A stretch of 64,000 nt of DNA from an uncultured Lentisphaerales bacterium (GTDB taxonomy: Bacteria > Verrucomicrobiota > Lentisphaeria > JABSQK01 > UBA12247). The stretch is from the NCBI GenBank assembly GCA_943788985.1, contig CALSSJ010000018.1, positions 64,001-128,000 of the forward strand. Reading direction: 5' to 3'. Of this stretch, positions 1-64,000 are shown piece by piece. Position 1 is the first letter of the stretch. The number at the start of each line of letters is the position of its first letter. Both the position numbers and the translations under genes were made by a program. Under the pieces are notes generated by a model. It was not told where the DNA came from. It made no database searches and saw only the letters and a list, made by a program, of their open reading frames with translations.

Positions 1-120
1 AATCATCGACCACGCAGACGACAGGCCTGAATACGACATCCTGACCATCCAGTAGCAGCGGTTTCTCCGATGCCTTGGTGATCAGTGCCCATCGGTGTTC
101 ATCAGTGCTTGATTTTTTCT

Positions 121-1632
121 TCAATCAATCACAACCTGGCTGCCCCACCAGTCTTCGTTTGGCTGCCAATCCGGGTGCAGGTATGCGGCATGGCTTACCT
201 CAAGTTTTGGCATCAACTCGTGCTTCAATTGATGTAATCTGGCTTTTTCTTTATCCGGGTCATAGGCAGAGTCGGGTACCGGAAACTTGGCATCGACTTC
301 AATCAACCAGGCATCTAGTCGTTGGCGCAGCGTAGCAGCCAGTAGTTGGTTTTCGGCAATCACATCGTTCTGTTCGCCTGGATCTGACTCGAGGTGATAG
401 AGTTCATCGTGCCCGTCTTCATAGTAGTGAATCAGCTTCCAGGGACCATTTCGAATAATTGAGGAAGGCTCTCCTCCCTGGTTGCCATAATGTGGGTAAT
501 GCCAGAAGAGATCGCGGCTGGCGAGTTCCTCAACCTGTTCTCCACGTAGGAGCGACACCATGCTTTTGCCATCAATCATCTGCTCAGCTGGCACTGAAAT
601 GCCGGCTAGTGCGGCAAATGTAGGATAGAAGTCGATCCCCGACACCGGTGTATCGCAGGTCGAGCCTGGTGAGGTGATTCCCGGAACCTTTAGGTAAAGC
701 GGTTCGCGAATCCCCCCTTCCCACTGACGGCCCTTGCCGCCGCGAAGGGGAAGCATAGAGGAGGAGTAGGCATCGCCAGAAGAGACCCCACCGTTGTCAG
801 AGGTGAAACAGACGATCGTACTGTCAGCCAGACCGTGTTCTTCTAACGCATCCAAGACGATGCCTACGGCATCATCCATGGCCTCAATCATGCCACCATA
901 TACGGGGCAGTCCTGCACCTGGCGCACGGGCAGGTTGCGGTCGAAGATGAAACGAGTTTCAGGCACGCCTTGCGCCACAGCCTTTTTGCGGAACTTCTCC
1001 CAGCGCTCCTGACTCGTCTGCAGGGGTGCATGAACCGAGTAAAAGGAGAGGTAAGCCAGGAAGGGTCCGTCCCGGTGCTCGCCGATAAACGCTGCGGTTT
1101 CCTTCGCCAACCGCAAAGGAAGGTTTTCCCCGTCGTGGTCCGGCTCCAGTTTTGGATTCTTGAACGGAGCAAAATAACTATCTGGGCCGCCAGCCTTCCA
1201 ACCGCCTTTATTAATCTCAAACCCAAAATCTTCGGGATCGCGCCCCTTATCCCCGAGATGCCACTTCCCGGCAAAGAAGGTGGAGTAGCCGGAACGGCGC
1301 AACGCTTCGGCAAAGGTGACTTCGTCAGACCTGAGGCCGTGCTCATAGTCAGCGGGGAGCAGTTTGTTACCCCGACCGGTATCTCGCCAAGCCTCCCCGG
1401 ACGGTGCGCCAATGTATTCAGTGATGCCGTGCCTTGGGGGATACTTGCCGGTCAGAATGCTGGCACGTGAGGGACTGCAAACCTGACATGTCGCATAGCC
1501 CTGGGTGAAGCGCATGCCTTCATCGGCGATCCGGTCAATGTTCGGGCTTTCATGAAATGTGCTGCCGTCAGCACTGAGGTCATTCCAGCCCAGGTCGTCC
1601 GCCAAGATAAATAGGATATTGGGTTGTTTCAT
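121..1632 (-). CDS. Sulfatase (Cys-type, formylglycine-dependent)
   Basis: PNILFILADDLG start, CSPSR signature, GKWHLG and FTSDNGG motifs; no signal peptide. Confidence 0.95.
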   Translation of the reverse strand: MKQPNILFILADDLGWNDLSADGSTFHESPNIDRIADEGMRFTQGYATCQVCSPSRASILTGKYPPRHGITEYIGAPSGEAWRDTGRGNKLLPADYEHGLRSDEVTFAEALRRSGYSTFFAGKWHLGDKGRDPEDFGFEINKGGWKAGGPDSYFAPFKNPKLEPDHDGENLPLRLAKETAAFIGEHRDGPFLAYLSFYSVHAPLQTSQERWEKFRKKAVAQGVPETRFIFDRNLPVRQVQDCPVYGGMIEAMDDAVGIVLDALEEHGLADSTIVCFTSDNGGVSSGDAYSSSMLPLRGGKGRQWEGGIREPLYLKVPGITSPGSTCDTPVSGIDFYPTFAALAGISVPAEQMIDGKSMVSLLRGEQVEELASRDLFWHYPHYGNQGGEPSSIIRNGPWKLIHYYEDGHDELYHLESDPGEQNDVIAENQLLAATLRQRLDAWLIEVDAKFPVPDSAYDPDKEKARLHQLKHELMPKLEVSHAAYLHPDWQPNEDWWGSQVVID

Positions 1633-2123
1633 CGCTTTTTCCTTTGCTGCAAAAAGATTCTGTCAAAATTGTCCTCAAAAATCAACTTCTACCGTCAACA
1701 TCAGCAACTCCCCAGCTGCATGCCCTTGTCTGTTGTCCTGGAACTCAGCCGAGAGTCCCACTGGTTCGGGGACCAACGCTACCAGTGACCGCGTCGTGAT
1801 ATACGATGCCAGATTCGCGGTCGAACTCGCACTGCACTTCCATAGATATCCTTCGGCGCGTTACCATTGATACGATTGACACCATTCGGCTCTGGGGTCA
1901 AGGTTGATCGCCAATTAGAAACGACGCATCGCTAGCTTACCCCCAATTACACAGATAGAGTCCATTTTTACTCGAAAGTCGATAGCCGTCCTGCCTGAGT
2001 ACCCCGATTCTTGCTCAAGAACCGTGGTGCTGAAATTATCCCACAACCAGACTTGAAATAGCCATCATTATACATTTGCCGCGTATCTAGAACTAAACGC
2101 CGTCTCGCAAAAGGCAGCCAGCC

Positions 2124-2780
2124 ATGTACTCGCGGGGCAAGTCCATCAAGAGCAGCAAGCTGGGCACCAGTCGCTGGGTCGATACCACCAGCTAGGCGGC
2201 CCACAAGGACTACAGGGAAGTCGCCCGCGACGTGGAGATGTTCTATCGCAGCATGGACTGCCTACTGAAGGCCAAGGACGCGATTGAGTCAGCGGTGTAT
2301 CAGCGCTTGCGCAATCTGCTCAGCGTCAATTTGAAGTTGACGTTCTACGATATCAGATCAACCTATTTTCATAGTGGCCTGTCCGACCAGCGCCCACGGG
2401 TACAGCCGCGATAGACGCCCAGAGTTGGAGCAGATCGTCATTGGCGTGGTCACCTCGTACGAGGGCTATCCGCCCAAACACTTTTTCTTTGACGGGAATA
2501 CCCGCTACGGCAGCACGGTTGCCGATGTGGTGCGAGAGCTTAAAAGCAAGTTCCAGATTCACGAGACGACCTTCGTCGATGATCGCGGTATGATCAGCAA
2601 GCTGAATCTCGAGCGCATTGTCGAGAAGGACTTCGATTACATTATGGGTGTCAAGCATCGGCAAGAGAAGATGGTGCCCATGCTGTTGGTGGATGGATAG
2701 CTCTTTACCGATGATGTGCGTGAATGGTGCAAGCTGAAGATTGCGGATAAACAGCTGTCGGTTCGCGACTTCTTGCGCTC
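2124..2780 (+). mobile_element. IS1634-family transposase remnant (deleted, frameshifted)
   Basis: FYRSMD..L, LTFYDIRSTYF, GYSRDRRPELEQIVIGVV, FDGNT and VDDRGM motifs split over ORFs 2232..2414 and 2374..2700; in-frame stops; ends approximate. Confidence 0.8.
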
Positions 2781-2819
2781 GCAGAGCGCTCGCTTGTTTG
2801 GCTTGCGCGCGTAGCAGAA

Positions 2820-3285
2820 AGGGCCAGCACATTCACGAGGTGCTGATGCGGGTGCCGTTTATCGTCAAGCCCCCAGCGGGAAGCGATCGCGGCAAGCGTG
2901 AGTCCTCACTGATCAGCACGGTGGATATAGCCGCAACCAGGCTGGGGGGAGCCGAGGCCGAGATGCCAAGCGAGATGCCTTCGCAAGATCTTTCCCACTA
3001 TCTGCAAAGCGACGAACACTTGAACGACCGCGAGTTAGGCTACATGGGAGCCGGTGGGCTTCGGGCGATGCGCGATGATCGCTGGAAGTTCTGTCAATAC
3101 CAGGACCGCGCCGACGGGGAGTTATACGATTTGCACAATACCCCCTGGAAAACCACCAACCTATGGGACGAGCCGGATCAGGCGCAGAGCGTAAGGGGGA
3201 CTTTCAACGCAAGCTGGTTGACGCTCTGATTGCGTACAGCTCACGAGCTGGGACGCGTTGGAACCTGAGGGCCCCACAACTTTAG
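2820..3285 (+). pseudogene. Sulfatase C-terminal fragment
   Basis: HEVLMRVPFIV, STVDIAAT, R.DRWKF..Y, GELYDL..P....NL; catalytic N-terminus missing; abuts the IS remnant. Confidence 0.75.
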
Positions 3286-3413
3286 ATTAGGTGATGCTGG
3301 GCTCTTCAGGTTGGCTGGAAAGTAAAAATCCACTCGAGTGGACTACTATCGATGGACGCCAACTCGAGTCGATCGTTGAGCTGGCCATCATCGACCAATC
3401 CGCAGCCCTCGGG

Positions 3414-5816
3414 CTAGCTGGGCCTGTCGTCGTTGAACTTGAGCTTGACCTCGCCGTCCTCGAGGACGAGCGTGGCTTCGAACGCGCGCCCGGCTTTGGA
3501 CTTGAAGCCCTTGAGGACGCTTGTCTTGCCGCTCTTCAGCAAGGTGGTCGCAGTCTTGGCACTGATGGTCTTGCCAGCAATCTTCTTCCAGATGGTGAAT
3601 TTGCAGCCGGCCTTCCAGGCGGAGCAGCCGAAGGCCTTGGCGCTTTGAATGATCGGCGCTCCGCAGGTAGGGCAGGGGCCAATAGACTCTGCGGACTGCG
3701 CAGCACCATTCGAGCGTTTACCAGATCGCTCTGTGCTGTCGCTGGAGGAACGTCCAGAGCGGGCACGCTGGCCACCGGGACGATTTTGGTCTGCGACGAC
3801 CATGGGAATCTCCTGCAAGACGCCAGGCCGACAGAGCGTGAGCAGTGCCGGGCCGCCTACTTCCCCAACAATCGGATCCACCAGCCGACCAAGCTGCAGG
3901 ATTTCCCGCGCCTGCTGCTGCGTGAGTGACAAGTGGCGGTGTTTCTTCCACAGCACAAAGTCGCAGCCTTGCTTCCAGTTGGCGCAGCCAAAGCCACGGG
4001 CGCCTTCGATGATTGCCCCGTCGCATTTTGGACAGTTTCCGATGCGGTCGCTGTCCACGGCGGTAGGGTTGCGGACAATCTGTGTCGTGTAGTCACGGAT
4101 CTCGCCCAGGAACGACTCCGCATTGCTGGTGCCAGCTTCGATTGCCTTGAGCTTGGCTTCCCATTCACCAGTCAGTTCCGGAGACTTCAGGCCTGGCGTC
4201 GTGATCAGCGAGATCAAATAGCGCCCGGCAGCGGTTGCGGCCAGATTCTTACTCAGCCGTTCGATGTACCCCCTTGCCAGCAGGGTTTCGATGATTTGCG
4301 CGCGTGTGGCTGGGGTGCCAAGACCTCGCTCGCGCAGGGCCTCTTTTACTTCCTCATCGGTGACGGTGCGGCCGCAGGTTTCCATGGCGGAGAGCAGGCT
4401 GCCTTCGTTGAAGGCCTTGGGGGGCTGCGTCTTGCCCTCGTGAATGAATGGCTTGTGCGGGCCTTGCTCACCAGCCTGAAATGCGACCGAGAGATCGACC
4501 TCCGCATCATCGGTTTTGGTCTTGGCCTTTGGCTTGGGGAAGAGCTCGGTCCAGCCTTGCTTGACGACGCGTACGCCTCGGGCCAAGAAGGGGATGGTTG
4601 CGCTCTCGGCAGTTACGATTGTGCGAAGTTTCTCGCAAGCAGGATAGAAGGCCGCGATGAATTGAGTCTCGATCGCCTCGTAGACCTTGCGCTCGGCATC
4701 GGATAGGTGACCGGTCTTTCCCGTAGGGATGAGCGCATGATGATCAGTGACTTTTGCATCATTGATGATGCGATGGGTGATTGACAACTGCTGCAGGTCC
4801 AGCTTAGCAATCTCATTCGGACGACGCTTTTCGAGCTTGCCCAGAATCTTGGGCAACTGCCCGCGCATATCGTTGCTCAGATAGCGCGAGTCGGTCCGCG
4901 GATAGGTGATCCATTTGGCCTCGTAGAGGGACTGGGCAATCTTCAATGTCGCCGCCGCCGACAGATGGTAGCGGCGGTTCATGTCCCGCTGGAGGCTGGT
5001 GAGATCGTAGAGTAGGGGAGGAGGGATGCGCTCCTGCTTTTCCTTGACGTCTTTCACTACCAGCGGTTTCCCAGAGACCTTTTCTAGCATCTGGATCGCG
5101 GCGTTTTGATCCGTAAAACGGGTTTCATGCTTGAAGCGTGTGTCGCGATAGTTCGTGTGTACCTCGTAGAATGGCTCGATCTTGAAATTGCGAATCTCGT
5201 CGTCGCGACCGACAATCATGGCCAATACGGGTGTTTGCACGCGGCCGACGCTCCAGAGCGCCTTATGCTGTCCGAACTGAATGGTGTAGGCGCGGGTGGC
5301 ATTGAGCCCGACTAGCCAATCAGATTCACTGCGGCAGCGGGCGGCACTGTACAGAGCATCATAACGGGACAGCGGCTGAAGGTTCGCCCAGGCAGCGCGA
5401 ATTGCAGAGTCGGTCAGGGAACTCAGCCAGAGTCGACGCGTGGGGATTCGTACGGCACCGCTGAGTTGCTGAATGTAGCGAAAGATCAGTTCGCCTTCAC
5501 GGCCGGCGTCTGTGGCGCAGATCAGCTGCTCGGCTTTTTGGATTGCCGACTTCACGATGCGAAACTGCTTCTTGCCGGCCGCGCGGTCGATGACGCGCAG
5601 CTTAAACTGATCGGGGATCATCGGCAAGCTCTCGTACTGCCACTTCTTCCAGGCCGCGTCGTACTGATGTGGCTCCTGGAGCTCGACAAGATGGCCGAGT
5701 GCCCAAGTGACACAGTAGCCGTTGCCTTCAATCATCCCATCGCGACGTTGGGTGGCCTTTAACATCCGGGCCAAGTCACGAGCCACGGACGGCTTCTCGG
5801 CAATGACCACAATCAA
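3414..5816 (-). CDS. topB: DNA topoisomerase III (type IA) with two C-terminal Zn-ribbon repeats
   Basis: IAEKPSVAR, ATDAGREGELIF, SVGRVQTP, ITYPRTDS, GLGTPATRA; TTG start at 5816 after GGAGG, overlapping the upstream stop (TTGA). Confidence 0.93.
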   Translation of the reverse strand: MIVVIAEKPSVARDLARMLKATQRRDGMIEGNGYCVTWALGHLVELQEPHQYDAAWKKWQYESLPMIPDQFKLRVIDRAAGKKQFRIVKSAIQKAEQLICATDAGREGELIFRYIQQLSGAVRIPTRRLWLSSLTDSAIRAAWANLQPLSRYDALYSAARCRSESDWLVGLNATRAYTIQFGQHKALWSVGRVQTPVLAMIVGRDDEIRNFKIEPFYEVHTNYRDTRFKHETRFTDQNAAIQMLEKVSGKPLVVKDVKEKQERIPPPLLYDLTSLQRDMNRRYHLSAAATLKIAQSLYEAKWITYPRTDSRYLSNDMRGQLPKILGKLEKRRPNEIAKLDLQQLSITHRIINDAKVTDHHALIPTGKTGHLSDAERKVYEAIETQFIAAFYPACEKLRTIVTAESATIPFLARGVRVVKQGWTELFPKPKAKTKTDDAEVDLSVAFQAGEQGPHKPFIHEGKTQPPKAFNEGSLLSAMETCGRTVTDEEVKEALRERGLGTPATRAQIIETLLARGYIERLSKNLAATAAGRYLISLITTPGLKSPELTGEWEAKLKAIEAGTSNAESFLGEIRDYTTQIVRNPTAVDSDRIGNCPKCDGAIIEGARGFGCANWKQGCDFVLWKKHRHLSLTQQQAREILQLGRLVDPIVGEVGGPALLTLCRPGVLQEIPMVVADQNRPGGQRARSGRSSSDSTERSGKRSNGAAQSAESIGPCPTCGAPIIQSAKAFGCSAWKAGCKFTIWKKIAGKTISAKTATTLLKSGKTSVLKGFKSKAGRAFEATLVLEDGEVKLKFNDDRPS

Positions 5817-6748
5817 GGCGCAACCTCCCGGGGGGAGCGCGAGATAAAGAATGCGCCAATGGTTGCGGGGATGATTTGGACAATGGTGAAATGGGCCAGC
5901 GTGCCGTTGAAGGCTTCCGCTTGGGTCAGGCCAAATTGGGCAAGGAGCAGCACCGCGGTCCCTTCGCGCACGCCGATACCACCAATGCCGATCGGCAGAA
6001 TGGTACTCAACGTGATGATCGGCAGAAAGACCATGACGCGCGCCGGGCAATCCGGCGCGAAGGCCTGCAGGACTAGCAGGCCTTGGGTGAAGTAGACAAT
6101 GAATCCGCAACACGCCAGCAGGATATTGGCAGTGAGTTGCCCATGCCCCGTATGGACGATGCCATCGAGAACCCGCCCGATTTTGCTCTTAATGCCCCCG
6201 GCGGCAGCTAGCGCTTCCACCTGACCGCTAAAGCGCGGCGCGATGAAAAAGACAATCGCGCAGAAGGCGACAAAGCCGAGGCAGGCGACAATGCCTGCGG
6301 CGAGCTGCAGTGATGTTCCGACGACAAACAGGCCGATTCCGCCAAAAAGGGACAGACTGGCGAGATCGACCAGCTTCTCGAGAATCGTCTTGCCGGTCAG
6401 CTGCGCGCGCTTGTCGCTGGTGACAAACAGAGACCGGGCAGCTTCGCCGGCAGCCAGCGGCGTGACCGTGGCCAGAAACAAGCCAGCCAGGTAACTCCGA
6501 ATTGCGGTCGCTACCGGGAAGTTGGGCTCCAGAGAGCGCGCCAGCAGGGTCCAACGCGCCACTTTGATGCCGATAACGATCGGGGTTAAGGCAGCAGCAT
6601 AGGCAAGCATACGCAGGTTGCACGCTTGCAGTGCCGCGATGATCTGGCGGGGGTTAACCCACCAGACCAACAGAGCGAGCAGAAGGAGCGTCGTCGCTGC
6701 GCCAATAACGGTGCGGCGACGACGCCGGCCTAAACCGGAGTTTACCAC
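5813..6748 (-). CDS. Lysylphosphatidylglycerol synthase TM / flippase-like membrane protein (UPF0104)
   Basis: Multi-[30 protein letters not shown] motifs. Confidence 0.85.
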
Positions 6749-7806
6749 TCAAGAGAAGCTGCTGTCTGATACTCGGTGACGCGTGTTTCGAAGAAGTTCT
6801 TTTCCTTGCCGAGGTCGATGGCCTCACTCATCCAAGGAAAGGGGTTGTTGGTGTGGTAGCACGCGGCTAGGCCGATGCGTTCCAGACGACGGTCGGCGAT
6901 GTGCCGCACATAGTCATCGAACATGTCTGCGCTCAAGCCGAGAATGCCGTTCGGCAGGCAGGCCTTCGCGTAGGCAATCTCAAGTTCCACGGCCTCATTA
7001 ATCATCGCCAGGATTTCCTCTTGGAAGGCTAGGGTCCAGATGTCTGGATTCTCAGCCTTGATCGAGTTAATGACGTCGATCCCAAAGTTGAGATGAATGG
7101 TCTCGTCTCGCATGATGTACTGGAACTGCTCGCCGATGCCAGTCATCAGATTGCGGTTGTGCAAGGACAGGATCATGGCAAAGCCGCTGTAAAAGAAAAT
7201 ACCTTCCATAATCACGTAGAACCCGATCAGGTTCCGCACGAAATGGCGCTGGCCTTCGAGCGTTTCCGTGGAGAACCCTTCGGCCATGATGTCCTCGGTC
7301 AGGCGCATCTCGAAGTCATCTTTGGCAGCGATGCTGCTAACTTCGTGGTACATGTTGAAGACTTCGCGTGAATCGAGATTGAGGGACTCGACGATGTAGT
7401 GAAAAGTGTGTGTATGCAGGGCTTCTTCGAAGGCCTGGCGCAACAGATACTGGCGCGCTTCCGGGTTGGTAATGTGGCGAAAGATCGCGAGCACGATGTT
7501 GTTACCAACCAGGCTCTCACCAGTGCTGAAGAAGCCGAGATTGCGGATGATCACGAGCCGCTCGCCTTCACTTAGCGCGTCTGACTTCCAGAGCTCGATA
7601 TCGCGCTGCATCGGGACTTCGGTGGGCATCCAATGGTTCGCGCAGCCATTGAGGTAATGCTCCCAGGCCCAGTGGTACTTGATGGGCATGAGTTGGTTGA
7701 CATCGACGGCATTGCAGTTGACCATGCGTTTGTCGTCTGGGTTGATCTCGCGGCTGAGATCCCAAGGCTTTGCGGGGGTATCAGAGACTGTGCAGCAGGA
7801 TGACAT
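6742..7806 (-). CDS. nrdB: Ribonucleotide reductase beta subunit, class Ic-type residues
   Basis: [45 protein letters not shown] at 7806 after GAGGA. Confidence 0.95.
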
Positions 7807-7831
7807 GATCCGGTTCCTCGTGCGTAAGGGT

Positions 7832-8530
7832 TTAGGAGGGGAGGGAGAAAGAAATTTCAGCAAGAATAGCACGGGCGGCGTCTCCGGGCGATGCCGCATT
7901 GCGCACAGGGCGACCGACTACGATGTAGCTCGCCCCGTTTTGGAAGGCGACAGACGGGGTGACTACGCGCTTCTGGTCGTCGTCAGGACGGTTGGTCAGT
8001 GGACGAACGCCCGGCATCACAATCAACAGCTTGTTGTCGAGGTGCGCGCGCAGCCGTGGGGCTTCAAGCCCCGAAGAAACCACGCCGTCGCAGCCCAGTT
8101 CCAGCGCGCGCCGGGCGCGACTCAGCACGATGTCCTCGATATTGCAGGCAAAACCAAGGTCTTCGACATCGCCCTGATCCAGGCTGGTTAGCACGGTGAC
8201 ACCCAGAATCTTTGCGTTGCCTTTTGCCTCAGCCGCTGCGCGCAGAATCGAATCGTTGCCGTGTACCGTGACCAGGTTGACCCCACGGTCGCGTACCTGA
8301 GTCACAGCCTGGGCCACGGTTGCCGGGATGTCGAAGAACTTCAGATCCAGCATCACCTCATGGCCACGGCCGGTCAACCAATCAATGATTTCAAACCCAG
8401 CGGCCAGAAACAGCTGCAGCCCGACTTTAAAGTGCCGCACATCAGGCTCGAGTTGTTGTACGAGCGCCTTTGCATCCTCAGAAGTGGGAACGTCCAAGGC
8501 AACGATCAGTCTTTTGTCTAACGAAATCAT
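7832..8530 (-). CDS. pyrF: Orotidine-5'-phosphate decarboxylase
   Basis: [41 protein letters not shown]. Confidence 0.95.
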
Positions 8531-8543
8531 GACATGCAAGCCC

Positions 8544-11402
8544 TTACTGACAAGCGTCGCAGTCTGGATCCAGAATGCTACAGGCCGAAGGCTTGACTTC
8601 CACCGTTGTCTGGCGATCCACCTGAATGTTGGCCGAGGCAGACTTGCTCTTCATCCAGCGCGGCTGAATACCGTGGCGGTTCACGTCTACGGTAGACTTC
8701 TCGATCTGGGTGGCAGCCGTACTGCGCAGGTAGTAGGTCGTCTTGAGACCAGAGCGCCAGGCGCTCTGGTACATCTCGCTTAGCTTGCGCCCGCTCGGCG
8801 CGGCGATGTAAAGGTTGAGCGACTGACCCATGTCGATCCACTTCTGCCGACGACTGGCGCATTGGATGAGCCAAGAGGCATCTGTTTCAAACGCTGTCAC
8901 GTACTTGCGGCGGATGGTCGCGGGAATCCGGCCAATCTCCTTTACGCTGCCGTCGTAGTACTTGAGGTCCTCGATCATGTCCGAGTCCCAAAGTCCAAGA
9001 TCCTTGAGGTCTTGGACCAGATTGTTGTTGACTACGGTGAAGTCGCCGGAGAGGTTGCTTTTAGCAAACAGGTGACTGTACGTAGGCTCGATTGACTGGG
9101 TGACGCCGGCGATATTGGAGATCGTGGCAGTCGGCGCGATGGCCATGGTGTTGCTGTTGCGCATGCCGTGGCTCTTAATCGCTTCACGGACCACGTCCCA
9201 GTCCATCCGGGTCGTGCGATCCATGTCTAAATAGCCGCCCCGCTCGCGCTCAAGGAGAGCCACCGTATCAATCGGCAGCATACCACGGTCCCACTTCGAA
9301 CCTGGAAAGGATTCGTAGGCACCACGTTCCTCGGCCAACTTACTCGAAGCGAGAATCGCATAGTACGAAATCATCTCCATGGACTGATCGGCAAACTCCA
9401 CTGCTTCGGCGCTCGCATAGCTGATGTCAGCATGATACAGCGCATCTTGGAAGCCCATCAGGCCAAGCCCGACTGGGCGATGACGATGGTTTGCGCACTT
9501 TGCCTCTGGAGTTGGGTAGTAGTTGACATCCACTACGTTGTCTAGCATGCGCATTGCTGTCTGAATCGTTCGCGCCAGTAGTGGCTCATTCAGCCGCCCT
9601 GCAGCCATGTGAGCCGGCAGGTTGATGGAGCCGAGATTGCAGACTGCCGTTTCTTCTTTGCTGGTATTGAGCAGGATCTCGGTGCAGAGGTTTGAGCTAT
9701 GAACTACGCCCATGTGGTCCTGCGGACTCCGCACGTTGGACGGGTCCTTGAACGTAATCCAAGGGTGGCCGGTCTCGAACAGCATCGACAGCATCTTGCG
9801 CCACAGTTCTTGGGCAGGAAAGCGCTTGAACTGTTTGATGTCACCGCGGTCCGCCATTGCCTCGTACTCAATGTAGCGCCGTTCAAAATCTGCCCCGTAG
9901 AGATCGTGAAGATCCGGGGTATCACAGGGATTGAACAACGTCCACTGTGATTCGCCCAGCACGCGCTTCATGAACAAGTCTGGGATCCAGTTCGCGGTGT
10001 TCATATCTGGCGTACGCCGGCGCTCGTCGCCCGTGTTCTTGCGCAACTCGAGGAAATCCTCCATGTCGAGATGCCAAGTCTCTAGGTACGCACACATCGC
10101 GCCCTTGCGCTTTCCGCCCTGATTTACAGCCACTGCGGTATCGTTCGCCACCTTCAGGAATGGGACCACGCCCTGGCTTCGGCCATTGGTGCCGGAAATG
10201 TGACCGCCTGTGGCGCGGACATTCGTCCAATCGTTGCCAAGTCCGCCAGCCCATTTGGACAGGCGCGCATCGTCAGAAATCACTTTGAAGATATGGTCGA
10301 GATCATCCATGATCGTGGATAGATAGCAGGAACTCAGTTGCTGATGCAGCGTGCCAGCATTGAACAACGTCGGTGTCGATGAGACAAAGAGAAAGGAAGA
10401 CAGGGTATTGTAAAACTCGATGGCCCGCGCTTCACGGTCTTGCTCATTCTGCGCCAAGCCCATCGCCACACGCATCCAGAAATACTGCGGTGTTTCGATC
10501 CGGACATCGTCGATGTGGACGAGGTAGCGGTCATACAGGGTCTGCGCACCCATGTACTGAAACTTGCTGTCCCGCTCGATCCGTAGCGCCTGCGACAGGC
10601 GGTCTACGTCATACTCCAGCAGGACCGGATGATAGCGCCCAGCTTCAACGCCTTTCTCGAGCGTCGTGCGGAAGCCATTGCGGTGAACGGTCTCGGGGGC
10701 GCCGGGATCGAACTCCCCCAGAACCTCTGCGTAGACGTCCTTCAAAAGCAGTCGGGCAGCCACATATGTATAGTTGGGCTCCCGCTCAATATGGGACTTT
10801 GCCGCCAGGATCATGGCCTTGTTCAGCTCTTCCTGGGTCGCTCCATCAAAGATTACCCGGAGAGTTTCCTCGGCAAGCGCCTGTGCCGAACAGACGTTCT
10901 CTAAACCGCGGCAAGCAATCGCGATGTGACGACGCATCAGCTTGGTATCCAGAGGGATACGTTCACCATTCACCAGAATATGCAGCTGCTTTTCCGGTTC
11001 CTCTGGCGGAATATCTTCTCGCAGCTCTCTGACTTTCCTGCGATCTTCTCTGTAGAGGATGAATGAGCGTGCTGCTTCAAAATGCCGATCAATCATCAGC
11101 TGCTTCTCAGCTTCGTCCTGAACCCCTTCGACGGTCAGGTCCTCGCCAGCCAAGGCGCGGGCGACCTGCTCGGAAACCACATTGTTGCTGACGCTTCTTG
11201 CACTCCGCTGCAACTCTTCCGTAAGTGTCTCGTTTTCTCTAAGCTGAACTGAAGCTCGGAACGCCTGCTCAATTGCCCGGTGAATGCGCGCTTCCTGAAA
11301 AATTGCCCGGCGGCCGTCCCGCTTTTTGACACGAAACTCGCGGTCAACGAGGGGGTCTAGGCCGGCGAGTGGAAGTTGAACTTCAACGGACGATTTGATC
11401 AT
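8544..11402 (-). CDS. nrdA: Ribonucleotide reductase alpha subunit with two N-terminal ATP cones
   Basis: VKKRDG cone, [40 protein letters not shown]-terminal CDACQ. Confidence 0.97.
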
Positions 11403-11497
11403 AGTAATGGCTCTCCCTGCAGCAAAAGTACGAATTTATTAAGTTTAGAACGACGTGTTGATAACTTCCCTGGCTCAGCGCGCTTCTTGCAAGAGAA

Positions 11498-11544
11498 CCA
11501 CTACATCTTGTGGTCAGCCCGCGCCGCGGCCCACAATATAGCGG
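11498..11544. promoter_or_regulatory. Tandem NrdR boxes upstream of nrdA
   Basis: CCACTACATCTTGTGG (11498-11513) and weaker GCCCACAATATAGCGG (11529-11544), starts 31 bp apart, resembling acaCwAtATaTwGtg. Confidence 0.8.
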
Positions 11545-12429
11545 CGGTATTGGCGAGTTGTTAACAATTTCTCTGAGATTTTTCTAAATTTTTCCAGTTC
11601 CACGCGTGAGCCCTTGTGACTCATGCTGTTAGGGACACTGGCGTCGAGGCGGCGGTTGCGGAATGGCCTCGCGACCAGATTGATCGTTGAGATGGTGGCA
11701 TCTCCGGGCTTCCCGCCAGATTGCGCGAATTCCTGAGACTGGTTGGCTGTGTGGCGTTGAAACGTTTGCGCGCTCCATCCCGGCCGGAGCAGCCAGCAGC
11801 ATAGCGGAAGCTCTCGTCGAATACCGGAAGAATCGCACAACGCGAACAAAGCAGTAAGTGACCTACATCGGACAGCGCGCCGGATTGTCAAATTCGGATG
11901 CTGGCTCGCTTGGGCAAGTAAATTTTGAATTCTAAAAAGTCTGGGGGTGTTTCGAATTGGCTGCATTAAGGTAGGTTCCCTTTCTGCTGCTATGCCGTAT
12001 TTTCCCGCGGTTGCCACCGGCGCGGGCGGTGATGGCAGGCGCGAGGCAACTCACGCCAGAGAGCGCCCGGTCCTTCATCGTCGACCGCGGGCACAATGGA
12101 CGGCGGCTCAGCACTGGCAACGATGAGTCGCTCAACTCTTGATCCCACCACGGCCAGATCCTGATGAAACCAGGCCAGGGGCTCCAGCCCCTTAGTGGTG
12201 CCTCAAGTAGGTGCGAGTCCGAGAGGAACGCCCAGAATGAAGCACTTGATGGCCCAGAATGATGCAGATTGCGCCGTGTTATCTGTGGGGCGGCCGCTTA
12301 GTATGACGGACGGCGGGTTTGCGGGCGGACCTCCGCCCGGCCAGAAGCGCCACTGGTGCACGGAGATACCCGAGCTCAAGATTGTGCCGGGGGCTACACT
12401 CACCTTCCTGAACGACTACCTAATTGGAA

Positions 12430-13208
12430 TCGAAGCGATCATTAACAAGGCATCCACACGGCTAAGCCTCACGCTGTCCCTACTGCGTAGCGGATTCGCT
12501 CTGGGTAATATGGAGCGGCTACCAGCATTGCTCAAAGCCACGCAAGCCCCCGGCGGATTGCTGGTCTATGTGGGCGACGATTTTGTGAAGGAGGCAGCCG
12601 AGGCCGTTGGCGGCGGCAGCTTTCTGGCCCACGGCCTGTATCGAGATCAGGCAAAACTGGCGGCGGCCCGTTCCTACATTGCTGCAAACGGGCTGGCTGG
12701 AAAAATCACGGTCTCAGGCAAGGATGAAGGAACGCTGTTCTTTGCGGGTAACGTCGTAAACCTGCTAATCAGCGGGGAGAAGTTACCGGTCGCAAAGGCA
12801 GAGGTCATGCGGACCATGACTCCCCGTGGCGAAGTGCTTGCTGTCGACAATGGCAAACGGCAGGCGGAGACTAAGCCGGTGCCGAGCACGATCGATGACT
12901 GGACGCATAACCTCTACGATGCAGGGAACACCGGTGTGTCGTCGGATCTCGAGGCTCGCTTGCCGTGCCACATGCAGTGGAGTTGTGATCCGCCCTTCAG
13001 CCGAAGCCACGATGGCAACAGCAGTATCCTGACCATGGTGTCGGCCGCTGTTCGCCCAATCCTTATGATCGACGAGGGCTCGACCGCCGTTCTCTCGCTG
13101 CCGTCGAAGTGGCACGTAATCGTGCGGGATGCGTTCAATGGCAAGCTGCTGTGGCGCCAGCCGCTCCCGCAAACGCTGCTCATGCAACTGATAGAGGTAC
13201 ACAAATGA
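12430..13208 (+). pseudogene. Truncated methyltransferase-like + PQQ beta-propeller protein
   Basis: GGLLVYVG, NVVNLLI, KPVPSTIDDWTH, SRSHD, RDAFNGKLLW; stops after the first blades; start approximate. Confidence 0.65.
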
Positions 13209-13675
13209 CACCCGGACAGCTGCTCGCCGTAGTAACGGCAGTGCTTTCACTCACAGCCATGGCGGACATCAAGCCAGCAGGACTGTTCACGAACAACATG
13301 GTCATTCAGCGCGAGTTGAAAGCCCCTATCTGGGGCTGGGGGGACGCAACCTTCGACTACACGGGCTCGGGGCTGATGGCCAAAGGTGGCAAGCTCCAGA
13401 CATTTGCCATCGCCGGACCCGACAAGACGTTCGTCTGGGCCGACGCTGCCATTGAGCGCCGCGACGGGGCCGACTGCGTGGTGGTCCAGGCTGCCGGTGT
13501 TAAAGAACCAATCGCAGTACGTTACGCCTGGGCCGACAACCCCGCGGCATGCAATCTCGACAATACCAAGGGATTCCCAGCATCCCCCCTTCCGGACAGA
13601 CACCTAGGACCTGACGAAGTAACATCGCGCCCCATGGCCGGGATCAACGCAGGCAATCTTAAATCGAGAGCGTAA
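13205..13675 (+). pseudogene. Sialate O-acetylesterase with the catalytic core deleted
   Basis: Signal peptide + LFTNNMVIQR..PIWGWG joined directly to C-terminal FAIAG.D..FVWADA, PIAVRYAWADNP, GFPASP; FRTD lies in another frame. Confidence 0.8.
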
Positions 13676-13681
13676 AGCATC

Positions 13682-16600
13682 ATGACTGAAATGTGGACAG
13701 ACCTGAAGGCAACAATCCAGAGCTTGACAGTGCCGTATACAGGCGTCTTGAACACCACCACCGAGTGCCGAACTATCCCCGACTGCCCGCTCACCGGAAG
13801 CGGAGCTTGCACGGTCGCCATGGAGGCCGAAGACGGCTGCTTGACCTACTTCATCACGCGGACCGATTTTTGGGTTAACGACGTCCAAGAAGGCGGAGAA
13901 AATGGCCGTGGTTTTCCGCACTATAAGATCAATCCCGCGCCGATTGGGCGGTTGCGGATTCGTTGCGACGGAGAGGCCACGAGCGCGATCCATACCCAAG
14001 ATATGAGTACGGCCTCGATTCGTAGTGTCTTTCCAGTCGCTGGCGGCACCCTGACGTCCACGCTGGTCCCGCTGGCGCAGGAGGACAGGATAATTGTCGC
14101 CTTGCGAGCAACGGCCGACACCGATGTCTGCATCGAACTCGAAGCAAGCCAGCACAATCGGCTGTGTGTCACCATGGAAGGCGTGCAGGATGGCAGTCTG
14201 TGGTGCGCCAAAGAGCTTACCTCCGTGTTAATTAGCAATGCCTGTATTGCAGCCGCCGTGCTGGGTGCGGATGCGGTGGATATCGCAGCGGATGCGGCCC
14301 TGAAACCTTATCTGCGCGTCACCGTCCGGGCAGGAGAGGAAGCCCACCTTGTGCTCGCAGTGAAGAGTAACAAGGACGACTATCAGCATCGCGATCAAGC
14401 GCTGGCGGCGGTTGCGGAGTTCGCAGCTGCGGACATCGCACCAGCGCTCGCAGCGCACCGGCAGTGGTGGCAGGACTTCTGGCTGCGCTCGACGGTCAAT
14501 CTTGACGACCACGAGCTCATGCGTTTTTACTACGGTGCCACCTATGCCCTGGGCTGTTGCTGTGAAATATCCGGACGCACCCCGCCCGGACTGGCTGGCG
14601 GTTGGGTGCAGAACGACGCGCCCATTTGGGGCGGCAATTACACCATGAACTACAACGGCGAGGCACCGTTCTGGGGGCTGATTTCCAGCAACCGCCAGCA
14701 ACTCGGCATGCCCTACGTGCGCATGATTAACGACTTCATCCCGCGCGGTCGAATCCTCGCCCGAGAACTCAAGACCAAGGGCATTGTCATGCCGGTCATG
14801 ATCGAGCCATGGGGGCACACCGACCACCCCGATGCACTGTATCAGAAGAGCAATGCCTCGCTCGCGGCAGTTTACCTCGTAAACTACTACGACCACACCC
14901 ATGACCACGCCTTCATGCGCGAGTACCTCTATCCCTACCTGCTGGAGCTGACCGCGTTCTGGGAGGACAACCTGGTTTTGCTGGATGGCCGTTACACGAT
15001 CCAGGATTCGACAGCCCGCGAACGCCTCCCCGGTGATCTCAACCCCGGGCCGGAGCTTGGCTACGTGCGCATGGTCTTTGCAGCCGCGCTCACCGGCAGT
15101 GAGGTACTGGGGATCGACCTCGGCAAGCGCGCCCAGTGGCAGGACTATCTTGCCCGACTCAGCGACTACCCGACAACCTGCGAGAACGGCAGCCCCATGT
15201 TCAAAGAGACCGAGAACCGGCGCGAGGTGGCCATGCACGGCCTGCATGATAATCCCGTCTGCCTCGATCATGTCTACCCAGGGGAGGCCGCCTGCACTCC
15301 GGCCTACCAGCTCCTCACCCGCAATACCCTCGACTATCTCGACTCTTGGAAGCAGGAAAATGCCTTCCCCAGGATATTTTCCCAAGCCGTTCGCGGCAAG
15401 TACGAACCGGAGGCGATTCTAGGGCATCTCAAGGCCCGGTTTACGCTCGGCCCAGCGCCCTTCGAAACGCTCCGCAACAACTGCACGATTTCACCCAAGG
15501 TCCACGGTATCGAGGCAGTCGGGGCGATCGAAGCAGTCAACGCCATGCTGGTGCGCGACAATGGCGACGGCATCGAGATCTTCAACAACTGGCCCCGACA
15601 ACGCAATGCAGCCTTTACCCAACTCCGGACCAAAGGCGCGTTCCTGGTCTCGGCTAGACTCGAAGCCGCGGTCGTTGTGGACGTCGCCATCATCTCCGAA
15701 CAGGGGCAAGAATGCGCTATCTACAACCCTTGGCCGGACAGCGAGGTCACGGTGACCGGCGCCGATGGCTCGACACAGCGACTCCGCGGCGTAACGCTGC
15801 GCTGGACTACCCTCGCAGGTGGACGCTACCAGCTACAACCGAGCACCGCCCTCTACCACCTGGATGGCGACCAACTCACAGCCATGGCAGACGGTGCCTT
15901 AGATCTGCGCAGTCGCACTCCCGGCAGCGGGACCAAGGTGTTGCACGGAGACCAAGTAGTCGCCGAAAGCCGGGAGCAAATCGTCTCGTTCCCTGTTCAA
16001 GCCGGGCGGGTCTACACGATTCGGGAATCGCCATTACCCTTGCTGGCCACTGTGCAGATCGACGAGGCCTGTCGCTCGGTTCCGGCTGACTGCCAGAACA
16101 CTCTGGACATCCTCTTCGATACGCTCGACGACGCCTGCAGACTGAGGCACCATTTACACCTGAGTGACGGCTCCGTGGCCGAGCAACCCGACTCCGTCTG
16201 CTACACGCTCAACTCAACCGACGTGGTCGAGATCACGCCAGACCACGTCGTCAGGCCGCTCGCGGCGGGCAAGTGTGAGATCCGCTATACCATCTCCAGT
16301 CACGGCGTCGAGTTGCGGGGCACGCTCCTGGCCCAGGTAATGTCACGCAAGGTTGTGCGCAACGTCACGGCTACGACCGAGGGCGAGACGCAGTCCTGGG
16401 GTCGCCCGATGCACACGCCCGAGTGCGCCGTAGAGGGCGACGGCATGAGCGGAGCAGACGTCACCGACACCCAGCGCCCAAATCCCTACGGAACCGGTCT
16501 TTTCGGCACCCAGCTTTCGCCTGGCGCGGAGACCTTGCTGACCTTTGACCTGAAACGAGAGCTCGAGTTGGACCAAATGTGGGTCTGGAACTACCACTGT

Positions 16601-16918
16601 CCGGATGACAACTACCGGCGCCTCTGGTGGCATGGTGGCTCCGCGGTCGGCATCCGCGACGTCCGGGTCTACACCTCACTGGACGGCAAGACCTGGACCG
16701 AACTCGATAACGCTGGCAAGCCCTTCCGCTTTGCCCGTGCCAGCGGAGAAGACCGCTGCATGGCTGCGACCAATCTCGTTGGCGACAACCTCCCGGTCTG
16801 CTTCCACAGCGTCAAAGCCCGCTACGTCAAGCTAGTCCCCGACCTCCGCCCGTGCGTCGGCAACTGGGGTGCCAAGACCTTCGGCGTAAGTCAAGTCCGC
16901 TTCACAGAGAAGCAATAA
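13682..16918 (+). CDS. GH95-like glycoside hydrolase with C-terminal Ig-like and discoidin/F5-8-like domains
   Basis: HRQWWQDFW, WGGNYTMNYN, AVNAMLV, LRTKGAFLVSA; C-terminal LTFDL..MWVWNY..SLDGKTW..ARYVKL..GVSQVRF; no signal peptide. Confidence 0.7.
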   Translation: MTEMWTDLKATIQSLTVPYTGVLNTTTECRTIPDCPLTGSGACTVAMEAEDGCLTYFITRTDFWVNDVQEGGENGRGFPHYKINPAPIGRLRIRCDGEATSAIHTQDMSTASIRSVFPVAGGTLTSTLVPLAQEDRIIVALRATADTDVCIELEASQHNRLCVTMEGVQDGSLWCAKELTSVLISNACIAAAVLGADAVDIAADAALKPYLRVTVRAGEEAHLVLAVKSNKDDYQHRDQALAAVAEFAAADIAPALAAHRQWWQDFWLRSTVNLDDHELMRFYYGATYALGCCCEISGRTPPGLAGGWVQNDAPIWGGNYTMNYNGEAPFWGLISSNRQQLGMPYVRMINDFIPRGRILARELKTKGIVMPVMIEPWGHTDHPDALYQKSNASLAAVYLVNYYDHTHDHAFMREYLYPYLLELTAFWEDNLVLLDGRYTIQDSTARERLPGDLNPGPELGYVRMVFAAALTGSEVLGIDLGKRAQWQDYLARLSDYPTTCENGSPMFKETENRREVAMHGLHDNPVCLDHVYPGEAACTPAYQLLTRNTLDYLDSWKQENAFPRIFSQAVRGKYEPEAILGHLKARFTLGPAPFETLRNNCTISPKVHGIEAVGAIEAVNAMLVRDNGDGIEIFNNWPRQRNAAFTQLRTKGAFLVSARLEAAVVVDVAIISEQGQECAIYNPWPDSEVTVTGADGSTQRLRGVTLRWTTLAGGRYQLQPSTALYHLDGDQLTAMADGALDLRSRTPGSGTKVLHGDQVVAESREQIVSFPVQAGRVYTIRESPLPLLATVQIDEACRSVPADCQNTLDILFDTLDDACRLRHHLHLSDGSVAEQPDSVCYTLNSTDVVEITPDHVVRPLAAGKCEIRYTISSHGVELRGTLLAQVMSRKVVRNVTATTEGETQSWGRPMHTPECAVEGDGMSGADVTDTQRPNPYGTGLFGTQLSPGAETLLTFDLKRELELDQMWVWNYHCPDDNYRRLWWHGGSAVGIRDVRVYTSLDGKTWTELDNAGKPFRFARASGEDRCMAATNLVGDNLPVCFHSVKARYVKLVPDLRPCVGNWGAKTFGVSQVRFTEKQ

Positions 16919-17227
16919 CAGCCATGAACCGATCCAACCTGTCGGAAGCACTACCTGTCAGGGCTCCCAGTTGATGGCGGCAATGGTGGAGTAATCTAGT
17001 GTGGTAGATCGCTAGGGTGACACACCACACTAGGATTCTGTCGGATATGCGTTTAGCGTGTTGGACAACTCAGTCGACGGTTCGTCCGATCGTGCTGAAG
17101 GATATTTCGATTTTGGGGAGCGGATCGTTAGATTTCATAGTCCTCCACCTATTCTGTAAAACGAAAACCAACTATTGATTGGTTTGGTTTATCCCAGAAA
17201 AAAAGAACGTAAACAACGGTAGACAAA

Positions 17228-18241
17228 ATGAGACAAAGAGCATTTTTCGTAGGATTAGCATTTCTGGCCATGATCGGCCTAGCGGATGCGAGCTTGCCCA
17301 AGAACGTGGTCGTGTATGAAGGAGAAAGCGGCCCGGGCAAAAGCAAGCACGTGGTCTTTATCGCATCCGACCACGAGTATCGAGCTGAAGAAACCTGCCC
17401 GGCCATTGCCCGTATCCTGGCAAAACACCATGGCTTTAAATGCTCGGTCATCTTCGGCGTCAACGACCAAGGCTTCATTGATCCTGGCAGCTCGAACATC
17501 GCCGGTACCAAGCTGTTGGATGAGGCAGACCTGCTATTTATTTTTACGCGTTTTCTAGACCCCAGCGACGAACAGATGAAGCCGATCGATGATTATCTGA
17601 ATCGGGCAGGGCCGGTTATCGGCCTGCGTACGTCCACCCATGCGTTCAGAAATCCTAAATCTACCTATAAGAAGTATAGCTTCAGGTACCCGGGCGATGA
17701 GTACAAGTTCGGCTTTGGCCGCCAAGTGCTGGGCGAGAGCTGGGCCGGGCACTATGGCCCGAATCACAAGTCCAGTACCCGGCTGGATATTGTGCCCAAG
17801 AACCAGGGCCACGTGGTCCTGAGCGGCTGCAAGGACATGCATGGGATGGCCGGCGCATACAAGGCCGATCCTGAACCTAATTCGGTAGTTCTTGCGATGT
17901 CGCAGCCCCTCAGCGGCATGGAGCCGGACTCGGCCACGGACGAGTCCAAGAAGCCAGTTCCGGGTCTTTGGGTGCGCACCTATCAGGGCGCTAAAGGCAA
18001 GGAAGGACGCGTCTTGGCTACCACCCAGGGAGCCTCCGAGTGCATCCTCAACGACGGTCTCAGGCGCTGCCTGATCAACGGCGTGTTCTGGACCATGGGG
18101 CTGGAAGAGCACATTACGGATGATCTGGCGATCGATTTCGTGGGCCCCTACAAACCCAAAACCTTCAATTTCAAGGGCCAGAGTAAGGACGTTCTGCCAT
18201 CCACCCTGTCTGGGTACGAAAGCGCTATCCTGCCGAAGTAG
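17228..18241 (+). CDS. Secreted ThuA-like (class I glutamine amidotransferase-like) protein
   Basis: Signal peptide; GPGKSKHVVFIASDHEYRAEE, IGLRTSTHAF, GRVLATTQG. Confidence 0.7.
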   Translation: MRQRAFFVGLAFLAMIGLADASLPKNVVVYEGESGPGKSKHVVFIASDHEYRAEETCPAIARILAKHHGFKCSVIFGVNDQGFIDPGSSNIAGTKLLDEADLLFIFTRFLDPSDEQMKPIDDYLNRAGPVIGLRTSTHAFRNPKSTYKKYSFRYPGDEYKFGFGRQVLGESWAGHYGPNHKSSTRLDIVPKNQGHVVLSGCKDMHGMAGAYKADPEPNSVVLAMSQPLSGMEPDSATDESKKPVPGLWVRTYQGAKGKEGRVLATTQGASECILNDGLRRCLINGVFWTMGLEEHITDDLAIDFVGPYKPKTFNFKGQSKDVLPSTLSGYESAILPK

Positions 18242-18321
18242 AGCGGCACTATTTTCCGCCAGTGGCGGCCCAGTGTTCCGCCTTCAACACTACGTCTTAA
18301 CTCATCGATGAATCCCCTCGT

Positions 18322-21274
18322 ATGCTGAAAACCATGTTCATTCTAACGATCCTGTTGTTGGGAACCTTCCGCGCTGCCGCGGTCGACGTACCCGCCGACA
18401 CGACGGATCCTCTCCCGTTTACCTTTCACCGCGACGACGTGGTCGCCATGATCGGCAACGCATTGCCCGACCGTATGCAGCACGAGGGCTGGTTAGAAAC
18501 CGCCCTGCAGAGCCAACTCGGCGGGCTAAATGTGCGTTTTCGCAACATGGGGTTCTCGGGCGATCTCGTGGACCGCGCGCCCCGGCAAAAAGGGTGCATG
18601 TCGCGGGACGACTATCTCAGCCATGTCAAAGCCGATGTCATCTTTGCCTTCTTTGGCTACAACGAATCGTTTGACGGGCCAGCGAAAGCGGATGCCTACC
18701 GCAAAGGCTTGGTGAAGTTGGTGCAGCATCTCCGAGCTAGACAGCCCAATGGGACATCCTTCCCGCGTTTCGTGCTATTCAGCCCGATCGCGTTTGAAGA
18801 GACCGGCGACCCCAACCTGCCGGACGGCAGCGAACACAATCCCCGCTTGGCAGCCTACGCCGAAGCCACGCGCCTGGCCGCAGCCGATGCCGGGGTGGCG
18901 TATGTGGACCTCTACACGCCTAGCCTGGACCTATTTGAAAAAAGCGATGCACGCCTGACGGTCAACGGCGCTCACCTAAACGAAGAAGGCCATCGTCTTC
19001 TGGCGGCCACCGTCGCCACCGCGCTCTTCGAGCGGCCGGTCATGCTTGGTGCTCAGCAGGAAGCTTTGCGGACAGCAGTGAAGGACAAGAACTGGCACTG
19101 GCATAACCGCTATCGCGCCACCGATGGCAACGACATCTGGGGTAGCCGCGCCCGTCTCACCTTCATGAACAAGCAGAACAACGGCGCCGTACTCAAACAC
19201 GAGATGGTCATGCTGGATAGCCTGGCGGCAAATCGCGATCGCAAGATCTGGGCGGTTTCTCAGGGCCAGGACCATGTCCTTGATGACAGCAATGTCCCCG
19301 CACCAATCGCGGTCGCCTCGAACATCGGGGGAGGGAGTGGAAGTTCCAGCGCTATAAAGGAAGGCAGCCCGGATTATCTAGCGGCGGCGGAGAGCGCCAA
19401 GCAACTGACCGTGCCGGAAGGCTATGCCGTGAATGTGTTTGCCTCGGAGGAGATGTTTCCCAGCTTGGCCAATCCAGTGCAAATGCAAGTCGATGGCAAG
19501 GGCCGGATTTGGGCCGCATCCTGGAACTCTTACCCGAAATGGGAACCGCTCACCGAGCTGAAAGACAGTCTGATGATCTTTGAAGACGTGGATAAAGACG
19601 GCGTGGCAGATAAGCACATCGTTTTCGCGAAGGTACACAACCCCGTTGGCTTCGAATTCTGGAATGGTGGGGTGCTGGTGACCGCCGGGCCCGATCTACT
19701 CTTTCTAAAAGATACCGACGGCGACGACCGTGCCGACGTTCGCACTGTCGTGCTGGGCGGCCTCGGCACGGCCGACACCCACCACTCTGCTAATAACCTC
19801 ACCTATGGTCCTGGCGGCGGCATCTACTGGCAAAGCGGCATCTTTCTGGTCCACAATCATGAGCATCCTTGGGGGAAATCCTTGCAGACGGGGGCTAGCG
19901 GCATGTATCGCTTCGACCCGCGTCGAGCGACCATCAAGTACCATTCCGGAGGCAGCGGCCCCAATCCCCACGGCACCAGCTTCGACTACTGGGGCTATTG
20001 CTACGCGAACGACGGCACGGGGGGGCGGCCCTATCAGGTGCGCCCCGATGGCCAGGGTTTCAAAATGCACAGCCTGCTCAACCGCGAAGTCCGCCCAGTG
20101 GCCGCGAATGTCATCATCTCTTCCCCCCACTTTCCCGATGATATCCAGGGCGATTTTGCAATGTGTAACACAATCGGCTTTCTGGGGCTCAAGACCTATA
20201 AGTTGCACAAGGACGGTTCTGACAAACCGCCCAAGCGCACAGGCGAGGCCTGGGGCACCCGCCGGGAACCGCTGCTCGAGAGCAAGGACCGCAACTTTCG
20301 GCCTACCGACGCGGTCTTTGGCGAAGACGGCGCGCTCTACGTCTCGGATTGGCAGAACGTGATTATCGGGCATATGCAGCACAACGTCCGTGATCCCAGC
20401 CGGGATAAGAGCCACGGCCGTATTGTGCGCGTGACCTACCCCAGCCGCCCGCTGCAGAAACCAGTGGCGATCGACGGCCAGCCGATCCTGGCCCTACTTG
20501 AAAACCTAAAGCATCCTGCAGATGGCGTACGCCATCGTACCCGGGTTGAATTGAGCGAGCGCGATAGCAGCAAAGTGCTGGAAGCGGCCCGGCTTTGGGC
20601 CAAAGACTTTGACCCGGCCAAGGAAGATGAGGCCCATCACTTGCTCGAAGCGCTGTGGCTCCATCAGCAGCATAATGTTCGCAATGAGCGATTACTGGAG
20701 AAGCTGCTCGCCTCGCCGATTGAACACGCCCGCATCGCAGCTGGTACCGTAAAGCATTTCTGGCGCACGGTCGATACCGCCACAGGCGGCACAGTTTTTA
20801 TCGAGAAGAAGAAGTCAAAAAAGGTGGCAGCCCCTAAGCATCTTTCTAAGAAAGATGTCAAATCCTACCAGGCTGGCGCAGAAATTTTTTCGCGCGATGC
20901 CCATTGCAGCACCTGCCATCAGGCTGACGGCCAGGGGCCTGGCCAAAGTGTACCCACCGCTGGCTGGGACCAAGTGGGTGTTAGGCGACGAAGAACGATT
21001 GATCAAGCTCACTCTGCACGGCCTGTTTGGAGACATCGAGGTCAAGGGCGTCCCGTACAGCATCAAAACCGGCACGCCGCCTATGACCGCCTTTGGCGCG
21101 CTGCTGAACAATCAGGAAATCGCCGACGTCCTGACCTACGTGCGCAACAGCTGGGGTAACGAGGCACCCGCCATACGCGCTGAAACAGTGAAGCGCGTGC
21201 GCATCGCCACCGAAGGCCAAAGCATGTTCTGGAAGCCTCAAGCTCTACTCAAAGCTCACCCATTTGCCAACTAG
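18322..21274 (+). CDS. PVC-type heme-binding protein: SGNH + sugar dehydrogenase-like propeller + HEAT + cytochrome c; one frameshift
   Basis: [57 protein letters not shown], then [18 protein letters not shown] in ORF 20855..21274; removing one G at 20934-20937 restores the frame. Confidence 0.8.
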
Positions 21275-21284
21275 TCGAGTCTCG

Positions 21285-22532
21285 ATGAAAACTACTATTT
21301 TCCTTTCTTTTGCCCTCGGGGCATTCTGCGCCGCCGCGGCCGAACCCTTGTCCATCTGGATCAGTTCCTACCAAGACAAGCAGTACTATGAGAACATGGT
21401 TCGGGAGTACAAAAAAGTCGACACCAGTTTCGATGCCGAAGTCCATGCCTTCGGCTTTATGGAAATGGGGGACAAGCTTACCGCGGCGATCAAAACAGGG
21501 AAGGGCGCCCCCGATATTGTCCAGCTTGACGAGATCCCATTCAGCATGTTCCTGCGTGGTGAGGTGCCCTTTGTCGACCTGGCCGAGCGGCTGCAGCGCG
21601 ACAAGCTCGCTGACAAATTCCACCCCCAGCGCCTGGCGCTCTTTTCGCAGCAGGAAAAAGTCTACGGCCTGCCCCAGTCGCTCAGTGCCTACGTGTTTTA
21701 CTATCGCAAAGACCAGTTCGAGGAGCTTGAGATCAGCCCGGTAAGCCTTGCGACCTGGGAGAAACTGGCGGAAGTCGGAGAATCGTTGCAGCAATCCGGC
21801 CAGGCCCTCATGGCCTTGGACTCCTCGTTCTTCGAGATCTTGTTGCGCCAGCGTGGTGGGCGCATGTTCGACGAGCAGGGCAAAGCCTTCCCTGATATGG
21901 ACTTGGCCGTTGAAGTGCTCACCTTTCTAAAGATGCTCAACGGCCACGGAATCGCCATCGCCCCGGGCCAAGGCTCGATCTATATGCCGCTGTTTTTTAG
22001 CTCAGATGTTATGGACGGCGAGGTGCTTTGCCTGATGGGCGCCGATTGGTATGGGCTGGACATGCTCCAGGTGAACGCGCCAGATATGGCCGGGAAATGG
22101 GGTATCATGCCGCTGCCGACCTGGGCCGACGACCCCGACCATAAAACCACGTTTCCCACTGCTACTTTTGCTGGCCAGGGCCTGATGATTTATAGCGGCA
22201 GCAAAGCCATCGATCCGTCATGGAATTTCATCAAATGGGTCATGACCGATCTCGAGGCCAACGTCGCGCGCTATGCTCAGGGCAACAGCTTTCCGGCCTA
22301 CAAGCCCGCCTGGACCGACCCACGCATCCTGGCCAGTTCGGACTATTTCAGCGGAGACTCCATGGGGAAAACGCTGCTTGATGTCTCCAAAAGACTCCCA
22401 GCGATTGCGATGAATGCTAAGCGAGGCCAAGCGGTGTTCATGCTCCGTGAACAGGTGTTCTCCTCGGTCATCTACGGCGGCACCTCGCCACAAGAGGCCT
22501 TGGCCGAGTTGAAGGCAATTCTCGATAAATGA
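21285..22532 (+). CDS. Carbohydrate ABC transporter substrate-binding protein
   Basis: Signal peptide, GKGAPDIV, YGLP, FYYRKD, GKWGIMPLP. Confidence 0.88.
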   Translation: MKTTIFLSFALGAFCAAAAEPLSIWISSYQDKQYYENMVREYKKVDTSFDAEVHAFGFMEMGDKLTAAIKTGKGAPDIVQLDEIPFSMFLRGEVPFVDLAERLQRDKLADKFHPQRLALFSQQEKVYGLPQSLSAYVFYYRKDQFEELEISPVSLATWEKLAEVGESLQQSGQALMALDSSFFEILLRQRGGRMFDEQGKAFPDMDLAVEVLTFLKMLNGHGIAIAPGQGSIYMPLFFSSDVMDGEVLCLMGADWYGLDMLQVNAPDMAGKWGIMPLPTWADDPDHKTTFPTATFAGQGLMIYSGSKAIDPSWNFIKWVMTDLEANVARYAQGNSFPAYKPAWTDPRILASSDYFSGDSMGKTLLDVSKRLPAIAMNAKRGQAVFMLREQVFSSVIYGGTSPQEALAELKAILDK

Positions 22533-23494
22533 AGGGGTTGGGTGTGTCTGCACGCCTCGCTTCGCCATATCGCTCTTCCCTAGGCTGGCTGCTGCTTCCG
22601 TTCTTCACCAGCTTGATTCTGTTTTGGCTGATTCCTCTGTCCACCGGCCTCAAGCGCAGTCTTCATGAAGATCCCGCCGCCATCGCGGCGCATTCCACCG
22701 GGGCACCTGCGAGCGGCCTGACCTTGAAGAACTACCGCGACCTATGGGCTGACAGTCAATACCGCAAAGCGTTCGCCAATACGCTCGTCTACGGCACCTC
22801 TTCCATTCTGATCATTATTCCGCTGGCCTTTTTCCTGGCTCACTTGCTACAGTTGAGTCACCGGTCCCTTCGTTCGCTGCTGACCTTTGGCCTGGTTCTA
22901 CCGGCCCTAGCTCCGCCCGTGATCCTCGGCATCCTCTTTCTGATGGTCTTTCACGGACGCTTTGGCCTACTCAATACACTCTGTGTCTATCCGCTGCAGC
23001 AGGCTCTTCAGATGCTGCAGGACGGCGGAGCTGGTCCCGTGCCGATCCACTGGCTCAAGGATCCTGCGTTCATCATGCCGGCGATGATTCTGCAAGGCGT
23101 ATGGCGCTGGACAGGCTTTATCGCGCTCTTCTTCTTGTGCGGCTTGGAGGCAATTCCGAAGACCTACTACGAAGCCGCCCGCCTTGAAGGAGCGAGCTGG
23201 CTGCAGACCATCCGTCTGGTCAGCTTCCCCTATCTCAAGCCCGTCATTGTGTTTGCCATCGTCTATCTGCTGATCGATGCGTTCGCCATGTTCAGCGGTG
23301 CCTACGCCCTGCTGGGAGGCTCAGGTGGGACGGACAATGCCGGTCTGCTGCTGGTCTCCTATGCGTATTTCACTGGGTTCAAGTTTCATGAGCCTGCCTA
23401 CGCGTCTGCCATCAGTCTATCCGTGGTCCCGCTCATGCTGGTGGTCATCGGAATTGTGCTGATCATTGCCTCGCGGCGAGAGGCGAAGGCATGA
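22529..23494 (+). CDS. Carbohydrate ABC transporter permease (MalF-like)
   Basis: LKNY, WRWTGF, EAARLEGA loop; ATGA overlap with the upstream gene. Confidence 0.92.
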   Translation: MKGLGVSARLASPYRSSLGWLLLPFFTSLILFWLIPLSTGLKRSLHEDPAAIAAHSTGAPASGLTLKNYRDLWADSQYRKAFANTLVYGTSSILIIIPLAFFLAHLLQLSHRSLRSLLTFGLVLPALAPPVILGILFLMVFHGRFGLLNTLCVYPLQQALQMLQDGGAGPVPIHWLKDPAFIMPAMILQGVWRWTGFIALFFLCGLEAIPKTYYEAARLEGASWLQTIRLVSFPYLKPVIVFAIVYLLIDAFAMFSGAYALLGGSGGTDNAGLLLVSYAYFTGFKFHEPAYASAISLSVVPLMLVVIGIVLIIASRREAKA

Positions 23495-24459
23495 AGACGC
23501 GATCAGAGCTGTGGGCCACCCTGGTGCTCATTCCCATCGTCTTGCTCGCGGTCTATCCGTTCGTCTGGATGTTCTTCTCCAGCTTCAAGTCCAATAACGA
23601 GATCTACAAACCCACGCAGCTATTGCCTCAGGACCACTCGTTTGACCTGCAGTACGTCGACCAGCTACTGTCGTGGCACAAAGACGAGGCCGACCTGCTG
23701 AAAGCCCAGGCGGCTGCCATCCGCAGCCGCACGCAGTCGCTAGCCTACGATAGTGAGGCCTTTGCAGCCCTCATCGAGCAGGCGGACGTGATCGAAGGCC
23801 AGGCCCTTGCGGTCAAGCGTGACGACCTCTTCGATTTCAGAACTGCCTTTTGCAATTCACTCCTGATCGCCGTATTGCAGGCCTTCGGAGCCGTGGTCCT
23901 GTGTGCCTGCGCTGGTTTCGTCTTCGGAAAGTACAGCTTCAAGGGCAAAACCTGTCTTCTGGGCGTGGCGTTGCTGACCATCCTCATCCCGCGGCAGGTC
24001 ATCGCCCTACCGTTGTCGGAGTGGCTTATCCAGCTCCAGCTCTACGACAGCTTATGGGCCATAATTTTGCCCGGGACTGTCACCGGAATTGGCCTGCTAT
24101 TCTTTGCTAAAATGTTCAGACAGGTGCCCGAGGAGCTACTGGAAGTCGCGCGCACCGAAGGCGCCAGCGAACTCCGGGTGTTCTTCACGGTGCTGCCGCT
24201 GGTCAAGTCCTCATTACTGACCTTTGCCTTTATTCAGTTCACCATGGCCTGGCACGAACATCTGATGCCGCTGCTGATGCTCGAGTCGGACAACGAGACT
24301 TTACCGTTAGCCCTGAGCAGCTTGCTCAGCAGCAGCTTACGCTTCCCGAGAGCCGTGGTCATGGCAGGCGGCTTTTTCATGATTGTTCCCACCATCCTGC
24401 TATTCATCTTCCTCTACCGGCAGATCAAGTCCTCCCTGTCAGAGCTGATCCTGCACTGA
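23491..24459 (+). CDS. Carbohydrate ABC transporter permease (MalG-like) with a helical insertion
   Basis: YPFVWMFFSSFK, NSLLIA, VPEELLEVARTEGAS. Confidence 0.92.
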   Translation: MKTRSELWATLVLIPIVLLAVYPFVWMFFSSFKSNNEIYKPTQLLPQDHSFDLQYVDQLLSWHKDEADLLKAQAAAIRSRTQSLAYDSEAFAALIEQADVIEGQALAVKRDDLFDFRTAFCNSLLIAVLQAFGAVVLCACAGFVFGKYSFKGKTCLLGVALLTILIPRQVIALPLSEWLIQLQLYDSLWAIILPGTVTGIGLLFFAKMFRQVPEELLEVARTEGASELRVFFTVLPLVKSSLLTFAFIQFTMAWHEHLMPLLMLESDNETLPLALSSLLSSSLRFPRAVVMAGGFFMIVPTILLFIFLYRQIKSSLSELILH

Positions 24460-24474
24460 CAGATAATGCCCCGA

Positions 24475-24606
24475 TGACGCCCGACCAGCAGTAACACCGT
24501 CCGGCGTCAACACAGTCATGAGGTCGTCGGGCGTCACCAAGTCATCAAGTCAGCCCGTCCTGCTCTTACGTGGCCACGCCACGCGGAGTGGCGGAGTGGC
24601 GGAGTG
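24475..24606. repeat. 11-bp inverted repeat plus (GCGGAGTG)x3 between convergent genes
   Basis: TGACGCCCGAC 24475-24485 / GTCGGGCGTCA 24526-24536; tandem octamer 24583-24606. Confidence 0.6.
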
Positions 24607-24631
24607 GAATGGGACTGCGTGAGGCCCCTAC

Positions 24632-25333
24632 TTACTCGGTGGCTTCTGGTTCAGACTCGGTTGTAAATCCGAATTCTGAGGAGATATAGGCGACGACATC
24701 AAGGAGTGCGCGATCGTCGAGGCTGGACAACTGCTCCGCCATGAGGCGCCCCTCTCCGTCATCTGGATGCACCCCGCGACGTCCATTTTTAAAATGGCGC
24801 AGCTGAGAAATCAGGTACCAGTCTTCACACACTGCGAGCGAGCCCGTCTTGAACTCCGCTGATCCTGCCGCACGTGGCCCGTGACAGGGCAGACAATTGC
24901 CTTCGTAGATGACCTTGCCCTTGGTGGCATCGCCCTTGACGCTGGGCTGATAAGGTTGGGGCGGGAGGCTGGCAAGATAGTCTGCGATGCGCTCGAGGTC
25001 TGCTGTCGCTAGCTCATCGCTGGCTGCTCCCATCAGGGCCTCTTGGCGATGAGCCGAGTTTCTCCCGCGCTGGCCCTGCTTGAATTTCTGCAACTGCCGC
25101 AACAGGTAATGGCTTTGCTGCCCATCAAGAATTGGTCCCCGTTGGACTTCTCGGTTGCTGTGGCAGAGCAGGCAATCCTGGTAGAGAGACGAGGTCGTTC
25201 GAGGGGCAGGGGAGGGGAACTGTGTACAGCCGACGAGCAGACAGCCCACCAGCAAGAGCACTGTGGCTTGTGCTTGTGGATGGTGGCGCCGCCGCGTTGC
25301 GGAGTCCGCACAGGGCAAGGCTCCTCGCACCAT
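24632..25333 (-). CDS. Diheme cytochrome c (c4-like), probable lipoprotein
   Basis: CLLCH and CLPCH, P.L.GQ..YL.RQL.KFK.G.R, WYLISQL..FK.G.RG, distal Met in each domain; LVGC lipobox; start uncertain. Confidence 0.85.
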   Translation of the reverse strand: MVRGALPCADSATRRRHHPQAQATVLLLVGCLLVGCTQFPSPAPRTTSSLYQDCLLCHSNREVQRGPILDGQQSHYLLRQLQKFKQGQRGRNSAHRQEALMGAASDELATADLERIADYLASLPPQPYQPSVKGDATKGKVIYEGNCLPCHGPRAAGSAEFKTGSLAVCEDWYLISQLRHFKNGRRGVHPDDGEGRLMAEQLSSLDDRALLDVVAYISSEFGFTTESEPEATE

Positions 25334-25355
25334 GAGCTGGCGGGTGAGAACTGGC

Positions 25356-26897
25356 CTATTCAATTGAAGGTCTCTGGGTGCGATACTCGTCTTCGCAAGC
25401 CTGCCATTGAGCGCGCATTTCCTGGCATTTATTTGGCATCTGACTGGACTGATCAACCATTTCGCAACGGTCAGTCGAAAGGTCGTAGAGGGCCCAGGAA
25501 TTGTCGCTGGCACCCTGGTCGACGAGCGATTCGTTCACCAGTTTCCAGTCGCCCACTCGCAGAGCCCGGTTGCCTGCGTGGTGAAAATAGATATGATCGC
25601 GTGTCACGCTGCCGTCTTGTGCGAACGTGGGGACCAGGCTCTTGCCGGGCAGCGTCGGAGCCCCAGCCGGGATGGGAATTTCCGCTGGGTCGACGCCAGC
25701 CAACTCGAGAATGGTCGGCAGAAAGTCAATCACATGGCCCATGTCGTGGCGCAATGCGCCGCGTGCCTTGATCCCGTTCGGCCAAGACGCTACCAGTGCT
25801 GTAGACACGCCGCCTTCATGTACCCAGATCTTATGCCGCCGGAAGGGGGCATTGCTGCAGGTCGACCAGCCAGGCCCAAGACACAGGTGGCTCATTTCCG
25901 AGCCCGCAGGTACACTTGGATCATGGCCTTGGCCACGGATCATCATCTCCGCGCTGGCGCCATTGTCCGACAAAAACAGCACCAGCGTATCCTCACGCAC
26001 AGCCATCGCCTCAAGCTGGTTCAGCAGCCGCCCGATCTCTCGATCCGTCCGATCGACCATGGCCGCATGAATGGCCATCTTGGTCGCTTGGAATCGCTTT
26101 TGCTCGGCGCTCAGCGAATCCCACGGGACGGCATACTCGATTTCACCGGGCCCGTACTGGTCGTCCCACTCGTCCTTGCCGGCTAGATAGTGCGGTGCGG
26201 GTACATCTGGCTCGCGTGCCGAGAGATCACAGTTGACGATCCCCAGCGCGCGCAGGCGCTGCCAGCGCCGTTCGCGCATGACATCCCAGCCTTCTTCATA
26301 CCGGTCCATATAGTTGTCGATGTCTTCCTGTTCCGCCTGAACTGGAAAGTGGGGTGTGGTGTAGCAGACGTAATGAAAGAAGGGCGTTTCTGCGTGGCGA
26401 GCATGATGCTCCTCCAAGCATTCCAGAGCGTGGTCGGTAATCGCGGTCGCCGAAAACTTCGTGCCGCCATCCTCCTGATGGAAGAAATGACCGTATTGCT
26501 CGATAGTGCCCCCGGAGCTTTTGTCGAAGCCGCCATCCCGTTCGGGATCCTTCGTATTGTGCATGTGCCACTTGCCGGAGTGATAGCTGCGGTAGCCGCA
26601 CGGGTCGAGATGCTGGGGGAGCAACTGCTGCCACGGCGGGCGATATCCCGTGGGCGGATCCATGCAGACCTGTGGCGGATAGTAGCCGGTCAAGATCCCC
26701 GCGCGGGACGGCCAGCAGCGACCAGTATTGTAAAACTGCGTGAAGCGCACGCCGGACGAGGCCAGGCGGTCCACGTTGGGCGTTTCGATTTCGCCGCCAT
26801 AACAGCCGGGATCGGAGTAGCCCATATCATCCATCACCACCAGCATGATGTTCGGGCGTCGGCCTGCCAATGATTCTGTTGGACTTGGCGTCGTCAT
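25356..26897 (-). CDS. Arylsulfatase
   Basis: RPNIMLVVMDDMGYSD, CWPSR, SGKWH, FLSDNG, HEGG. Confidence 0.95.
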   Translation of the reverse strand: MTTPSPTESLAGRRPNIMLVVMDDMGYSDPGCYGGEIETPNVDRLASSGVRFTQFYNTGRCWPSRAGILTGYYPPQVCMDPPTGYRPPWQQLLPQHLDPCGYRSYHSGKWHMHNTKDPERDGGFDKSSGGTIEQYGHFFHQEDGGTKFSATAITDHALECLEEHHARHAETPFFHYVCYTTPHFPVQAEQEDIDNYMDRYEEGWDVMRERRWQRLRALGIVNCDLSAREPDVPAPHYLAGKDEWDDQYGPGEIEYAVPWDSLSAEQKRFQATKMAIHAAMVDRTDREIGRLLNQLEAMAVREDTLVLFLSDNGASAEMMIRGQGHDPSVPAGSEMSHLCLGPGWSTCSNAPFRRHKIWVHEGGVSTALVASWPNGIKARGALRHDMGHVIDFLPTILELAGVDPAEIPIPAGAPTLPGKSLVPTFAQDGSVTRDHIYFHHAGNRALRVGDWKLVNESLVDQGASDNSWALYDLSTDRCEMVDQSSQMPNKCQEMRAQWQACEDEYRTQRPSIE

Positions 26898-27022
26898 GAT
26901 ATGGGTTCCTTTGGTGTCGCTTATTGTCGCCACATCAGTCGTGCGACAGAGATACCGCGCCGCGCTATTGGCCCCTTTTGGGATTCACGGCAAGATGAGC
27001 ACAGAAATCAAGGAAACTATAG

Positions 27023-27360
27023 ATGATAAAACGACTCTCACTTACCTGCGCCAGCCTGATTTGCGCTGTGATGCTCTTCCCGCAGTTCGTCAACGCCCTC
27101 GACAGCCCTGCCACCACACTCGCCATTGGCGGGGCTAAAATGCCGGCATATCCTGATGGCCAGAACCTCTTCGGTAAGGACTACAAAGTGGTTGACTCCG
27201 CCTTCAGCGCCCGCGACAGCTGTGACTATACTATCGACCGTATTCGCACCGTTCGCACTGAGACGTTCCGTTACCTGCGCAATTGCTTTCCCGACTGGCC
27301 CCTGTTGCAAGTGCAATATTGGGACAAGCGCCCCGAGGTTGTTGACATGCCCGCCCACAG
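27023..27360 (+). pseudogene. Sulfatase remnant (signal peptide fused to C-terminal portion)
   Basis: DGQNLFG, FSARD.CDYTIDRIRTVRT..FRYLRN; no catalytic CxPxR. Confidence 0.7.
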
Positions 27361-27421
27361 ATCCACCGGCTATTGCCGCGGCGGTCTGTGGGCACGGGAC
27401 GATCGGTTGGGGGAGCCATGA

Positions 27422-28090
27422 TCATTGCTGTGGGTTCAGGGGGGCGCTTTTAAGGAGCGCAGGAATCTCAGTAATAGATCCGAGAACTCGGTCGGCAGCC
27501 GCCCAGTCGGCATTCTCAGTCAACGTCAACGTGCTGGGGATAACCCAGCAGCGCAGCCCGGCAGCCGTCGCAGCCGCCAGGCCGCGTGGCGAATCCTCGA
27601 TCACCAAAGCGCTCGCTGGGGGGCAACCACTGCGCCTAAGGGCTAACAGATACGACTCTGGATCTGGCTTCGACTGCGCATAGTCCTCGCGCACGAGCAC
27701 AAACTCAAAGAAGCGGCGAAACCCGGTCGTCTCGTGAATGGCCTCAAAATGCTCACCACGGGAACTGGTTACCACCGCCATGCGCGTGCTGGGATACAGA
27801 GCCGCCAGCACTGCCTCAGCGCCTGGGCAGACCGTCGAATTCGCGTGGAGTAGTTCGGTATACCGGGCATTGCGCCGCAAGCGCTGTGCCTCGAGCCAGT
27901 TCAAGTCGGCAGCGCAGTCGCCAAGCAGATGCCAGGCACCTCGGTTGTCACGCAGGTAGGTCTCTTCGTAGTCTTGGCGGCTCAGCGTCACGCCCAGCTC
28001 TGCAAACACTTCGCAGGTCGCCTGGAAGTACAGCGGCTCAGTTTCCACCAGAACCCCGTCGTTGTCCCAAAATATCATTTCAATAGCCAT
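27422..28090 (-). CDS. HAD-family phosphatase (beta-phosphoglucomutase-like)
   Basis: WDNDGVLVETE, VVTSS, SKPDPE, IEDSPRG. Confidence 0.9.
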   Translation of the reverse strand: MAIEMIFWDNDGVLVETEPLYFQATCEVFAELGVTLSRQDYEETYLRDNRGAWHLLGDCAADLNWLEAQRLRRNARYTELLHANSTVCPGAEAVLAALYPSTRMAVVTSSRGEHFEAIHETTGFRRFFEFVLVREDYAQSKPDPESYLLALRRSGCPPASALVIEDSPRGLAAATAAGLRCWVIPSTLTLTENADWAAADRVLGSITEIPALLKSAPLNPQQ

Positions 28091-28337
28091 GTTCACACCG
28101 TAGCGGCTTGCGAACCCCCGACCACCGAGCCACGTCGGCAATTCGAGCCTGTTGGTGCAGTGTTTTCCTGTGCCTAAATCCTTTGTTGCCCATAGCCTGC
28201 TCCTTCGTGGCTAGGTTCATACCGCAATTCCTTCCGAACGCTCGCCGCCCATTCTCTTAGCAGCCCGTGGAAAAACTCACGGGGCTGTTGCTGGCAGGTA
28301 ACGTTTTGCGGAGACCGCAAAACCTGAAGTGTCTGTG

Positions 28338-29160
28338 ATGTGGAGGGAAGAGCACCTTTCGATCAGCCTATTGTTGGTGATTGTTGCGGTATTGCCGGTG
28401 CTGGCTGACGACGCAAGGAGCGGTCTTTCCGATGGGCGCCGCAAGACGTTTACGCTCCCCGGCCCCAATCAGGACGGCTGTCTCTAGCTCCGGCACGTGC
28501 ACAAGCGATTTCCCGAGATCGACCGGGGGGCGTTGGGTCGACTCTAGCTGCAGGCAGATAACTGATCGTTCATCAAGCTAGGAAATCTCCCAAAACGCAA
28601 CGGATCAGCGCTGCTCGTGACCTCCAACACCGGAGCCCGGGTGCGCGTGCGCACCCACGACCTCCACATTGATGATCGCGGCAGAGGGCGTCTAGCTCGG
28701 AAGTCCCCAGGACCAGCCGCAGTTCGCTGCGGCACCGAGTTGATGCAGATCGGCCAGCTGGGAGGAGACACTGAGATCCACCACAATGCTTTCCTGCTCA
28801 GCGTGCTTGCCCGGAAAGATCCGTTCCAGCGGTACCAAGGCATCTTTATTGGCGGTGTCGAAACCCTCCTCAGCTTGCAGCCGTAGGCCGTCGCCGGTGA
28901 TTCTCTCGAAGCAGCGGATCTCGGGCATATCCAGCACAACTACTACAGCGACGGGCGCAACCTCGCGGTCTAGATCGGGAACGGGAGCGATGGCTTTACT
29001 ACCTATCGGTTCGAGCACAACTGGTTCCGAGCTATGGACTTTTGCTACGCGGAGCTTGTGCCCGATTGGTCTGCGCCCGCGGAATTGATTCGGCTGCACG
29101 ACAGGCAAAATAATGCTGTGGAGCTGATTGAAAACAGCTGGCAAAATGGCTATGAGCGGC
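28338..29160 (+). pseudogene. Degraded secreted protein of uncertain family (possibly beta-helix)
   Basis: Signal-like N-terminus; protein-like text continues in one frame across five stops (28485, 28545, 28563, 28884, 28971). Confidence 0.5.
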
Positions 29161-29200
29161 CGGCAAGCAAGCGGGATGCTGTCCGGGAGAAGAAGAGTAG

Positions 29201-29251
29201 CACAGAAAAGAAAGCGCCGGCATTGCCTTTCGAGACGCGGGCTTTTCTGTG
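29201..29251. terminator. Possible bidirectional terminator-like hairpin
   Basis: CACAGAAAAG / CTTTTCTGTG arms around an imperfect GC stem. Confidence 0.3.
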
Positions 29252-29754
29252 GATTTTGATTGGCTCTTCTGCCGCGAAGCTGTCAGGGATATTGCGTTCA
29301 AGCTTCAGACTCTCAAGGCTTGCCGCGGGCTGGCATGGTCTAGTGTCGGCACGAGCAGAGGTCGTCTGGTGCGAGGCAACGATCTCGCGGGCGATTCTCC
29401 TGAGCGCAACGCACCTGCAGATCGCCGGGGGCAGCCAGCACAATGAAATTGCCGCTGAGAGCACCGCGCCGCTCTTCAGAAACGCAGTCTTTGAAGAAGG
29501 CGTCGGCGCTGGTGCCAAACAGTGATGCTGTAATCTATCTTGCTGTTTGACTGAATGATCAGATGACACGGTAATTGACATGGTTGACGCGGTAGGACCA
29601 TCACCGAGTCACCAGGCCATCAAGTCATCCAGTGATAAGGTCAGTTGCCGGCAGTTGAACAACGCATGGGGGCGCAGTTCTACGCATCGTTATGTTGTGT
29701 TGCAGAGTCAGCCGTGTAATACGGGAAACTTGTTCTCAATCATCCGTAGGGCCC

Positions 29755-30720
29755 ATGATGCAAAACCGATTTCTTTATTCCGCGCTTTTGGCGGCTCTCC
29801 TGTTCTCGCTGTGCGTATCGCAGGTTTGTGCAAATCCAGACATGCTTCCTAAGATCGATCAGGCGCTGGCTGGGCTAAAAACAAAGGTAGAGGTGAAAGC
29901 ACCGTACAAGGTGCTGGTGTACCATCAGGCTTCTGGGTATAAGCACCCTTCCATCCCAACCATCAATACCTGCTTTCAGCGCATGGGCGAAGTCACGGGT
30001 GCCTTCAGTGCGGACCTGAGCGGCGACGCGGCAGAACTGACGGCTGAGAAGCTGAAGGGATACGACTTGGTGATTTTTAATAACACGACGAAGATTCAAA
30101 AGGTGTTTACGACGCCGGAGCATAGGGCAGCGCTGTTGGATTATGTGCGAAATGGGGGCGGCCTCGTGGCGATTCATGCTGCCACGGATGCTGGGTTCCC
30201 GCAGTGGCCGGAGTACACGAAGATGGTAGGCGGTGTCTTCGACGGCCACCCTTGGACGGCCAACGGCACGTGGGGGATTCGCATCGAAGACCCGAAGCAT
30301 TGCTGCATGGATCATCTGAATGGCGAAAGCTTCACGCTGAAGGATGAGTTGTACAAGTTCAAGGAATACGATCGCGTGAATCAGCGCGTGCTGGCGACAG
30401 TAGATACACAGGTGTCGCCGAAGGGGGCTAAACAGCGCACGGACAACGATCATGCGCTGGCTTGGCTGCGCGAGTATGGCAAGGGCAAGGTATTTGTCTC
30501 GGCATTCGGGCACAATCACTCGATTTGCTGGGATCAGCGTATTTTGCAGATGTGGCTGAACGGGATTCAGTTTGCTGCTGGGGATCTAGCCTGCGAGACC
30601 GAGGCGCTGGTGCGGCCAGAGTGGCAGAAGGAGCCAACGCCGGAGGTTAAGGAAGAACCGAAGAAAGCTAAGAAGCGGCGCAAGAAGCCAGCTCAAGGCA
30701 GGAAGAAGGCTAACCAGTAA
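29755..30720 (+). CDS. Secreted ThuA domain protein
   Basis: Signal peptide; KVLVY..GYKH, YDLVIFNNT, GGGLVAIHAA, DELY, GKGKVF...GHN; Lys-rich tail. Confidence 0.88.
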   Translation: MMQNRFLYSALLAALLFSLCVSQVCANPDMLPKIDQALAGLKTKVEVKAPYKVLVYHQASGYKHPSIPTINTCFQRMGEVTGAFSADLSGDAAELTAEKLKGYDLVIFNNTTKIQKVFTTPEHRAALLDYVRNGGGLVAIHAATDAGFPQWPEYTKMVGGVFDGHPWTANGTWGIRIEDPKHCCMDHLNGESFTLKDELYKFKEYDRVNQRVLATVDTQVSPKGAKQRTDNDHALAWLREYGKGKVFVSAFGHNHSICWDQRILQMWLNGIQFAAGDLACETEALVRPEWQKEPTPEVKEEPKKAKKRRKKPAQGRKKANQ

Positions 30721-30979
30721 GCTCCCGCGCGGTGTGTCGGACCTAGCGTCGCCAGCTGCAAAACCGTCTCCACCTGCGCAGTTTGCCAGCGATTCCGGTT
30801 CCGGATTCGCGTCGTGTGCGCTTCAATCGTTTGAATTCTGTGCGAAATCGATACAATATTGGCTTCGGGGATCTCAATCCGACAGGCTTCTCGCCTGCGT
30901 TATTCACACTAATCTACTACGAGCGCCTGATGCATTCACTCTCAGCAATTGACGTTGCTTGCCTGCTTCAGCATCTGTG

Positions 30980-31778
30980 ATGAGCGTTTCCTACCAGGCA
31001 ACTCAAGATCATGTCGGCATGGTGCGACGGCTGCGCCGCGGGATCAATGGTCTAGGGGCACGCTGCCGTTGCTGCTTCTGCGAGACAAGCTTTTGGAAGT
31101 TCTCGAAATATCGAGGTGGCTGGGAAGCGGTTTCTTCGTATCTGCGCGAGCTGGATTGGGTGAGCAGTGAATTCGATCATTTCTGGTGCCCGTTTTGTCG
31201 TAGTCATGATCGCGAACGGCACTTGAAGTACTTTTTTGATGCGCTCGATTTCTGGCGTCGTTTTGAGGGGGCAGTAGTGCTGCATCTGGCACCGGAGAAG
31301 CACTTGGGCCGTTGCATTGAGTCATGCGGGCCAGAGCGTTATTTGCAGGGGGACCTGGTGCCGGTGCGTGAGACGATCGAGGTAGTGGATGTGACAGATA
31401 TTCACGAGGAAGATGATAGTTTTTGACGTAGTGCTGTGTAATCACGTACTGGAGCATGTGCCTGAGGATGCGAAGGCGTTGGGAGAGTTGTTTCGGGTGC
31501 TAAAACCGGGCGGCGTGGCGATTCTGCAGACACCGTTTGCGGCGAAGCTCGGTAAGACGCGCGAGCGCGACCCCGAAGTTACGACAGAGGCGCAGTGCCT
31601 GGAGTTTTATGGCCAGGAGGATCATGTCCGCTTGTATGGCACGGACTTGATGGATCGGATTGGCGCGGCCGGCTTCGAGTTGGATTTGCAGACGCATGAT
31701 GCAGTGCTCCCGGAATTGGATTGTGGTGTGGCCGGTGTGAGCAGGAATGAGCGGTTAATTCTAGCGCGTAAGGCCTGA
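30980..31778 (+). CDS. Class I SAM-dependent methyltransferase with N-terminal Zn ribbon; one frameshift
   Basis: CPFCRSHDRER, VLHLAPE, then FDVVLCNHVLEHV, RVLKPGG, GQEDHVR; extra T in the run at 31420-31424. Confidence 0.8.
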
Positions 31779-31818
31779 GATTTTTTGATTTTCAAACGAA
31801 GAGACCGGCGAGGGCAAG

Positions 31819-33057
31819 ATGAAGAGAGTACCACTGGAAAGTTTAAATCGGCGTAGCTTTTTGAAGGTCGCCGGTACGGCGGCTGTCGGGCTGCCCAATA
31901 TCATTACGTCGAATGCGCTGGGCGCGAATGGCGTGCCGGCGGCGAGCGGGCGCATCGTCATGGCCGGGCTTGGCATGGGCGGAAGAGGGCAGGGCGTCTT
32001 GGGCGAGTTCCTGAACTTCAAAGAGATCCAGGTGGTGGCTGTCAATGATGTGCAGAAGAACAACCTGAAGGGCGCTGAGAAAAGGGTTAATGGCAAATAC
32101 GGCAACACCGATTGCGCAACGTACGAGGACTATCGTGAGGTACTGGCACGCAGCGATATCGACATGGTGTTCTGTGGCGCGCCGGATCACTGGCATGCCC
32201 AGATGATGGTGGATGCCTGCAAGGCTGGCAAAGATGTGATGTGCGAGAAGCCGCTGACTTTGACGATTGGCGAAGGACGTAAGATCGTGGATGCGGCGCG
32301 TCAATACGGTCGGATTGCCGCTGGCGGGAGTCAGCGTGTGCTGCAGGATTTTGGCCGCGCAGCCTGTGCGGCGAACAGCGGGCGGTTCGGCAAGGTGCTA
32401 TCGGCCAACGCCAATCCCGGCGGCCCACCTCGGCCTTGCTATCTACCAGGCCAACCTGTGCCGGACAATATCAACTGGGATCTTTGGTTGGGGCCAGCAC
32501 CTTGGGCCGAGTACCATGCGTATCGCTGTGGCCGGGCCTACAACTTGGGCGGCAAGGGATTTCGCACTTGGGAAGACTACTCTGGCGGGATGATGACGGA
32601 TTGGGGCGGCCACAAGTTCGGCGCAGCTCTGCATGGCTTGAAGGTGGATCACACGGGGCCTAGCGAGATTCGTCCGCCCAAGGATGGCGAGCCTCTGACT
32701 TACGTGTTTGCGGACGGGAAGACGCTCAAGGTGCAGGACGGGCCTGCCTTTGTCTGCGAGGACGGCAATGCTGAGAAGAATAGCATCCGCGATCTGAAGG
32801 TCCCAGCTGGGCTGCGCTGGTACTCAGGCGGGGCGAATTCGCTGGTGGGTGATTTCATTCACTGTGTCAAGACCCGGCAGTCTCCGTTTCGGGACGTGGA
32901 ATGGGCGCACCGCACGGCGACGGTTTGCCATCTGGGCAATATCGCGCTGAAACTGAAGCGCCCGCTGAAGTGGGATCCGGTGAAGGAAGATTTCATCGAT
33001 GATGCTGAAGCCAGCCGCATGGTCGACCGGCCTCGCCGCGGACCGTGGCAGATTTAA
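31819..33057 (+). CDS. Tat-exported Gfo/Idh/MocA oxidoreductase
   Basis: NRRSFLK, G.GGRG, PDHWH, CEKP, GSQR, WDLWLGPAP, DWGGH. Confidence 0.93.
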   Translation: MKRVPLESLNRRSFLKVAGTAAVGLPNIITSNALGANGVPAASGRIVMAGLGMGGRGQGVLGEFLNFKEIQVVAVNDVQKNNLKGAEKRVNGKYGNTDCATYEDYREVLARSDIDMVFCGAPDHWHAQMMVDACKAGKDVMCEKPLTLTIGEGRKIVDAARQYGRIAAGGSQRVLQDFGRAACAANSGRFGKVLSANANPGGPPRPCYLPGQPVPDNINWDLWLGPAPWAEYHAYRCGRAYNLGGKGFRTWEDYSGGMMTDWGGHKFGAALHGLKVDHTGPSEIRPPKDGEPLTYVFADGKTLKVQDGPAFVCEDGNAEKNSIRDLKVPAGLRWYSGGANSLVGDFIHCVKTRQSPFRDVEWAHRTATVCHLGNIALKLKRPLKWDPVKEDFIDDAEASRMVDRPRRGPWQI

Positions 33058-33069
33058 GGGAGAGGAAGA

Positions 33070-35532
33070 ATGATGCACACATATAAACTGATCTTTTTGG
33101 CGTTGGCGATGCTGGCGCAGTTCGCGGTTGCGGACGTCTGGGATGAGCTTGCGAGTTTTAAAGGAACTACAGCGAAGACCGCGCCGCCGACAGTGGTAGA
33201 GGATCTGATCGTCAGTACACCTGCCGATAAGATGGGGCCGATTGAGGCCAAGTTGATTGGGATCGTCACGTCGCCGGAGGCGACGGTGGAGGCGAAGCGG
33301 TTCGCGTGTCGCATGCTGCAGCGTGTGGGGACAGAGACCTGTGTTTCAGCGGTTCAAGGCTTGTTGGGCGATGCTCAGATGGCGCACTATGCGCGTCTTG
33401 TGCTCGAGCGGCTGCCGGAGTCAGCGGTAGCGGGCGATGCCTTGGTGGAGGCTTTGGATAGCGCAGCTGACGGCGCGAAGGCCGGGATTCTGAGTAGCAT
33501 CGGGGTGCGTGGGGATGTGCGATCTACTGCCGCTGTTGCCGCGTATGCAGGCAGCGACAATGCGGCCCATGCGGCCGCCGCGCTTCAAGCGCTCGGGATG
33601 TTGGGCGGAGAAGCTGCCCGCGATGCGCTGGTCGCGGTAGATCTCTCGCCTAGCCCGGCGCTGCAGGCTACCCGTGATGGAGCCCTGATTGTGGCTGCCG
33701 ACGGTTTGAAGGATGCCAAGACATTGGCGAGGATCTACGGGGCGACGAAGGCCGAAGGGGTGCGTATGGCTGCACTTCGCGCGCTGATTCGTGCCGATGA
33801 GGCGCAGGCTGTGCCGATCGTGAGTGGGCTGATCGCTGGTGAAGATTCCCGCGTGAGAAATGCCGCGTTGTCCGCGTTGGGCCGAGATGGCGGGGCTGCG
33901 CTCACCGCTGCGGCCGTGGCCACGCTGGGGACCCTGCCGACGGACAGGAAACTGGTCGTGATTGCAGTGCTGGGCCAACGAGGTGATGCGACAGCTATTC
34001 CCGGGATTCAGGCGTATGTGGAAGCGGAAGATGCCGCTGTTGGGGAAGCGGCGTTGATGGCGCTGGCGGCTCTGGGTGATGGCACGACCGTGCCAATCCT
34101 GTTGGACTACGCAGAGGGGAGCCGGAAAACTGCTGCGCTGGAAGCTTTGCAGGCGATGACTCACCCAACTACGAACGGCAGTTTGATCGTTGAACTGCAG
34201 AACAATGACCGCAGTGTGGCGGCATGTGACGCTCTGGCTAGGCGCGCAGCCAAGGAAGCCAAGCCAGCTCTGAAAGCACTCACGACTCACGCTGATCCGC
34301 TGGTGCAGCGTGCTGCCTGGAGCGCGCTGGGCGCCACGGCCACGATCGCCGATCTGGATGAGTTGATGACCCAGGCGCTGTCGATTGAGGATGCGAAGAC
34401 CGCGAGAATGGTGTATGGCTGCGTGCGTGCAGTGAGTGCCGTCGCTACGGACAAAAATGCGTGTATCGAGGCTGTCGGCAGGCACTACGAGAGTGCAGAT
34501 CAGTATGCCAAGATGTTTATCCTGGATCTTGCCGCAGCAGGCGGGAGCAGCAAGGGGATTGAGTACGCGAAAAGTGCGCTGGCATCTGGAGACGAAAAGC
34601 TGTACAACAAGGCGGTGCGCTCGCTGGCAGCCTGGTTTGAACCCGGACCTGCAATAGGAGAACTACTGAATCTGGCGCGCAATGCGCCGGAAGAGAAAAA
34701 TCGAATCCTTGCCCTGCGCGGGTATCTGACACTGGCGGGCAAAGAACAGAACGCGACCAAGGCACTTAAATGGTTGAAGGATGGCCGTGAGCTGGTCCAG
34801 CGTGCGGAAGACAAGCGCTTACTGATCGCCGGGACCGACCGCGGGAAAAACCACAAGCTTATCGAGTTGATTTACGGCTACACGGAGGACGCAGAGGTGT
34901 CCGCAGAGGCTCGATTGGTGGTGTTTAAGATGGCAGATCTGCTGCATCGTCGGAAGAGGCCGGTTCCAGCTGAGGCCATCACTGCTCTGAAGCTGATCGT
35001 TGCGGATCCAGCAAGCGATGCTGCGACCGTGAAGCGGTCCAAGGAAATTCTGGAGAAAGCAGCGAGTACGAAAGCCCCGAAGAAGAGGATCGCCGAGAAG
35101 AAGGCCGATATTATGCGTAACTGGCAGCTGGCTGGCCCATTCAGCGGGGCGGAAAAACTGTTTCTACACGCCTTTATCCCGGAAACTGCGGCGGGCGAGG
35201 TGACCTGGCGCGAGGTGACGGATGCGGACTTCTCTGGAGATCAGATTGACTTCATGAAGACGATGAAGGGCGCCAATCGCGTCGCTTATGTGAAGACCGT
35301 GATTCCCACGAAGAGGGCCCGGACAGCCCGGCTGGAACTGGGCAGCGACGATGGCGTGAAAGTTTGGTTGAACGGTACACTGGTGCATGAGAAAGATGCG
35401 AGGCGCGAGTGCAAGATCGGCGACGATGTCCTTAGCCTGTCTCTGGTGGAGGGGCAGAACCAACTTCTGGTTAAGGTTGTGCAGTATGCCGGGAATTGGG
35501 GATTCGGTGCTCGCCTCGCGCTAACTCCATAA
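33070..35532 (+). CDS. Secreted HEAT-repeat protein with a C-terminal beta-sandwich domain
   Basis: Signal peptide; repeated A..ALG..G helices; NWQLAGPF, LELGSDDGVKVWLNG, G.NQLLVKV.Q..G.WGF. Confidence 0.8.
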   Translation: MMHTYKLIFLALAMLAQFAVADVWDELASFKGTTAKTAPPTVVEDLIVSTPADKMGPIEAKLIGIVTSPEATVEAKRFACRMLQRVGTETCVSAVQGLLGDAQMAHYARLVLERLPESAVAGDALVEALDSAADGAKAGILSSIGVRGDVRSTAAVAAYAGSDNAAHAAAALQALGMLGGEAARDALVAVDLSPSPALQATRDGALIVAADGLKDAKTLARIYGATKAEGVRMAALRALIRADEAQAVPIVSGLIAGEDSRVRNAALSALGRDGGAALTAAAVATLGTLPTDRKLVVIAVLGQRGDATAIPGIQAYVEAEDAAVGEAALMALAALGDGTTVPILLDYAEGSRKTAALEALQAMTHPTTNGSLIVELQNNDRSVAACDALARRAAKEAKPALKALTTHADPLVQRAAWSALGATATIADLDELMTQALSIEDAKTARMVYGCVRAVSAVATDKNACIEAVGRHYESADQYAKMFILDLAAAGGSSKGIEYAKSALASGDEKLYNKAVRSLAAWFEPGPAIGELLNLARNAPEEKNRILALRGYLTLAGKEQNATKALKWLKDGRELVQRAEDKRLLIAGTDRGKNHKLIELIYGYTEDAEVSAEARLVVFKMADLLHRRKRPVPAEAITALKLIVADPASDAATVKRSKEILEKAASTKAPKKRIAEKKADIMRNWQLAGPFSGAEKLFLHAFIPETAAGEVTWREVTDADFSGDQIDFMKTMKGANRVAYVKTVIPTKRARTARLELGSDDGVKVWLNGTLVHEKDARRECKIGDDVLSLSLVEGQNQLLVKVVQYAGNWGFGARLALTP

Positions 35533-35555
35533 AAAAAGATGTATTATGATTTGCG

Positions 35556-35564
35556 TGCTATAGT
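35556..35564 (+). promoter_or_regulatory. Possible extended -10 promoter for the MFS operon
   Basis: TGcTATAGT in an AT-rich gap ~65 bp before the MFS start. Confidence 0.35.
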
Positions 35565-35629
35565 ACCCAGCAATTTGAGTCATGTTCGCGATTGCGGGAA
35601 AAACGGTTAACAAACGGGGAGAAGGCAAA

Positions 35630-37285
35630 ATGGATAATCAGCAAGATCAAGCGGTAGCCAGTCAGACGGGAAGCCACCACGGGCTTAGTGAACGAGAAAA
35701 AATAATGTTGTTCTGGGCGAGTTTTCTTGCTCTGACAGCGGCGGGTGTCGGCTTTGTGCTGCGTTCGCTAGCGGGGACTCAACATTGGGGCGCCGCCTTC
35801 GAAATCACCAACGATCAGGTAGGGGCCTTGTTTGGCGCTGGTCTGTGGCCGATCGCGATCACCATGATCCTTTTTAGCCTGGTCGTAGATAAGGTCGGGT
35901 ACAAGGCGTCGATGATGTGTGCGTTCGCGCTGCAGGGGATTGCCGCGGTGTTGACGATCTATGCCAACAGCTTTAACACCATGCTTGTGGCTTGCCTGGT
36001 TGCGGGCCTTGGCCATGGTATCGTCGAAGCCTGCATTAACCCGCTCTGCGCCTCCATCTATCGGGACCAGAAGAGCAAGATGTTGAACATCCTACATGCT
36101 TCTTGGCCGGCAGGTATCGTGATTGGCGGCGTGGTCTATCTGACCATGTTTACGGGCGCCACAAGCTGGGCCGAGGTAAGTGGCTCTTTCTGGTTCATGT
36201 TCCTGCCTGTGATCGCCTATGGCGTGATGTTCCTGATGTGCCATCACTACCCGGTCGACGAGCGTGTCGAAGCCAAAGTGCCGATGAGCGAGATGCTCAA
36301 GGAATTTGGCGGGCTTGGTGCCTTTATCGCCATCACCTTTCTATTCTACGAAATCTCGAACCAGGTCCCCGCACTGGGTGCAGCGCTGGCTGGCGACATG
36401 GGGCCATTGCCTAAAAAGCTAGCAGTCAGTATCATTGTCGGGATCATTGGCGGCGCGTTTTTTGGCGGCGTGGTTAAGTCCCGTGGTAAGATTCTGTTCT
36501 TTATCCTCTGCCTGATTATGATTCCACTGGCCACTGCGGAGATCGCAACGGACGGTTGGATTCAGAAGCTGATGCGCCCGACCATGGGCGAGTATGCGGG
36601 CTGGGCGCTGGTTTTCTCAGCCGGGATTATGATGGGACTGCGCTTCTTCGCTGGTGTACCGCTGAAGTTTATGTCGCCTCCAGGACTGTTGCTGCTTAGC
36701 TCGGTGTTTTCGATCATCGGCTTGTTCGCGCTATCGATGGCTGACGGTCTTCTGGTCTGGTTTGCCTTTGTCTTCTACGCCATCGGCCAGACCTTCTACT
36801 GGCCTACGGTTCTTGGCTTTGTCGCCGAGCAGTTTCCGAAGGGCGGGGCGATGACCTTGAATACGGTTTCAGCGATGGGACTGCTGACGGTAGGCATTTT
36901 TGGCTTTCCCTTTCTTGGCGCGGTGCAGGATGCCTACACGACCAAAGCCGTGGAGAAGACTCAGCCAGCGTTGGTCCAGAGCTTGCGGGCTGAAGGAACC
37001 ACCTTTACCAACGCCGAGGGCGCAGATGTGCCGATCCTTAACAGGAACCGTCTCTTCGGTGTGAAGTACGATGCGATCAATGCCGAAGAGGTCAAAAAGC
37101 AGATCACAGATGAAGCTGCGCTCGCCGTTCTCGACAAGGATCTCACGCAAGTAGGACGCAGTACGCTGCGAGTCGCGGCTGTATTGCCGAGCATCATGGC
37201 GATCTCCTTCTTGCTGATCATGATCTGGTATCGCAGTCAGGGTGGATATAAACCTGTGCATCTGGTCCACGAGGAAGACGCCTGA
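35630..37285 (+). CDS. MFS transporter (sugar permease-like)
   Basis: About 14 TM; LVVDKVGYK, G.VEA.INP, LNILHA.WPAG, FYWPT.LG.VAEQFPKGGA. Confidence 0.9.
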   Translation: MDNQQDQAVASQTGSHHGLSEREKIMLFWASFLALTAAGVGFVLRSLAGTQHWGAAFEITNDQVGALFGAGLWPIAITMILFSLVVDKVGYKASMMCAFALQGIAAVLTIYANSFNTMLVACLVAGLGHGIVEACINPLCASIYRDQKSKMLNILHASWPAGIVIGGVVYLTMFTGATSWAEVSGSFWFMFLPVIAYGVMFLMCHHYPVDERVEAKVPMSEMLKEFGGLGAFIAITFLFYEISNQVPALGAALAGDMGPLPKKLAVSIIVGIIGGAFFGGVVKSRGKILFFILCLIMIPLATAEIATDGWIQKLMRPTMGEYAGWALVFSAGIMMGLRFFAGVPLKFMSPPGLLLLSSVFSIIGLFALSMADGLLVWFAFVFYAIGQTFYWPTVLGFVAEQFPKGGAMTLNTVSAMGLLTVGIFGFPFLGAVQDAYTTKAVEKTQPALVQSLRAEGTTFTNAEGADVPILNRNRLFGVKYDAINAEEVKKQITDEAALAVLDKDLTQVGRSTLRVAAVLPSIMAISFLLIMIWYRSQGGYKPVHLVHEEDA

Positions 37286-37322
37286 CCGGCTGCGGCAGAC
37301 TATGCAAAAAAGGAAGAACGAG

Positions 37323-38687
37323 ATGAACGCATCCGAAAGTTCTGAGGGAGTAACTCGCAGAGATTTTGTTCGCTCGGTGGCGGCAGCCGGGGCTGTGCTT
37401 GCAGCCAACGGTGCCCCGCTGGCCCGAGCTACGAATGCCGCTGCGTTGAGTGCAGATACGCTCAATGTGGCTGTGATCGGCACTGGCCAGCAGGGCAAGG
37501 GAGCTTTGATTGAGTCTTCCGTACCTGCGATTCCAGGCATCCGCTACAAAGCGGTTTGTGACATTTGGGATAAGAACCGGAATGCTGCGGTCGACTATCT
37601 GAAGCTCTATGGCCATGAGCCCAAAGCCTACGTGGATTACCAGGAAATGCTCGCTGCGGAGACCGATCTGGATGCGGTGATCGTGGCGACTCCCGACTGG
37701 ATGCACGCCGAGCACACTATTGCCGCCCTAGAGGCTGGCCATCATGTGTACTGCGAGAAGGAAATGTCCAACTCGCTTACCGGCGCGCGGGACATGGTTC
37801 TGGCTGCACGTAAGGCCGGAAAGCTGCTGCAAATTGGGCATCAGCGTCGCAGCAACCCGCGCTATATTCACGCGGTCCAGCGGCTGGTGCACGACCAGAA
37901 GCTGCTCGGGCGGGTTACCCATGCAAATGCCCATTGGAACCGCTCTATCGCCGCAGCCCGTGACATCGGCTGTAGCTACGCTGATGTGCTGCCAGCGGCC
38001 ACGCTGGCGAAGTATGGCTATGCCTCGATGCAGCAGTTCTTGAACTGGCGTTGGTATAAAAAGTACGGTGGTGGTCCGATTGTGGATCTAGGCTCGCATC
38101 AGATCGATCTTTTTGAGTGGGTCTTCGAGACCACACCACGGTCCGTGGTTGCCTCAGGGGGGATCGACTTCCACACGCATCACGAGTGGTATGACAACGT
38201 CTTGTGCATTTATGAGTACGAGACCGATCACGGCATCTGCCGCGCGTTCTATCAGACGCTCACCACTAGTTCACACGGCGGAAACTCCGAAGCTTTCATG
38301 GGCGAGAACGGCACGCTGCTGATCTCCGAAGTGGAAGCACGCGGTAACGCGGTCGAGAAAGAGAAGCATGCGCCGGATTGGAACATTCTAGTGCAGCAGG
38401 GGCTGCTGAAGGCAGAAGGCCAGAAGGTCGTGCAGACCAAGACCAAGAATACGTGGCTGGATGCTCGCGAGAGTCCCGGATTGCCCGCTTGGCCGCTGCC
38501 GATTGAGCTGGCCAAGAAGCCGCATCAACCGCACATGGAGAATTTCTTTGACACCATTCGTGGCAAGTCGGAGCTGAATTGTCCCGGGGAAGTCGGCTAT
38601 GCGACAGCGTTTGCGGTACTGGCGGTCAATGAAGCGGTGCGTACCAATGAGCGCATTATCTTTACGCCCTCCGATTTTCACGTATAA
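37323..38687 (+). CDS. Tat-exported Gfo/Idh/MocA oxidoreductase
   Basis: TRRDFVR, IGTGQQG, TPDWMH, YCEKEM, IGHQRRS, NWRWY, DLGSHQID. Confidence 0.93.
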   Translation: MNASESSEGVTRRDFVRSVAAAGAVLAANGAPLARATNAAALSADTLNVAVIGTGQQGKGALIESSVPAIPGIRYKAVCDIWDKNRNAAVDYLKLYGHEPKAYVDYQEMLAAETDLDAVIVATPDWMHAEHTIAALEAGHHVYCEKEMSNSLTGARDMVLAARKAGKLLQIGHQRRSNPRYIHAVQRLVHDQKLLGRVTHANAHWNRSIAAARDIGCSYADVLPAATLAKYGYASMQQFLNWRWYKKYGGGPIVDLGSHQIDLFEWVFETTPRSVVASGGIDFHTHHEWYDNVLCIYEYETDHGICRAFYQTLTTSSHGGNSEAFMGENGTLLISEVEARGNAVEKEKHAPDWNILVQQGLLKAEGQKVVQTKTKNTWLDARESPGLPAWPLPIELAKKPHQPHMENFFDTIRGKSELNCPGEVGYATAFAVLAVNEAVRTNERIIFTPSDFHV

Positions 38688-41644
38688 TGCATAGAAACCT
38701 GATGCCAAAATTTACCGCGGTCGTCCTACTCCTAGCGATTGCCTGGACTGTCTCAGCGGCACACGATTGGGACGGCAGCCCGGTTCTGCCCGTGCATCGT
38801 ATTCCGCTGCACGATGAAGATGGCGTGAAGATTCTGTCCGATGCGGAGAACGCCAAGCCGATCTCCGCCCGGGCTACCTGTATCCAGTGCCATGACTACG
38901 ACGCCATCCAGACCGGTTGGCATTTTAGTAGCGAGGGCGATCTCGAAGGACGCGCGACAGAACCTTGGGTGATGGTGGACGAGAAGTCCGGCACGCAGTT
39001 GCCGATTTCTCGCCGTGGTGCTGCTGGCACTTGGGCACCAGAGCATCTCGGGATGTCGGACTGGGACTTCATCAAGCAGTTCGCGCGTCACATGCCTGGC
39101 GGCGGGCCAGGGGAGGGCGAGCGTGCCGCTGCGGATCCGGACTCGCGCTGGACCGTCTCTGGGGATCTAGAGATCAACTGCTTTGTCTGTCACAACACTG
39201 GACCGCATCAGGATATGACCGAGTGGGTCAAACAGATCGCGCGGGAGAATTTTCGCTGGGCGGCCACGGCGGCTGCCTGCCTAGGCGAAGTCAGCGGCAT
39301 GGCCGCGCGCCTGCCAGCCACTTGGAATCCCTCCGACGGCCCGGACCCGGATGACCTGATCTATCGCGTACCACCGAGCGTGACCTATCCCGAGACGCTT
39401 TTCGACAGCAAAGACCGCGTGGTTCTCGATTTGGGCAAGCCGACTGACGCTCGCTGTATTCAATGTCACGCTGTTGCCGAAGTCGGCAAAGCCAAGCATC
39501 ATGTCACCGGCGATATTCACACGCGGGCCGGAATGGATTGTATAAGCTGCCATAGCAACGGGATCGACCACAAGATCGATCGCGGTTCTACCGGCGCGTT
39601 TTCCTGCGCTGGCTGCCATGGGCTGGAGGACAGCGAGGCTGATATTGGGTCCTATGGGGCACCTATTCCCGAGCACAAAGGCCTGCCACCGATCCATCTA
39701 GAGAAAATGGCCTGTACCGCGTGCCATTCCGGTGTAGCGATCGACCACGGTCCTTCACTGGTGCGGACGTCCAAGATTAACCGGCTGGGGATCCACGGCC
39801 GGGCACAGTGGATGATTGAAGCACCGCAGATTCTCGAGCCAATCTTCAAACGCGACGGATCCGGCAAGATTGCCCCGCATCGCATGATGTGGCCCGCCTT
39901 CTGGGCACGGAGTAGTGGCGATGACCTGAAGCCGCTGGACGCGCAGGACGTGATGGCCCAGAGCAGCGACATTCTGGATCCTGCCATGGTTGTGGCGAGC
40001 GTCTTGTCCCGGCTTGGCAAGATCAAGGACCAAGACGGGTATGCTTACGGGCAGCCGGTGTTCGTCAGCGATGGCATCGTCTACCAGTCGACAGCGGATG
40101 GTGGTCTGGACCAGCACCCGTACAACGGGGAGATTCCAGGAGCGTTTCGTTTCGGCTACATTGTAGATAACGCACTGCTGCCGATTGCGGAGCCGTACGA
40201 CGCGGAGGAGGAGAATGGCTTCTATTATCTCGACGAGAGCCGTCAGGAGCATGTGATCAGCGTCTTGACTGCGTTGGCGGAGATCGCGCCCGATGGTACT
40301 ACACCCGCCTGGATTCTGGGCTCGAAGCTGCATAGACTTCAGAATGTAGAGTACGCATTGTTGCCCGCCGAGGAGTTTGCCCAGCTCAAGCAGGACGCCG
40401 AGAAGGCAAAGGTGGCTGTCACGACGCTGGCGACGAAGCTGGACGTCGCTACTGAAGTGGATGGCACCAAGCAGAAGTTCTATCGCAAGAGCGACAAGAC
40501 CGAGCTCAAGGCGTCGCGCTCGAAGACGCCAGAGCTCTACAAGCTCAAGGTGCTAATGAAGGAACAGCGCAAGGCCGAAGCGAAGCTGAGCGAGCTGGAA
40601 GTCATTGGCGACAAGGCCTATCGTAACACCTTCCAAAAGAACACCTCGCAGTACCCGGTGATCGAAGAGTTCAAAGGAACATCTAATACTGCCTGGGGCT
40701 GGGTGAAAGATGATCAGGCTCAACCGCTTGTACCGGACTATGTCGGTGCGTTCGTGACCGCGACAGGAGGTGGCGACACCGTTGCATTTACGGAGAAACA
40801 GATCGCCATGGCTTTGGAAAAGCTAGGCGAGGACGTGGTCTACGTTTCAGGGGGAAAGGTCTTTAGTCGCAACGCGGATGGCTCGCTGAAGGCGTCTGAG
40901 CATCAGCGGGCGGAGCCGGTATCCTGGCCGCTCGGTCATGATGTGCGGCCAGCCGCACAATCGCTCGGTGCCAAGGGCTGCGCAGAATGTCACAGCGCCG
41001 ACGCGCCCTTCTTGTTTGCGAACGTTGCAGCGCAGGGGCCGTTGCAGTCAGACCAGACTGCCACAGCAACCATGGCTGCCCACATGCAGCTGGACAGCAG
41101 CTATCATCAGCTCTTCGGCCTGAGCTTCACTACCAGGCCGCTGTTCAAGGCGATCATGCTGGCCCTAGCCATCATCGCCTTGCTGGTGCTGGCGGCCTAC
41201 GCCCTGTCTGGCATTCGAGGACTGTCGCAGCGGGCCGAGAAGCCAAAGCTGGCAGCAGCTGCGATGACCGTAGGGGCGATTTCAACTGTGATCCTCGCCC
41301 TCACCGGTTTTGGCGGAGACTGGACTGGTGGGCTGGGGGGCTATATGCTGCTTGTTCACGTAGGCGTGGGCGGACTGTTTGCTGCCTGCCTTGCCTTGGT
41401 TGCGTTGCTGAAAGCCCACGATCATGGCGCAGGAGGCTCGTGTTACGCTCGGAACGCTAGTTTCTGGACCATGATTGTCTGCGGAATTGTCTTGATTCTC
41501 AGCATTCTCGTGTCGATGGTGCCACTGCTCGGAACTGCCGGGCAGCACAGCGCTCTCCAGGTGCATGAAATCGCCGCGGCGGTGTTCCTGGTGGCGGCAG
41601 CCGTCTACGCGATCTCTAGACGGAGCTGCAAGTCGGGAGCATAG
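38687..41644 (+). CDS. Membrane-anchored multiheme cytochrome c (7 CxxCH) with a C-terminal ~5-TM His-containing domain
   Basis: Sec signal; CIQCH, CFVCH, CIQCH, CISCH, CAGCH, CTACH, CAECH; TM His in LLVHVG and QVHEI; TAATG coupling to the upstream gene. Confidence 0.88.
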   Translation: MHRNLMPKFTAVVLLLAIAWTVSAAHDWDGSPVLPVHRIPLHDEDGVKILSDAENAKPISARATCIQCHDYDAIQTGWHFSSEGDLEGRATEPWVMVDEKSGTQLPISRRGAAGTWAPEHLGMSDWDFIKQFARHMPGGGPGEGERAAADPDSRWTVSGDLEINCFVCHNTGPHQDMTEWVKQIARENFRWAATAAACLGEVSGMAARLPATWNPSDGPDPDDLIYRVPPSVTYPETLFDSKDRVVLDLGKPTDARCIQCHAVAEVGKAKHHVTGDIHTRAGMDCISCHSNGIDHKIDRGSTGAFSCAGCHGLEDSEADIGSYGAPIPEHKGLPPIHLEKMACTACHSGVAIDHGPSLVRTSKINRLGIHGRAQWMIEAPQILEPIFKRDGSGKIAPHRMMWPAFWARSSGDDLKPLDAQDVMAQSSDILDPAMVVASVLSRLGKIKDQDGYAYGQPVFVSDGIVYQSTADGGLDQHPYNGEIPGAFRFGYIVDNALLPIAEPYDAEEENGFYYLDESRQEHVISVLTALAEIAPDGTTPAWILGSKLHRLQNVEYALLPAEEFAQLKQDAEKAKVAVTTLATKLDVATEVDGTKQKFYRKSDKTELKASRSKTPELYKLKVLMKEQRKAEAKLSELEVIGDKAYRNTFQKNTSQYPVIEEFKGTSNTAWGWVKDDQAQPLVPDYVGAFVTATGGGDTVAFTEKQIAMALEKLGEDVVYVSGGKVFSRNADGSLKASEHQRAEPVSWPLGHDVRPAAQSLGAKGCAECHSADAPFLFANVAAQGPLQSDQTATATMAAHMQLDSSYHQLFGLSFTTRPLFKAIMLALAIIALLVLAAYALSGIRGLSQRAEKPKLAAAAMTVGAISTVILALTGFGGDWTGGLGGYMLLVHVGVGGLFAACLALVALLKAHDHGAGGSCYARNASFWTMIVCGIVLILSILVSMVPLLGTAGQHSALQVHEIAAAVFLVAAAVYAISRRSCKSGA

Positions 41645-41649
41645 GGTTA

Positions 41650-42426
41650 GTGGCCTACAGCTTTCATCATAGCGCCATGAACTCGCCCTTCGAGATTCAC
41701 ATTGCCGGGCAGGACGAGAACTATGCGCGGCAAGCTGCCGGTGCGTTTTTCCGGGGCATCGACCATCTGGAAAACAATCTCAGCCGCTTTCTCGAGGACA
41801 GCGATATCGCGCGCATTCGACTCTTAATGCCAGGGCAAGTGTTACAAGTGAGCCCAGAGACGATGGAGTGCCTGCTGGTCGCCCTTTGGGCCTATCGCGA
41901 GACCAGTGGAGCTTTCGATGTCATGCTCGGCGAGGGTATGGATGCGTTGCGCCTGGACCCGGAGAGATTGAGCGTGAGCTGCGAACTCCGCAACCCGGCC
42001 GTAGACCTCGGCGGAATTGGCAAAGGCTTTGCGCTTGATCGGGGTGCCGAGATCATGGCAGAGTGGGATATTGAGCATGCGCTGCTGGTGGCTGGCCCCA
42101 GTACGATGCTGGCGCTGGGATCGCAGGATGGTGTGCCGTGGTCCGTCGGGCTCAACGGCACAGCAGTAGACTTAGAGGATCAAGCGCTGAGCGCGTCCGG
42201 GAAGGATGTCCAGGGCGCTCATGTGCGCGACCCGCGAGCTGGCGTCGAAGCCACAGGTCACGAAAAGGCCTGGGTACTGTGCCCGTCTGCCGCGCTGGCG
42301 GATGCGCTCTCCACAGCCTTTATGGTGATGAATCGCGAAGAGGTCGCAGACTTCTGCCGAACTCATCCAGAAATCCGGAGTCATGTTTTAGACCAACATA
42401 GTACGTTTACATCTTACAATCAGTAA
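41650..42426 (+). CDS. apbE: FAD:protein FMN transferase (ApbE family), no signal peptide
   Basis: AM.S.F.I, LSRF..DSDI, TSGAFDV, DLGGIGKGFALD, SASG, H..DPR.G, AALADALSTAF. Confidence 0.88.
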   Translation: MAYSFHHSAMNSPFEIHIAGQDENYARQAAGAFFRGIDHLENNLSRFLEDSDIARIRLLMPGQVLQVSPETMECLLVALWAYRETSGAFDVMLGEGMDALRLDPERLSVSCELRNPAVDLGGIGKGFALDRGAEIMAEWDIEHALLVAGPSTMLALGSQDGVPWSVGLNGTAVDLEDQALSASGKDVQGAHVRDPRAGVEATGHEKAWVLCPSAALADALSTAFMVMNREEVADFCRTHPEIRSHVLDQHSTFTSYNQ

Positions 42427-42451
42427 TCCCACACAAACGACAGGACACACC

Positions 42452-43105
42452 ATGAAGACCACTCTCACACTCGCAGTACTCCTCCTCTTTAGCGCGCCTG
42501 CTATGATGGCCCAAGCCGTAGTCCCGCTGAAGATTGAGTTGCCTAAGCCGATGTTTGTCGGGACGCCGAAGACGGTGAAGTCCGGCAATCTTGAAGCGGA
42601 TCGCAAGAAGAAGCCACGCCCACCGGTCATGGTCCCGAAGGACGTCGAAAATGTGGCCGCAGACATGGTCGTGAGCAGCAGCGACATGTTTCCCGTGATC
42701 GGCGATCTTGAGCTGGCAACCGACGGCGACAAGGAAGGTGCCGATGGCAGCTTTGTCGAGCTCGGCCCAGGCAAGCAGTACATCCAGATTGATCTCGAAG
42801 AAACCCGCGCGATCTACGCCATTGTAATCTGGCACTTCCACAGCCAGGCCCGCGTCTATCGCGACGTGGTAGTGCAGGTTGCCGATGATGAGGACTTCAT
42901 CACCAACGTGCGCACGATCTTCAACAACGACCACGACAACTCCTCTGGGCTTGGCATTGGCACGGACAAAGAGTATATCGAGACCTTCGAAGGCCGGCCG
43001 CTGGCAGTAAAAGGCGAGAAGGCACAATTTGTCCGTCTCTACAGCAATGGCAGCACGTCCAGCGAAATGAATCACTACACGGAGGTCGAAGTCTACGGCA
43101 AGTAG
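42452..43105 (+). CDS. Secreted discoidin (F5/8 type C)-like protein
   Basis: Signal peptide; NVA...V.SS, ATDGD, YIQIDL, AQFVRLYSNG, EVEVYG. Confidence 0.7.
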   Translation: MKTTLTLAVLLLFSAPAMMAQAVVPLKIELPKPMFVGTPKTVKSGNLEADRKKKPRPPVMVPKDVENVAADMVVSSSDMFPVIGDLELATDGDKEGADGSFVELGPGKQYIQIDLEETRAIYAIVIWHFHSQARVYRDVVVQVADDEDFITNVRTIFNNDHDNSSGLGIGTDKEYIETFEGRPLAVKGEKAQFVRLYSNGSTSSEMNHYTEVEVYGK

Positions 43106-43145
43106 GCCGACCACACCGCACGTCGACAGAAACAAGGCCCGCTCG

Positions 43146-44711
43146 ATGAATACAACAGTTTTTCGAGTGGGCTTTGTGGTTTGTGTGCTGGTTGCCGCGC
43201 TGTTTCGGGTCATCGATCTCGAGCAGCGCGTTCTGCACAATGACGAGGCCAATCAAGCCTGTCGAGCGGGGCTCTTGCTGGAAGGCGCTGGCTACCACTA
43301 CGATCCAGTAGACCATCATGGGCCGACGCTCTACTACCTCTCTTTGCCGTTCGCTTGGCTCAGCGCTGGTACTGACTTCAGCCGGACTTCGGCCGTAACC
43401 TACCGGCTCCTCCCAGCGCTATTCGGGATTGGCGTTTTGCTGTTGTTGCTGCTATTTCGAGATAGGCTGGGAAGGCCAGCGGTCTTGGCCACCGCGGCAC
43501 TGCTGGCAGTCTCACCAGCGATGGTTTATTACAGCCGCTTCTATATTCAGGAAATGCTCCTAGTCTTCTTTACCGCAGCGGTAATCGTCTGCGGCTGCCG
43601 CTACAGCCGGTTTCCGGGCGTGCGCCAGGCAATGAGCGTCGGACTGTTTCTAGGCCTGATGCATGCGACCAAAGAAACCTGCATCATCGCCTATGCCTGC
43701 CTCGGCGCCGCGATTCTCCCCGCGCTGATCGACATGATGCGCAAGGGTGCTGAAGCGCGGCGCCAGCTGCTCCAGCACGGTCTAGTTATGGTGGCCGTGG
43801 CTGTCGCCGTTTCCGCCATGATCTTTTCCTCGTTCTTCACCCATCCCATGGGCATCATTCACTCGTATACGGCTTACCTGAACTATCTGCCGCAAGGGAT
43901 TGGCGTCGATACAGACCATGTCCAGCCCTTCATGTTCTACCTCAAGATCTTGATTGGGCAGACAAAGGGCGGGCTATTCTGGAGCGAATGGCCAATCATG
44001 CTGCTGGGCCTGACAGGCATCGGATTTTCCGTTACTGGTGCTTCCCGCTGGCTGCCTGACCTTCACCGTGGCTTGGCGCGATTTCTCGTCAGCTACACCG
44101 TGCTGATGACGTTGGCCTACTCGTTGATTGCATACAAAACACCGTGGTGCATGCTCTCTTTTCTCTTCGGCTGGATCCTGCTGGCCGGGATTGGGGCTGC
44201 CGGGCTTTTCGCATCCTGCAAACCACGCGCTCTGCAGGCGGTGCTTGTGGTTCTAGTGTTGGCGGGCGTTTCGCTGCTGGGGCGCTCTGCGCAGCGAGCG
44301 AGTTTTCGGTATGGCGCAGATACGCGAAATCCATACGCCTACTCCCATACGGTCTCCGATCTGCTGAATCTGGTCAAGCGTGTCAATGCCGTTACGGCAC
44401 TGGGAGATGGCTACGCTGCAAAGATTGCCATCGTCACCAATGCCCAAGACGCCTGGCCCTTGCCCTGGTACCTGCGTACCTACCCGAACACCGGATACTG
44501 GTCCACGCAGGACGCTATCCCGGAGGCCTTCGCGCCGGACATCATTGTCTGCTCACTCGAGCATGAGCCTGCGGTCACTGAATCTGTGGGAGACGACTTC
44601 ATCTCAGAGTACTGGGGCCTGCGCAACGAGGTCGTTCTCGCTTTGTACTTGCGGCGTGACCTTTGGGATCGCTTCATGGAATCGCGCATCAAGAGTCATC
44701 CAACTAATTAA
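43146..44711 (+). CDS. GT-C fold membrane protein, Agl23/TIGR03663-like
   Basis: LHNDEA, YHYDP..HGP.LYY, YRLLPALFG, SP.MVYYSR, ATKE, YKTPW, WPLPWYLR. Confidence 0.8.
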   Translation: MNTTVFRVGFVVCVLVAALFRVIDLEQRVLHNDEANQACRAGLLLEGAGYHYDPVDHHGPTLYYLSLPFAWLSAGTDFSRTSAVTYRLLPALFGIGVLLLLLLFRDRLGRPAVLATAALLAVSPAMVYYSRFYIQEMLLVFFTAAVIVCGCRYSRFPGVRQAMSVGLFLGLMHATKETCIIAYACLGAAILPALIDMMRKGAEARRQLLQHGLVMVAVAVAVSAMIFSSFFTHPMGIIHSYTAYLNYLPQGIGVDTDHVQPFMFYLKILIGQTKGGLFWSEWPIMLLGLTGIGFSVTGASRWLPDLHRGLARFLVSYTVLMTLAYSLIAYKTPWCMLSFLFGWILLAGIGAAGLFASCKPRALQAVLVVLVLAGVSLLGRSAQRASFRYGADTRNPYAYSHTVSDLLNLVKRVNAVTALGDGYAAKIAIVTNAQDAWPLPWYLRTYPNTGYWSTQDAIPEAFAPDIIVCSLEHEPAVTESVGDDFISEYWGLRNEVVLALYLRRDLWDRFMESRIKSHPTN

Positions 44712-44774
44712 ACTGGCCTTGCGCAGGCGAGGCTGTGCGATATTTGTCATATCATTTCAGAAAGGATATTTTTT

Positions 44775-45626
44775 ATGAATAGAACGCTCTCGATTTTTCT
44801 GTGCACATTCATCGCGATTGGCGTCGCGACCGCCGCGGACAACAAGCCTGTAAAGGCGCCAATTGTTGGCTATTCCGATACACCGCAGCTTCCATCCGGC
44901 TGGCGGGTGCACGACATCGACCGACCGCAGCCCAAGGTGGTCACCCCTGCAGCCAAGCCGGGGGGGGCACCATCCGACGCTATCATTCTGTTCGACGGGA
45001 CAGACTTGGCCAGCTGGGTTGGCCGCAAGCAAGAAAACCCTAAGAAGAAGAGGTACAACGCCAAGGGCGAGGCGCTGTGGAAAGTGGCGAATGACTATAT
45101 GGAGGTCACGTCGACTGGCGGGATCAGGACCCGACAGAAGTTTGGCGATTGCCAGCTTCATATCGAGTGGCAGACGGAGAATCCGCCCCGTGGCGATTCT
45201 CAGCACCGCGGCAACAGCGGTGTGTTCTTTATGGGCCGCTACGAGATGCAGGTGCTGGATTGCTACGAAAACCGTACTTACGCTGACGGCTCCGCCGGTT
45301 GTATCTACGGGCAGACTGCACCGCTGGTCAATGCCTGTCGCAAGCCAGGCGAGTGGCAGGTGTACGACATTATTTTTCAGGCCCCCCGGTTCAAGGATGG
45401 CAAGCTTGTTTCACCCGCCTACATGACGACCTTCTTCAACGGTGTCCTGGTGCAGCACAAGACTGAGCTGCTTGGCCCAACCACGCATAAGCGGCTGCCG
45501 AAATACAAAGCCCATGGGGCGAAGGAATCGATTTCCCTGCAGGATCACGGCAATCCCACACGCTTTCGCAATATCTGGATTCGCGAGCTAAATCTCGTAG
45601 AGAGCACTGGCAAGAAGGGAGAATAA
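44775..45626 (+). CDS. DUF1080 (3-keto-disaccharide hydrolase family) protein, secreted
   Basis: PSDAIILFDG.DL..W, FGDCQLHIEW, GNSGVF, YEMQVLD, GEWQVYDI, LQDHG..RFRNIWIREL. Confidence 0.92.
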   Translation: MNRTLSIFLCTFIAIGVATAADNKPVKAPIVGYSDTPQLPSGWRVHDIDRPQPKVVTPAAKPGGAPSDAIILFDGTDLASWVGRKQENPKKKRYNAKGEALWKVANDYMEVTSTGGIRTRQKFGDCQLHIEWQTENPPRGDSQHRGNSGVFFMGRYEMQVLDCYENRTYADGSAGCIYGQTAPLVNACRKPGEWQVYDIIFQAPRFKDGKLVSPAYMTTFFNGVLVQHKTELLGPTTHKRLPKYKAHGAKESISLQDHGNPTRFRNIWIRELNLVESTGKKGE

Positions 45627-45649
45627 CGGCTCAATTCTTGTTGCTGCAG

Positions 45650-46075
45650 ATGGGATCTACACCAGGCTTGCTGTTTCATCTTGGCTATCGGTATGGCCTT
45701 GGGACAAACTGTTGCGGCGGTCTGCTCTTTGGCGACAACCGTGGCATTCAACGTGCCAGATCCACCGCCGGACTACCAACCTGGCGATGAGTGGAGTTTT
45801 ATCTACAACGCCCGCTGAATCTGGGGGGCATGTTTAGTAAGAGCGCGTATGGACCTGATGCGGTGGGGTAGGGGCCTCTATGAGCATGCTGTGGGCGGCT
45901 GGCTGAACCCGCTTGGGTTGGACGCGCACACTGATGCACGCAAAGTGCTGAAGAAAGATGAGTGGAATCGGATCACCATCCAAGCAGTGGGCGACACCAT
46001 CAAGACCTGGCTAAATCACGTGCCAGCTGCGCACTGGAAAACCGATAAATACACGCAGGGCTTCTTTAGTCTGGG
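45650..46075 (+). pseudogene. Second DUF1080 gene, degraded
   Basis: Signal-like segment then W.FIYN; GLYE...GWL, KKDEWNRITI...GD.IKTWLN, GFFSL; stops and deletions. Confidence 0.65.
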
Positions 46076-46119
46076 AGCGCAGACGGGCCGCCTGCATTCT
46101 TCCTCGTTTCGGCGGCAAT

Positions 46120-47217
46120 CTAAATCAGGTCGCGAATGCAGTCCTGCATCTCAGCTTCTGCCTCTTCGATTCGAGCCACTAGCGCAAATTGCGCCCGAGC
46201 CCGATCCAGATTCTGACCAGGGCGATGTGTCCGAAAGTAGCTGTCGCCACTCAGATGGTCCGCTAGAAAGCGCACGCCGATCTCGTACGTGATCAATTGC
46301 GTCGAGAATGGCAATTGGCGAATTTCCTCGGGCCAAAGCTCGTGCCCGGCCGCTTCCAAGTAGCCACGGGCTAGCGCAGAGAACATCTCCATGCGCACGT
46401 GCACGCGGCTCACATCGACCTCATCTTCTTCGGCCGGGCTTAGGAACGTGCGGCCCAGGTCGCCAAAGTCGTAGTGGGTCAAGCCAGGCATCAGTGTATC
46501 GAGGTCGATCACACATACCGCCTCATCGGTCTCGCTGTCCAGCAGCACGTTGCCGAGCTTGGCATCGTTGTGGCTCACGCGCTCTGGGATCTTACCGTCC
46601 CGTTGCAGGTCCAACAGGCGCGAGGCCTGGGACTTACGGGCAAGCGCAAAGTCGATCGCGTCGCGCGATGAAGCGACACGTCCTACGGCATCCGCAGCCA
46701 CGGCTCGCTCCAGAGCGGAAACGCGTCCCGGTGTATCATGAAAGCCTGGAATCGTTTCATGCAGGCGCTCTCCCGGCAGGTCCGTGAGCCATGCTTGCAG
46801 CTGGCCAAAGGCTCGTGCTGCCTGATAGGCTTGCTCCGGCCGCTCGCAGACCTCAAAGCTGAGGGTGCGTTCGATAAAAGGAGAAACGCGCCACAGCGCA
46901 CCGGTCTCATCCTCCCACGCAAACCTTCCGTCGCGCGTCGGGATCAGCGATAGCACCCCTCTGCTCGTCCCAACAGGGCAGGGGCCCAGTTTCGAGCGTA
47001 CGTGGCGAATCACGCGTTCAAAATTCTCCATGATTGCCCAGCCATCGTGGAACACATCGGGGTTGATGCGCTGCATAATATAGCGCACCTCAGTCCCCGC
47101 CTGGCTAAAGACGGCCAGAAAGCTGTCATTGATGTGACCATTGCCAAAGCGTTCAATAGAGACCAGTTCACCATGCAACCAAAACTGGTCGCAGACTTTC
47201 TCTGGCGAATGAATCAT
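46120..47217 (-). CDS. APH-family phosphotransferase (N-acetylhexosamine 1-kinase-like)
   Basis: FGNGHINDSF, YIMQRIN, LHETIPGFHDTP, HNDAKLGNVL, IDLDTLMPG, DFGD, RFLADHL.GD.YF. Confidence 0.85.
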   Translation of the reverse strand: MIHSPEKVCDQFWLHGELVSIERFGNGHINDSFLAVFSQAGTEVRYIMQRINPDVFHDGWAIMENFERVIRHVRSKLGPCPVGTSRGVLSLIPTRDGRFAWEDETGALWRVSPFIERTLSFEVCERPEQAYQAARAFGQLQAWLTDLPGERLHETIPGFHDTPGRVSALERAVAADAVGRVASSRDAIDFALARKSQASRLLDLQRDGKIPERVSHNDAKLGNVLLDSETDEAVCVIDLDTLMPGLTHYDFGDLGRTFLSPAEEDEVDVSRVHVRMEMFSALARGYLEAAGHELWPEEIRQLPFSTQLITYEIGVRFLADHLSGDSYFRTHRPGQNLDRARAQFALVARIEEAEAEMQDCIRDLI

Positions 47218-47441
47218 GGGGGAGGCTCGCAAGTGGGGGCGCATCGCATCGCGTCGCGCGCGACGCAAAAGCTAAGAACAGTACAGACGCCTGCCTCTCT
47301 GGCAATTCCAATGCGTCGATTAAGGCAATGTAGGGCCTCGGTACGGCGGGAGCACTTCATCAAAGCGCGCCATCGGTTTCCTCTGCGACCAGATCGAGAT
47401 TACGGCCCATACGGCGTCGATCTGCCAGCGCGGTATCCGCG

Positions 47442-47814
47442 TTAGCGATCCATAGTCACTTCGGTGCGTCGTAGTGCAAACGGCCAGTGAGGGACTTTGC
47501 GGCCAGAAGTCATCAGCATGATGCGGTCAATGGGCTGCTGCGAAATGACGCCGCATTTGCTGAGCACACTCTCCAGCGAGAGATAAAGCAAGCAGCCATT
47601 TCGTAGCTGCGCGGCGGCATGATGAAGCACCAGCGCGGTAGGGACATCCGTCCTTCCATTCAGATAGAGCCCGCGACACACACACACGCTCCAATATCCC
47701 GGTTTTTTCCGCGCGATTGAGCAACGCCGTGCAGCGAGCCGTCCAGACAACTCCGGTAATGCCAGACGAAGATCTGTCGTCGAGAGCAGGTACCGCTGCG
47801 GGCTTTGGTTGCAT
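47442..47814 (-). pseudogene. AbiEi-type (type IV TA) antitoxin remnant
   Basis: LLNRAEKTGILERVC then RGLYL...LVLHHAAAQLR...YLSLESVLS..GVISQ.P..IMLMTSGR in another frame; shift at (AC)6 47676-47687; no toxin gene follows. Confidence 0.7.
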
Positions 47815-47907
47815 GACTAAACTGCACAATAGGTTGCGAACAGTGAAACCTATTGTTCGTCAAGCCCTATGCCTTGCACAACGAGGACGCGAAAGAGGCA
47901 TGAAAGC

Positions 47908-47935
47908 TTGACTCAAAACCTAGTTAAGTTATCAT
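47908..47935 (+). promoter_or_regulatory. Possible sigma70 promoter for the antiporter
   Basis: TTGACT-16 bp-TATCAT. Confidence 0.35.
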
Positions 47936-47969
47936 ATTCCGGAATAGCAAAACCAGTGTATTAGTTCAT

Positions 47970-49680
47970 ATGTTCGGGCTTGCTGCGGTTGGTACTTTCG
48001 ACTCGACGGCAGTCTCGCAACTGTTTCTTGCCGTGGCGCTTATTCTGGGCGTGGCCCGGATTCCCGGTGAAGTTGCGTGCGCGTTTGGGCAGCCACCGAT
48101 CGTCGGGGAAATTGCGGCTGGCGTCGTGCTCGGGAAGACGGTGCTGGGACGTGTCAGTCCGGATCTCTATGATCGGTTCTTCGGGGAGCAGCTTGGTAGT
48201 GCAGCGGATATTGGCCTGCAGGCGTTGTTGACGCTGGCGGCGGCGATGTTGCTGCTGGTGGCTGGTCTGGAGGTGGACCTGAGGGCGATCCGCCGTGAGC
48301 GCAAGGCCACGATCTGCGTGTCCTTCGCCAGCATGTTGCTGCCGTTTGGAATCGGTTTTTTGTTCGCCTGGTTCCTGCCTGGCCTGCTCGCACATGGCGG
48401 CGACAATCGTCTGGTCTTTTCGCTTTTCATTGGTATCGCGCTGTCGATCACCGCCTTGCCTGTAATCGCCAAGATCCTGATGGACCTGGGACTGCAGCGC
48501 TCAGATATGGGCGTGGTGGTTTTGGCCTCGGCGGTGGTCAATGACTTGGTTGGTTGGATCGGGTTTGCCTCGGTGCTGGCCTTGGCTGGGGCGGGCACGG
48601 GAAATAGCCTCTGGGGGACGATTGGCTTGACGGTCGGGTTTGCGGGAAATGTGCCTGACTATCGGCCGCAAGATGGCAGCGCCGTTTTTGACCTGGGTGC
48701 AGGCCCATGGTGGCTGGCCGACGGGCGTGTTGGGGACGGTCTTTTTGCTGGCCTTTCTGGCATCAGCGTTTACGGAGTGGATTGGCGTGCACGCGATCTT
48801 CGGCGCTTTCCTGGCTGGCGTGCTTTTTGCAGACACTGGGCGACTGCGTGGGCGCACATAGCAGAGCATCGAAGACATCGTCGGTGCGGTGTTCGCTCCG
48901 CTGTTCTTCGCATCCATCGCGCTGAAGGTGGACTTTCTCAGCAACTTCAACCTAGTCGCTGTGGTTGTTGTGCTGATTATCGCTGTGACAGGCAAGCTTG
49001 TCGGCGGCTGGGTTGGAGCGCGCATCGCCGGGATGGGGCAGCGCGAGAGCGCAGCGGTCGGCGCCGGCATGACGGCTCGTGGGGCCATGGAGATTATTCT
49101 GGCGGAGCTCGCGGCGGAGGCGGGCAGCATCGGCGATGATCTGTTCGTGGCGATCGTCATCATGTCGCTCATTACCAGCATCATCGCGGGGCCGGCGATT
49201 GAAGGCATTCTTAGGCGCAGTGGCAAGGTGTCTTGCCTATCCTACCTCACAAGCGACACCATTCGGCTCAAAATGGCGGCCACGAACATAGAGGAGGCGA
49301 TCCGTGAGTTGGCGGAAGCAGCCGGTGTGTCGGAGGCGGCGCTTGCCGAAGCACTCAATCGGGAGGATGAGATGCCTACGGGCATGCCGGGCGGCTGGGC
49401 GCTACCGCACTGGCGACACGCAGATATCAAAACGCCAATACTGGCGATTGGCACCTGTCCGAACAGTATCGACTTTATGGCGACAGACGGTACGGAGGCG
49501 TCAGTCATCGTATTTCTGGCAACGCCAGCGGAGGCCGGTGATACACAGCTGAAGATTCTTGCTGCCCTAGCCCGGGCCTTCAGCCAGAATCGAACCCGTA
49601 CCGACCTCCTGACTGCGAACTCGGCAACCGAGGTGAAGGCGGCCCTGCGGGTTGCGGAATCCGCAAACCAGCACAGCTGA
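47970..49680 (+). pseudogene. Cation:proton antiporter (CPA2) fused to a PTS EIIA-like domain; disrupted
   Basis: GQPPIVGEIAAG, SITALPVIAKIL, VNDLVGW, GVHAIFGAFLAG, ARGAMEI, RE..MPTG...ALPH; extra A at 48647-48649 and TAG at 48859-48861. Confidence 0.8.
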
Positions 49681-49743
49681 TCGAAGCAGCAAAAACCCAA
49701 GATCGCTCGCTCCTCAACAACTGTGCCGGCTGAAGTTTTGCTC

Positions 49744-51141
49744 TCAGTGGTCGGGGTGATCACCGAACGTCACCTCGAAGCCCAGCCAGATGCCATGAGC
49801 ACGACCGTCGGGGAGAAAGTCGGCGTCGTCCAGGTTGTACTGCAGACGCAGACGCGTGCGCTGCGTAGGGCGATAGGTGAGTAGTGGCGAGATGCGGCTC
49901 CGGTCTCCACGTGCCGGATCTAGATTACGATCGAAGAGCTGGCCTCCCTCGGCGCTGTCTACAGTTCCGCTGGCGTAGTCGTAGCGCACACCCAGGCCCC
50001 AGGCATCGGTCATGTTGTAGAGAAACTGAGTGTAAATGCCCCAATCCTCGAGTGTCTCCGCAGGCAGGTCGATGTTGATGTCATCCGACGGATCAGGGGT
50101 GCCGAGGTCGTCGAAGAGGGCGACCGCGTTGGTGTGATACTCACGCTTCATGATCTCGGTCTGCCAACTCCATCGGCCATTGTCGGCGGCAACGCGATAG
50201 TCGAGACCGTAAATCCAAGTGGCGGTGTCGGACGCATGTCCGTTGCGCCCCCACATGGTCGAGATGCCGAGTTTACCGACCGGCAGTTGGCTGCCCCAGC
50301 GGAGTGTGTACATAAGATCATCCATGCTGCCCACTTCGCTGTCGTGAAACGAGCGGCCGCCGATTCCCTCTTCGCCAAAGCCTGCTGGAAACTCTTCTTT
50401 CTCCTCTTCCTCGCCATGAGCGTGGCCGCCAGGTTCGCCGCGAAAGCTTAGTGCCTGATCATCGGAATTCTGCGCGGTGAGCGAGAATCCGTGCCAGCCC
50501 AGACGCAGCCCCGAACCGCGGGTTCCTTCGCCGCCAAACAGCCGGCTGTTGACCACGGGTTGGTCCAGAAAGTCCCAGGTTTCCAGATGCCCTGGGTTGA
50601 TCCGGCCAAACTCAGTGAAGAAGTAGCCAAGCTTGAGGTCAAGATCGCCAACCTCGGTGGTGACGAACGCTTCTTCGAGCTCTACGCCATCCTCGCGGAA
50701 GATGACATAGCTCTGGGCCTCGAAGGGGCCAACTTTCCCATTTACGGCGAGTTCAAACTGTTGCAGGTTGAAGCCGCGCTTACGTGGATCGTGCGCGCCA
50801 GCCTGGAGTTTTTCCATAACGCTTTGCGCTTCATCACCGCCACCGACAGCGACGTTAAGCACTCCAGACACGGTGACCTGTTCCTCACCGTGGCCGGCAT
50901 GGTAGTCATGATTCTCTTCTGCTACACCGTGGGCGGCATGCTCGCAATGAGCATGATCCTCTTGCTCTTCTTCTTGATAATGCGCGAGCTGCTCTGTCAG
51001 GGAGTTGATCTTCCCGTCTTTGGCAGTGACTTGTTGTTGGAGTTGGCGAACAGCGGCCTCGAGGGCAGCCAGGCGATCTTCGACGGGTGCGGAGTTCGCA
51101 AAAATTGAGAGTGTCGCGAATGCAACAAATAGAATACGCAT
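49744..51141 (-). CDS. His-rich outer-membrane beta-barrel, metal-uptake-associated porin/receptor-like
   Basis: Signal peptide, coiled coil, His/Glu-rich linker, HDPRKRGFNLQQ.EL, LEEAF, FFTEFGRINP.H..WDFLDQP, RLRLQYN, C-terminal FGDHPDH. Confidence 0.75.
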   Translation of the reverse strand: MRILFVAFATLSIFANSAPVEDRLAALEAAVRQLQQQVTAKDGKINSLTEQLAHYQEEEQEDHAHCEHAAHGVAEENHDYHAGHGEEQVTVSGVLNVAVGGGDEAQSVMEKLQAGAHDPRKRGFNLQQFELAVNGKVGPFEAQSYVIFREDGVELEEAFVTTEVGDLDLKLGYFFTEFGRINPGHLETWDFLDQPVVNSRLFGGEGTRGSGLRLGWHGFSLTAQNSDDQALSFRGEPGGHAHGEEEEKEEFPAGFGEEGIGGRSFHDSEVGSMDDLMYTLRWGSQLPVGKLGISTMWGRNGHASDTATWIYGLDYRVAADNGRWSWQTEIMKREYHTNAVALFDDLGTPDPSDDINIDLPAETLEDWGIYTQFLYNMTDAWGLGVRYDYASGTVDSAEGGQLFDRNLDPARGDRSRISPLLTYRPTQRTRLRLQYNLDDADFLPDGRAHGIWLGFEVTFGDHPDH

Positions 51142-51172
51142 GGGAAATCCTTTCTAAATAGGGACAGGATCG

Positions 51173-51210
51173 CTCGCTGGCGATGCGTCACGTGTAGGAT
51201 CGCCAGCGAG
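51173..51210 (-). promoter_or_regulatory. Perfect 12-bp hairpin between the leader gene and the porin
   Basis: CTCGCTGGCGAT 51173-51184 / ATCGCCAGCGAG 51199-51210, abutting the leader stop; no U-tract. Confidence 0.75.
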
Positions 51211-51642
51211 TCAGGTCATTGGGGAAGAGAACGGGGAGACGAGTCGCTTGGGCGGCCCCCGTGCGCAGGGAATGATGACCATGCTGCTGCGACCCTGCAG
51301 GCGATAGGCGCTGTGGTCGCGGCTTGTTGCGAACTCCGCAAGCTCCGCTGGGGGGACGGCGGTAGCGAGCAGGATGCTTTGGCAGAGCGTGCAACTCGCG
51401 GAGTCATGGCCGTGGCAATCACTGGGAAGAGTAAGACCGTCATCCGCTTCTCGGGCGTGGACATGGTCATGACAATCACTCGGAAGAGAAAGCCCCTCAG
51501 TAACTTCGTGGGCGTGCTCATGCCCGTGGTGAGCGTGACTGTGGACACCGGGATGATGCAGACAGTCGTGTAGAGCAGGCAGTAGCGTGCTGGCGGAGAA
51601 GAGTCCGAGGGCACAGAAAAATGATAGAAGACGTGCTGACAT
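51211..51642 (-). CDS. His-rich DUF2946-like exported leader protein
   Basis: Signal peptide, His-rich tract, duplicated GL(S/T)LPSDCH, CTLC, C-terminal ARGPP. Confidence 0.75.
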   Translation of the reverse strand: MSARLLSFFCALGLFSASTLLPALHDCLHHPGVHSHAHHGHEHAHEVTEGLSLPSDCHDHVHAREADDGLTLPSDCHGHDSASCTLCQSILLATAVPPAELAEFATSRDHSAYRLQGRSSMVIIPCARGPPKRLVSPFSSPMT

Positions 51643-51663
51643 AATGATAATCTATTCTCATTA
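51642..51663. promoter_or_regulatory. Fur/Zur-family operator-like palindrome
   Basis: TAATGATAAT-CT-ATTCTCATTA (10-2-10, one mismatch) directly at the leader start codon. Confidence 0.65.
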
Positions 51664-52236
51664 GTGTCGCGCGCAAGGTGCCTAGCGCCAACTATGGCTC
51701 GGGTGCTTCGCGACCCTTCGCCACCAGGGCGATCAGCTCACGCACTTATGGCGCCGGTGCAAGCAAAAAAGAAGTAAATAGTTCTATGTTCTCGCCCAGC
51801 ACTCATGAGGTATCGCGAACCGACTTGCCGGCACCGCCTGGCAGTTCTTAAAGCGAGAAAGCTATGTGCACGGTCCACTTTGGTGCTGGAAGCCCGACCG
51901 CTCTCATATCGCTGAAATGCCAAACCTTGTAGTGATATCGATCAACAAATTCCTTAAATGCCTTAGGTTTGTTATTTCATGTACCGCCGCCTTGGGGGAG
52001 TCCGATTCACTTCCCGTATGTGCGCGCTTTGTCCGTATTAATCCCAGCAGCCAGATTGGCCGCGACACCGTCAGCATTTTCCGCCCCAGTGCACGCCTGC
52101 AGGGGCAAACGCGCGGCCCAGATTTCTTTCCCTGAACACGCACACCTCTCGGCTTCCCCCATAAAACGGAGACGCCAATGTGCTAGCTAGGAACCGACTT
52201 CCAAGGTCCCTGCGAAGGTAACCCAAGGCAGCAAAC

Positions 52237-55200
52237 CTACCAACTGAGAGTAGCAGGCTGCTCGACGTAAATCCAGTAGCCCTTGCCTTCTTCCAGCACG
52301 TCCACTGTTTCGTGCCGATCGCCATTCTGCGCACGGGCGACTGCCCCTGCGGGAACAGCTTGCGTGGCCCCGACCCCGACGACATTCCAGCCGGGATCCA
52401 GTGAGACTGATCCGGAGGACCGCTCACCGAGTAGAGTGACGCTGGTTGCGTTTCCTGAGTGAAAGACCAAGTATCCACTGCCCACTTCGATCGTATCAGT
52501 CTGAGCCCAGTCATCGTCGATGAGAGCCATGACTTGATTCGCGGTTGGGAAGACCAGTGATGCCGCGGGTTGCAAGGGCGTCAGCGGCACGCTGACCAAG
52601 TTCCAGCCTGGGTTGAGCAGGATGGTGGCGGACTCCACTACCGCTTCACTGCTACCGCCTTGCCGCATCGTTCCCGTAAGCATAGTGCTGGTCTCGAAAG
52701 ATCGGAAGCTGGCGCCATCAGCAGAACGAATTGGTCTTGGACCATTCGGGTTGGGCTTCACCGTCGTGAGTCCTACCGCGATACTGGAAGAGCGAACGTC
52801 GACGGCACGAATGTTGAAGACGCTCGCACTGGACCAAGAGCCAATGAGATCTGCATCCAAGTCCTCACTGAAGGTAAAGAGGTCGTCCACGATCTTCGTT
52901 TGCCACAGATTGCCGGCAGCCGGGGGCGTATTTGTTGGCGAGTCAAACGTGATCTCCAAGGAATCGCCATCACTCAGCACACCATCGTTGTTGCCATCTG
53001 AGACAAAGCTGGTGATTCTGGGGGTAGCCGTCGGGTTGGGAATGGTGGCGATGGCGTCCTGCAGAGTCCCAAACAGGATGCTGCCACGAACGCGGAGTGG
53101 GTAGCCGGGGCCTGTCGGTGGCGTGTAGCTGTGCAAGGGGGCACCACCGTTCACAGACACGGTATAGGTGGTCCCGTCCAACGCGACGGTAATCTCATCG
53201 CCCACAGCGTAGGTACCGATGTGTCTGGTGTAGCGTCCTGGCGGGGTGTGGTAGGTATGCAGGGTGTCACCGCGCTCGAGTGTAACGCCAAATTCCAGAG
53301 TGGTTACCTCATGGTAGGGCCCGATCACGACATTGGTCTGTGAGGTAAACCCAATGGCCCTAATCTCATCGGTCGCGTTGGCAGTGATGGTCACGGACGC
53401 ACTGCCAGCCGCAAGAATGGAGCTGCTGTGTGCACCGGCCTTCCAGAGATCATCGCCCAGAGCGAATGTTTCGCGCGTAAGAGTGTGCCCATAGATCGTG
53501 GCATCCACCGCGTCAACCCACGCCACCCGGTTGAGTATGCCGAAGGTGCCTTCGAGCACGGGAGAGGCGCTGTCGGCTGGGCTTCCGGGATCGACTGCGT
53601 CGAGGATCGGCCGGGTTCCAGCAGGCTTGACCCGAAGCTTTCCAATCTCAATACCTGCCGCGTTGGTGACATCTGCAATCTCAATCTGGAAGGTGTGGGC
53701 GTTGATCCAACGACCATTGTACGACGCCCCAAAATTCTGAAGGCCGCCATTGAAGAGGTTCTCGATGGTGAACAACTCGTCTACCCCAGCCTGACCGACA
53801 TAGTTGCCGCCATGCCCGCCACGATCTGTATCCGTGCCGAAGGTGATCTGAAAATAGTCGCCCGCGGAATAGGTATCGTCTTGGTGGTCAAAATCCCCGG
53901 CGATGAAGCTGGAAATTACCGGCCGCTTGGTCCAACTGATGCGCGTGTTATACAGCACGGCGCCTTGCGTCGCCAGATTCGCGCACGCCAAGACCGGGTA
54001 CACGTCATTCGTGACGGCCCGGGGCGATGTATAGAGGCGGATACCGTTCAAGGTAATAATGCGCAGTCCACCGCTGTATTCCATACGAATGACGTCATCT
54101 GGTGACACGACTGCGAGTGGCTGGCTGACCGTGATCCCGTTGTCGACGGGTAGCAGGTGGCTTGTAGCGTTGGTGATGCGCACGCCAAACTCGTAGCCTT
54201 CGATTACGATGTTTCCATGCTGATTGATCGCGCGGAGGCTTCGAGGCTGGACAAATCCAACCACCAGTGAATGATCAGAGTTCCCAACTGTAAACTGGAC
54301 GAAACCATCACCGGCGCTGAGGCTTGAGGAAGAACAACCTAACGGGTCCCATTCATTGGCGCTAGCGCTGCCTACCAAGCTGTTGTCTGCGTCTACGACT
54401 GCCTCACGCACGCCATCCCAAACAATCGGAACGCCGTTCTCGTCTTTCGCAAACAAGCCCTGAAGTACGGCGAAGCCGTTCGCCTGTGGACTGAAATTTG
54501 TAGGCCCTTCCTGCTTGATCGGCAGGGTTCCTGCTGCGGTGACTGTGGTGACTCCCGACTCAAGCGTTGCATCCTCATCATCGGTCACACTAATTACGTA
54601 CGTAGTAGAGTTTGTCCAACCGGCCTGGTATGCGTCGCCGATATCTGCATCAAACGTCCACAACTGATTAACAACGCTGCTGCCGTGCGGTCCGCTCCCA
54701 CCTGGCTGGTCACAGGCTCGGGTCATGGTGATCGTCAGCAGATAGTCAATGCCAGCAAGGCCCGGATCGCTCTGGATCAGGCTGCGTGGCTCAGGCGGCG
54801 ACGAGATAATGGCATTGGAAACAGTCTGCGCCTCGGTTTTATGGATGTAGGCATCGACATAGAACGGCAGGTCGCGTTCTACGGCTACCGCAGAGCGCTG
54901 GCTTGTGTAGCGTACAGTATCGTTCACAAGATACTGCACCTGTTGCGTACGGGTGAGGGCTACCCGAATCTCATCTCCATCGTTCCAGGTTCCGAAGGTA
55001 CCGACGAGTCCCTGATCCTCCCAGACTTGGAACAATCCGCTGCCGGCGAGTTGGGCACCATAGAGAATGTCGGTCTTGAGGACGCCAGTATCCGCGCGGG
55101 TAAAGCCGAAGATCCGGTTACCGCTGCGTGAGGTAGCGATGAACTCGATGTAGGCGTCGGCCCGCGTGCCTCGGGCAATGCACTGTTGCGAGATCGCACC

Positions 55201-58200
55201 GGTGGCACCTCCGAACGGACTGGTTCGAGCGAGGGTATTACCAGTGGCCGTACCGTTGATGATGTTCGTCCAGACGATTGCTTCACCCAGATTGTGGTAC
55301 ACGCCATAGTCGCCGGTTGTCAGCGGGCTCGGGGTCACCCAGCCTTCGAGTGCGGCGTACCCGGCGGGCGGGATTGCCGTCGTGCCTGGATGCAGGCGGA
55401 CATCGCCAATCTCCGGCGCGCTATTCCCCTGGCTGTTGAGGATGGTCATGACAAAGATGCTCGTGGAGGTCCAGCGACCGGACAGGTCATTGCCGAAAAC
55501 TTCGACAGTATCGTCAGCACTCTTAAAGGTAAACAACCCATTTATGTCGTTGTTGGGCTGGTCTACGAGACCACCGGGCGTTGTCGTAGCCTTGTTAAAC
55601 AGGACGGTGATTTCGTCGCCAACGCTTAGGAGGTTTGCCACGCCGTCAGCATCATCTGGGTCGTCGATGGTGACAGAGGTAATTTCAGGCGGGATCGCTA
55701 AAGCGGGATTGTTGATGCGGACTTCGGTAATCTCACCACTCGCGGTGAAGATCATGGCGTAAACTTCCAGCGGATAGGCTGCTTCGTCCAACTGCTCTGT
55801 AAACCGAACTTCGTCGTTGACCTCAAACGTCACCGCACCGGAGGCAATCCTAATGCGAACGACATCATCATGGCGAACGGTGCCAAATGCACCACGACCT
55901 AGTCCGCGGATCTTGGGCACGAACAAAAGGTGACGCTCGGAAAAGTCTAGGCTGTACGTGAATGCGGGCTGGCCCACGGTCCGAAAGCCGATGTGGAATA
56001 GCTGATCAGTGTCCGCGATGCGGAATTCCAGGAACGTGTCACCACTCAGGATCACCTGTGAGCTGTCACCCTCGGCGTCGAAAAGGTCGGCGGTCCCAGT
56101 CTTGCGAATGGTTCCGTTTCCGCCATCCACAGCGTTTGTCAGGTTCTCCCACGTGACGGGAACGCCGGGCTCTTTAAAGATCCCAAAATCGCCAATGAGA
56201 GTGACATCACCATAGGCTGGTGTTGCGTGCCCGCTGGTGTTTGCAGCATTGAGGATAGGCGTGTTACCAGCGACGGCGAACTTTGTGGAATCCAGAACTA
56301 GCTGATTTCCGGTGATGTCCTGAAGTGTGATCGAAAAGACCGATGCATTGGTCCATGACCCGGTGTAGTCTGCGCCTAGCACGTTCCCGGCCCGGGCTCC
56401 GTCGGTAAACGAGGTAAACAGCTGATCTATTGCTGGTCGAAGCTGAACACTGTTGAGTCCACCTGGCGTGTTGGTCCCCTCGCTCATGCGCAATGAAATG
56501 GTATCCTCGGCGTCGACGGAGCCGTCATCATCACTGTCATCGTTTGCCGTCGCCGCGACGAGCGTGGGCGGATACAAAAGTAGCTCGGAGTCGTAGCGAA
56601 CGTTGGACAGGGTGCCATTCTGGATGGACGCCCCTACATAGAGCGGACGCTCGGTGATTGGGAGGGCCACTTCTGATGTATGGAAGATAGTGTCATTGCG
56701 CAGGTAGTGGACTGCTGTTCCCCGCACTTGGATGCAGAACACGTCTCCAGCCACATGGAGCCCCTCGTAAGGCCCGCTTGGCGGAATTGTCACGATCAGC
56801 TCGGGCGCGACGCGCTCTCGAATCCAATATTGACTCTGCCCGACTGTAATCGCAAACATGATCTGGTCCGGGTGTGAGACGTCATCGGTATTGGTGATGC
56901 CTAGGATCGCTGCTGCCAGAGAATCGTCTGTGCGACCATTGACCTCAAAGTCATCTTCCACCGTGAAGGCAATCGTAAAATCCCCCTCGCGGAAGACTTC
57001 GCTCGAAGTGGCACCTGAGAGAACGTTCGGCACTACATCCGCAGCGCTCACATCACTGTTATTGGGCCCGCCAGTGACCATCTGGCGCAGGTTGGTCCAG
57101 GTAACTGGGACAGTGCTCGGTTTGGTCGTACCGAAGCGTCCTGTCAGCGGTGGGCTGACCTCATTCGCCACAGCGCTGGTATCCGTAGCATCACGAATCC
57201 CGATGCCGCCGAGATTGGGCGTTACAGTGGTGGAGCCGATGGCAACCGCAGCCCCGCTAGTGTCTGAGACTGTGGCGCAATAGATGCTTGAGTTAAGCCA
57301 CGCGCCAGTGAGGGATCCCACCGAGTCACTGAACTGGAAGAGCTGCGCGGCTGTGCCCGCAGGCCGGCTAGTGGCCTTATTAAAGGTGATCGTAAACTTG
57401 TCCCCAATTGAGAAGAAGTTGTCACTCTCATCGGGATCCTGAATATTGAAGCCGGTAATGTACGGGCTGGCTGGCACTTCTGGACAGGTAAGCACGTTCG
57501 AGAGAGTTGCGCCATCCTGTTGCAGACCCGCCTCTATGCGGAAGGGGTAATCGTCCCGCGATACCGGACGGCCGGATGTCGCGAAGACTGTGCCGTTCAA
57601 TTTGTAGACGACAGTGGAGCCCACTATGGCCACTTCAACCTCGTCGCCGGCCTGATAAGTCACCGTGTTCCCCTTGAACTCCAGGATCCCATCGCGGAGT
57701 GTGTTCAGATAGCCACCGCTGCGAATCCAAACCCCGTAGATGAACTCGTCGATGCGGTTATCTCGGTTGTAGACGTCGCCGAATCCCAAAAGTCGGTCGG
57801 TGTCTGTCTCGATGATAGTAGTCCGCACAAAGCAGTCGTCGCCCGCAATTTCCTGCACTGATATGGCGGCTCCCGTCCAGCCAAAATGCGGCTCCTTGCG
57901 GATATCATGGATAAGCTCACTGCCCGACGGATTCGTGACATTTATCAGATCGGTCCAGATCACGCCGACGGTGTCACCAGTTCCAGCCGCCTGCACAATA
58001 ATGGTGAGCAGACTGCTATCAGTGGTTGTGCCATCACTGACAACCACGTAGACCGTATAAGTTTGTGCGTCTCCAGCCTGCGGCGCCCATTCGAAGGCAC
58101 CACCCGCTGTAATTGTCGGCGATGTTGCACTTGGTGCAGAAGGAGCGAAAGTGCTCAGGCTGAAGACCAACGTATCGGTTGGATCATCACTGTCCGTGGC

Positions 58201-61200
58201 GTTCGCCGCAAAATTCAGAGATGTTCCTTCGTTCACGTACTTCGGCGTACCGATATTGGACAAGATTGGCGCGCTGTTCACGTCACCGACTGTGATTGCG
58301 ATCGTCTCGTCGTCGGTAGCCCCTTCCGAGTCGGTTACTGTCACAGTCATGTTGTAGACATTTCCGCCCTGCGCCTCGGTCGGTGTCCAGCTGAATGCGC
58401 CGGTGGTCGGATCGATCTTTGCCTCCAGCGCCGTAGATGCCGCATCAAGACGGAAAGTAAGCGCTTGTGCCGGAAGGTCCGGATCGGCGGCAGTGGCAGT
58501 AAAGGACAACTCGGTAGTTTCGTCTACGGCCTGGGGTCCAATCGCGCTGAGGACGGGGGCCTCATTTACCTCAAACACGGTCACAGTGACGGTGATGATC
58601 GTCGTCTGGGCCTGGTCATCCGTGATCTGAATGGTCAGGCTGAAGTCCTGCGTGCCCTCATAGAAAGCCAGCGGCTGTGCGGCCGTCAGGGTGCCAGCAC
58701 TATCGATCGAGAATGCACTGCCAGTATTTCCGGCGATGAACTGGAAGGAGCTGATGCTGCGCTCATCACTGGCCTGAACAATACCAAGCGGGTTAAAAGC
58801 GCCCGAAATTGCGTCTTCGAACGCAGTGAAGGCCTGGTCGGCTGCAATTGGCGGTTCTAGCAAGTCCAGCAGGGAGATAGTCACGTCTGCAGTGTCAGTG
58901 AGGCCGCCGGCGTCCGTCGCCAGCAGGCGCAGCGTGTAGGTGGTGGTGGACTCGAAATCCAGAAGCGCGGAGTCGGCGACTGAGAAGACAAAAGTCGTTG
59001 GATCAAGGATGAACGCGCCGCCGGCATTGCCGCTGGATACCGTGAGCACAAAGCTATCATTCGCATCCGGATCGCTCGCCACTGTGGTACCGAAAATAGT
59101 GCCAGTGGCCTGATTTTCGTTGAGCGTGAACGCTTGATCAGCGACGCTTGGGGCCTCGTTGGCATCCGTGAGGGTGATGGTCAGGAGAGCTGTATCAGAC
59201 AAAATGCTGTCGCTGACGCGAGCGTTTAGCGTAAAGCTCGACGACACCTCGAAGTCCAGTGCAGTCGCAGTTTGAACCCGCAGGTAAGCGGTCCTTGAGT
59301 CGCCAGTAGCATAGTCCAAAGTGAATGGCGTGGTATTGGGGTCAAAGATGAAACTGAGCGTATCCGCGGCGTCCTGATCCGATGCGTCCACAGTGCCCAC
59401 GATCGTGCCATTCGCAGAGTTCTCGGTGACCGTGAAGGACTGGTCTGCGAACACTGGCGGATCGTTTGCATCTAGGATTTGGATACAGATCTCGCCTTCG
59501 TCCAGATTCTCAAAGTAGACGGCACCCGCGTCCTCATCTGCGATCGCAGGCAGGTTACTGTTATTGGCAAAAGGTGCTGAGACGATCAGCTCGCTGCCCT
59601 GCAGATCCAAGGCTGCCCCATAGGCATCCCCGGTTTCAGCGTCGCCAGCTTGTTCTACAGATTCGGGAAGCCATTCGCCATCGCGGCGCTCGAAGATAAA
59701 CACTGCACCAGAGTCCGTGGCGCCGGAATCGTGGCCAGTTGCACCGACCGCTACGATGTCGCCAGAGATCGCTACATCGCCCCCGAAGCGGTCGCCAGCG
59801 GCAACACCCGCTCCGGCAAGTGTTTGCTGTAGATTCCACTCACCCTCCTCCAGTTCAAAGATATAGGCACTGCCAGCATCCGCACCGGTACTGTCTGCTG
59901 TCGGGGCGCCAGCGACCACGATGTCGCCTTCGATTGCCACGGACGCACCCATTGCGTCACTTGCCTCACCGTCTGAAGCCACCAGCTTTGCTTCCTCACT
60001 CCAGCGACCACCGGTCAGCTCAAATACATATACTGCGCCAGCATTGGCGCTGGCCTGATCGTCGCCGGACGCCCCGACCGCGATCCGGGTACCGTCAATA
60101 TCAACGCTGATACCAAAATAATCTGCGGGGTTGAAGTCAGTAGCGAACAGGACCTGCGTAAGGTCCCAGTTAGCCCCGGTCCGGTCGAAAACCATGACCG
60201 CACCGACGTTATTGACCAGATCGCCATCAAAAACTGGGACGCCGACCACTGCCGTATCGCCATCCAGTGCCACGGATGTGCCGAAGAAGTCACCACCCTC
60301 ACGCACACTCGCGGTCAAACGAGCCTGCTGGATCCAGGAGTCGCCGTCCTTGACGTACACGTATGCCGCACCACGCTGGCCGTCGTGGTTCTCAGCCCCC
60401 ACAAGGACGGTTCCATTGCTGACTGCTACGGAGACACCGAAGTGGTCGAGCGCTTCGCCATCACTAGCGACAACCTTCGCTTCCTGACGCCAGCCAAAGT
60501 TGTCGCGCCGGAAAATGTAGGCTGCACCTGCTTCGCTCCCATTGTCATCATCCCGTTGGGCGCCGACGACCACTAGATCACCGTGAATGGCCACCGAAGT
60601 GCCGAAGAGCTGCTCGAAGAGTTCATCGCAGGGTACGAGCGTCTGCTCAATATAGCTGGGATTGTTCTCTGCCGATCCGTCAGTCGCGAGCACCGCCAGT
60701 TTCAGTAGATCCGCTGCCTCATGATCGATGAGCGTATCATCAAGAACGCGGACAACTCCGTTTGCATCGATCTCAAATGCGCCTGCGCCAGACCCACCCG
60801 CGACGCCACCGCGGAGCGCATAACTCAGCGTGCTGTGATCGGGATCCGGATCGATCCCAACGACCGTCCCGACAATGGTTCCGATGGCCGCGTTCTCGGC
60901 CACGGTGAAGGTATGCGCAGCAACCTGCGGGATCGTCCCGATGCTGGTCGAAATGACGGTAGTGTCAGTATCGACAGCCGTCGCGATGCCGTCGTCCAAG
61001 GTGACAGTGAGCGTGCTGACCTCCGTTTGGGTAACGTCCACTCTATCCTCGGCTGGGTCAAACGTCAGAGTCTGCAGCAATTCGCCAATCGCATCGCGAT
61101 TTCCTGAGGCCGTGTACGTCCCGGTATCGACTCCGGTTTCGATCAGATGCTGCCAGTTTGTCGTCAGAATCATGGCTCGGACGGGGTCGCCGCCATTGTT

Positions 61201-63999
61201 ACCCGGATCAATGACCGGATTTAACTCAGCGCTGAACTCGGTGGTGGCATCAATGGCTTCGGCCACGCTGAAGGCACAAGTCACGCCGCTGGTGATATTG
61301 ATGGTGAGCACTCTGGTCCCAGCATCCCACACTACATCGACACCGCCGTCGCCCCGGGTATCCAGAATATGTACCTGGAAGCCGTCGAACGCATCCGTGG
61401 GTGTGGTCACCCAAAGGTCGATCTCATCATCATCTTCCTTGCCGGGAATCGTCAGGCGATGTTGCAGTTCACCCTTATCTACGTCGTCGAGCACCAAGCT
61501 AAGACTTAGCGTCTGCGCTGGCGTAATCACGCGAGCGCCGCGGCAATAGCTGGGATTGCCGAAGTGGTTATCCGCATCGAAAATCAGCGTGTTCTCAAAG
61601 GGCTTGAGGAACTTGTTGTCATCCACGGTTTGGTTTGCAATGGTGCCGGTCAGTTCGGGCGAATCGTTGATCGATAAGGTGCGGACGATTACATCGCTCG
61701 TTTGAGCACCCTCTGGCTCGCCGACCGCTGGCACACTGTCAGTGACTGAAACGGTAAAAGTCGTGATGTCGATGCTGGTCGGGAAGATTCTGTTCTGGAT
61801 CGGGGTAAACACTAAGCCGCGAACTGCAGCCGTGGCTTCGCTGCGATCACCGCTAAACACGTATCGCCGTATTGTGCTCTCTTCTGGCGTCTCGTCGTCA
61901 TAAACCAAGAGCGAATAGGTATTCGGCTCTCCCGCGAAGACTGGGATCCCCGGCGTAGTCTGTCCGCGGCTGAGATTGGTGATCCCAAGAACGACCGTCT
62001 CGCGACCCTCGACAAGCGCATCATCCAGGACCTCGATCGTCACAAGCTGGGCATCACCGTCACTGGCACCACAGGGGAAGACAATCAGAGTATCCGTGAA
62101 CGCGGTGTAATCGGCCCCGCTGGTCGCCGTCCCATTCAACGTGTCAACTATGTGGAGGTGCAGCGCCGACTGTAGCGTGCCTCCGCTGGGGATGGTGAGC
62201 TTTGCTTTCACAGGCCACCTCGTATCTGTCTCGCCGATACGATCGAAAGGCGCTTCAAAGCTAACAAAGGCACCATCGTCATCGGTAATCGAGACCACGT
62301 GCTCGCGGATTCCGCCGCGTACACCTCTGTCCACAGCAGTGATCCGCAGGCGAACGGTCTCATTCCCCTCTGTATTCCCATCGTCGATTGGATCAATAGT
62401 GACCACTTGTGTACTTCCTGCGGCGGCACCAGCAGGGAAGACTATCGCCAGAGTATGGGTGTAGTCCGACCCGTCTGTTGCCGAGCCGCCGACCACTTCG
62501 ACCGTCGCCGTGATCGGATTCGGAATGATGCCGGTGCCGTGAAGCCGAATCGGTACCTGATGGGCCGCTTCTTCGTCTGTCGTGCTACTCTTGTACTCAT
62601 CAAACGTAACGTGTGTGGAGATCTCCCGGAAACCGTTCAACGTCGTGAACCTGCCCTTGAAGCAGCTGTCGATGGTCACACTCACGGTCAACGTGTCAAG
62701 TGGATCGCCGTTGTCCCCGCCAGAGGTGACCTCGTCCACGTCCCAAATCGTCATACCAGTAAAAGGTTGAGCGGTGCTCGGTGCCACACTTGGATCATCA
62801 TTGATATCCCAGATGGTCGTCGCGCCCAGCGCGATCGTAGGCTCGTCGTTTACTGCAGTGACGGTGAGGTTCACATCCTCGATCGCGCTGGAGAATGGCG
62901 AAGTGTCGCCGGTTCCAAAGGAGCTGATATCCACCTTGGTCCCCTCCAACCCGTCGGTGGGACAATGCTGATCCCAGGCGCGCACCTGTAGCTGAGCGGC
63001 CGTGCCGTTGTCACTTGCTGGCAAGAAGCGGATCTTGTCTACCGGTCGCAGCAGCAGCGCGCTGTTTGCGTTAACAGTGCCAATGGCCGACCAAGTGACT
63101 CCGTTATCGGTTGAGAATTCGAACTGGCCGAAGCCGCCATAGGTTGCTGAATCCGCCACGTCCCGCTCTTCACCGCTATCATGCAAATGCACGATATCGC
63201 TGGCGATGATCGCAAGACCTTCTAGCGAGCCGGGATCGACGTCGGTAATCGCATCGCCACCATTTGCAGAGCTGCTCTCGATAATCGCACTGACGAAGTC
63301 ACCGTTGTTAGTGGTTGAATTCTCATCGATCGTCACCATGTCGAAGACGTTATCGTCAACCAAGCTGGGTGCGGAGTTGACGCCAAAACCAAACAAAACA
63401 TCGACCGTTGCGCCGGGTGTCAGCCCGTTTACGGCGACGGGACTGGGAGCTGTCGTGAGCACTCGGCAAGTAATCGCGGCGCTGGCGACGGTGTAGTTGC
63501 CTGGGGCAAGTCCAGTGAATTCATACGTCCCGTCTGCGATGCTGACGGTGGGCGTCGTGTTGCCGTCCGCGAGGCGCTCCAAAGTGACCGTGATGCCGGG
63601 TAGCCCAGGTTCGCCGACAGGAGAGCCGTCACCATTGAGGTCATCAAAAACCTTGCCTCGGATTGTGCCGGGAAGGAACCCGGTGTTCAGGATGAGGTAG
63701 GTCCGGTCAGTGCCCGGCTCAGTATTCGGCAGCGCATTGCCAGCTAGGTCGGTGATGTTTTGCCCGCCTGCCAGATCGAGACCTACGGTGCCGTCCAGCC
63801 CGGCGAGGTCGCCGCCAGAAACGGTAACGTCGTAGACGGCGGCCGAGACCTGGTTCACGTTGGATACGGTCGCGGTGGTTCCACTGACAGCGAAGTCCGC
63901 TGGATCAACGCTGGCGACATCCTCGCTGAAGGTGACGCGAAATACCAGTGTATCTGCATTGGTTGGCGACGTGGCCGGGTTATTGCGCTCGAAGCTGGT
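52237..63999 (-). CDS. Giant multidomain surface/adhesin-like protein, 5'-partial (>3900 aa)
   Basis: Frame open to the window edge; Ig-like, SdrD-B-like (GKVFDDLNGDG..GEPGLPG), 2 Calx-beta, cadherin-like repeats, 7 FG-GAP blades, six two-domain repeats, C-terminal GWNL/GWNV repeat. Confidence 0.9.
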   Translation of the reverse strand, partial: TSFERNNPATSPTNADTLVFRVTFSEDVASVDPADFAVSGTTATVSNVNQVSAAVYDVTVSGGDLAGLDGTVGLDLAGGQNITDLAGNALPNTEPGTDRTYLILNTGFLPGTIRGKVFDDLNGDGSPVGEPGLPGITVTLERLADGNTTPTVSIADGTYEFTGLAPGNYTVASAAITCRVLTTAPSPVAVNGLTPGATVDVLFGFGVNSAPSLVDDNVFDMVTIDENSTTNNGDFVSAIIESSSANGGDAITDVDPGSLEGLAIIASDIVHLHDSGEERDVADSATYGGFGQFEFSTDNGVTWSAIGTVNANSALLLRPVDKIRFLPASDNGTAAQLQVRAWDQHCPTDGLEGTKVDISSFGTGDTSPFSSAIEDVNLTVTAVNDEPTIALGATTIWDINDDPSVAPSTAQPFTGMTIWDVDEVTSGGDNGDPLDTLTVSVTIDSCFKGRFTTLNGFREISTHVTFDEYKSSTTDEEAAHQVPIRLHGTGIIPNPITATVEVVGGSATDGSDYTHTLAIVFPAGAAAGSTQVVTIDPIDDGNTEGNETVRLRITAVDRGVRGGIREHVVSITDDDGAFVSFEAPFDRIGETDTRWPVKAKLTIPSGGTLQSALHLHIVDTLNGTATSGADYTAFTDTLIVFPCGASDGDAQLVTIEVLDDALVEGRETVVLGITNLSRGQTTPGIPVFAGEPNTYSLLVYDDETPEESTIRRYVFSGDRSEATAAVRGLVFTPIQNRIFPTSIDITTFTVSVTDSVPAVGEPEGAQTSDVIVRTLSINDSPELTGTIANQTVDDNKFLKPFENTLIFDADNHFGNPSYCRGARVITPAQTLSLSLVLDDVDKGELQHRLTIPGKEDDDEIDLWVTTPTDAFDGFQVHILDTRGDGGVDVVWDAGTRVLTINITSGVTCAFSVAEAIDATTEFSAELNPVIDPGNNGGDPVRAMILTTNWQHLIETGVDTGTYTASGNRDAIGELLQTLTFDPAEDRVDVTQTEVSTLTVTLDDGIATAVDTDTTVISTSIGTIPQVAAHTFTVAENAAIGTIVGTVVGIDPDPDHSTLSYALRGGVAGGSGAGAFEIDANGVVRVLDDTLIDHEAADLLKLAVLATDGSAENNPSYIEQTLVPCDELFEQLFGTSVAIHGDLVVVGAQRDDDNGSEAGAAYIFRRDNFGWRQEAKVVASDGEALDHFGVSVAVSNGTVLVGAENHDGQRGAAYVYVKDGDSWIQQARLTASVREGGDFFGTSVALDGDTAVVGVPVFDGDLVNNVGAVMVFDRTGANWDLTQVLFATDFNPADYFGISVDIDGTRIAVGASGDDQASANAGAVYVFELTGGRWSEEAKLVASDGEASDAMGASVAIEGDIVVAGAPTADSTGADAGSAYIFELEEGEWNLQQTLAGAGVAAGDRFGGDVAISGDIVAVGATGHDSGATDSGAVFIFERRDGEWLPESVEQAGDAETGDAYGAALDLQGSELIVSAPFANNSNLPAIADEDAGAVYFENLDEGEICIQILDANDPPVFADQSFTVTENSANGTIVGTVDASDQDAADTLSFIFDPNTTPFTLDYATGDSRTAYLRVQTATALDFEVSSSFTLNARVSDSILSDTALLTITLTDANEAPSVADQAFTLNENQATGTIFGTTVASDPDANDSFVLTVSSGNAGGAFILDPTTFVFSVADSALLDFESTTTYTLRLLATDAGGLTDTADVTISLLDLLEPPIAADQAFTAFEDAISGAFNPLGIVQASDERSISSFQFIAGNTGSAFSIDSAGTLTAAQPLAFYEGTQDFSLTIQITDDQAQTTIITVTVTVFEVNEAPVLSAIGPQAVDETTELSFTATAADPDLPAQALTFRLDAASTALEAKIDPTTGAFSWTPTEAQGGNVYNMTVTVTDSEGATDDETIAITVGDVNSAPILSNIGTPKYVNEGTSLNFAANATDSDDPTDTLVFSLSTFAPSAPSATSPTITAGGAFEWAPQAGDAQTYTVYVVVSDGTTTDSSLLTIIVQAAGTGDTVGVIWTDLINVTNPSGSELIHDIRKEPHFGWTGAAISVQEIAGDDCFVRTTIIETDTDRLLGFGDVYNRDNRIDEFIYGVWIRSGGYLNTLRDGILEFKGNTVTYQAGDEVEVAIVGSTVVYKLNGTVFATSGRPVSRDDYPFRIEAGLQQDGATLSNVLTCPEVPASPYITGFNIQDPDESDNFFSIGDKFTITFNKATSRPAGTAAQLFQFSDSVGSLTGAWLNSSIYCATVSDTSGAAVAIGSTTVTPNLGGIGIRDATDTSAVANEVSPPLTGRFGTTKPSTVPVTWTNLRQMVTGGPNNSDVSAADVVPNVLSGATSSEVFREGDFTIAFTVEDDFEVNGRTDDSLAAAILGITNTDDVSHPDQIMFAITVGQSQYWIRERVAPELIVTIPPSGPYEGLHVAGDVFCIQVRGTAVHYLRNDTIFHTSEVALPITERPLYVGASIQNGTLSNVRYDSELLLYPPTLVAATANDDSDDDGSVDAEDTISLRMSEGTNTPGGLNSVQLRPAIDQLFTSFTDGARAGNVLGADYTGSWTNASVFSITLQDITGNQLVLDSTKFAVAGNTPILNAANTSGHATPAYGDVTLIGDFGIFKEPGVPVTWENLTNAVDGGNGTIRKTGTADLFDAEGDSSQVILSGDTFLEFRIADTDQLFHIGFRTVGQPAFTYSLDFSERHLLFVPKIRGLGRGAFGTVRHDDVVRIRIASGAVTFEVNDEVRFTEQLDEAAYPLEVYAMIFTASGEITEVRINNPALAIPPEITSVTIDDPDDADGVANLLSVGDEITVLFNKATTTPGGLVDQPNNDINGLFTFKSADDTVEVFGNDLSGRWTSTSIFVMTILNSQGNSAPEIGDVRLHPGTTAIPPAGYAALEGWVTPSPLTTGDYGVYHNLGEAIVWTNIINGTATGNTLARTSPFGGATGAISQQCIARGTRADAYIEFIATSRSGNRIFGFTRADTGVLKTDILYGAQLAGSGLFQVWEDQGLVGTFGTWNDGDEIRVALTRTQQVQYLVNDTVRYTSQRSAVAVERDLPFYVDAYIHKTEAQTVSNAIISSPPEPRSLIQSDPGLAGIDYLLTITMTRACDQPGGSGPHGSSVVNQLWTFDADIGDAYQAGWTNSTTYVISVTDDEDATLESGVTTVTAAGTLPIKQEGPTNFSPQANGFAVLQGLFAKDENGVPIVWDGVREAVVDADNSLVGSASANEWDPLGCSSSSLSAGDGFVQFTVGNSDHSLVVGFVQPRSLRAINQHGNIVIEGYEFGVRITNATSHLLPVDNGITVSQPLAVVSPDDVIRMEYSGGLRIITLNGIRLYTSPRAVTNDVYPVLACANLATQGAVLYNTRISWTKRPVISSFIAGDFDHQDDTYSAGDYFQITFGTDTDRGGHGGNYVGQAGVDELFTIENLFNGGLQNFGASYNGRWINAHTFQIEIADVTNAAGIEIGKLRVKPAGTRPILDAVDPGSPADSASPVLEGTFGILNRVAWVDAVDATIYGHTLTRETFALGDDLWKAGAHSSSILAAGSASVTITANATDEIRAIGFTSQTNVVIGPYHEVTTLEFGVTLERGDTLHTYHTPPGRYTRHIGTYAVGDEITVALDGTTYTVSVNGGAPLHSYTPPTGPGYPLRVRGSILFGTLQDAIATIPNPTATPRITSFVSDGNNDGVLSDGDSLEITFDSPTNTPPAAGNLWQTKIVDDLFTFSEDLDADLIGSWSSASVFNIRAVDVRSSSIAVGLTTVKPNPNGPRPIRSADGASFRSFETSTMLTGTMRQGGSSEAVVESATILLNPGWNLVSVPLTPLQPAASLVFPTANQVMALIDDDWAQTDTIEVGSGYLVFHSGNATSVTLLGERSSGSVSLDPGWNVVGVGATQAVPAGAVARAQNGDRHETVDVLEEGKGYWIYVEQPATLSW

Positions 64000-64000
64000 A

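Follow-up and report, generated by a model that had tools for sequence, protein, structure and literature searches.

The locus at positions 29755..46075 (+ strand) of the 64,000-nt stretch of DNA analyzed here, called the window in the following, raises the question of how an exported sugar dehydrogenase that carries bound NAD could be re-oxidized. Tat-exported Gfo/Idh/MocA enzymes bring their NAD into a compartment that has no NAD pool, and a preprint (bioRxiv 10.1101/2024.03.25.586180) states their re-oxidation in vivo to be open, with cytochromes being mentioned. A first-pass annotation had described the whole gene run as one system, in which exported Gfo enzymes pass electrons through a multiheme wire into the quinone pool. 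All of its open reading frames were verified, in strand as well as in position, and the families were matched by profile, but a frameshifted SAM methyltransferase and an FdnI-type cytochrome b domain had been overlooked.

The run begins with a gene for a ThuA-like protein (PF06283, 29755..30720), which is followed by the SAM methyltransferase gene (30959..31778), split by the frameshift. The base at 31420 is absent from the RNA-run contigs X2 and X4, which brings both halves into one frame; none of the 48 long cytochrome loci had a match, and the gene lies outside the system. Next come the genes for a first Gfo/Idh/MocA protein with a twin-arginine leader (Gfo1, 31819..33057; best solved relatives 8tdf and 8tdh), a secreted HEAT-repeat protein (HEAT_2, 33070..35532), which often follows Gfo1, and an MFS transporter (MFS_1, 35630..37285). 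The second Tat-exported Gfo/Idh/MocA dehydrogenase (Gfo2, 37323..38687) overlaps with the cytochrome gene (38687..41644) in a TAATG at 38687, and five bases separate the latter from the GTG start codon of an apbE gene (41650..42426), both exactly as annotated. Genes for a secreted discoidin protein (42452..43105), a GT-C membrane protein (43146..44711) and a DUF1080 protein (PF06439, the 3-keto-glycoside lyase/hydratase family, 44775..45626) follow. The second DUF1080 gene, described as dead, is indeed a fragment (45849..46075), of which only profile positions 114-173 were matched. Promoter and terminator scans gave numbers near shuffle levels (9 vs. 7.2 and 22 vs. 16), and no Rfam match was found in the window. 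In eight RNA runs of two studies, contigs were found over parts of the region and across the junction of Gfo2 and the cytochrome; they may stem from DNA, do not imply one transcript and are given no weight here.

Comparison across genomes revealed that the unit is smaller than the gene run. Gfo2 is present in 51 of the 251 genomes of the phylum, where it is accompanied by the discoidin protein (50 genomes), the Agl23-like GT-C protein (50) and a subfamily of ApbE without a signal peptide (49); the carrier genomes are related, so these counts are not independent. These four genes constitute the core. ThuA (11 of the 48 long cytochrome loci), HEAT (15), MFS (3), DUF1080 and Gfo1 are loose neighbors. 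A ThuA, DUF1080 or xylose-isomerase-like gene is found in 27 of these loci. The cytochrome had been placed at the center, but only 15 of the 51 Gfo2 genomes contain it, and thus it is optional. In the proposed neighborhood search from the cytochrome, Gfo2 lies directly upstream in 69 of 80 loci, and in the other 11 the cytochrome starts at most 612 bases from a contig end, an arrangement that exceeds chance; DUF1080 occurs in 13 of the 48 long loci. In one genome, G008, the assembly of which is fragmented, the cytochrome is present and both Gfo2 and the discoidin protein are absent. Where the operon is split, it divides into an exit-Gfo-discoidin part and a GT2-GT-C-ApbE part. Named relatives were also found in Planctomycetota, Aminicenantes and Hydrogenedentes, and at least 7999 discoidin clusters exist. 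Among plasmids no discoidin or DoxX match was obtained, and of two Gfo matches inspected one (H2) was uninformative.

Gfo2 exceeds the cut-off of PF01408, has a Rossmann fold, and its catalytic Lys, Asp and His (EK, D-x-x-x-H) are invariant in 56 orthologues; a twin-arginine leader is present in 89 of 99. An Asp closing the second Rossmann strand marks NAD rather than NADP as the cofactor; this residue is invariant in Gfo2, which therefore probably uses NAD. The enzyme is distant from characterized ones: with the BT_2158 family model (NF058561) it reached 81.1 bits and Gfo1 117 bits, both below the curated cut-off of 750. The 3-keto specificity of the first-pass annotation is thus unsupported for Gfo2, oxidation at C3 being suggested by the gene neighborhood. 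The own genome has 34 Gfo-like matches, but Gfo2 is the only member of its subfamily (668 bits vs. 120 for the next paralogue). One such enzyme per genome might serve as a net oxidant for the periplasm, and the keto-sugar needed by many other Gfo enzymes of oxidation-elimination glycoside pathways may thereby be regenerated.

The cytochrome has a signal peptide and a membrane anchor, and its seven CxxCH motifs (residues 65, 165, 257, 285, 307, 343 and 765) were confirmed; seven are present in 73 of 80 loci. Eight further conserved His together with Met205 are enough for the distal ligation of seven hemes. Among the multiheme families compared (c3, c7, NrfH, MtrA, CbcL) only a 72-residue c3 stretch was over the cut-off. 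For the cytochrome no match in the PDB was obtained by sequence or Foldseek (E <= 0.001), the VIA fold search covering residues 816-985. In this C-terminal part the overlooked cytochrome b domain was recognized (residues 849-985, 41231..41641), which aligns with 1kqg_C in VIA-align over 136 residues (rmsd 3.6, Z 10.9, a middling value for a helical bundle). The domain itself is below the cut-off of PF01292, whereas the homologues L015 and L076 are above it; L015 (PF01292 3e-18, TIGR01583 105.5 bits) aligns to the domain of the window at 3e-10. One heme b His pair, H891/H960, is kept in 87 of 88 and 88 of 88 sequences, respectively. At what we take to be the positions of the second FdnI pair the protein has Met860 and Tyr974, and no more than 13 of 88 sequences at the former position and 23 of 87 at the latter have His, so that in most members the quinone site cannot be that of FdnI.

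The exit is exchangeable. Of the 51 Gfo2 genomes, 15 have the heptaheme cytochrome c with cytochrome b, 35 have DoxX and one (G163) has an Nqr-like complex, all three of which are membrane redox proteins; none has both the cytochrome and DoxX. Members of a single genus can differ in this respect, the cytochrome being present in G104 and G218 and DoxX in G137. In G163 the discoidin protein is encoded in the Nqr-like operon together with an NqrC (FMN-binding)-discoidin fusion. Weak DoxX matches in G101 and G221 were discarded, because module genes were absent nearby. Genes for cytochrome c maturation, for a heme-copper oxidase and of the UbiA family are present in the own genome; a bd oxidase was not found in this 83.6% complete assembly. 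Taken together, synteny, the heme b domain and the DoxX swap support a putative link of Gfo2 to a membrane electron exit; the link that had been postulated for both Gfo enzymes held for Gfo2 only.

Electrons might also run outward, from quinol or cytoplasmic NADH through the exit to Gfo2, which would then reduce a periplasmic keto-sugar or another acceptor; this is judged very unlikely, as the established potentials make quinol ill-suited to reduce NAD. Many carriers are anaerobes by name, and presumably also by lifestyle, which would suit an outward run. The Nqr-like exit of G163 includes an NqrF-type NADH module, and such systems have been treated as links between cytoplasmic pools and redox activities outside (PMC8238504). 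Yet FdnI-like domains are typical of dehydrogenases, and the neighboring genes are catabolic.

An inward run requires an additional step. NADH is a two-electron donor and does not reduce heme directly, so a flavin is needed between Gfo2 and the cytochrome. The earlier route from Gfo straight to the multiheme wire retained its exit, but it lacked this step and left the roles of ApbE, GT-C and the discoidin protein open. On balance we favor a periplasmic sugar:quinone oxidoreductase, the bound NADH of which is re-oxidized via a covalent flavin. Gfo2 would oxidize a sugar with its bound NAD, a covalent flavin would take the electrons, and we infer an inward flow from this flavin via the seven hemes and the heme b domain to quinone. 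The flavin would be put on by the signal-less ApbE with GT2 and GT-C partners.

This ApbE clearly belongs to its family (PF02424 119.7 bits, cut-off 25.6) and represents a distinct subfamily; with the NCBIfam equivalog it scored only 34.7 of 498. The Ser-His-Asp triad (PMC12052999) is present as S183, H191 and D218 and is invariant in 43 sequences. F53 occupies the position of the flavin-stacking aromatic residue (PMC4767422) and aligns with a Tyr of the Vibrio cholerae enzyme, while the LWGF-type segment of canonical ApbEs is absent. The protein starts just ahead of its first strand, and a hydrophobic leader was found in only 1 of 138 sequences; it thus has no export signal. TAG stops in three ApbE matches turned out to be only apparent, as they lie upstream of the start codon. 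At other places the genome has genes for another ApbE, the leader of which is lipoprotein-like, and for two proteins that combine an FMN-binding domain with a canonical motif. Signal-less genes were dropped from the analysis in PMC8238504, and this subfamily would escape any survey that filters on export signals.

The acceptor of the flavin is less obvious. The motif [ST]GA[ST] is conserved in no core family and is carried by at most 5 of 80 proteins of any family, and D..[ST]GA[ST] occurred in 0 of 68 Gfo2, 0 of 53 discoidin, 0 of 34 GT-C and 1 of 80 cytochrome proteins. Outside signal peptides, none of 244 Gfo-like ORFs from the loci and the own genome contained a canonical motif, and a true FMN-binding domain within the cluster was found in G163 only. 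The likeliest site, to judge from alignments, is a candidate loop of Gfo2, D380-A-R-E-S384 (38460..38474). Column 384 contains Thr in 64, Ser in 19 and His in one of 85 rows, and the loop can be aligned, with the Asp residues matching, to a DGLSTAT loop in a single sister sequence, a Gfo of Bacteroidota that is linked to DoxX (L238, Fulvitalea). The Fulvitalea gene is flanked by DUF1080, a sugar isomerase, MFS and DoxX, the similarity of this DoxX to that of the module being weak (E 0.037).

This homology would agree with one specific form of the favored mechanism, in which ApbE would flavinylate the D-x-R-x-[ST] loop of Gfo2 prior to Tat export, while GT2 and GT-C would independently put a plain sugar on the discoidin protein. 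Tat substrates fold in the cytoplasm, and hence ApbE and Gfo2 would share a compartment; cytoplasmic ApbEs do exist (PMC12052999). Moreover, the loop of Gfo2 is also lost in G163, the only genome on a single contig in which the ApbE subfamily is missing, while GT-C and Thr38 of the discoidin protein are kept together. On the other hand, the site differs from D-x-x-[ST]-G-A-[ST], with mostly Glu, Ala or Pro at the position of the acceptor Thr, in G223 the ApbE is present and the loop is not, and the adjacency and fusion of ApbE to GT-C and GT2 in split operons are left unexplained. We therefore regard direct flavinylation as a tentative possibility.

Which proteins accompany ApbE bears on a second form. 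The GT-C protein scored 192 bits with TIGR03663/Agl23 (cut-off 126.25) and might be a glycosyltransferase or a flippase. An H-x-DEA motif in its first loop is conserved in 122 rows, a WPLPWY motif is also conserved, and its charge pattern is that of the standard GT-C topology, the loop charges ruling out an inverted one. GT-C lies at most 1.5 kb from ApbE in 118 of 147 ApbE loci, and a GT2 lies within 3.5 kb in 52 of the 105 loci with room for it. The discoidin protein is of the F5/8 type, marginally below the Pfam cut-off. Its model (pLDDT 91; 67 for the block of the Pro-rich N-terminal arm) matched CBM32, F-lectin and fucose-binding modules in Foldseek (E 1e-7 to 1e-6), that is, a galactose-binding-like beta-sandwich, and W127, H128 and H130 are conserved. 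The predicted fold suggests a sugar-binding lectin, which would probably be a subunit or a substrate-presenting partner of Gfo2. Thr38 in the flexible arm (42563..42565) is Thr in 126 of 126 copies at module loci and is lost in five paralogues outside the module; a 1068-aa protein has four discoidin repeats with the Thr kept in each. It is a candidate modification site, likely glycosylated by GT-C.

In the second form, a polyprenyl-phosphate sugar would be the product of GT2. ApbE would load FMN onto this lipid-linked sugar in the cytoplasm, and the Agl23-like GT-C would then bring it across the membrane and attach the FMN-sugar in the periplasm to Ser/Thr384 of Gfo2 or Thr38 of the discoidin protein, in analogy to ArnC/ArnD/ArnT. 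Export of FAD would be avoided, and the absence of a canonical motif would be in line with it. We know of no ApbE that acts on a sugar. ApbE travels with GT-C and GT2, apart from its presumed target: in eight loci (L096, L104, L105, L106, L109, L111, L112, L113) the stretch retrieved contains GT2-GT-C-ApbE and no Gfo2, and ApbE-GT2 fusions occur in both orders (L098, L228, P0130). For the GT2s, models of polyprenyl-phosphate sugar synthases were best or near best, under the cut-off, archaeal Agl23 moves lipid-linked sugars (PMC11182771), and the four-repeat discoidin protein resembles the multi-flavinylated proteins of PMC8238504. Several observations speak against it. GT-C-ApbE fusions exist, in which the GT-C topology would place ApbE in the periplasm; they account for 26 of 32 long matches, while in DNA 2 fused genes contrast with 76 separate ones, the metagenome loci having been chosen with a fused query and being biased. 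Internal starts as a cause of the fusions were rejected, as the two fused loci contain none. GT2 is absent from the locus in the window, GT2s comprise two subtypes, and a score of 180 was obtained for the candidate of the own genome (C36:29423-30148), vs. 185-408 for module GT2s. Furthermore, G163, in which the ApbE subfamily is missing, still has GT-C and Thr38, and thus Thr38 is independent of ApbE. Transfer of an FMN-sugar is consequently rated as unlikely.

GT2, GT-C and a lectin are also typical of glycosylation systems, and Gfo2 might instead oxidize a glycan installed by GT-C, with ApbE transferring a nucleotide-derived group other than FMN and sugar catabolism being incidental. The missing LWGF-type segment of ApbE and the distance of Gfo2 from characterized enzymes would agree with such an envelope or glycoprotein modification. 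However, the flavin-stacking aromatic residue is kept, and oxidation-elimination genes recur beside the module with both exit types, so we consider this quite unlikely.

The favored oxidoreductase offers a testable route from exported, NAD-carrying enzymes to the respiratory chain, with Ser/Thr384 of Gfo2 and Thr38 of the discoidin protein as two candidate sites for mass spectrometry. If true, re-oxidation by a covalent flavin would answer the question that the preprint leaves open (bioRxiv 10.1101/2024.03.25.586180). A flavin on a lipid-linked sugar, if true, would be a new protein modification uniting glycosylation and redox cofactor attachment, and such a flavo-glycosylation would, in thousands of species, connect NAD enzymes in the periplasm with three exchangeable respiratory exits. 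No description of the system was found in the open-access articles searched, their supplements aside.

Among known systems, the 3-keto-glycoside pathway of BT2156-BT2159/AL1-AL4 also has Tat Gfo enzymes with DUF1080 and xylose-isomerase-like neighbors, but there bound NAD is recycled with 3-ketoglucose and the accessible part of the report names no membrane exit (bioRxiv 10.1101/2024.03.25.586180), and Gfo2 is outside the BT_2158 family. In ApbE-flavinylated extracytosolic systems (NqrC, RnfG, NosR, DUF2271, DUF3570 and DUF4405-linked), too, the triad of ApbE is intact and a membrane electron-transfer protein is encoded next to it; here, in contrast, ApbE has no export signal, the core has neither a conserved canonical motif nor an FMN-binding domain, and glycosyltransferases keep it company. 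The glycoside 3-dehydrogenases LacABC and ThuAB, encoded near DUF1080, also connect periplasmic sugar oxidation to the respiratory chain. LacA, a flavoprotein dehydrogenase, depends on cytochrome c, whereas the enzyme here is of the NAD type and its flavin would have to be added separately. ArnC-ArnD-ArnT, GtrABC and archaeal Agl22/Agl23 combine a polyprenyl-phosphate sugar synthase-like GT2 with a GT-C, to which a third enzyme, facing the cytoplasm, is sometimes added; in the present case this third enzyme is a flavin transferase, with redox proteins as the likely acceptors. As in formate dehydrogenase-N (FdnGHI) and its three-part periplasmic relatives, a catalytic subunit exported via Tat is combined with a redox wire and a cytochrome b that has the four helices of the FdnI fold, but here the catalytic subunit is an NAD-type Gfo, the wire has seven c-hemes, usually one heme b His pair is present, and DoxX or an Nqr-like complex can take the place of the exit. 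The electron exit alone thus resembles FdnGHI, and the novelty lies in the combined core.

The gene run on the plus strand was recovered as the first-pass annotation had listed it, from ThuA to a DUF1080 fragment; coordinates, families, the TAATG overlap and the seven CxxCH motifs all agreed. It starts with ThuA (29755-30720), a loose neighbour, which is followed by Gfo1, a loosely associated Gfo/Idh/MocA dehydrogenase (31819-33057), a HEAT protein (33070-35532) and an MFS transporter (35630-37285). Then come the Tat-signal dehydrogenase Gfo2 (37323-38687), the cytochrome overlapping it (38687-41644), ApbE (41650-42426), a discoidin protein (42452-43105), the Agl23-like membrane glycosyltransferase GT-C (43146-44711) and DUF1080 (44775-45626). 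The second DUF1080 (45627-46075) is a fragment only, and one low-depth contig of RNA run X2 has single-base insertions at 45872 and 45892. A frameshifted SAM methyltransferase gene (30959-31778) had not been listed; it had a match in none of 48 long relative loci. At 31420, contigs of RNA runs X2 and X4 are one base shorter than the window, and the frameshift could reflect either allelic variation or a mistake in assembly.

Other genes of the window include sulfatases (124-1632 and 25356-26933) and a small cytochrome c (24632-25513). Upstream of the run, 13682-24459 (+) encodes a GH95-like glycosidase, a GDSL/DUF7133 protein and a sugar ABC transporter. A Na/H antiporter-PTS IIA gene at 47970-49680 (+) is divided between two overlapping frames, and 52240-63858 (-) encodes a surface protein of 3873 aa in which FG-GAP, cadherin, Calx-beta and Ig domains were recognised.

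Among 8000 scored candidates, 516 relatives of the cytochrome were found. The genome collection contained 511 matching stretches, and the best 80 of these 511 were fetched; they came from Kiritimatiellia, other Verrucomicrobiota, Phycisphaerae, Aminicenantes and other groups. A Gfo2 orthologue was present immediately 5' of the cytochrome in 69 of the 80 loci, and the remaining 11 were truncated by contig ends. Neighbours were counted in loci 15 kb or longer, 48 in all, in which ApbE (41), discoidin (38) and GT-C (31) were accompanied by xylose-isomerase-like (21), HEAT (15), DUF1080 (13), ThuA (11) and MFS (3) genes. HEAT, DUF1080, ThuA and MFS are only loosely associated with the unit. In an Aminicenantes-like group (L036, L039, L040, L058, L059, L062, L068, L072, L073), several loci had a glutamate dehydrogenase and a PEP-utilising/PPDK-like gene just 3' of the cytochrome b gene, in some of them between this gene and ApbE.

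In addition, 251 genomes of the phylum were searched gene by gene, the ApbE alignment search taking in 25 chosen genomes only. Gfo2 was found in 51 genomes, discoidin in 51, GT-C in 57, the ApbE subfamily in 50 and the cytochrome in 16. Gfo2 shared 50 genomes with discoidin, 50 with GT-C and 49 with ApbE, and all four occurred together in 48; one genome (G126), the sequence of which is partly masked, gave no GT-C or ApbE match. The earlier idea that exported dehydrogenases are wired through the cytochrome to the quinone pool stood in outline, but the core is to be sought in the ApbE, GT-C and discoidin genes, and the cytochrome is present in only 15 of the 51 Gfo2 genomes.

Gfo2 occurs without the cytochrome in 36 genomes, and 35 of these have a DoxX/MauE-like protein (E < 1e-38), a count that comes from related and not independent genomes. 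In fetched loci this protein is encoded immediately 5' of Gfo2, and its subfamily occurred in none of the cytochrome genomes. Two further weak DoxX matches were rejected as exits, i.e., membrane proteins presumed to take the Gfo2 electrons, both lying outside the module. In the 36th genome (G163) the discoidin gene is in an operon with NqrE-, NqrF- and NqrB-like genes and an NqrC-discoidin fusion. Even within one genus the exit was swapped, with the cytochrome in G104 and G218 versus DoxX in G137. As cytochrome, DoxX and Nqr-like complex are alternatives among Gfo2 genomes, the exits are interchangeable, and this is the best evidence for a putative electron exchange of Gfo2 with the membrane. 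Locus L125:3535-8080 (+) has an Nqr-like operon (NqrE, NqrF and NqrB types), an NqrC FMN-binding domain fused to discoidin and then a full discoidin gene.

The cytochrome has seven heme motifs in 73 of the 80 loci and six in 7. Eight His and one Met are also conserved and may serve as distal ligands. A Foldseek search with the model (pLDDT 80) yielded no match; its C-terminal four-helix part aligned with FdnI (Z 10.9). In many relatives this cytochrome b part has a gene of its own, and the best-preserved examples matched PF01292 and TIGR01583. One of its His pairs is nearly invariant and the other is mostly lost; the retained heme b site is, by FdnI numbering, presumably that of the periplasm-side heme. 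Further multiheme ORFs of the same genome are located on contigs C6 (3304-5670, 8 motifs) and C11 (40862-47164), and about 11 kb of contig C10 (G000:C10:208937-219574) encode an FMN-binding domain, a five-heme cytochrome and a UbiA-family protein, which may form an Rnf/Nqr-type complex that includes a cytochrome.

We consider it probable that the system is a sugar:quinone oxidoreductase with a covalent flavin relay. Sugar electrons would first reduce Gfo2-bound NAD, the bound NADH would pass them to the flavin, and from there they would reach hemes c, heme b and quinone. The flavin step is expected because NADH cannot reduce heme directly. Judged from the neighbour genes, oxidation at C3 of the sugar by Gfo2 is plausible. 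The genome also encodes a heme-copper oxidase and cytochrome c maturation; electron flow in the outward direction is regarded as improbable.

The module ApbE has kept the triad and the flavin-stacking aromatic residue but lacks an export signal, one having been found in only 1 of 138 sequences. A second ApbE of the same genome has a lipoprotein-like leader, with canonical targets elsewhere in the genome, and the canonical ApbE motif is conserved in none of the core families. Within the oxidoreductase reading, Gfo2 itself might be flavinylated ahead of Tat export, a tentative proposal that fits the compartment. At Gfo2 residue 384, 83 of 85 alignment rows have a hydroxyl amino acid (Thr or Ser). 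On a Fulvitalea plasmid (L238:3150-5356, +), a Gfo with a flavinylation-like DGLSTAT loop is followed by DoxX and flanked by DUF1080, sugar isomerase and MFS genes; none of the 8 features annotated there is an ApbE. In this one sequence compared, the loop aligns with Gfo2 D380-A-R-E-S384, Asp on Asp, past a common helix; relative to DGLSTAT, Gfo2 has the hydroxyl at position 5 and lacks that at position 7. Genome G163 has neither the ApbE subfamily nor the Gfo2 loop and has retained GT-C and discoidin Thr38, a pattern that fits direct flavinylation and favours the loop as a candidate ApbE-dependent site. Genome G223, with ApbE and without the loop, is a misfit.

Alternatively, FMN might be delivered on a lipid-linked sugar, which is rather doubtful, although the two routes are close. 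This flavo-glycosylation fits the gene linkage and the fusions with GT2, a polyprenyl-phosphate-sugar-synthase-like glycosyltransferase. In split operons ApbE remains with GT-C and a GT2. In three locus samples, the third chosen with a fused query, GT-C lay within 1.5 kb of ApbE in 38/59, 28/33 and 52/55 loci, and GT2 within 3.5 kb in 10/41, 15/31 and 27/33 loci with room. ApbE-GT2 fusions were found in L098 and L228, and in reversed order in the database protein P0130. GT2 is absent from the window locus; a weak candidate in trans is C36:29423-30148. GT-C and ApbE were fused in 26 of 32 long hits, and only 2 of 78 junctions were fused in DNA. Loop charges predict the usual GT-C topology, so ApbE fused to GT-C would be periplasmic, which speaks against flavo-glycosylation with a strictly cytoplasmic ApbE step. 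In another database protein, P0123 (768 aa), an ApbE of the subfamily is continuous with ThuA and DUF1080; a signal-like stretch in its interior points to read-through or an assembly artefact.

The discoidin is predicted to be a CBM32-like lectin with a Pro-rich arm of lower model confidence, and Thr38 is part of this arm. The residue is Thr in 126/126 module copies and in 10/15 copies outside module loci, the five without it being extra paralogues. The arm Thr is also present in all four tandem repeats of a 1068-aa protein. This membrane-anchored protein (L121:5962-9165, -) has four module-type discoidin domains and an N-terminus that we take to be anti-sigma-like. That the system serves envelope modification instead is unlikely.

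Taken together, the Gfo2/discoidin/GT-C/ApbE system is real, widespread and undescribed: no description was found in the literature searched, supplements and subscription papers lying outside its scope. Parts of PMC8238504, PMC11334425, PMC11182771, PMC8121099, PMC9007349, PMC4767422, PMC12052999 and bioRxiv 10.1101/2024.03.25.586180 were drawn on. The term "Gfo" is absent from the main text of PMC8238504, as are "DoxX", "glycosyl" and "discoidin" from that of PMC11334425. According to the legend of Fig. 3 in bioRxiv 10.1101/2024.03.25.586180, the fosmid with the Alistipes AL cluster also carries GT2 and GT39 genes.
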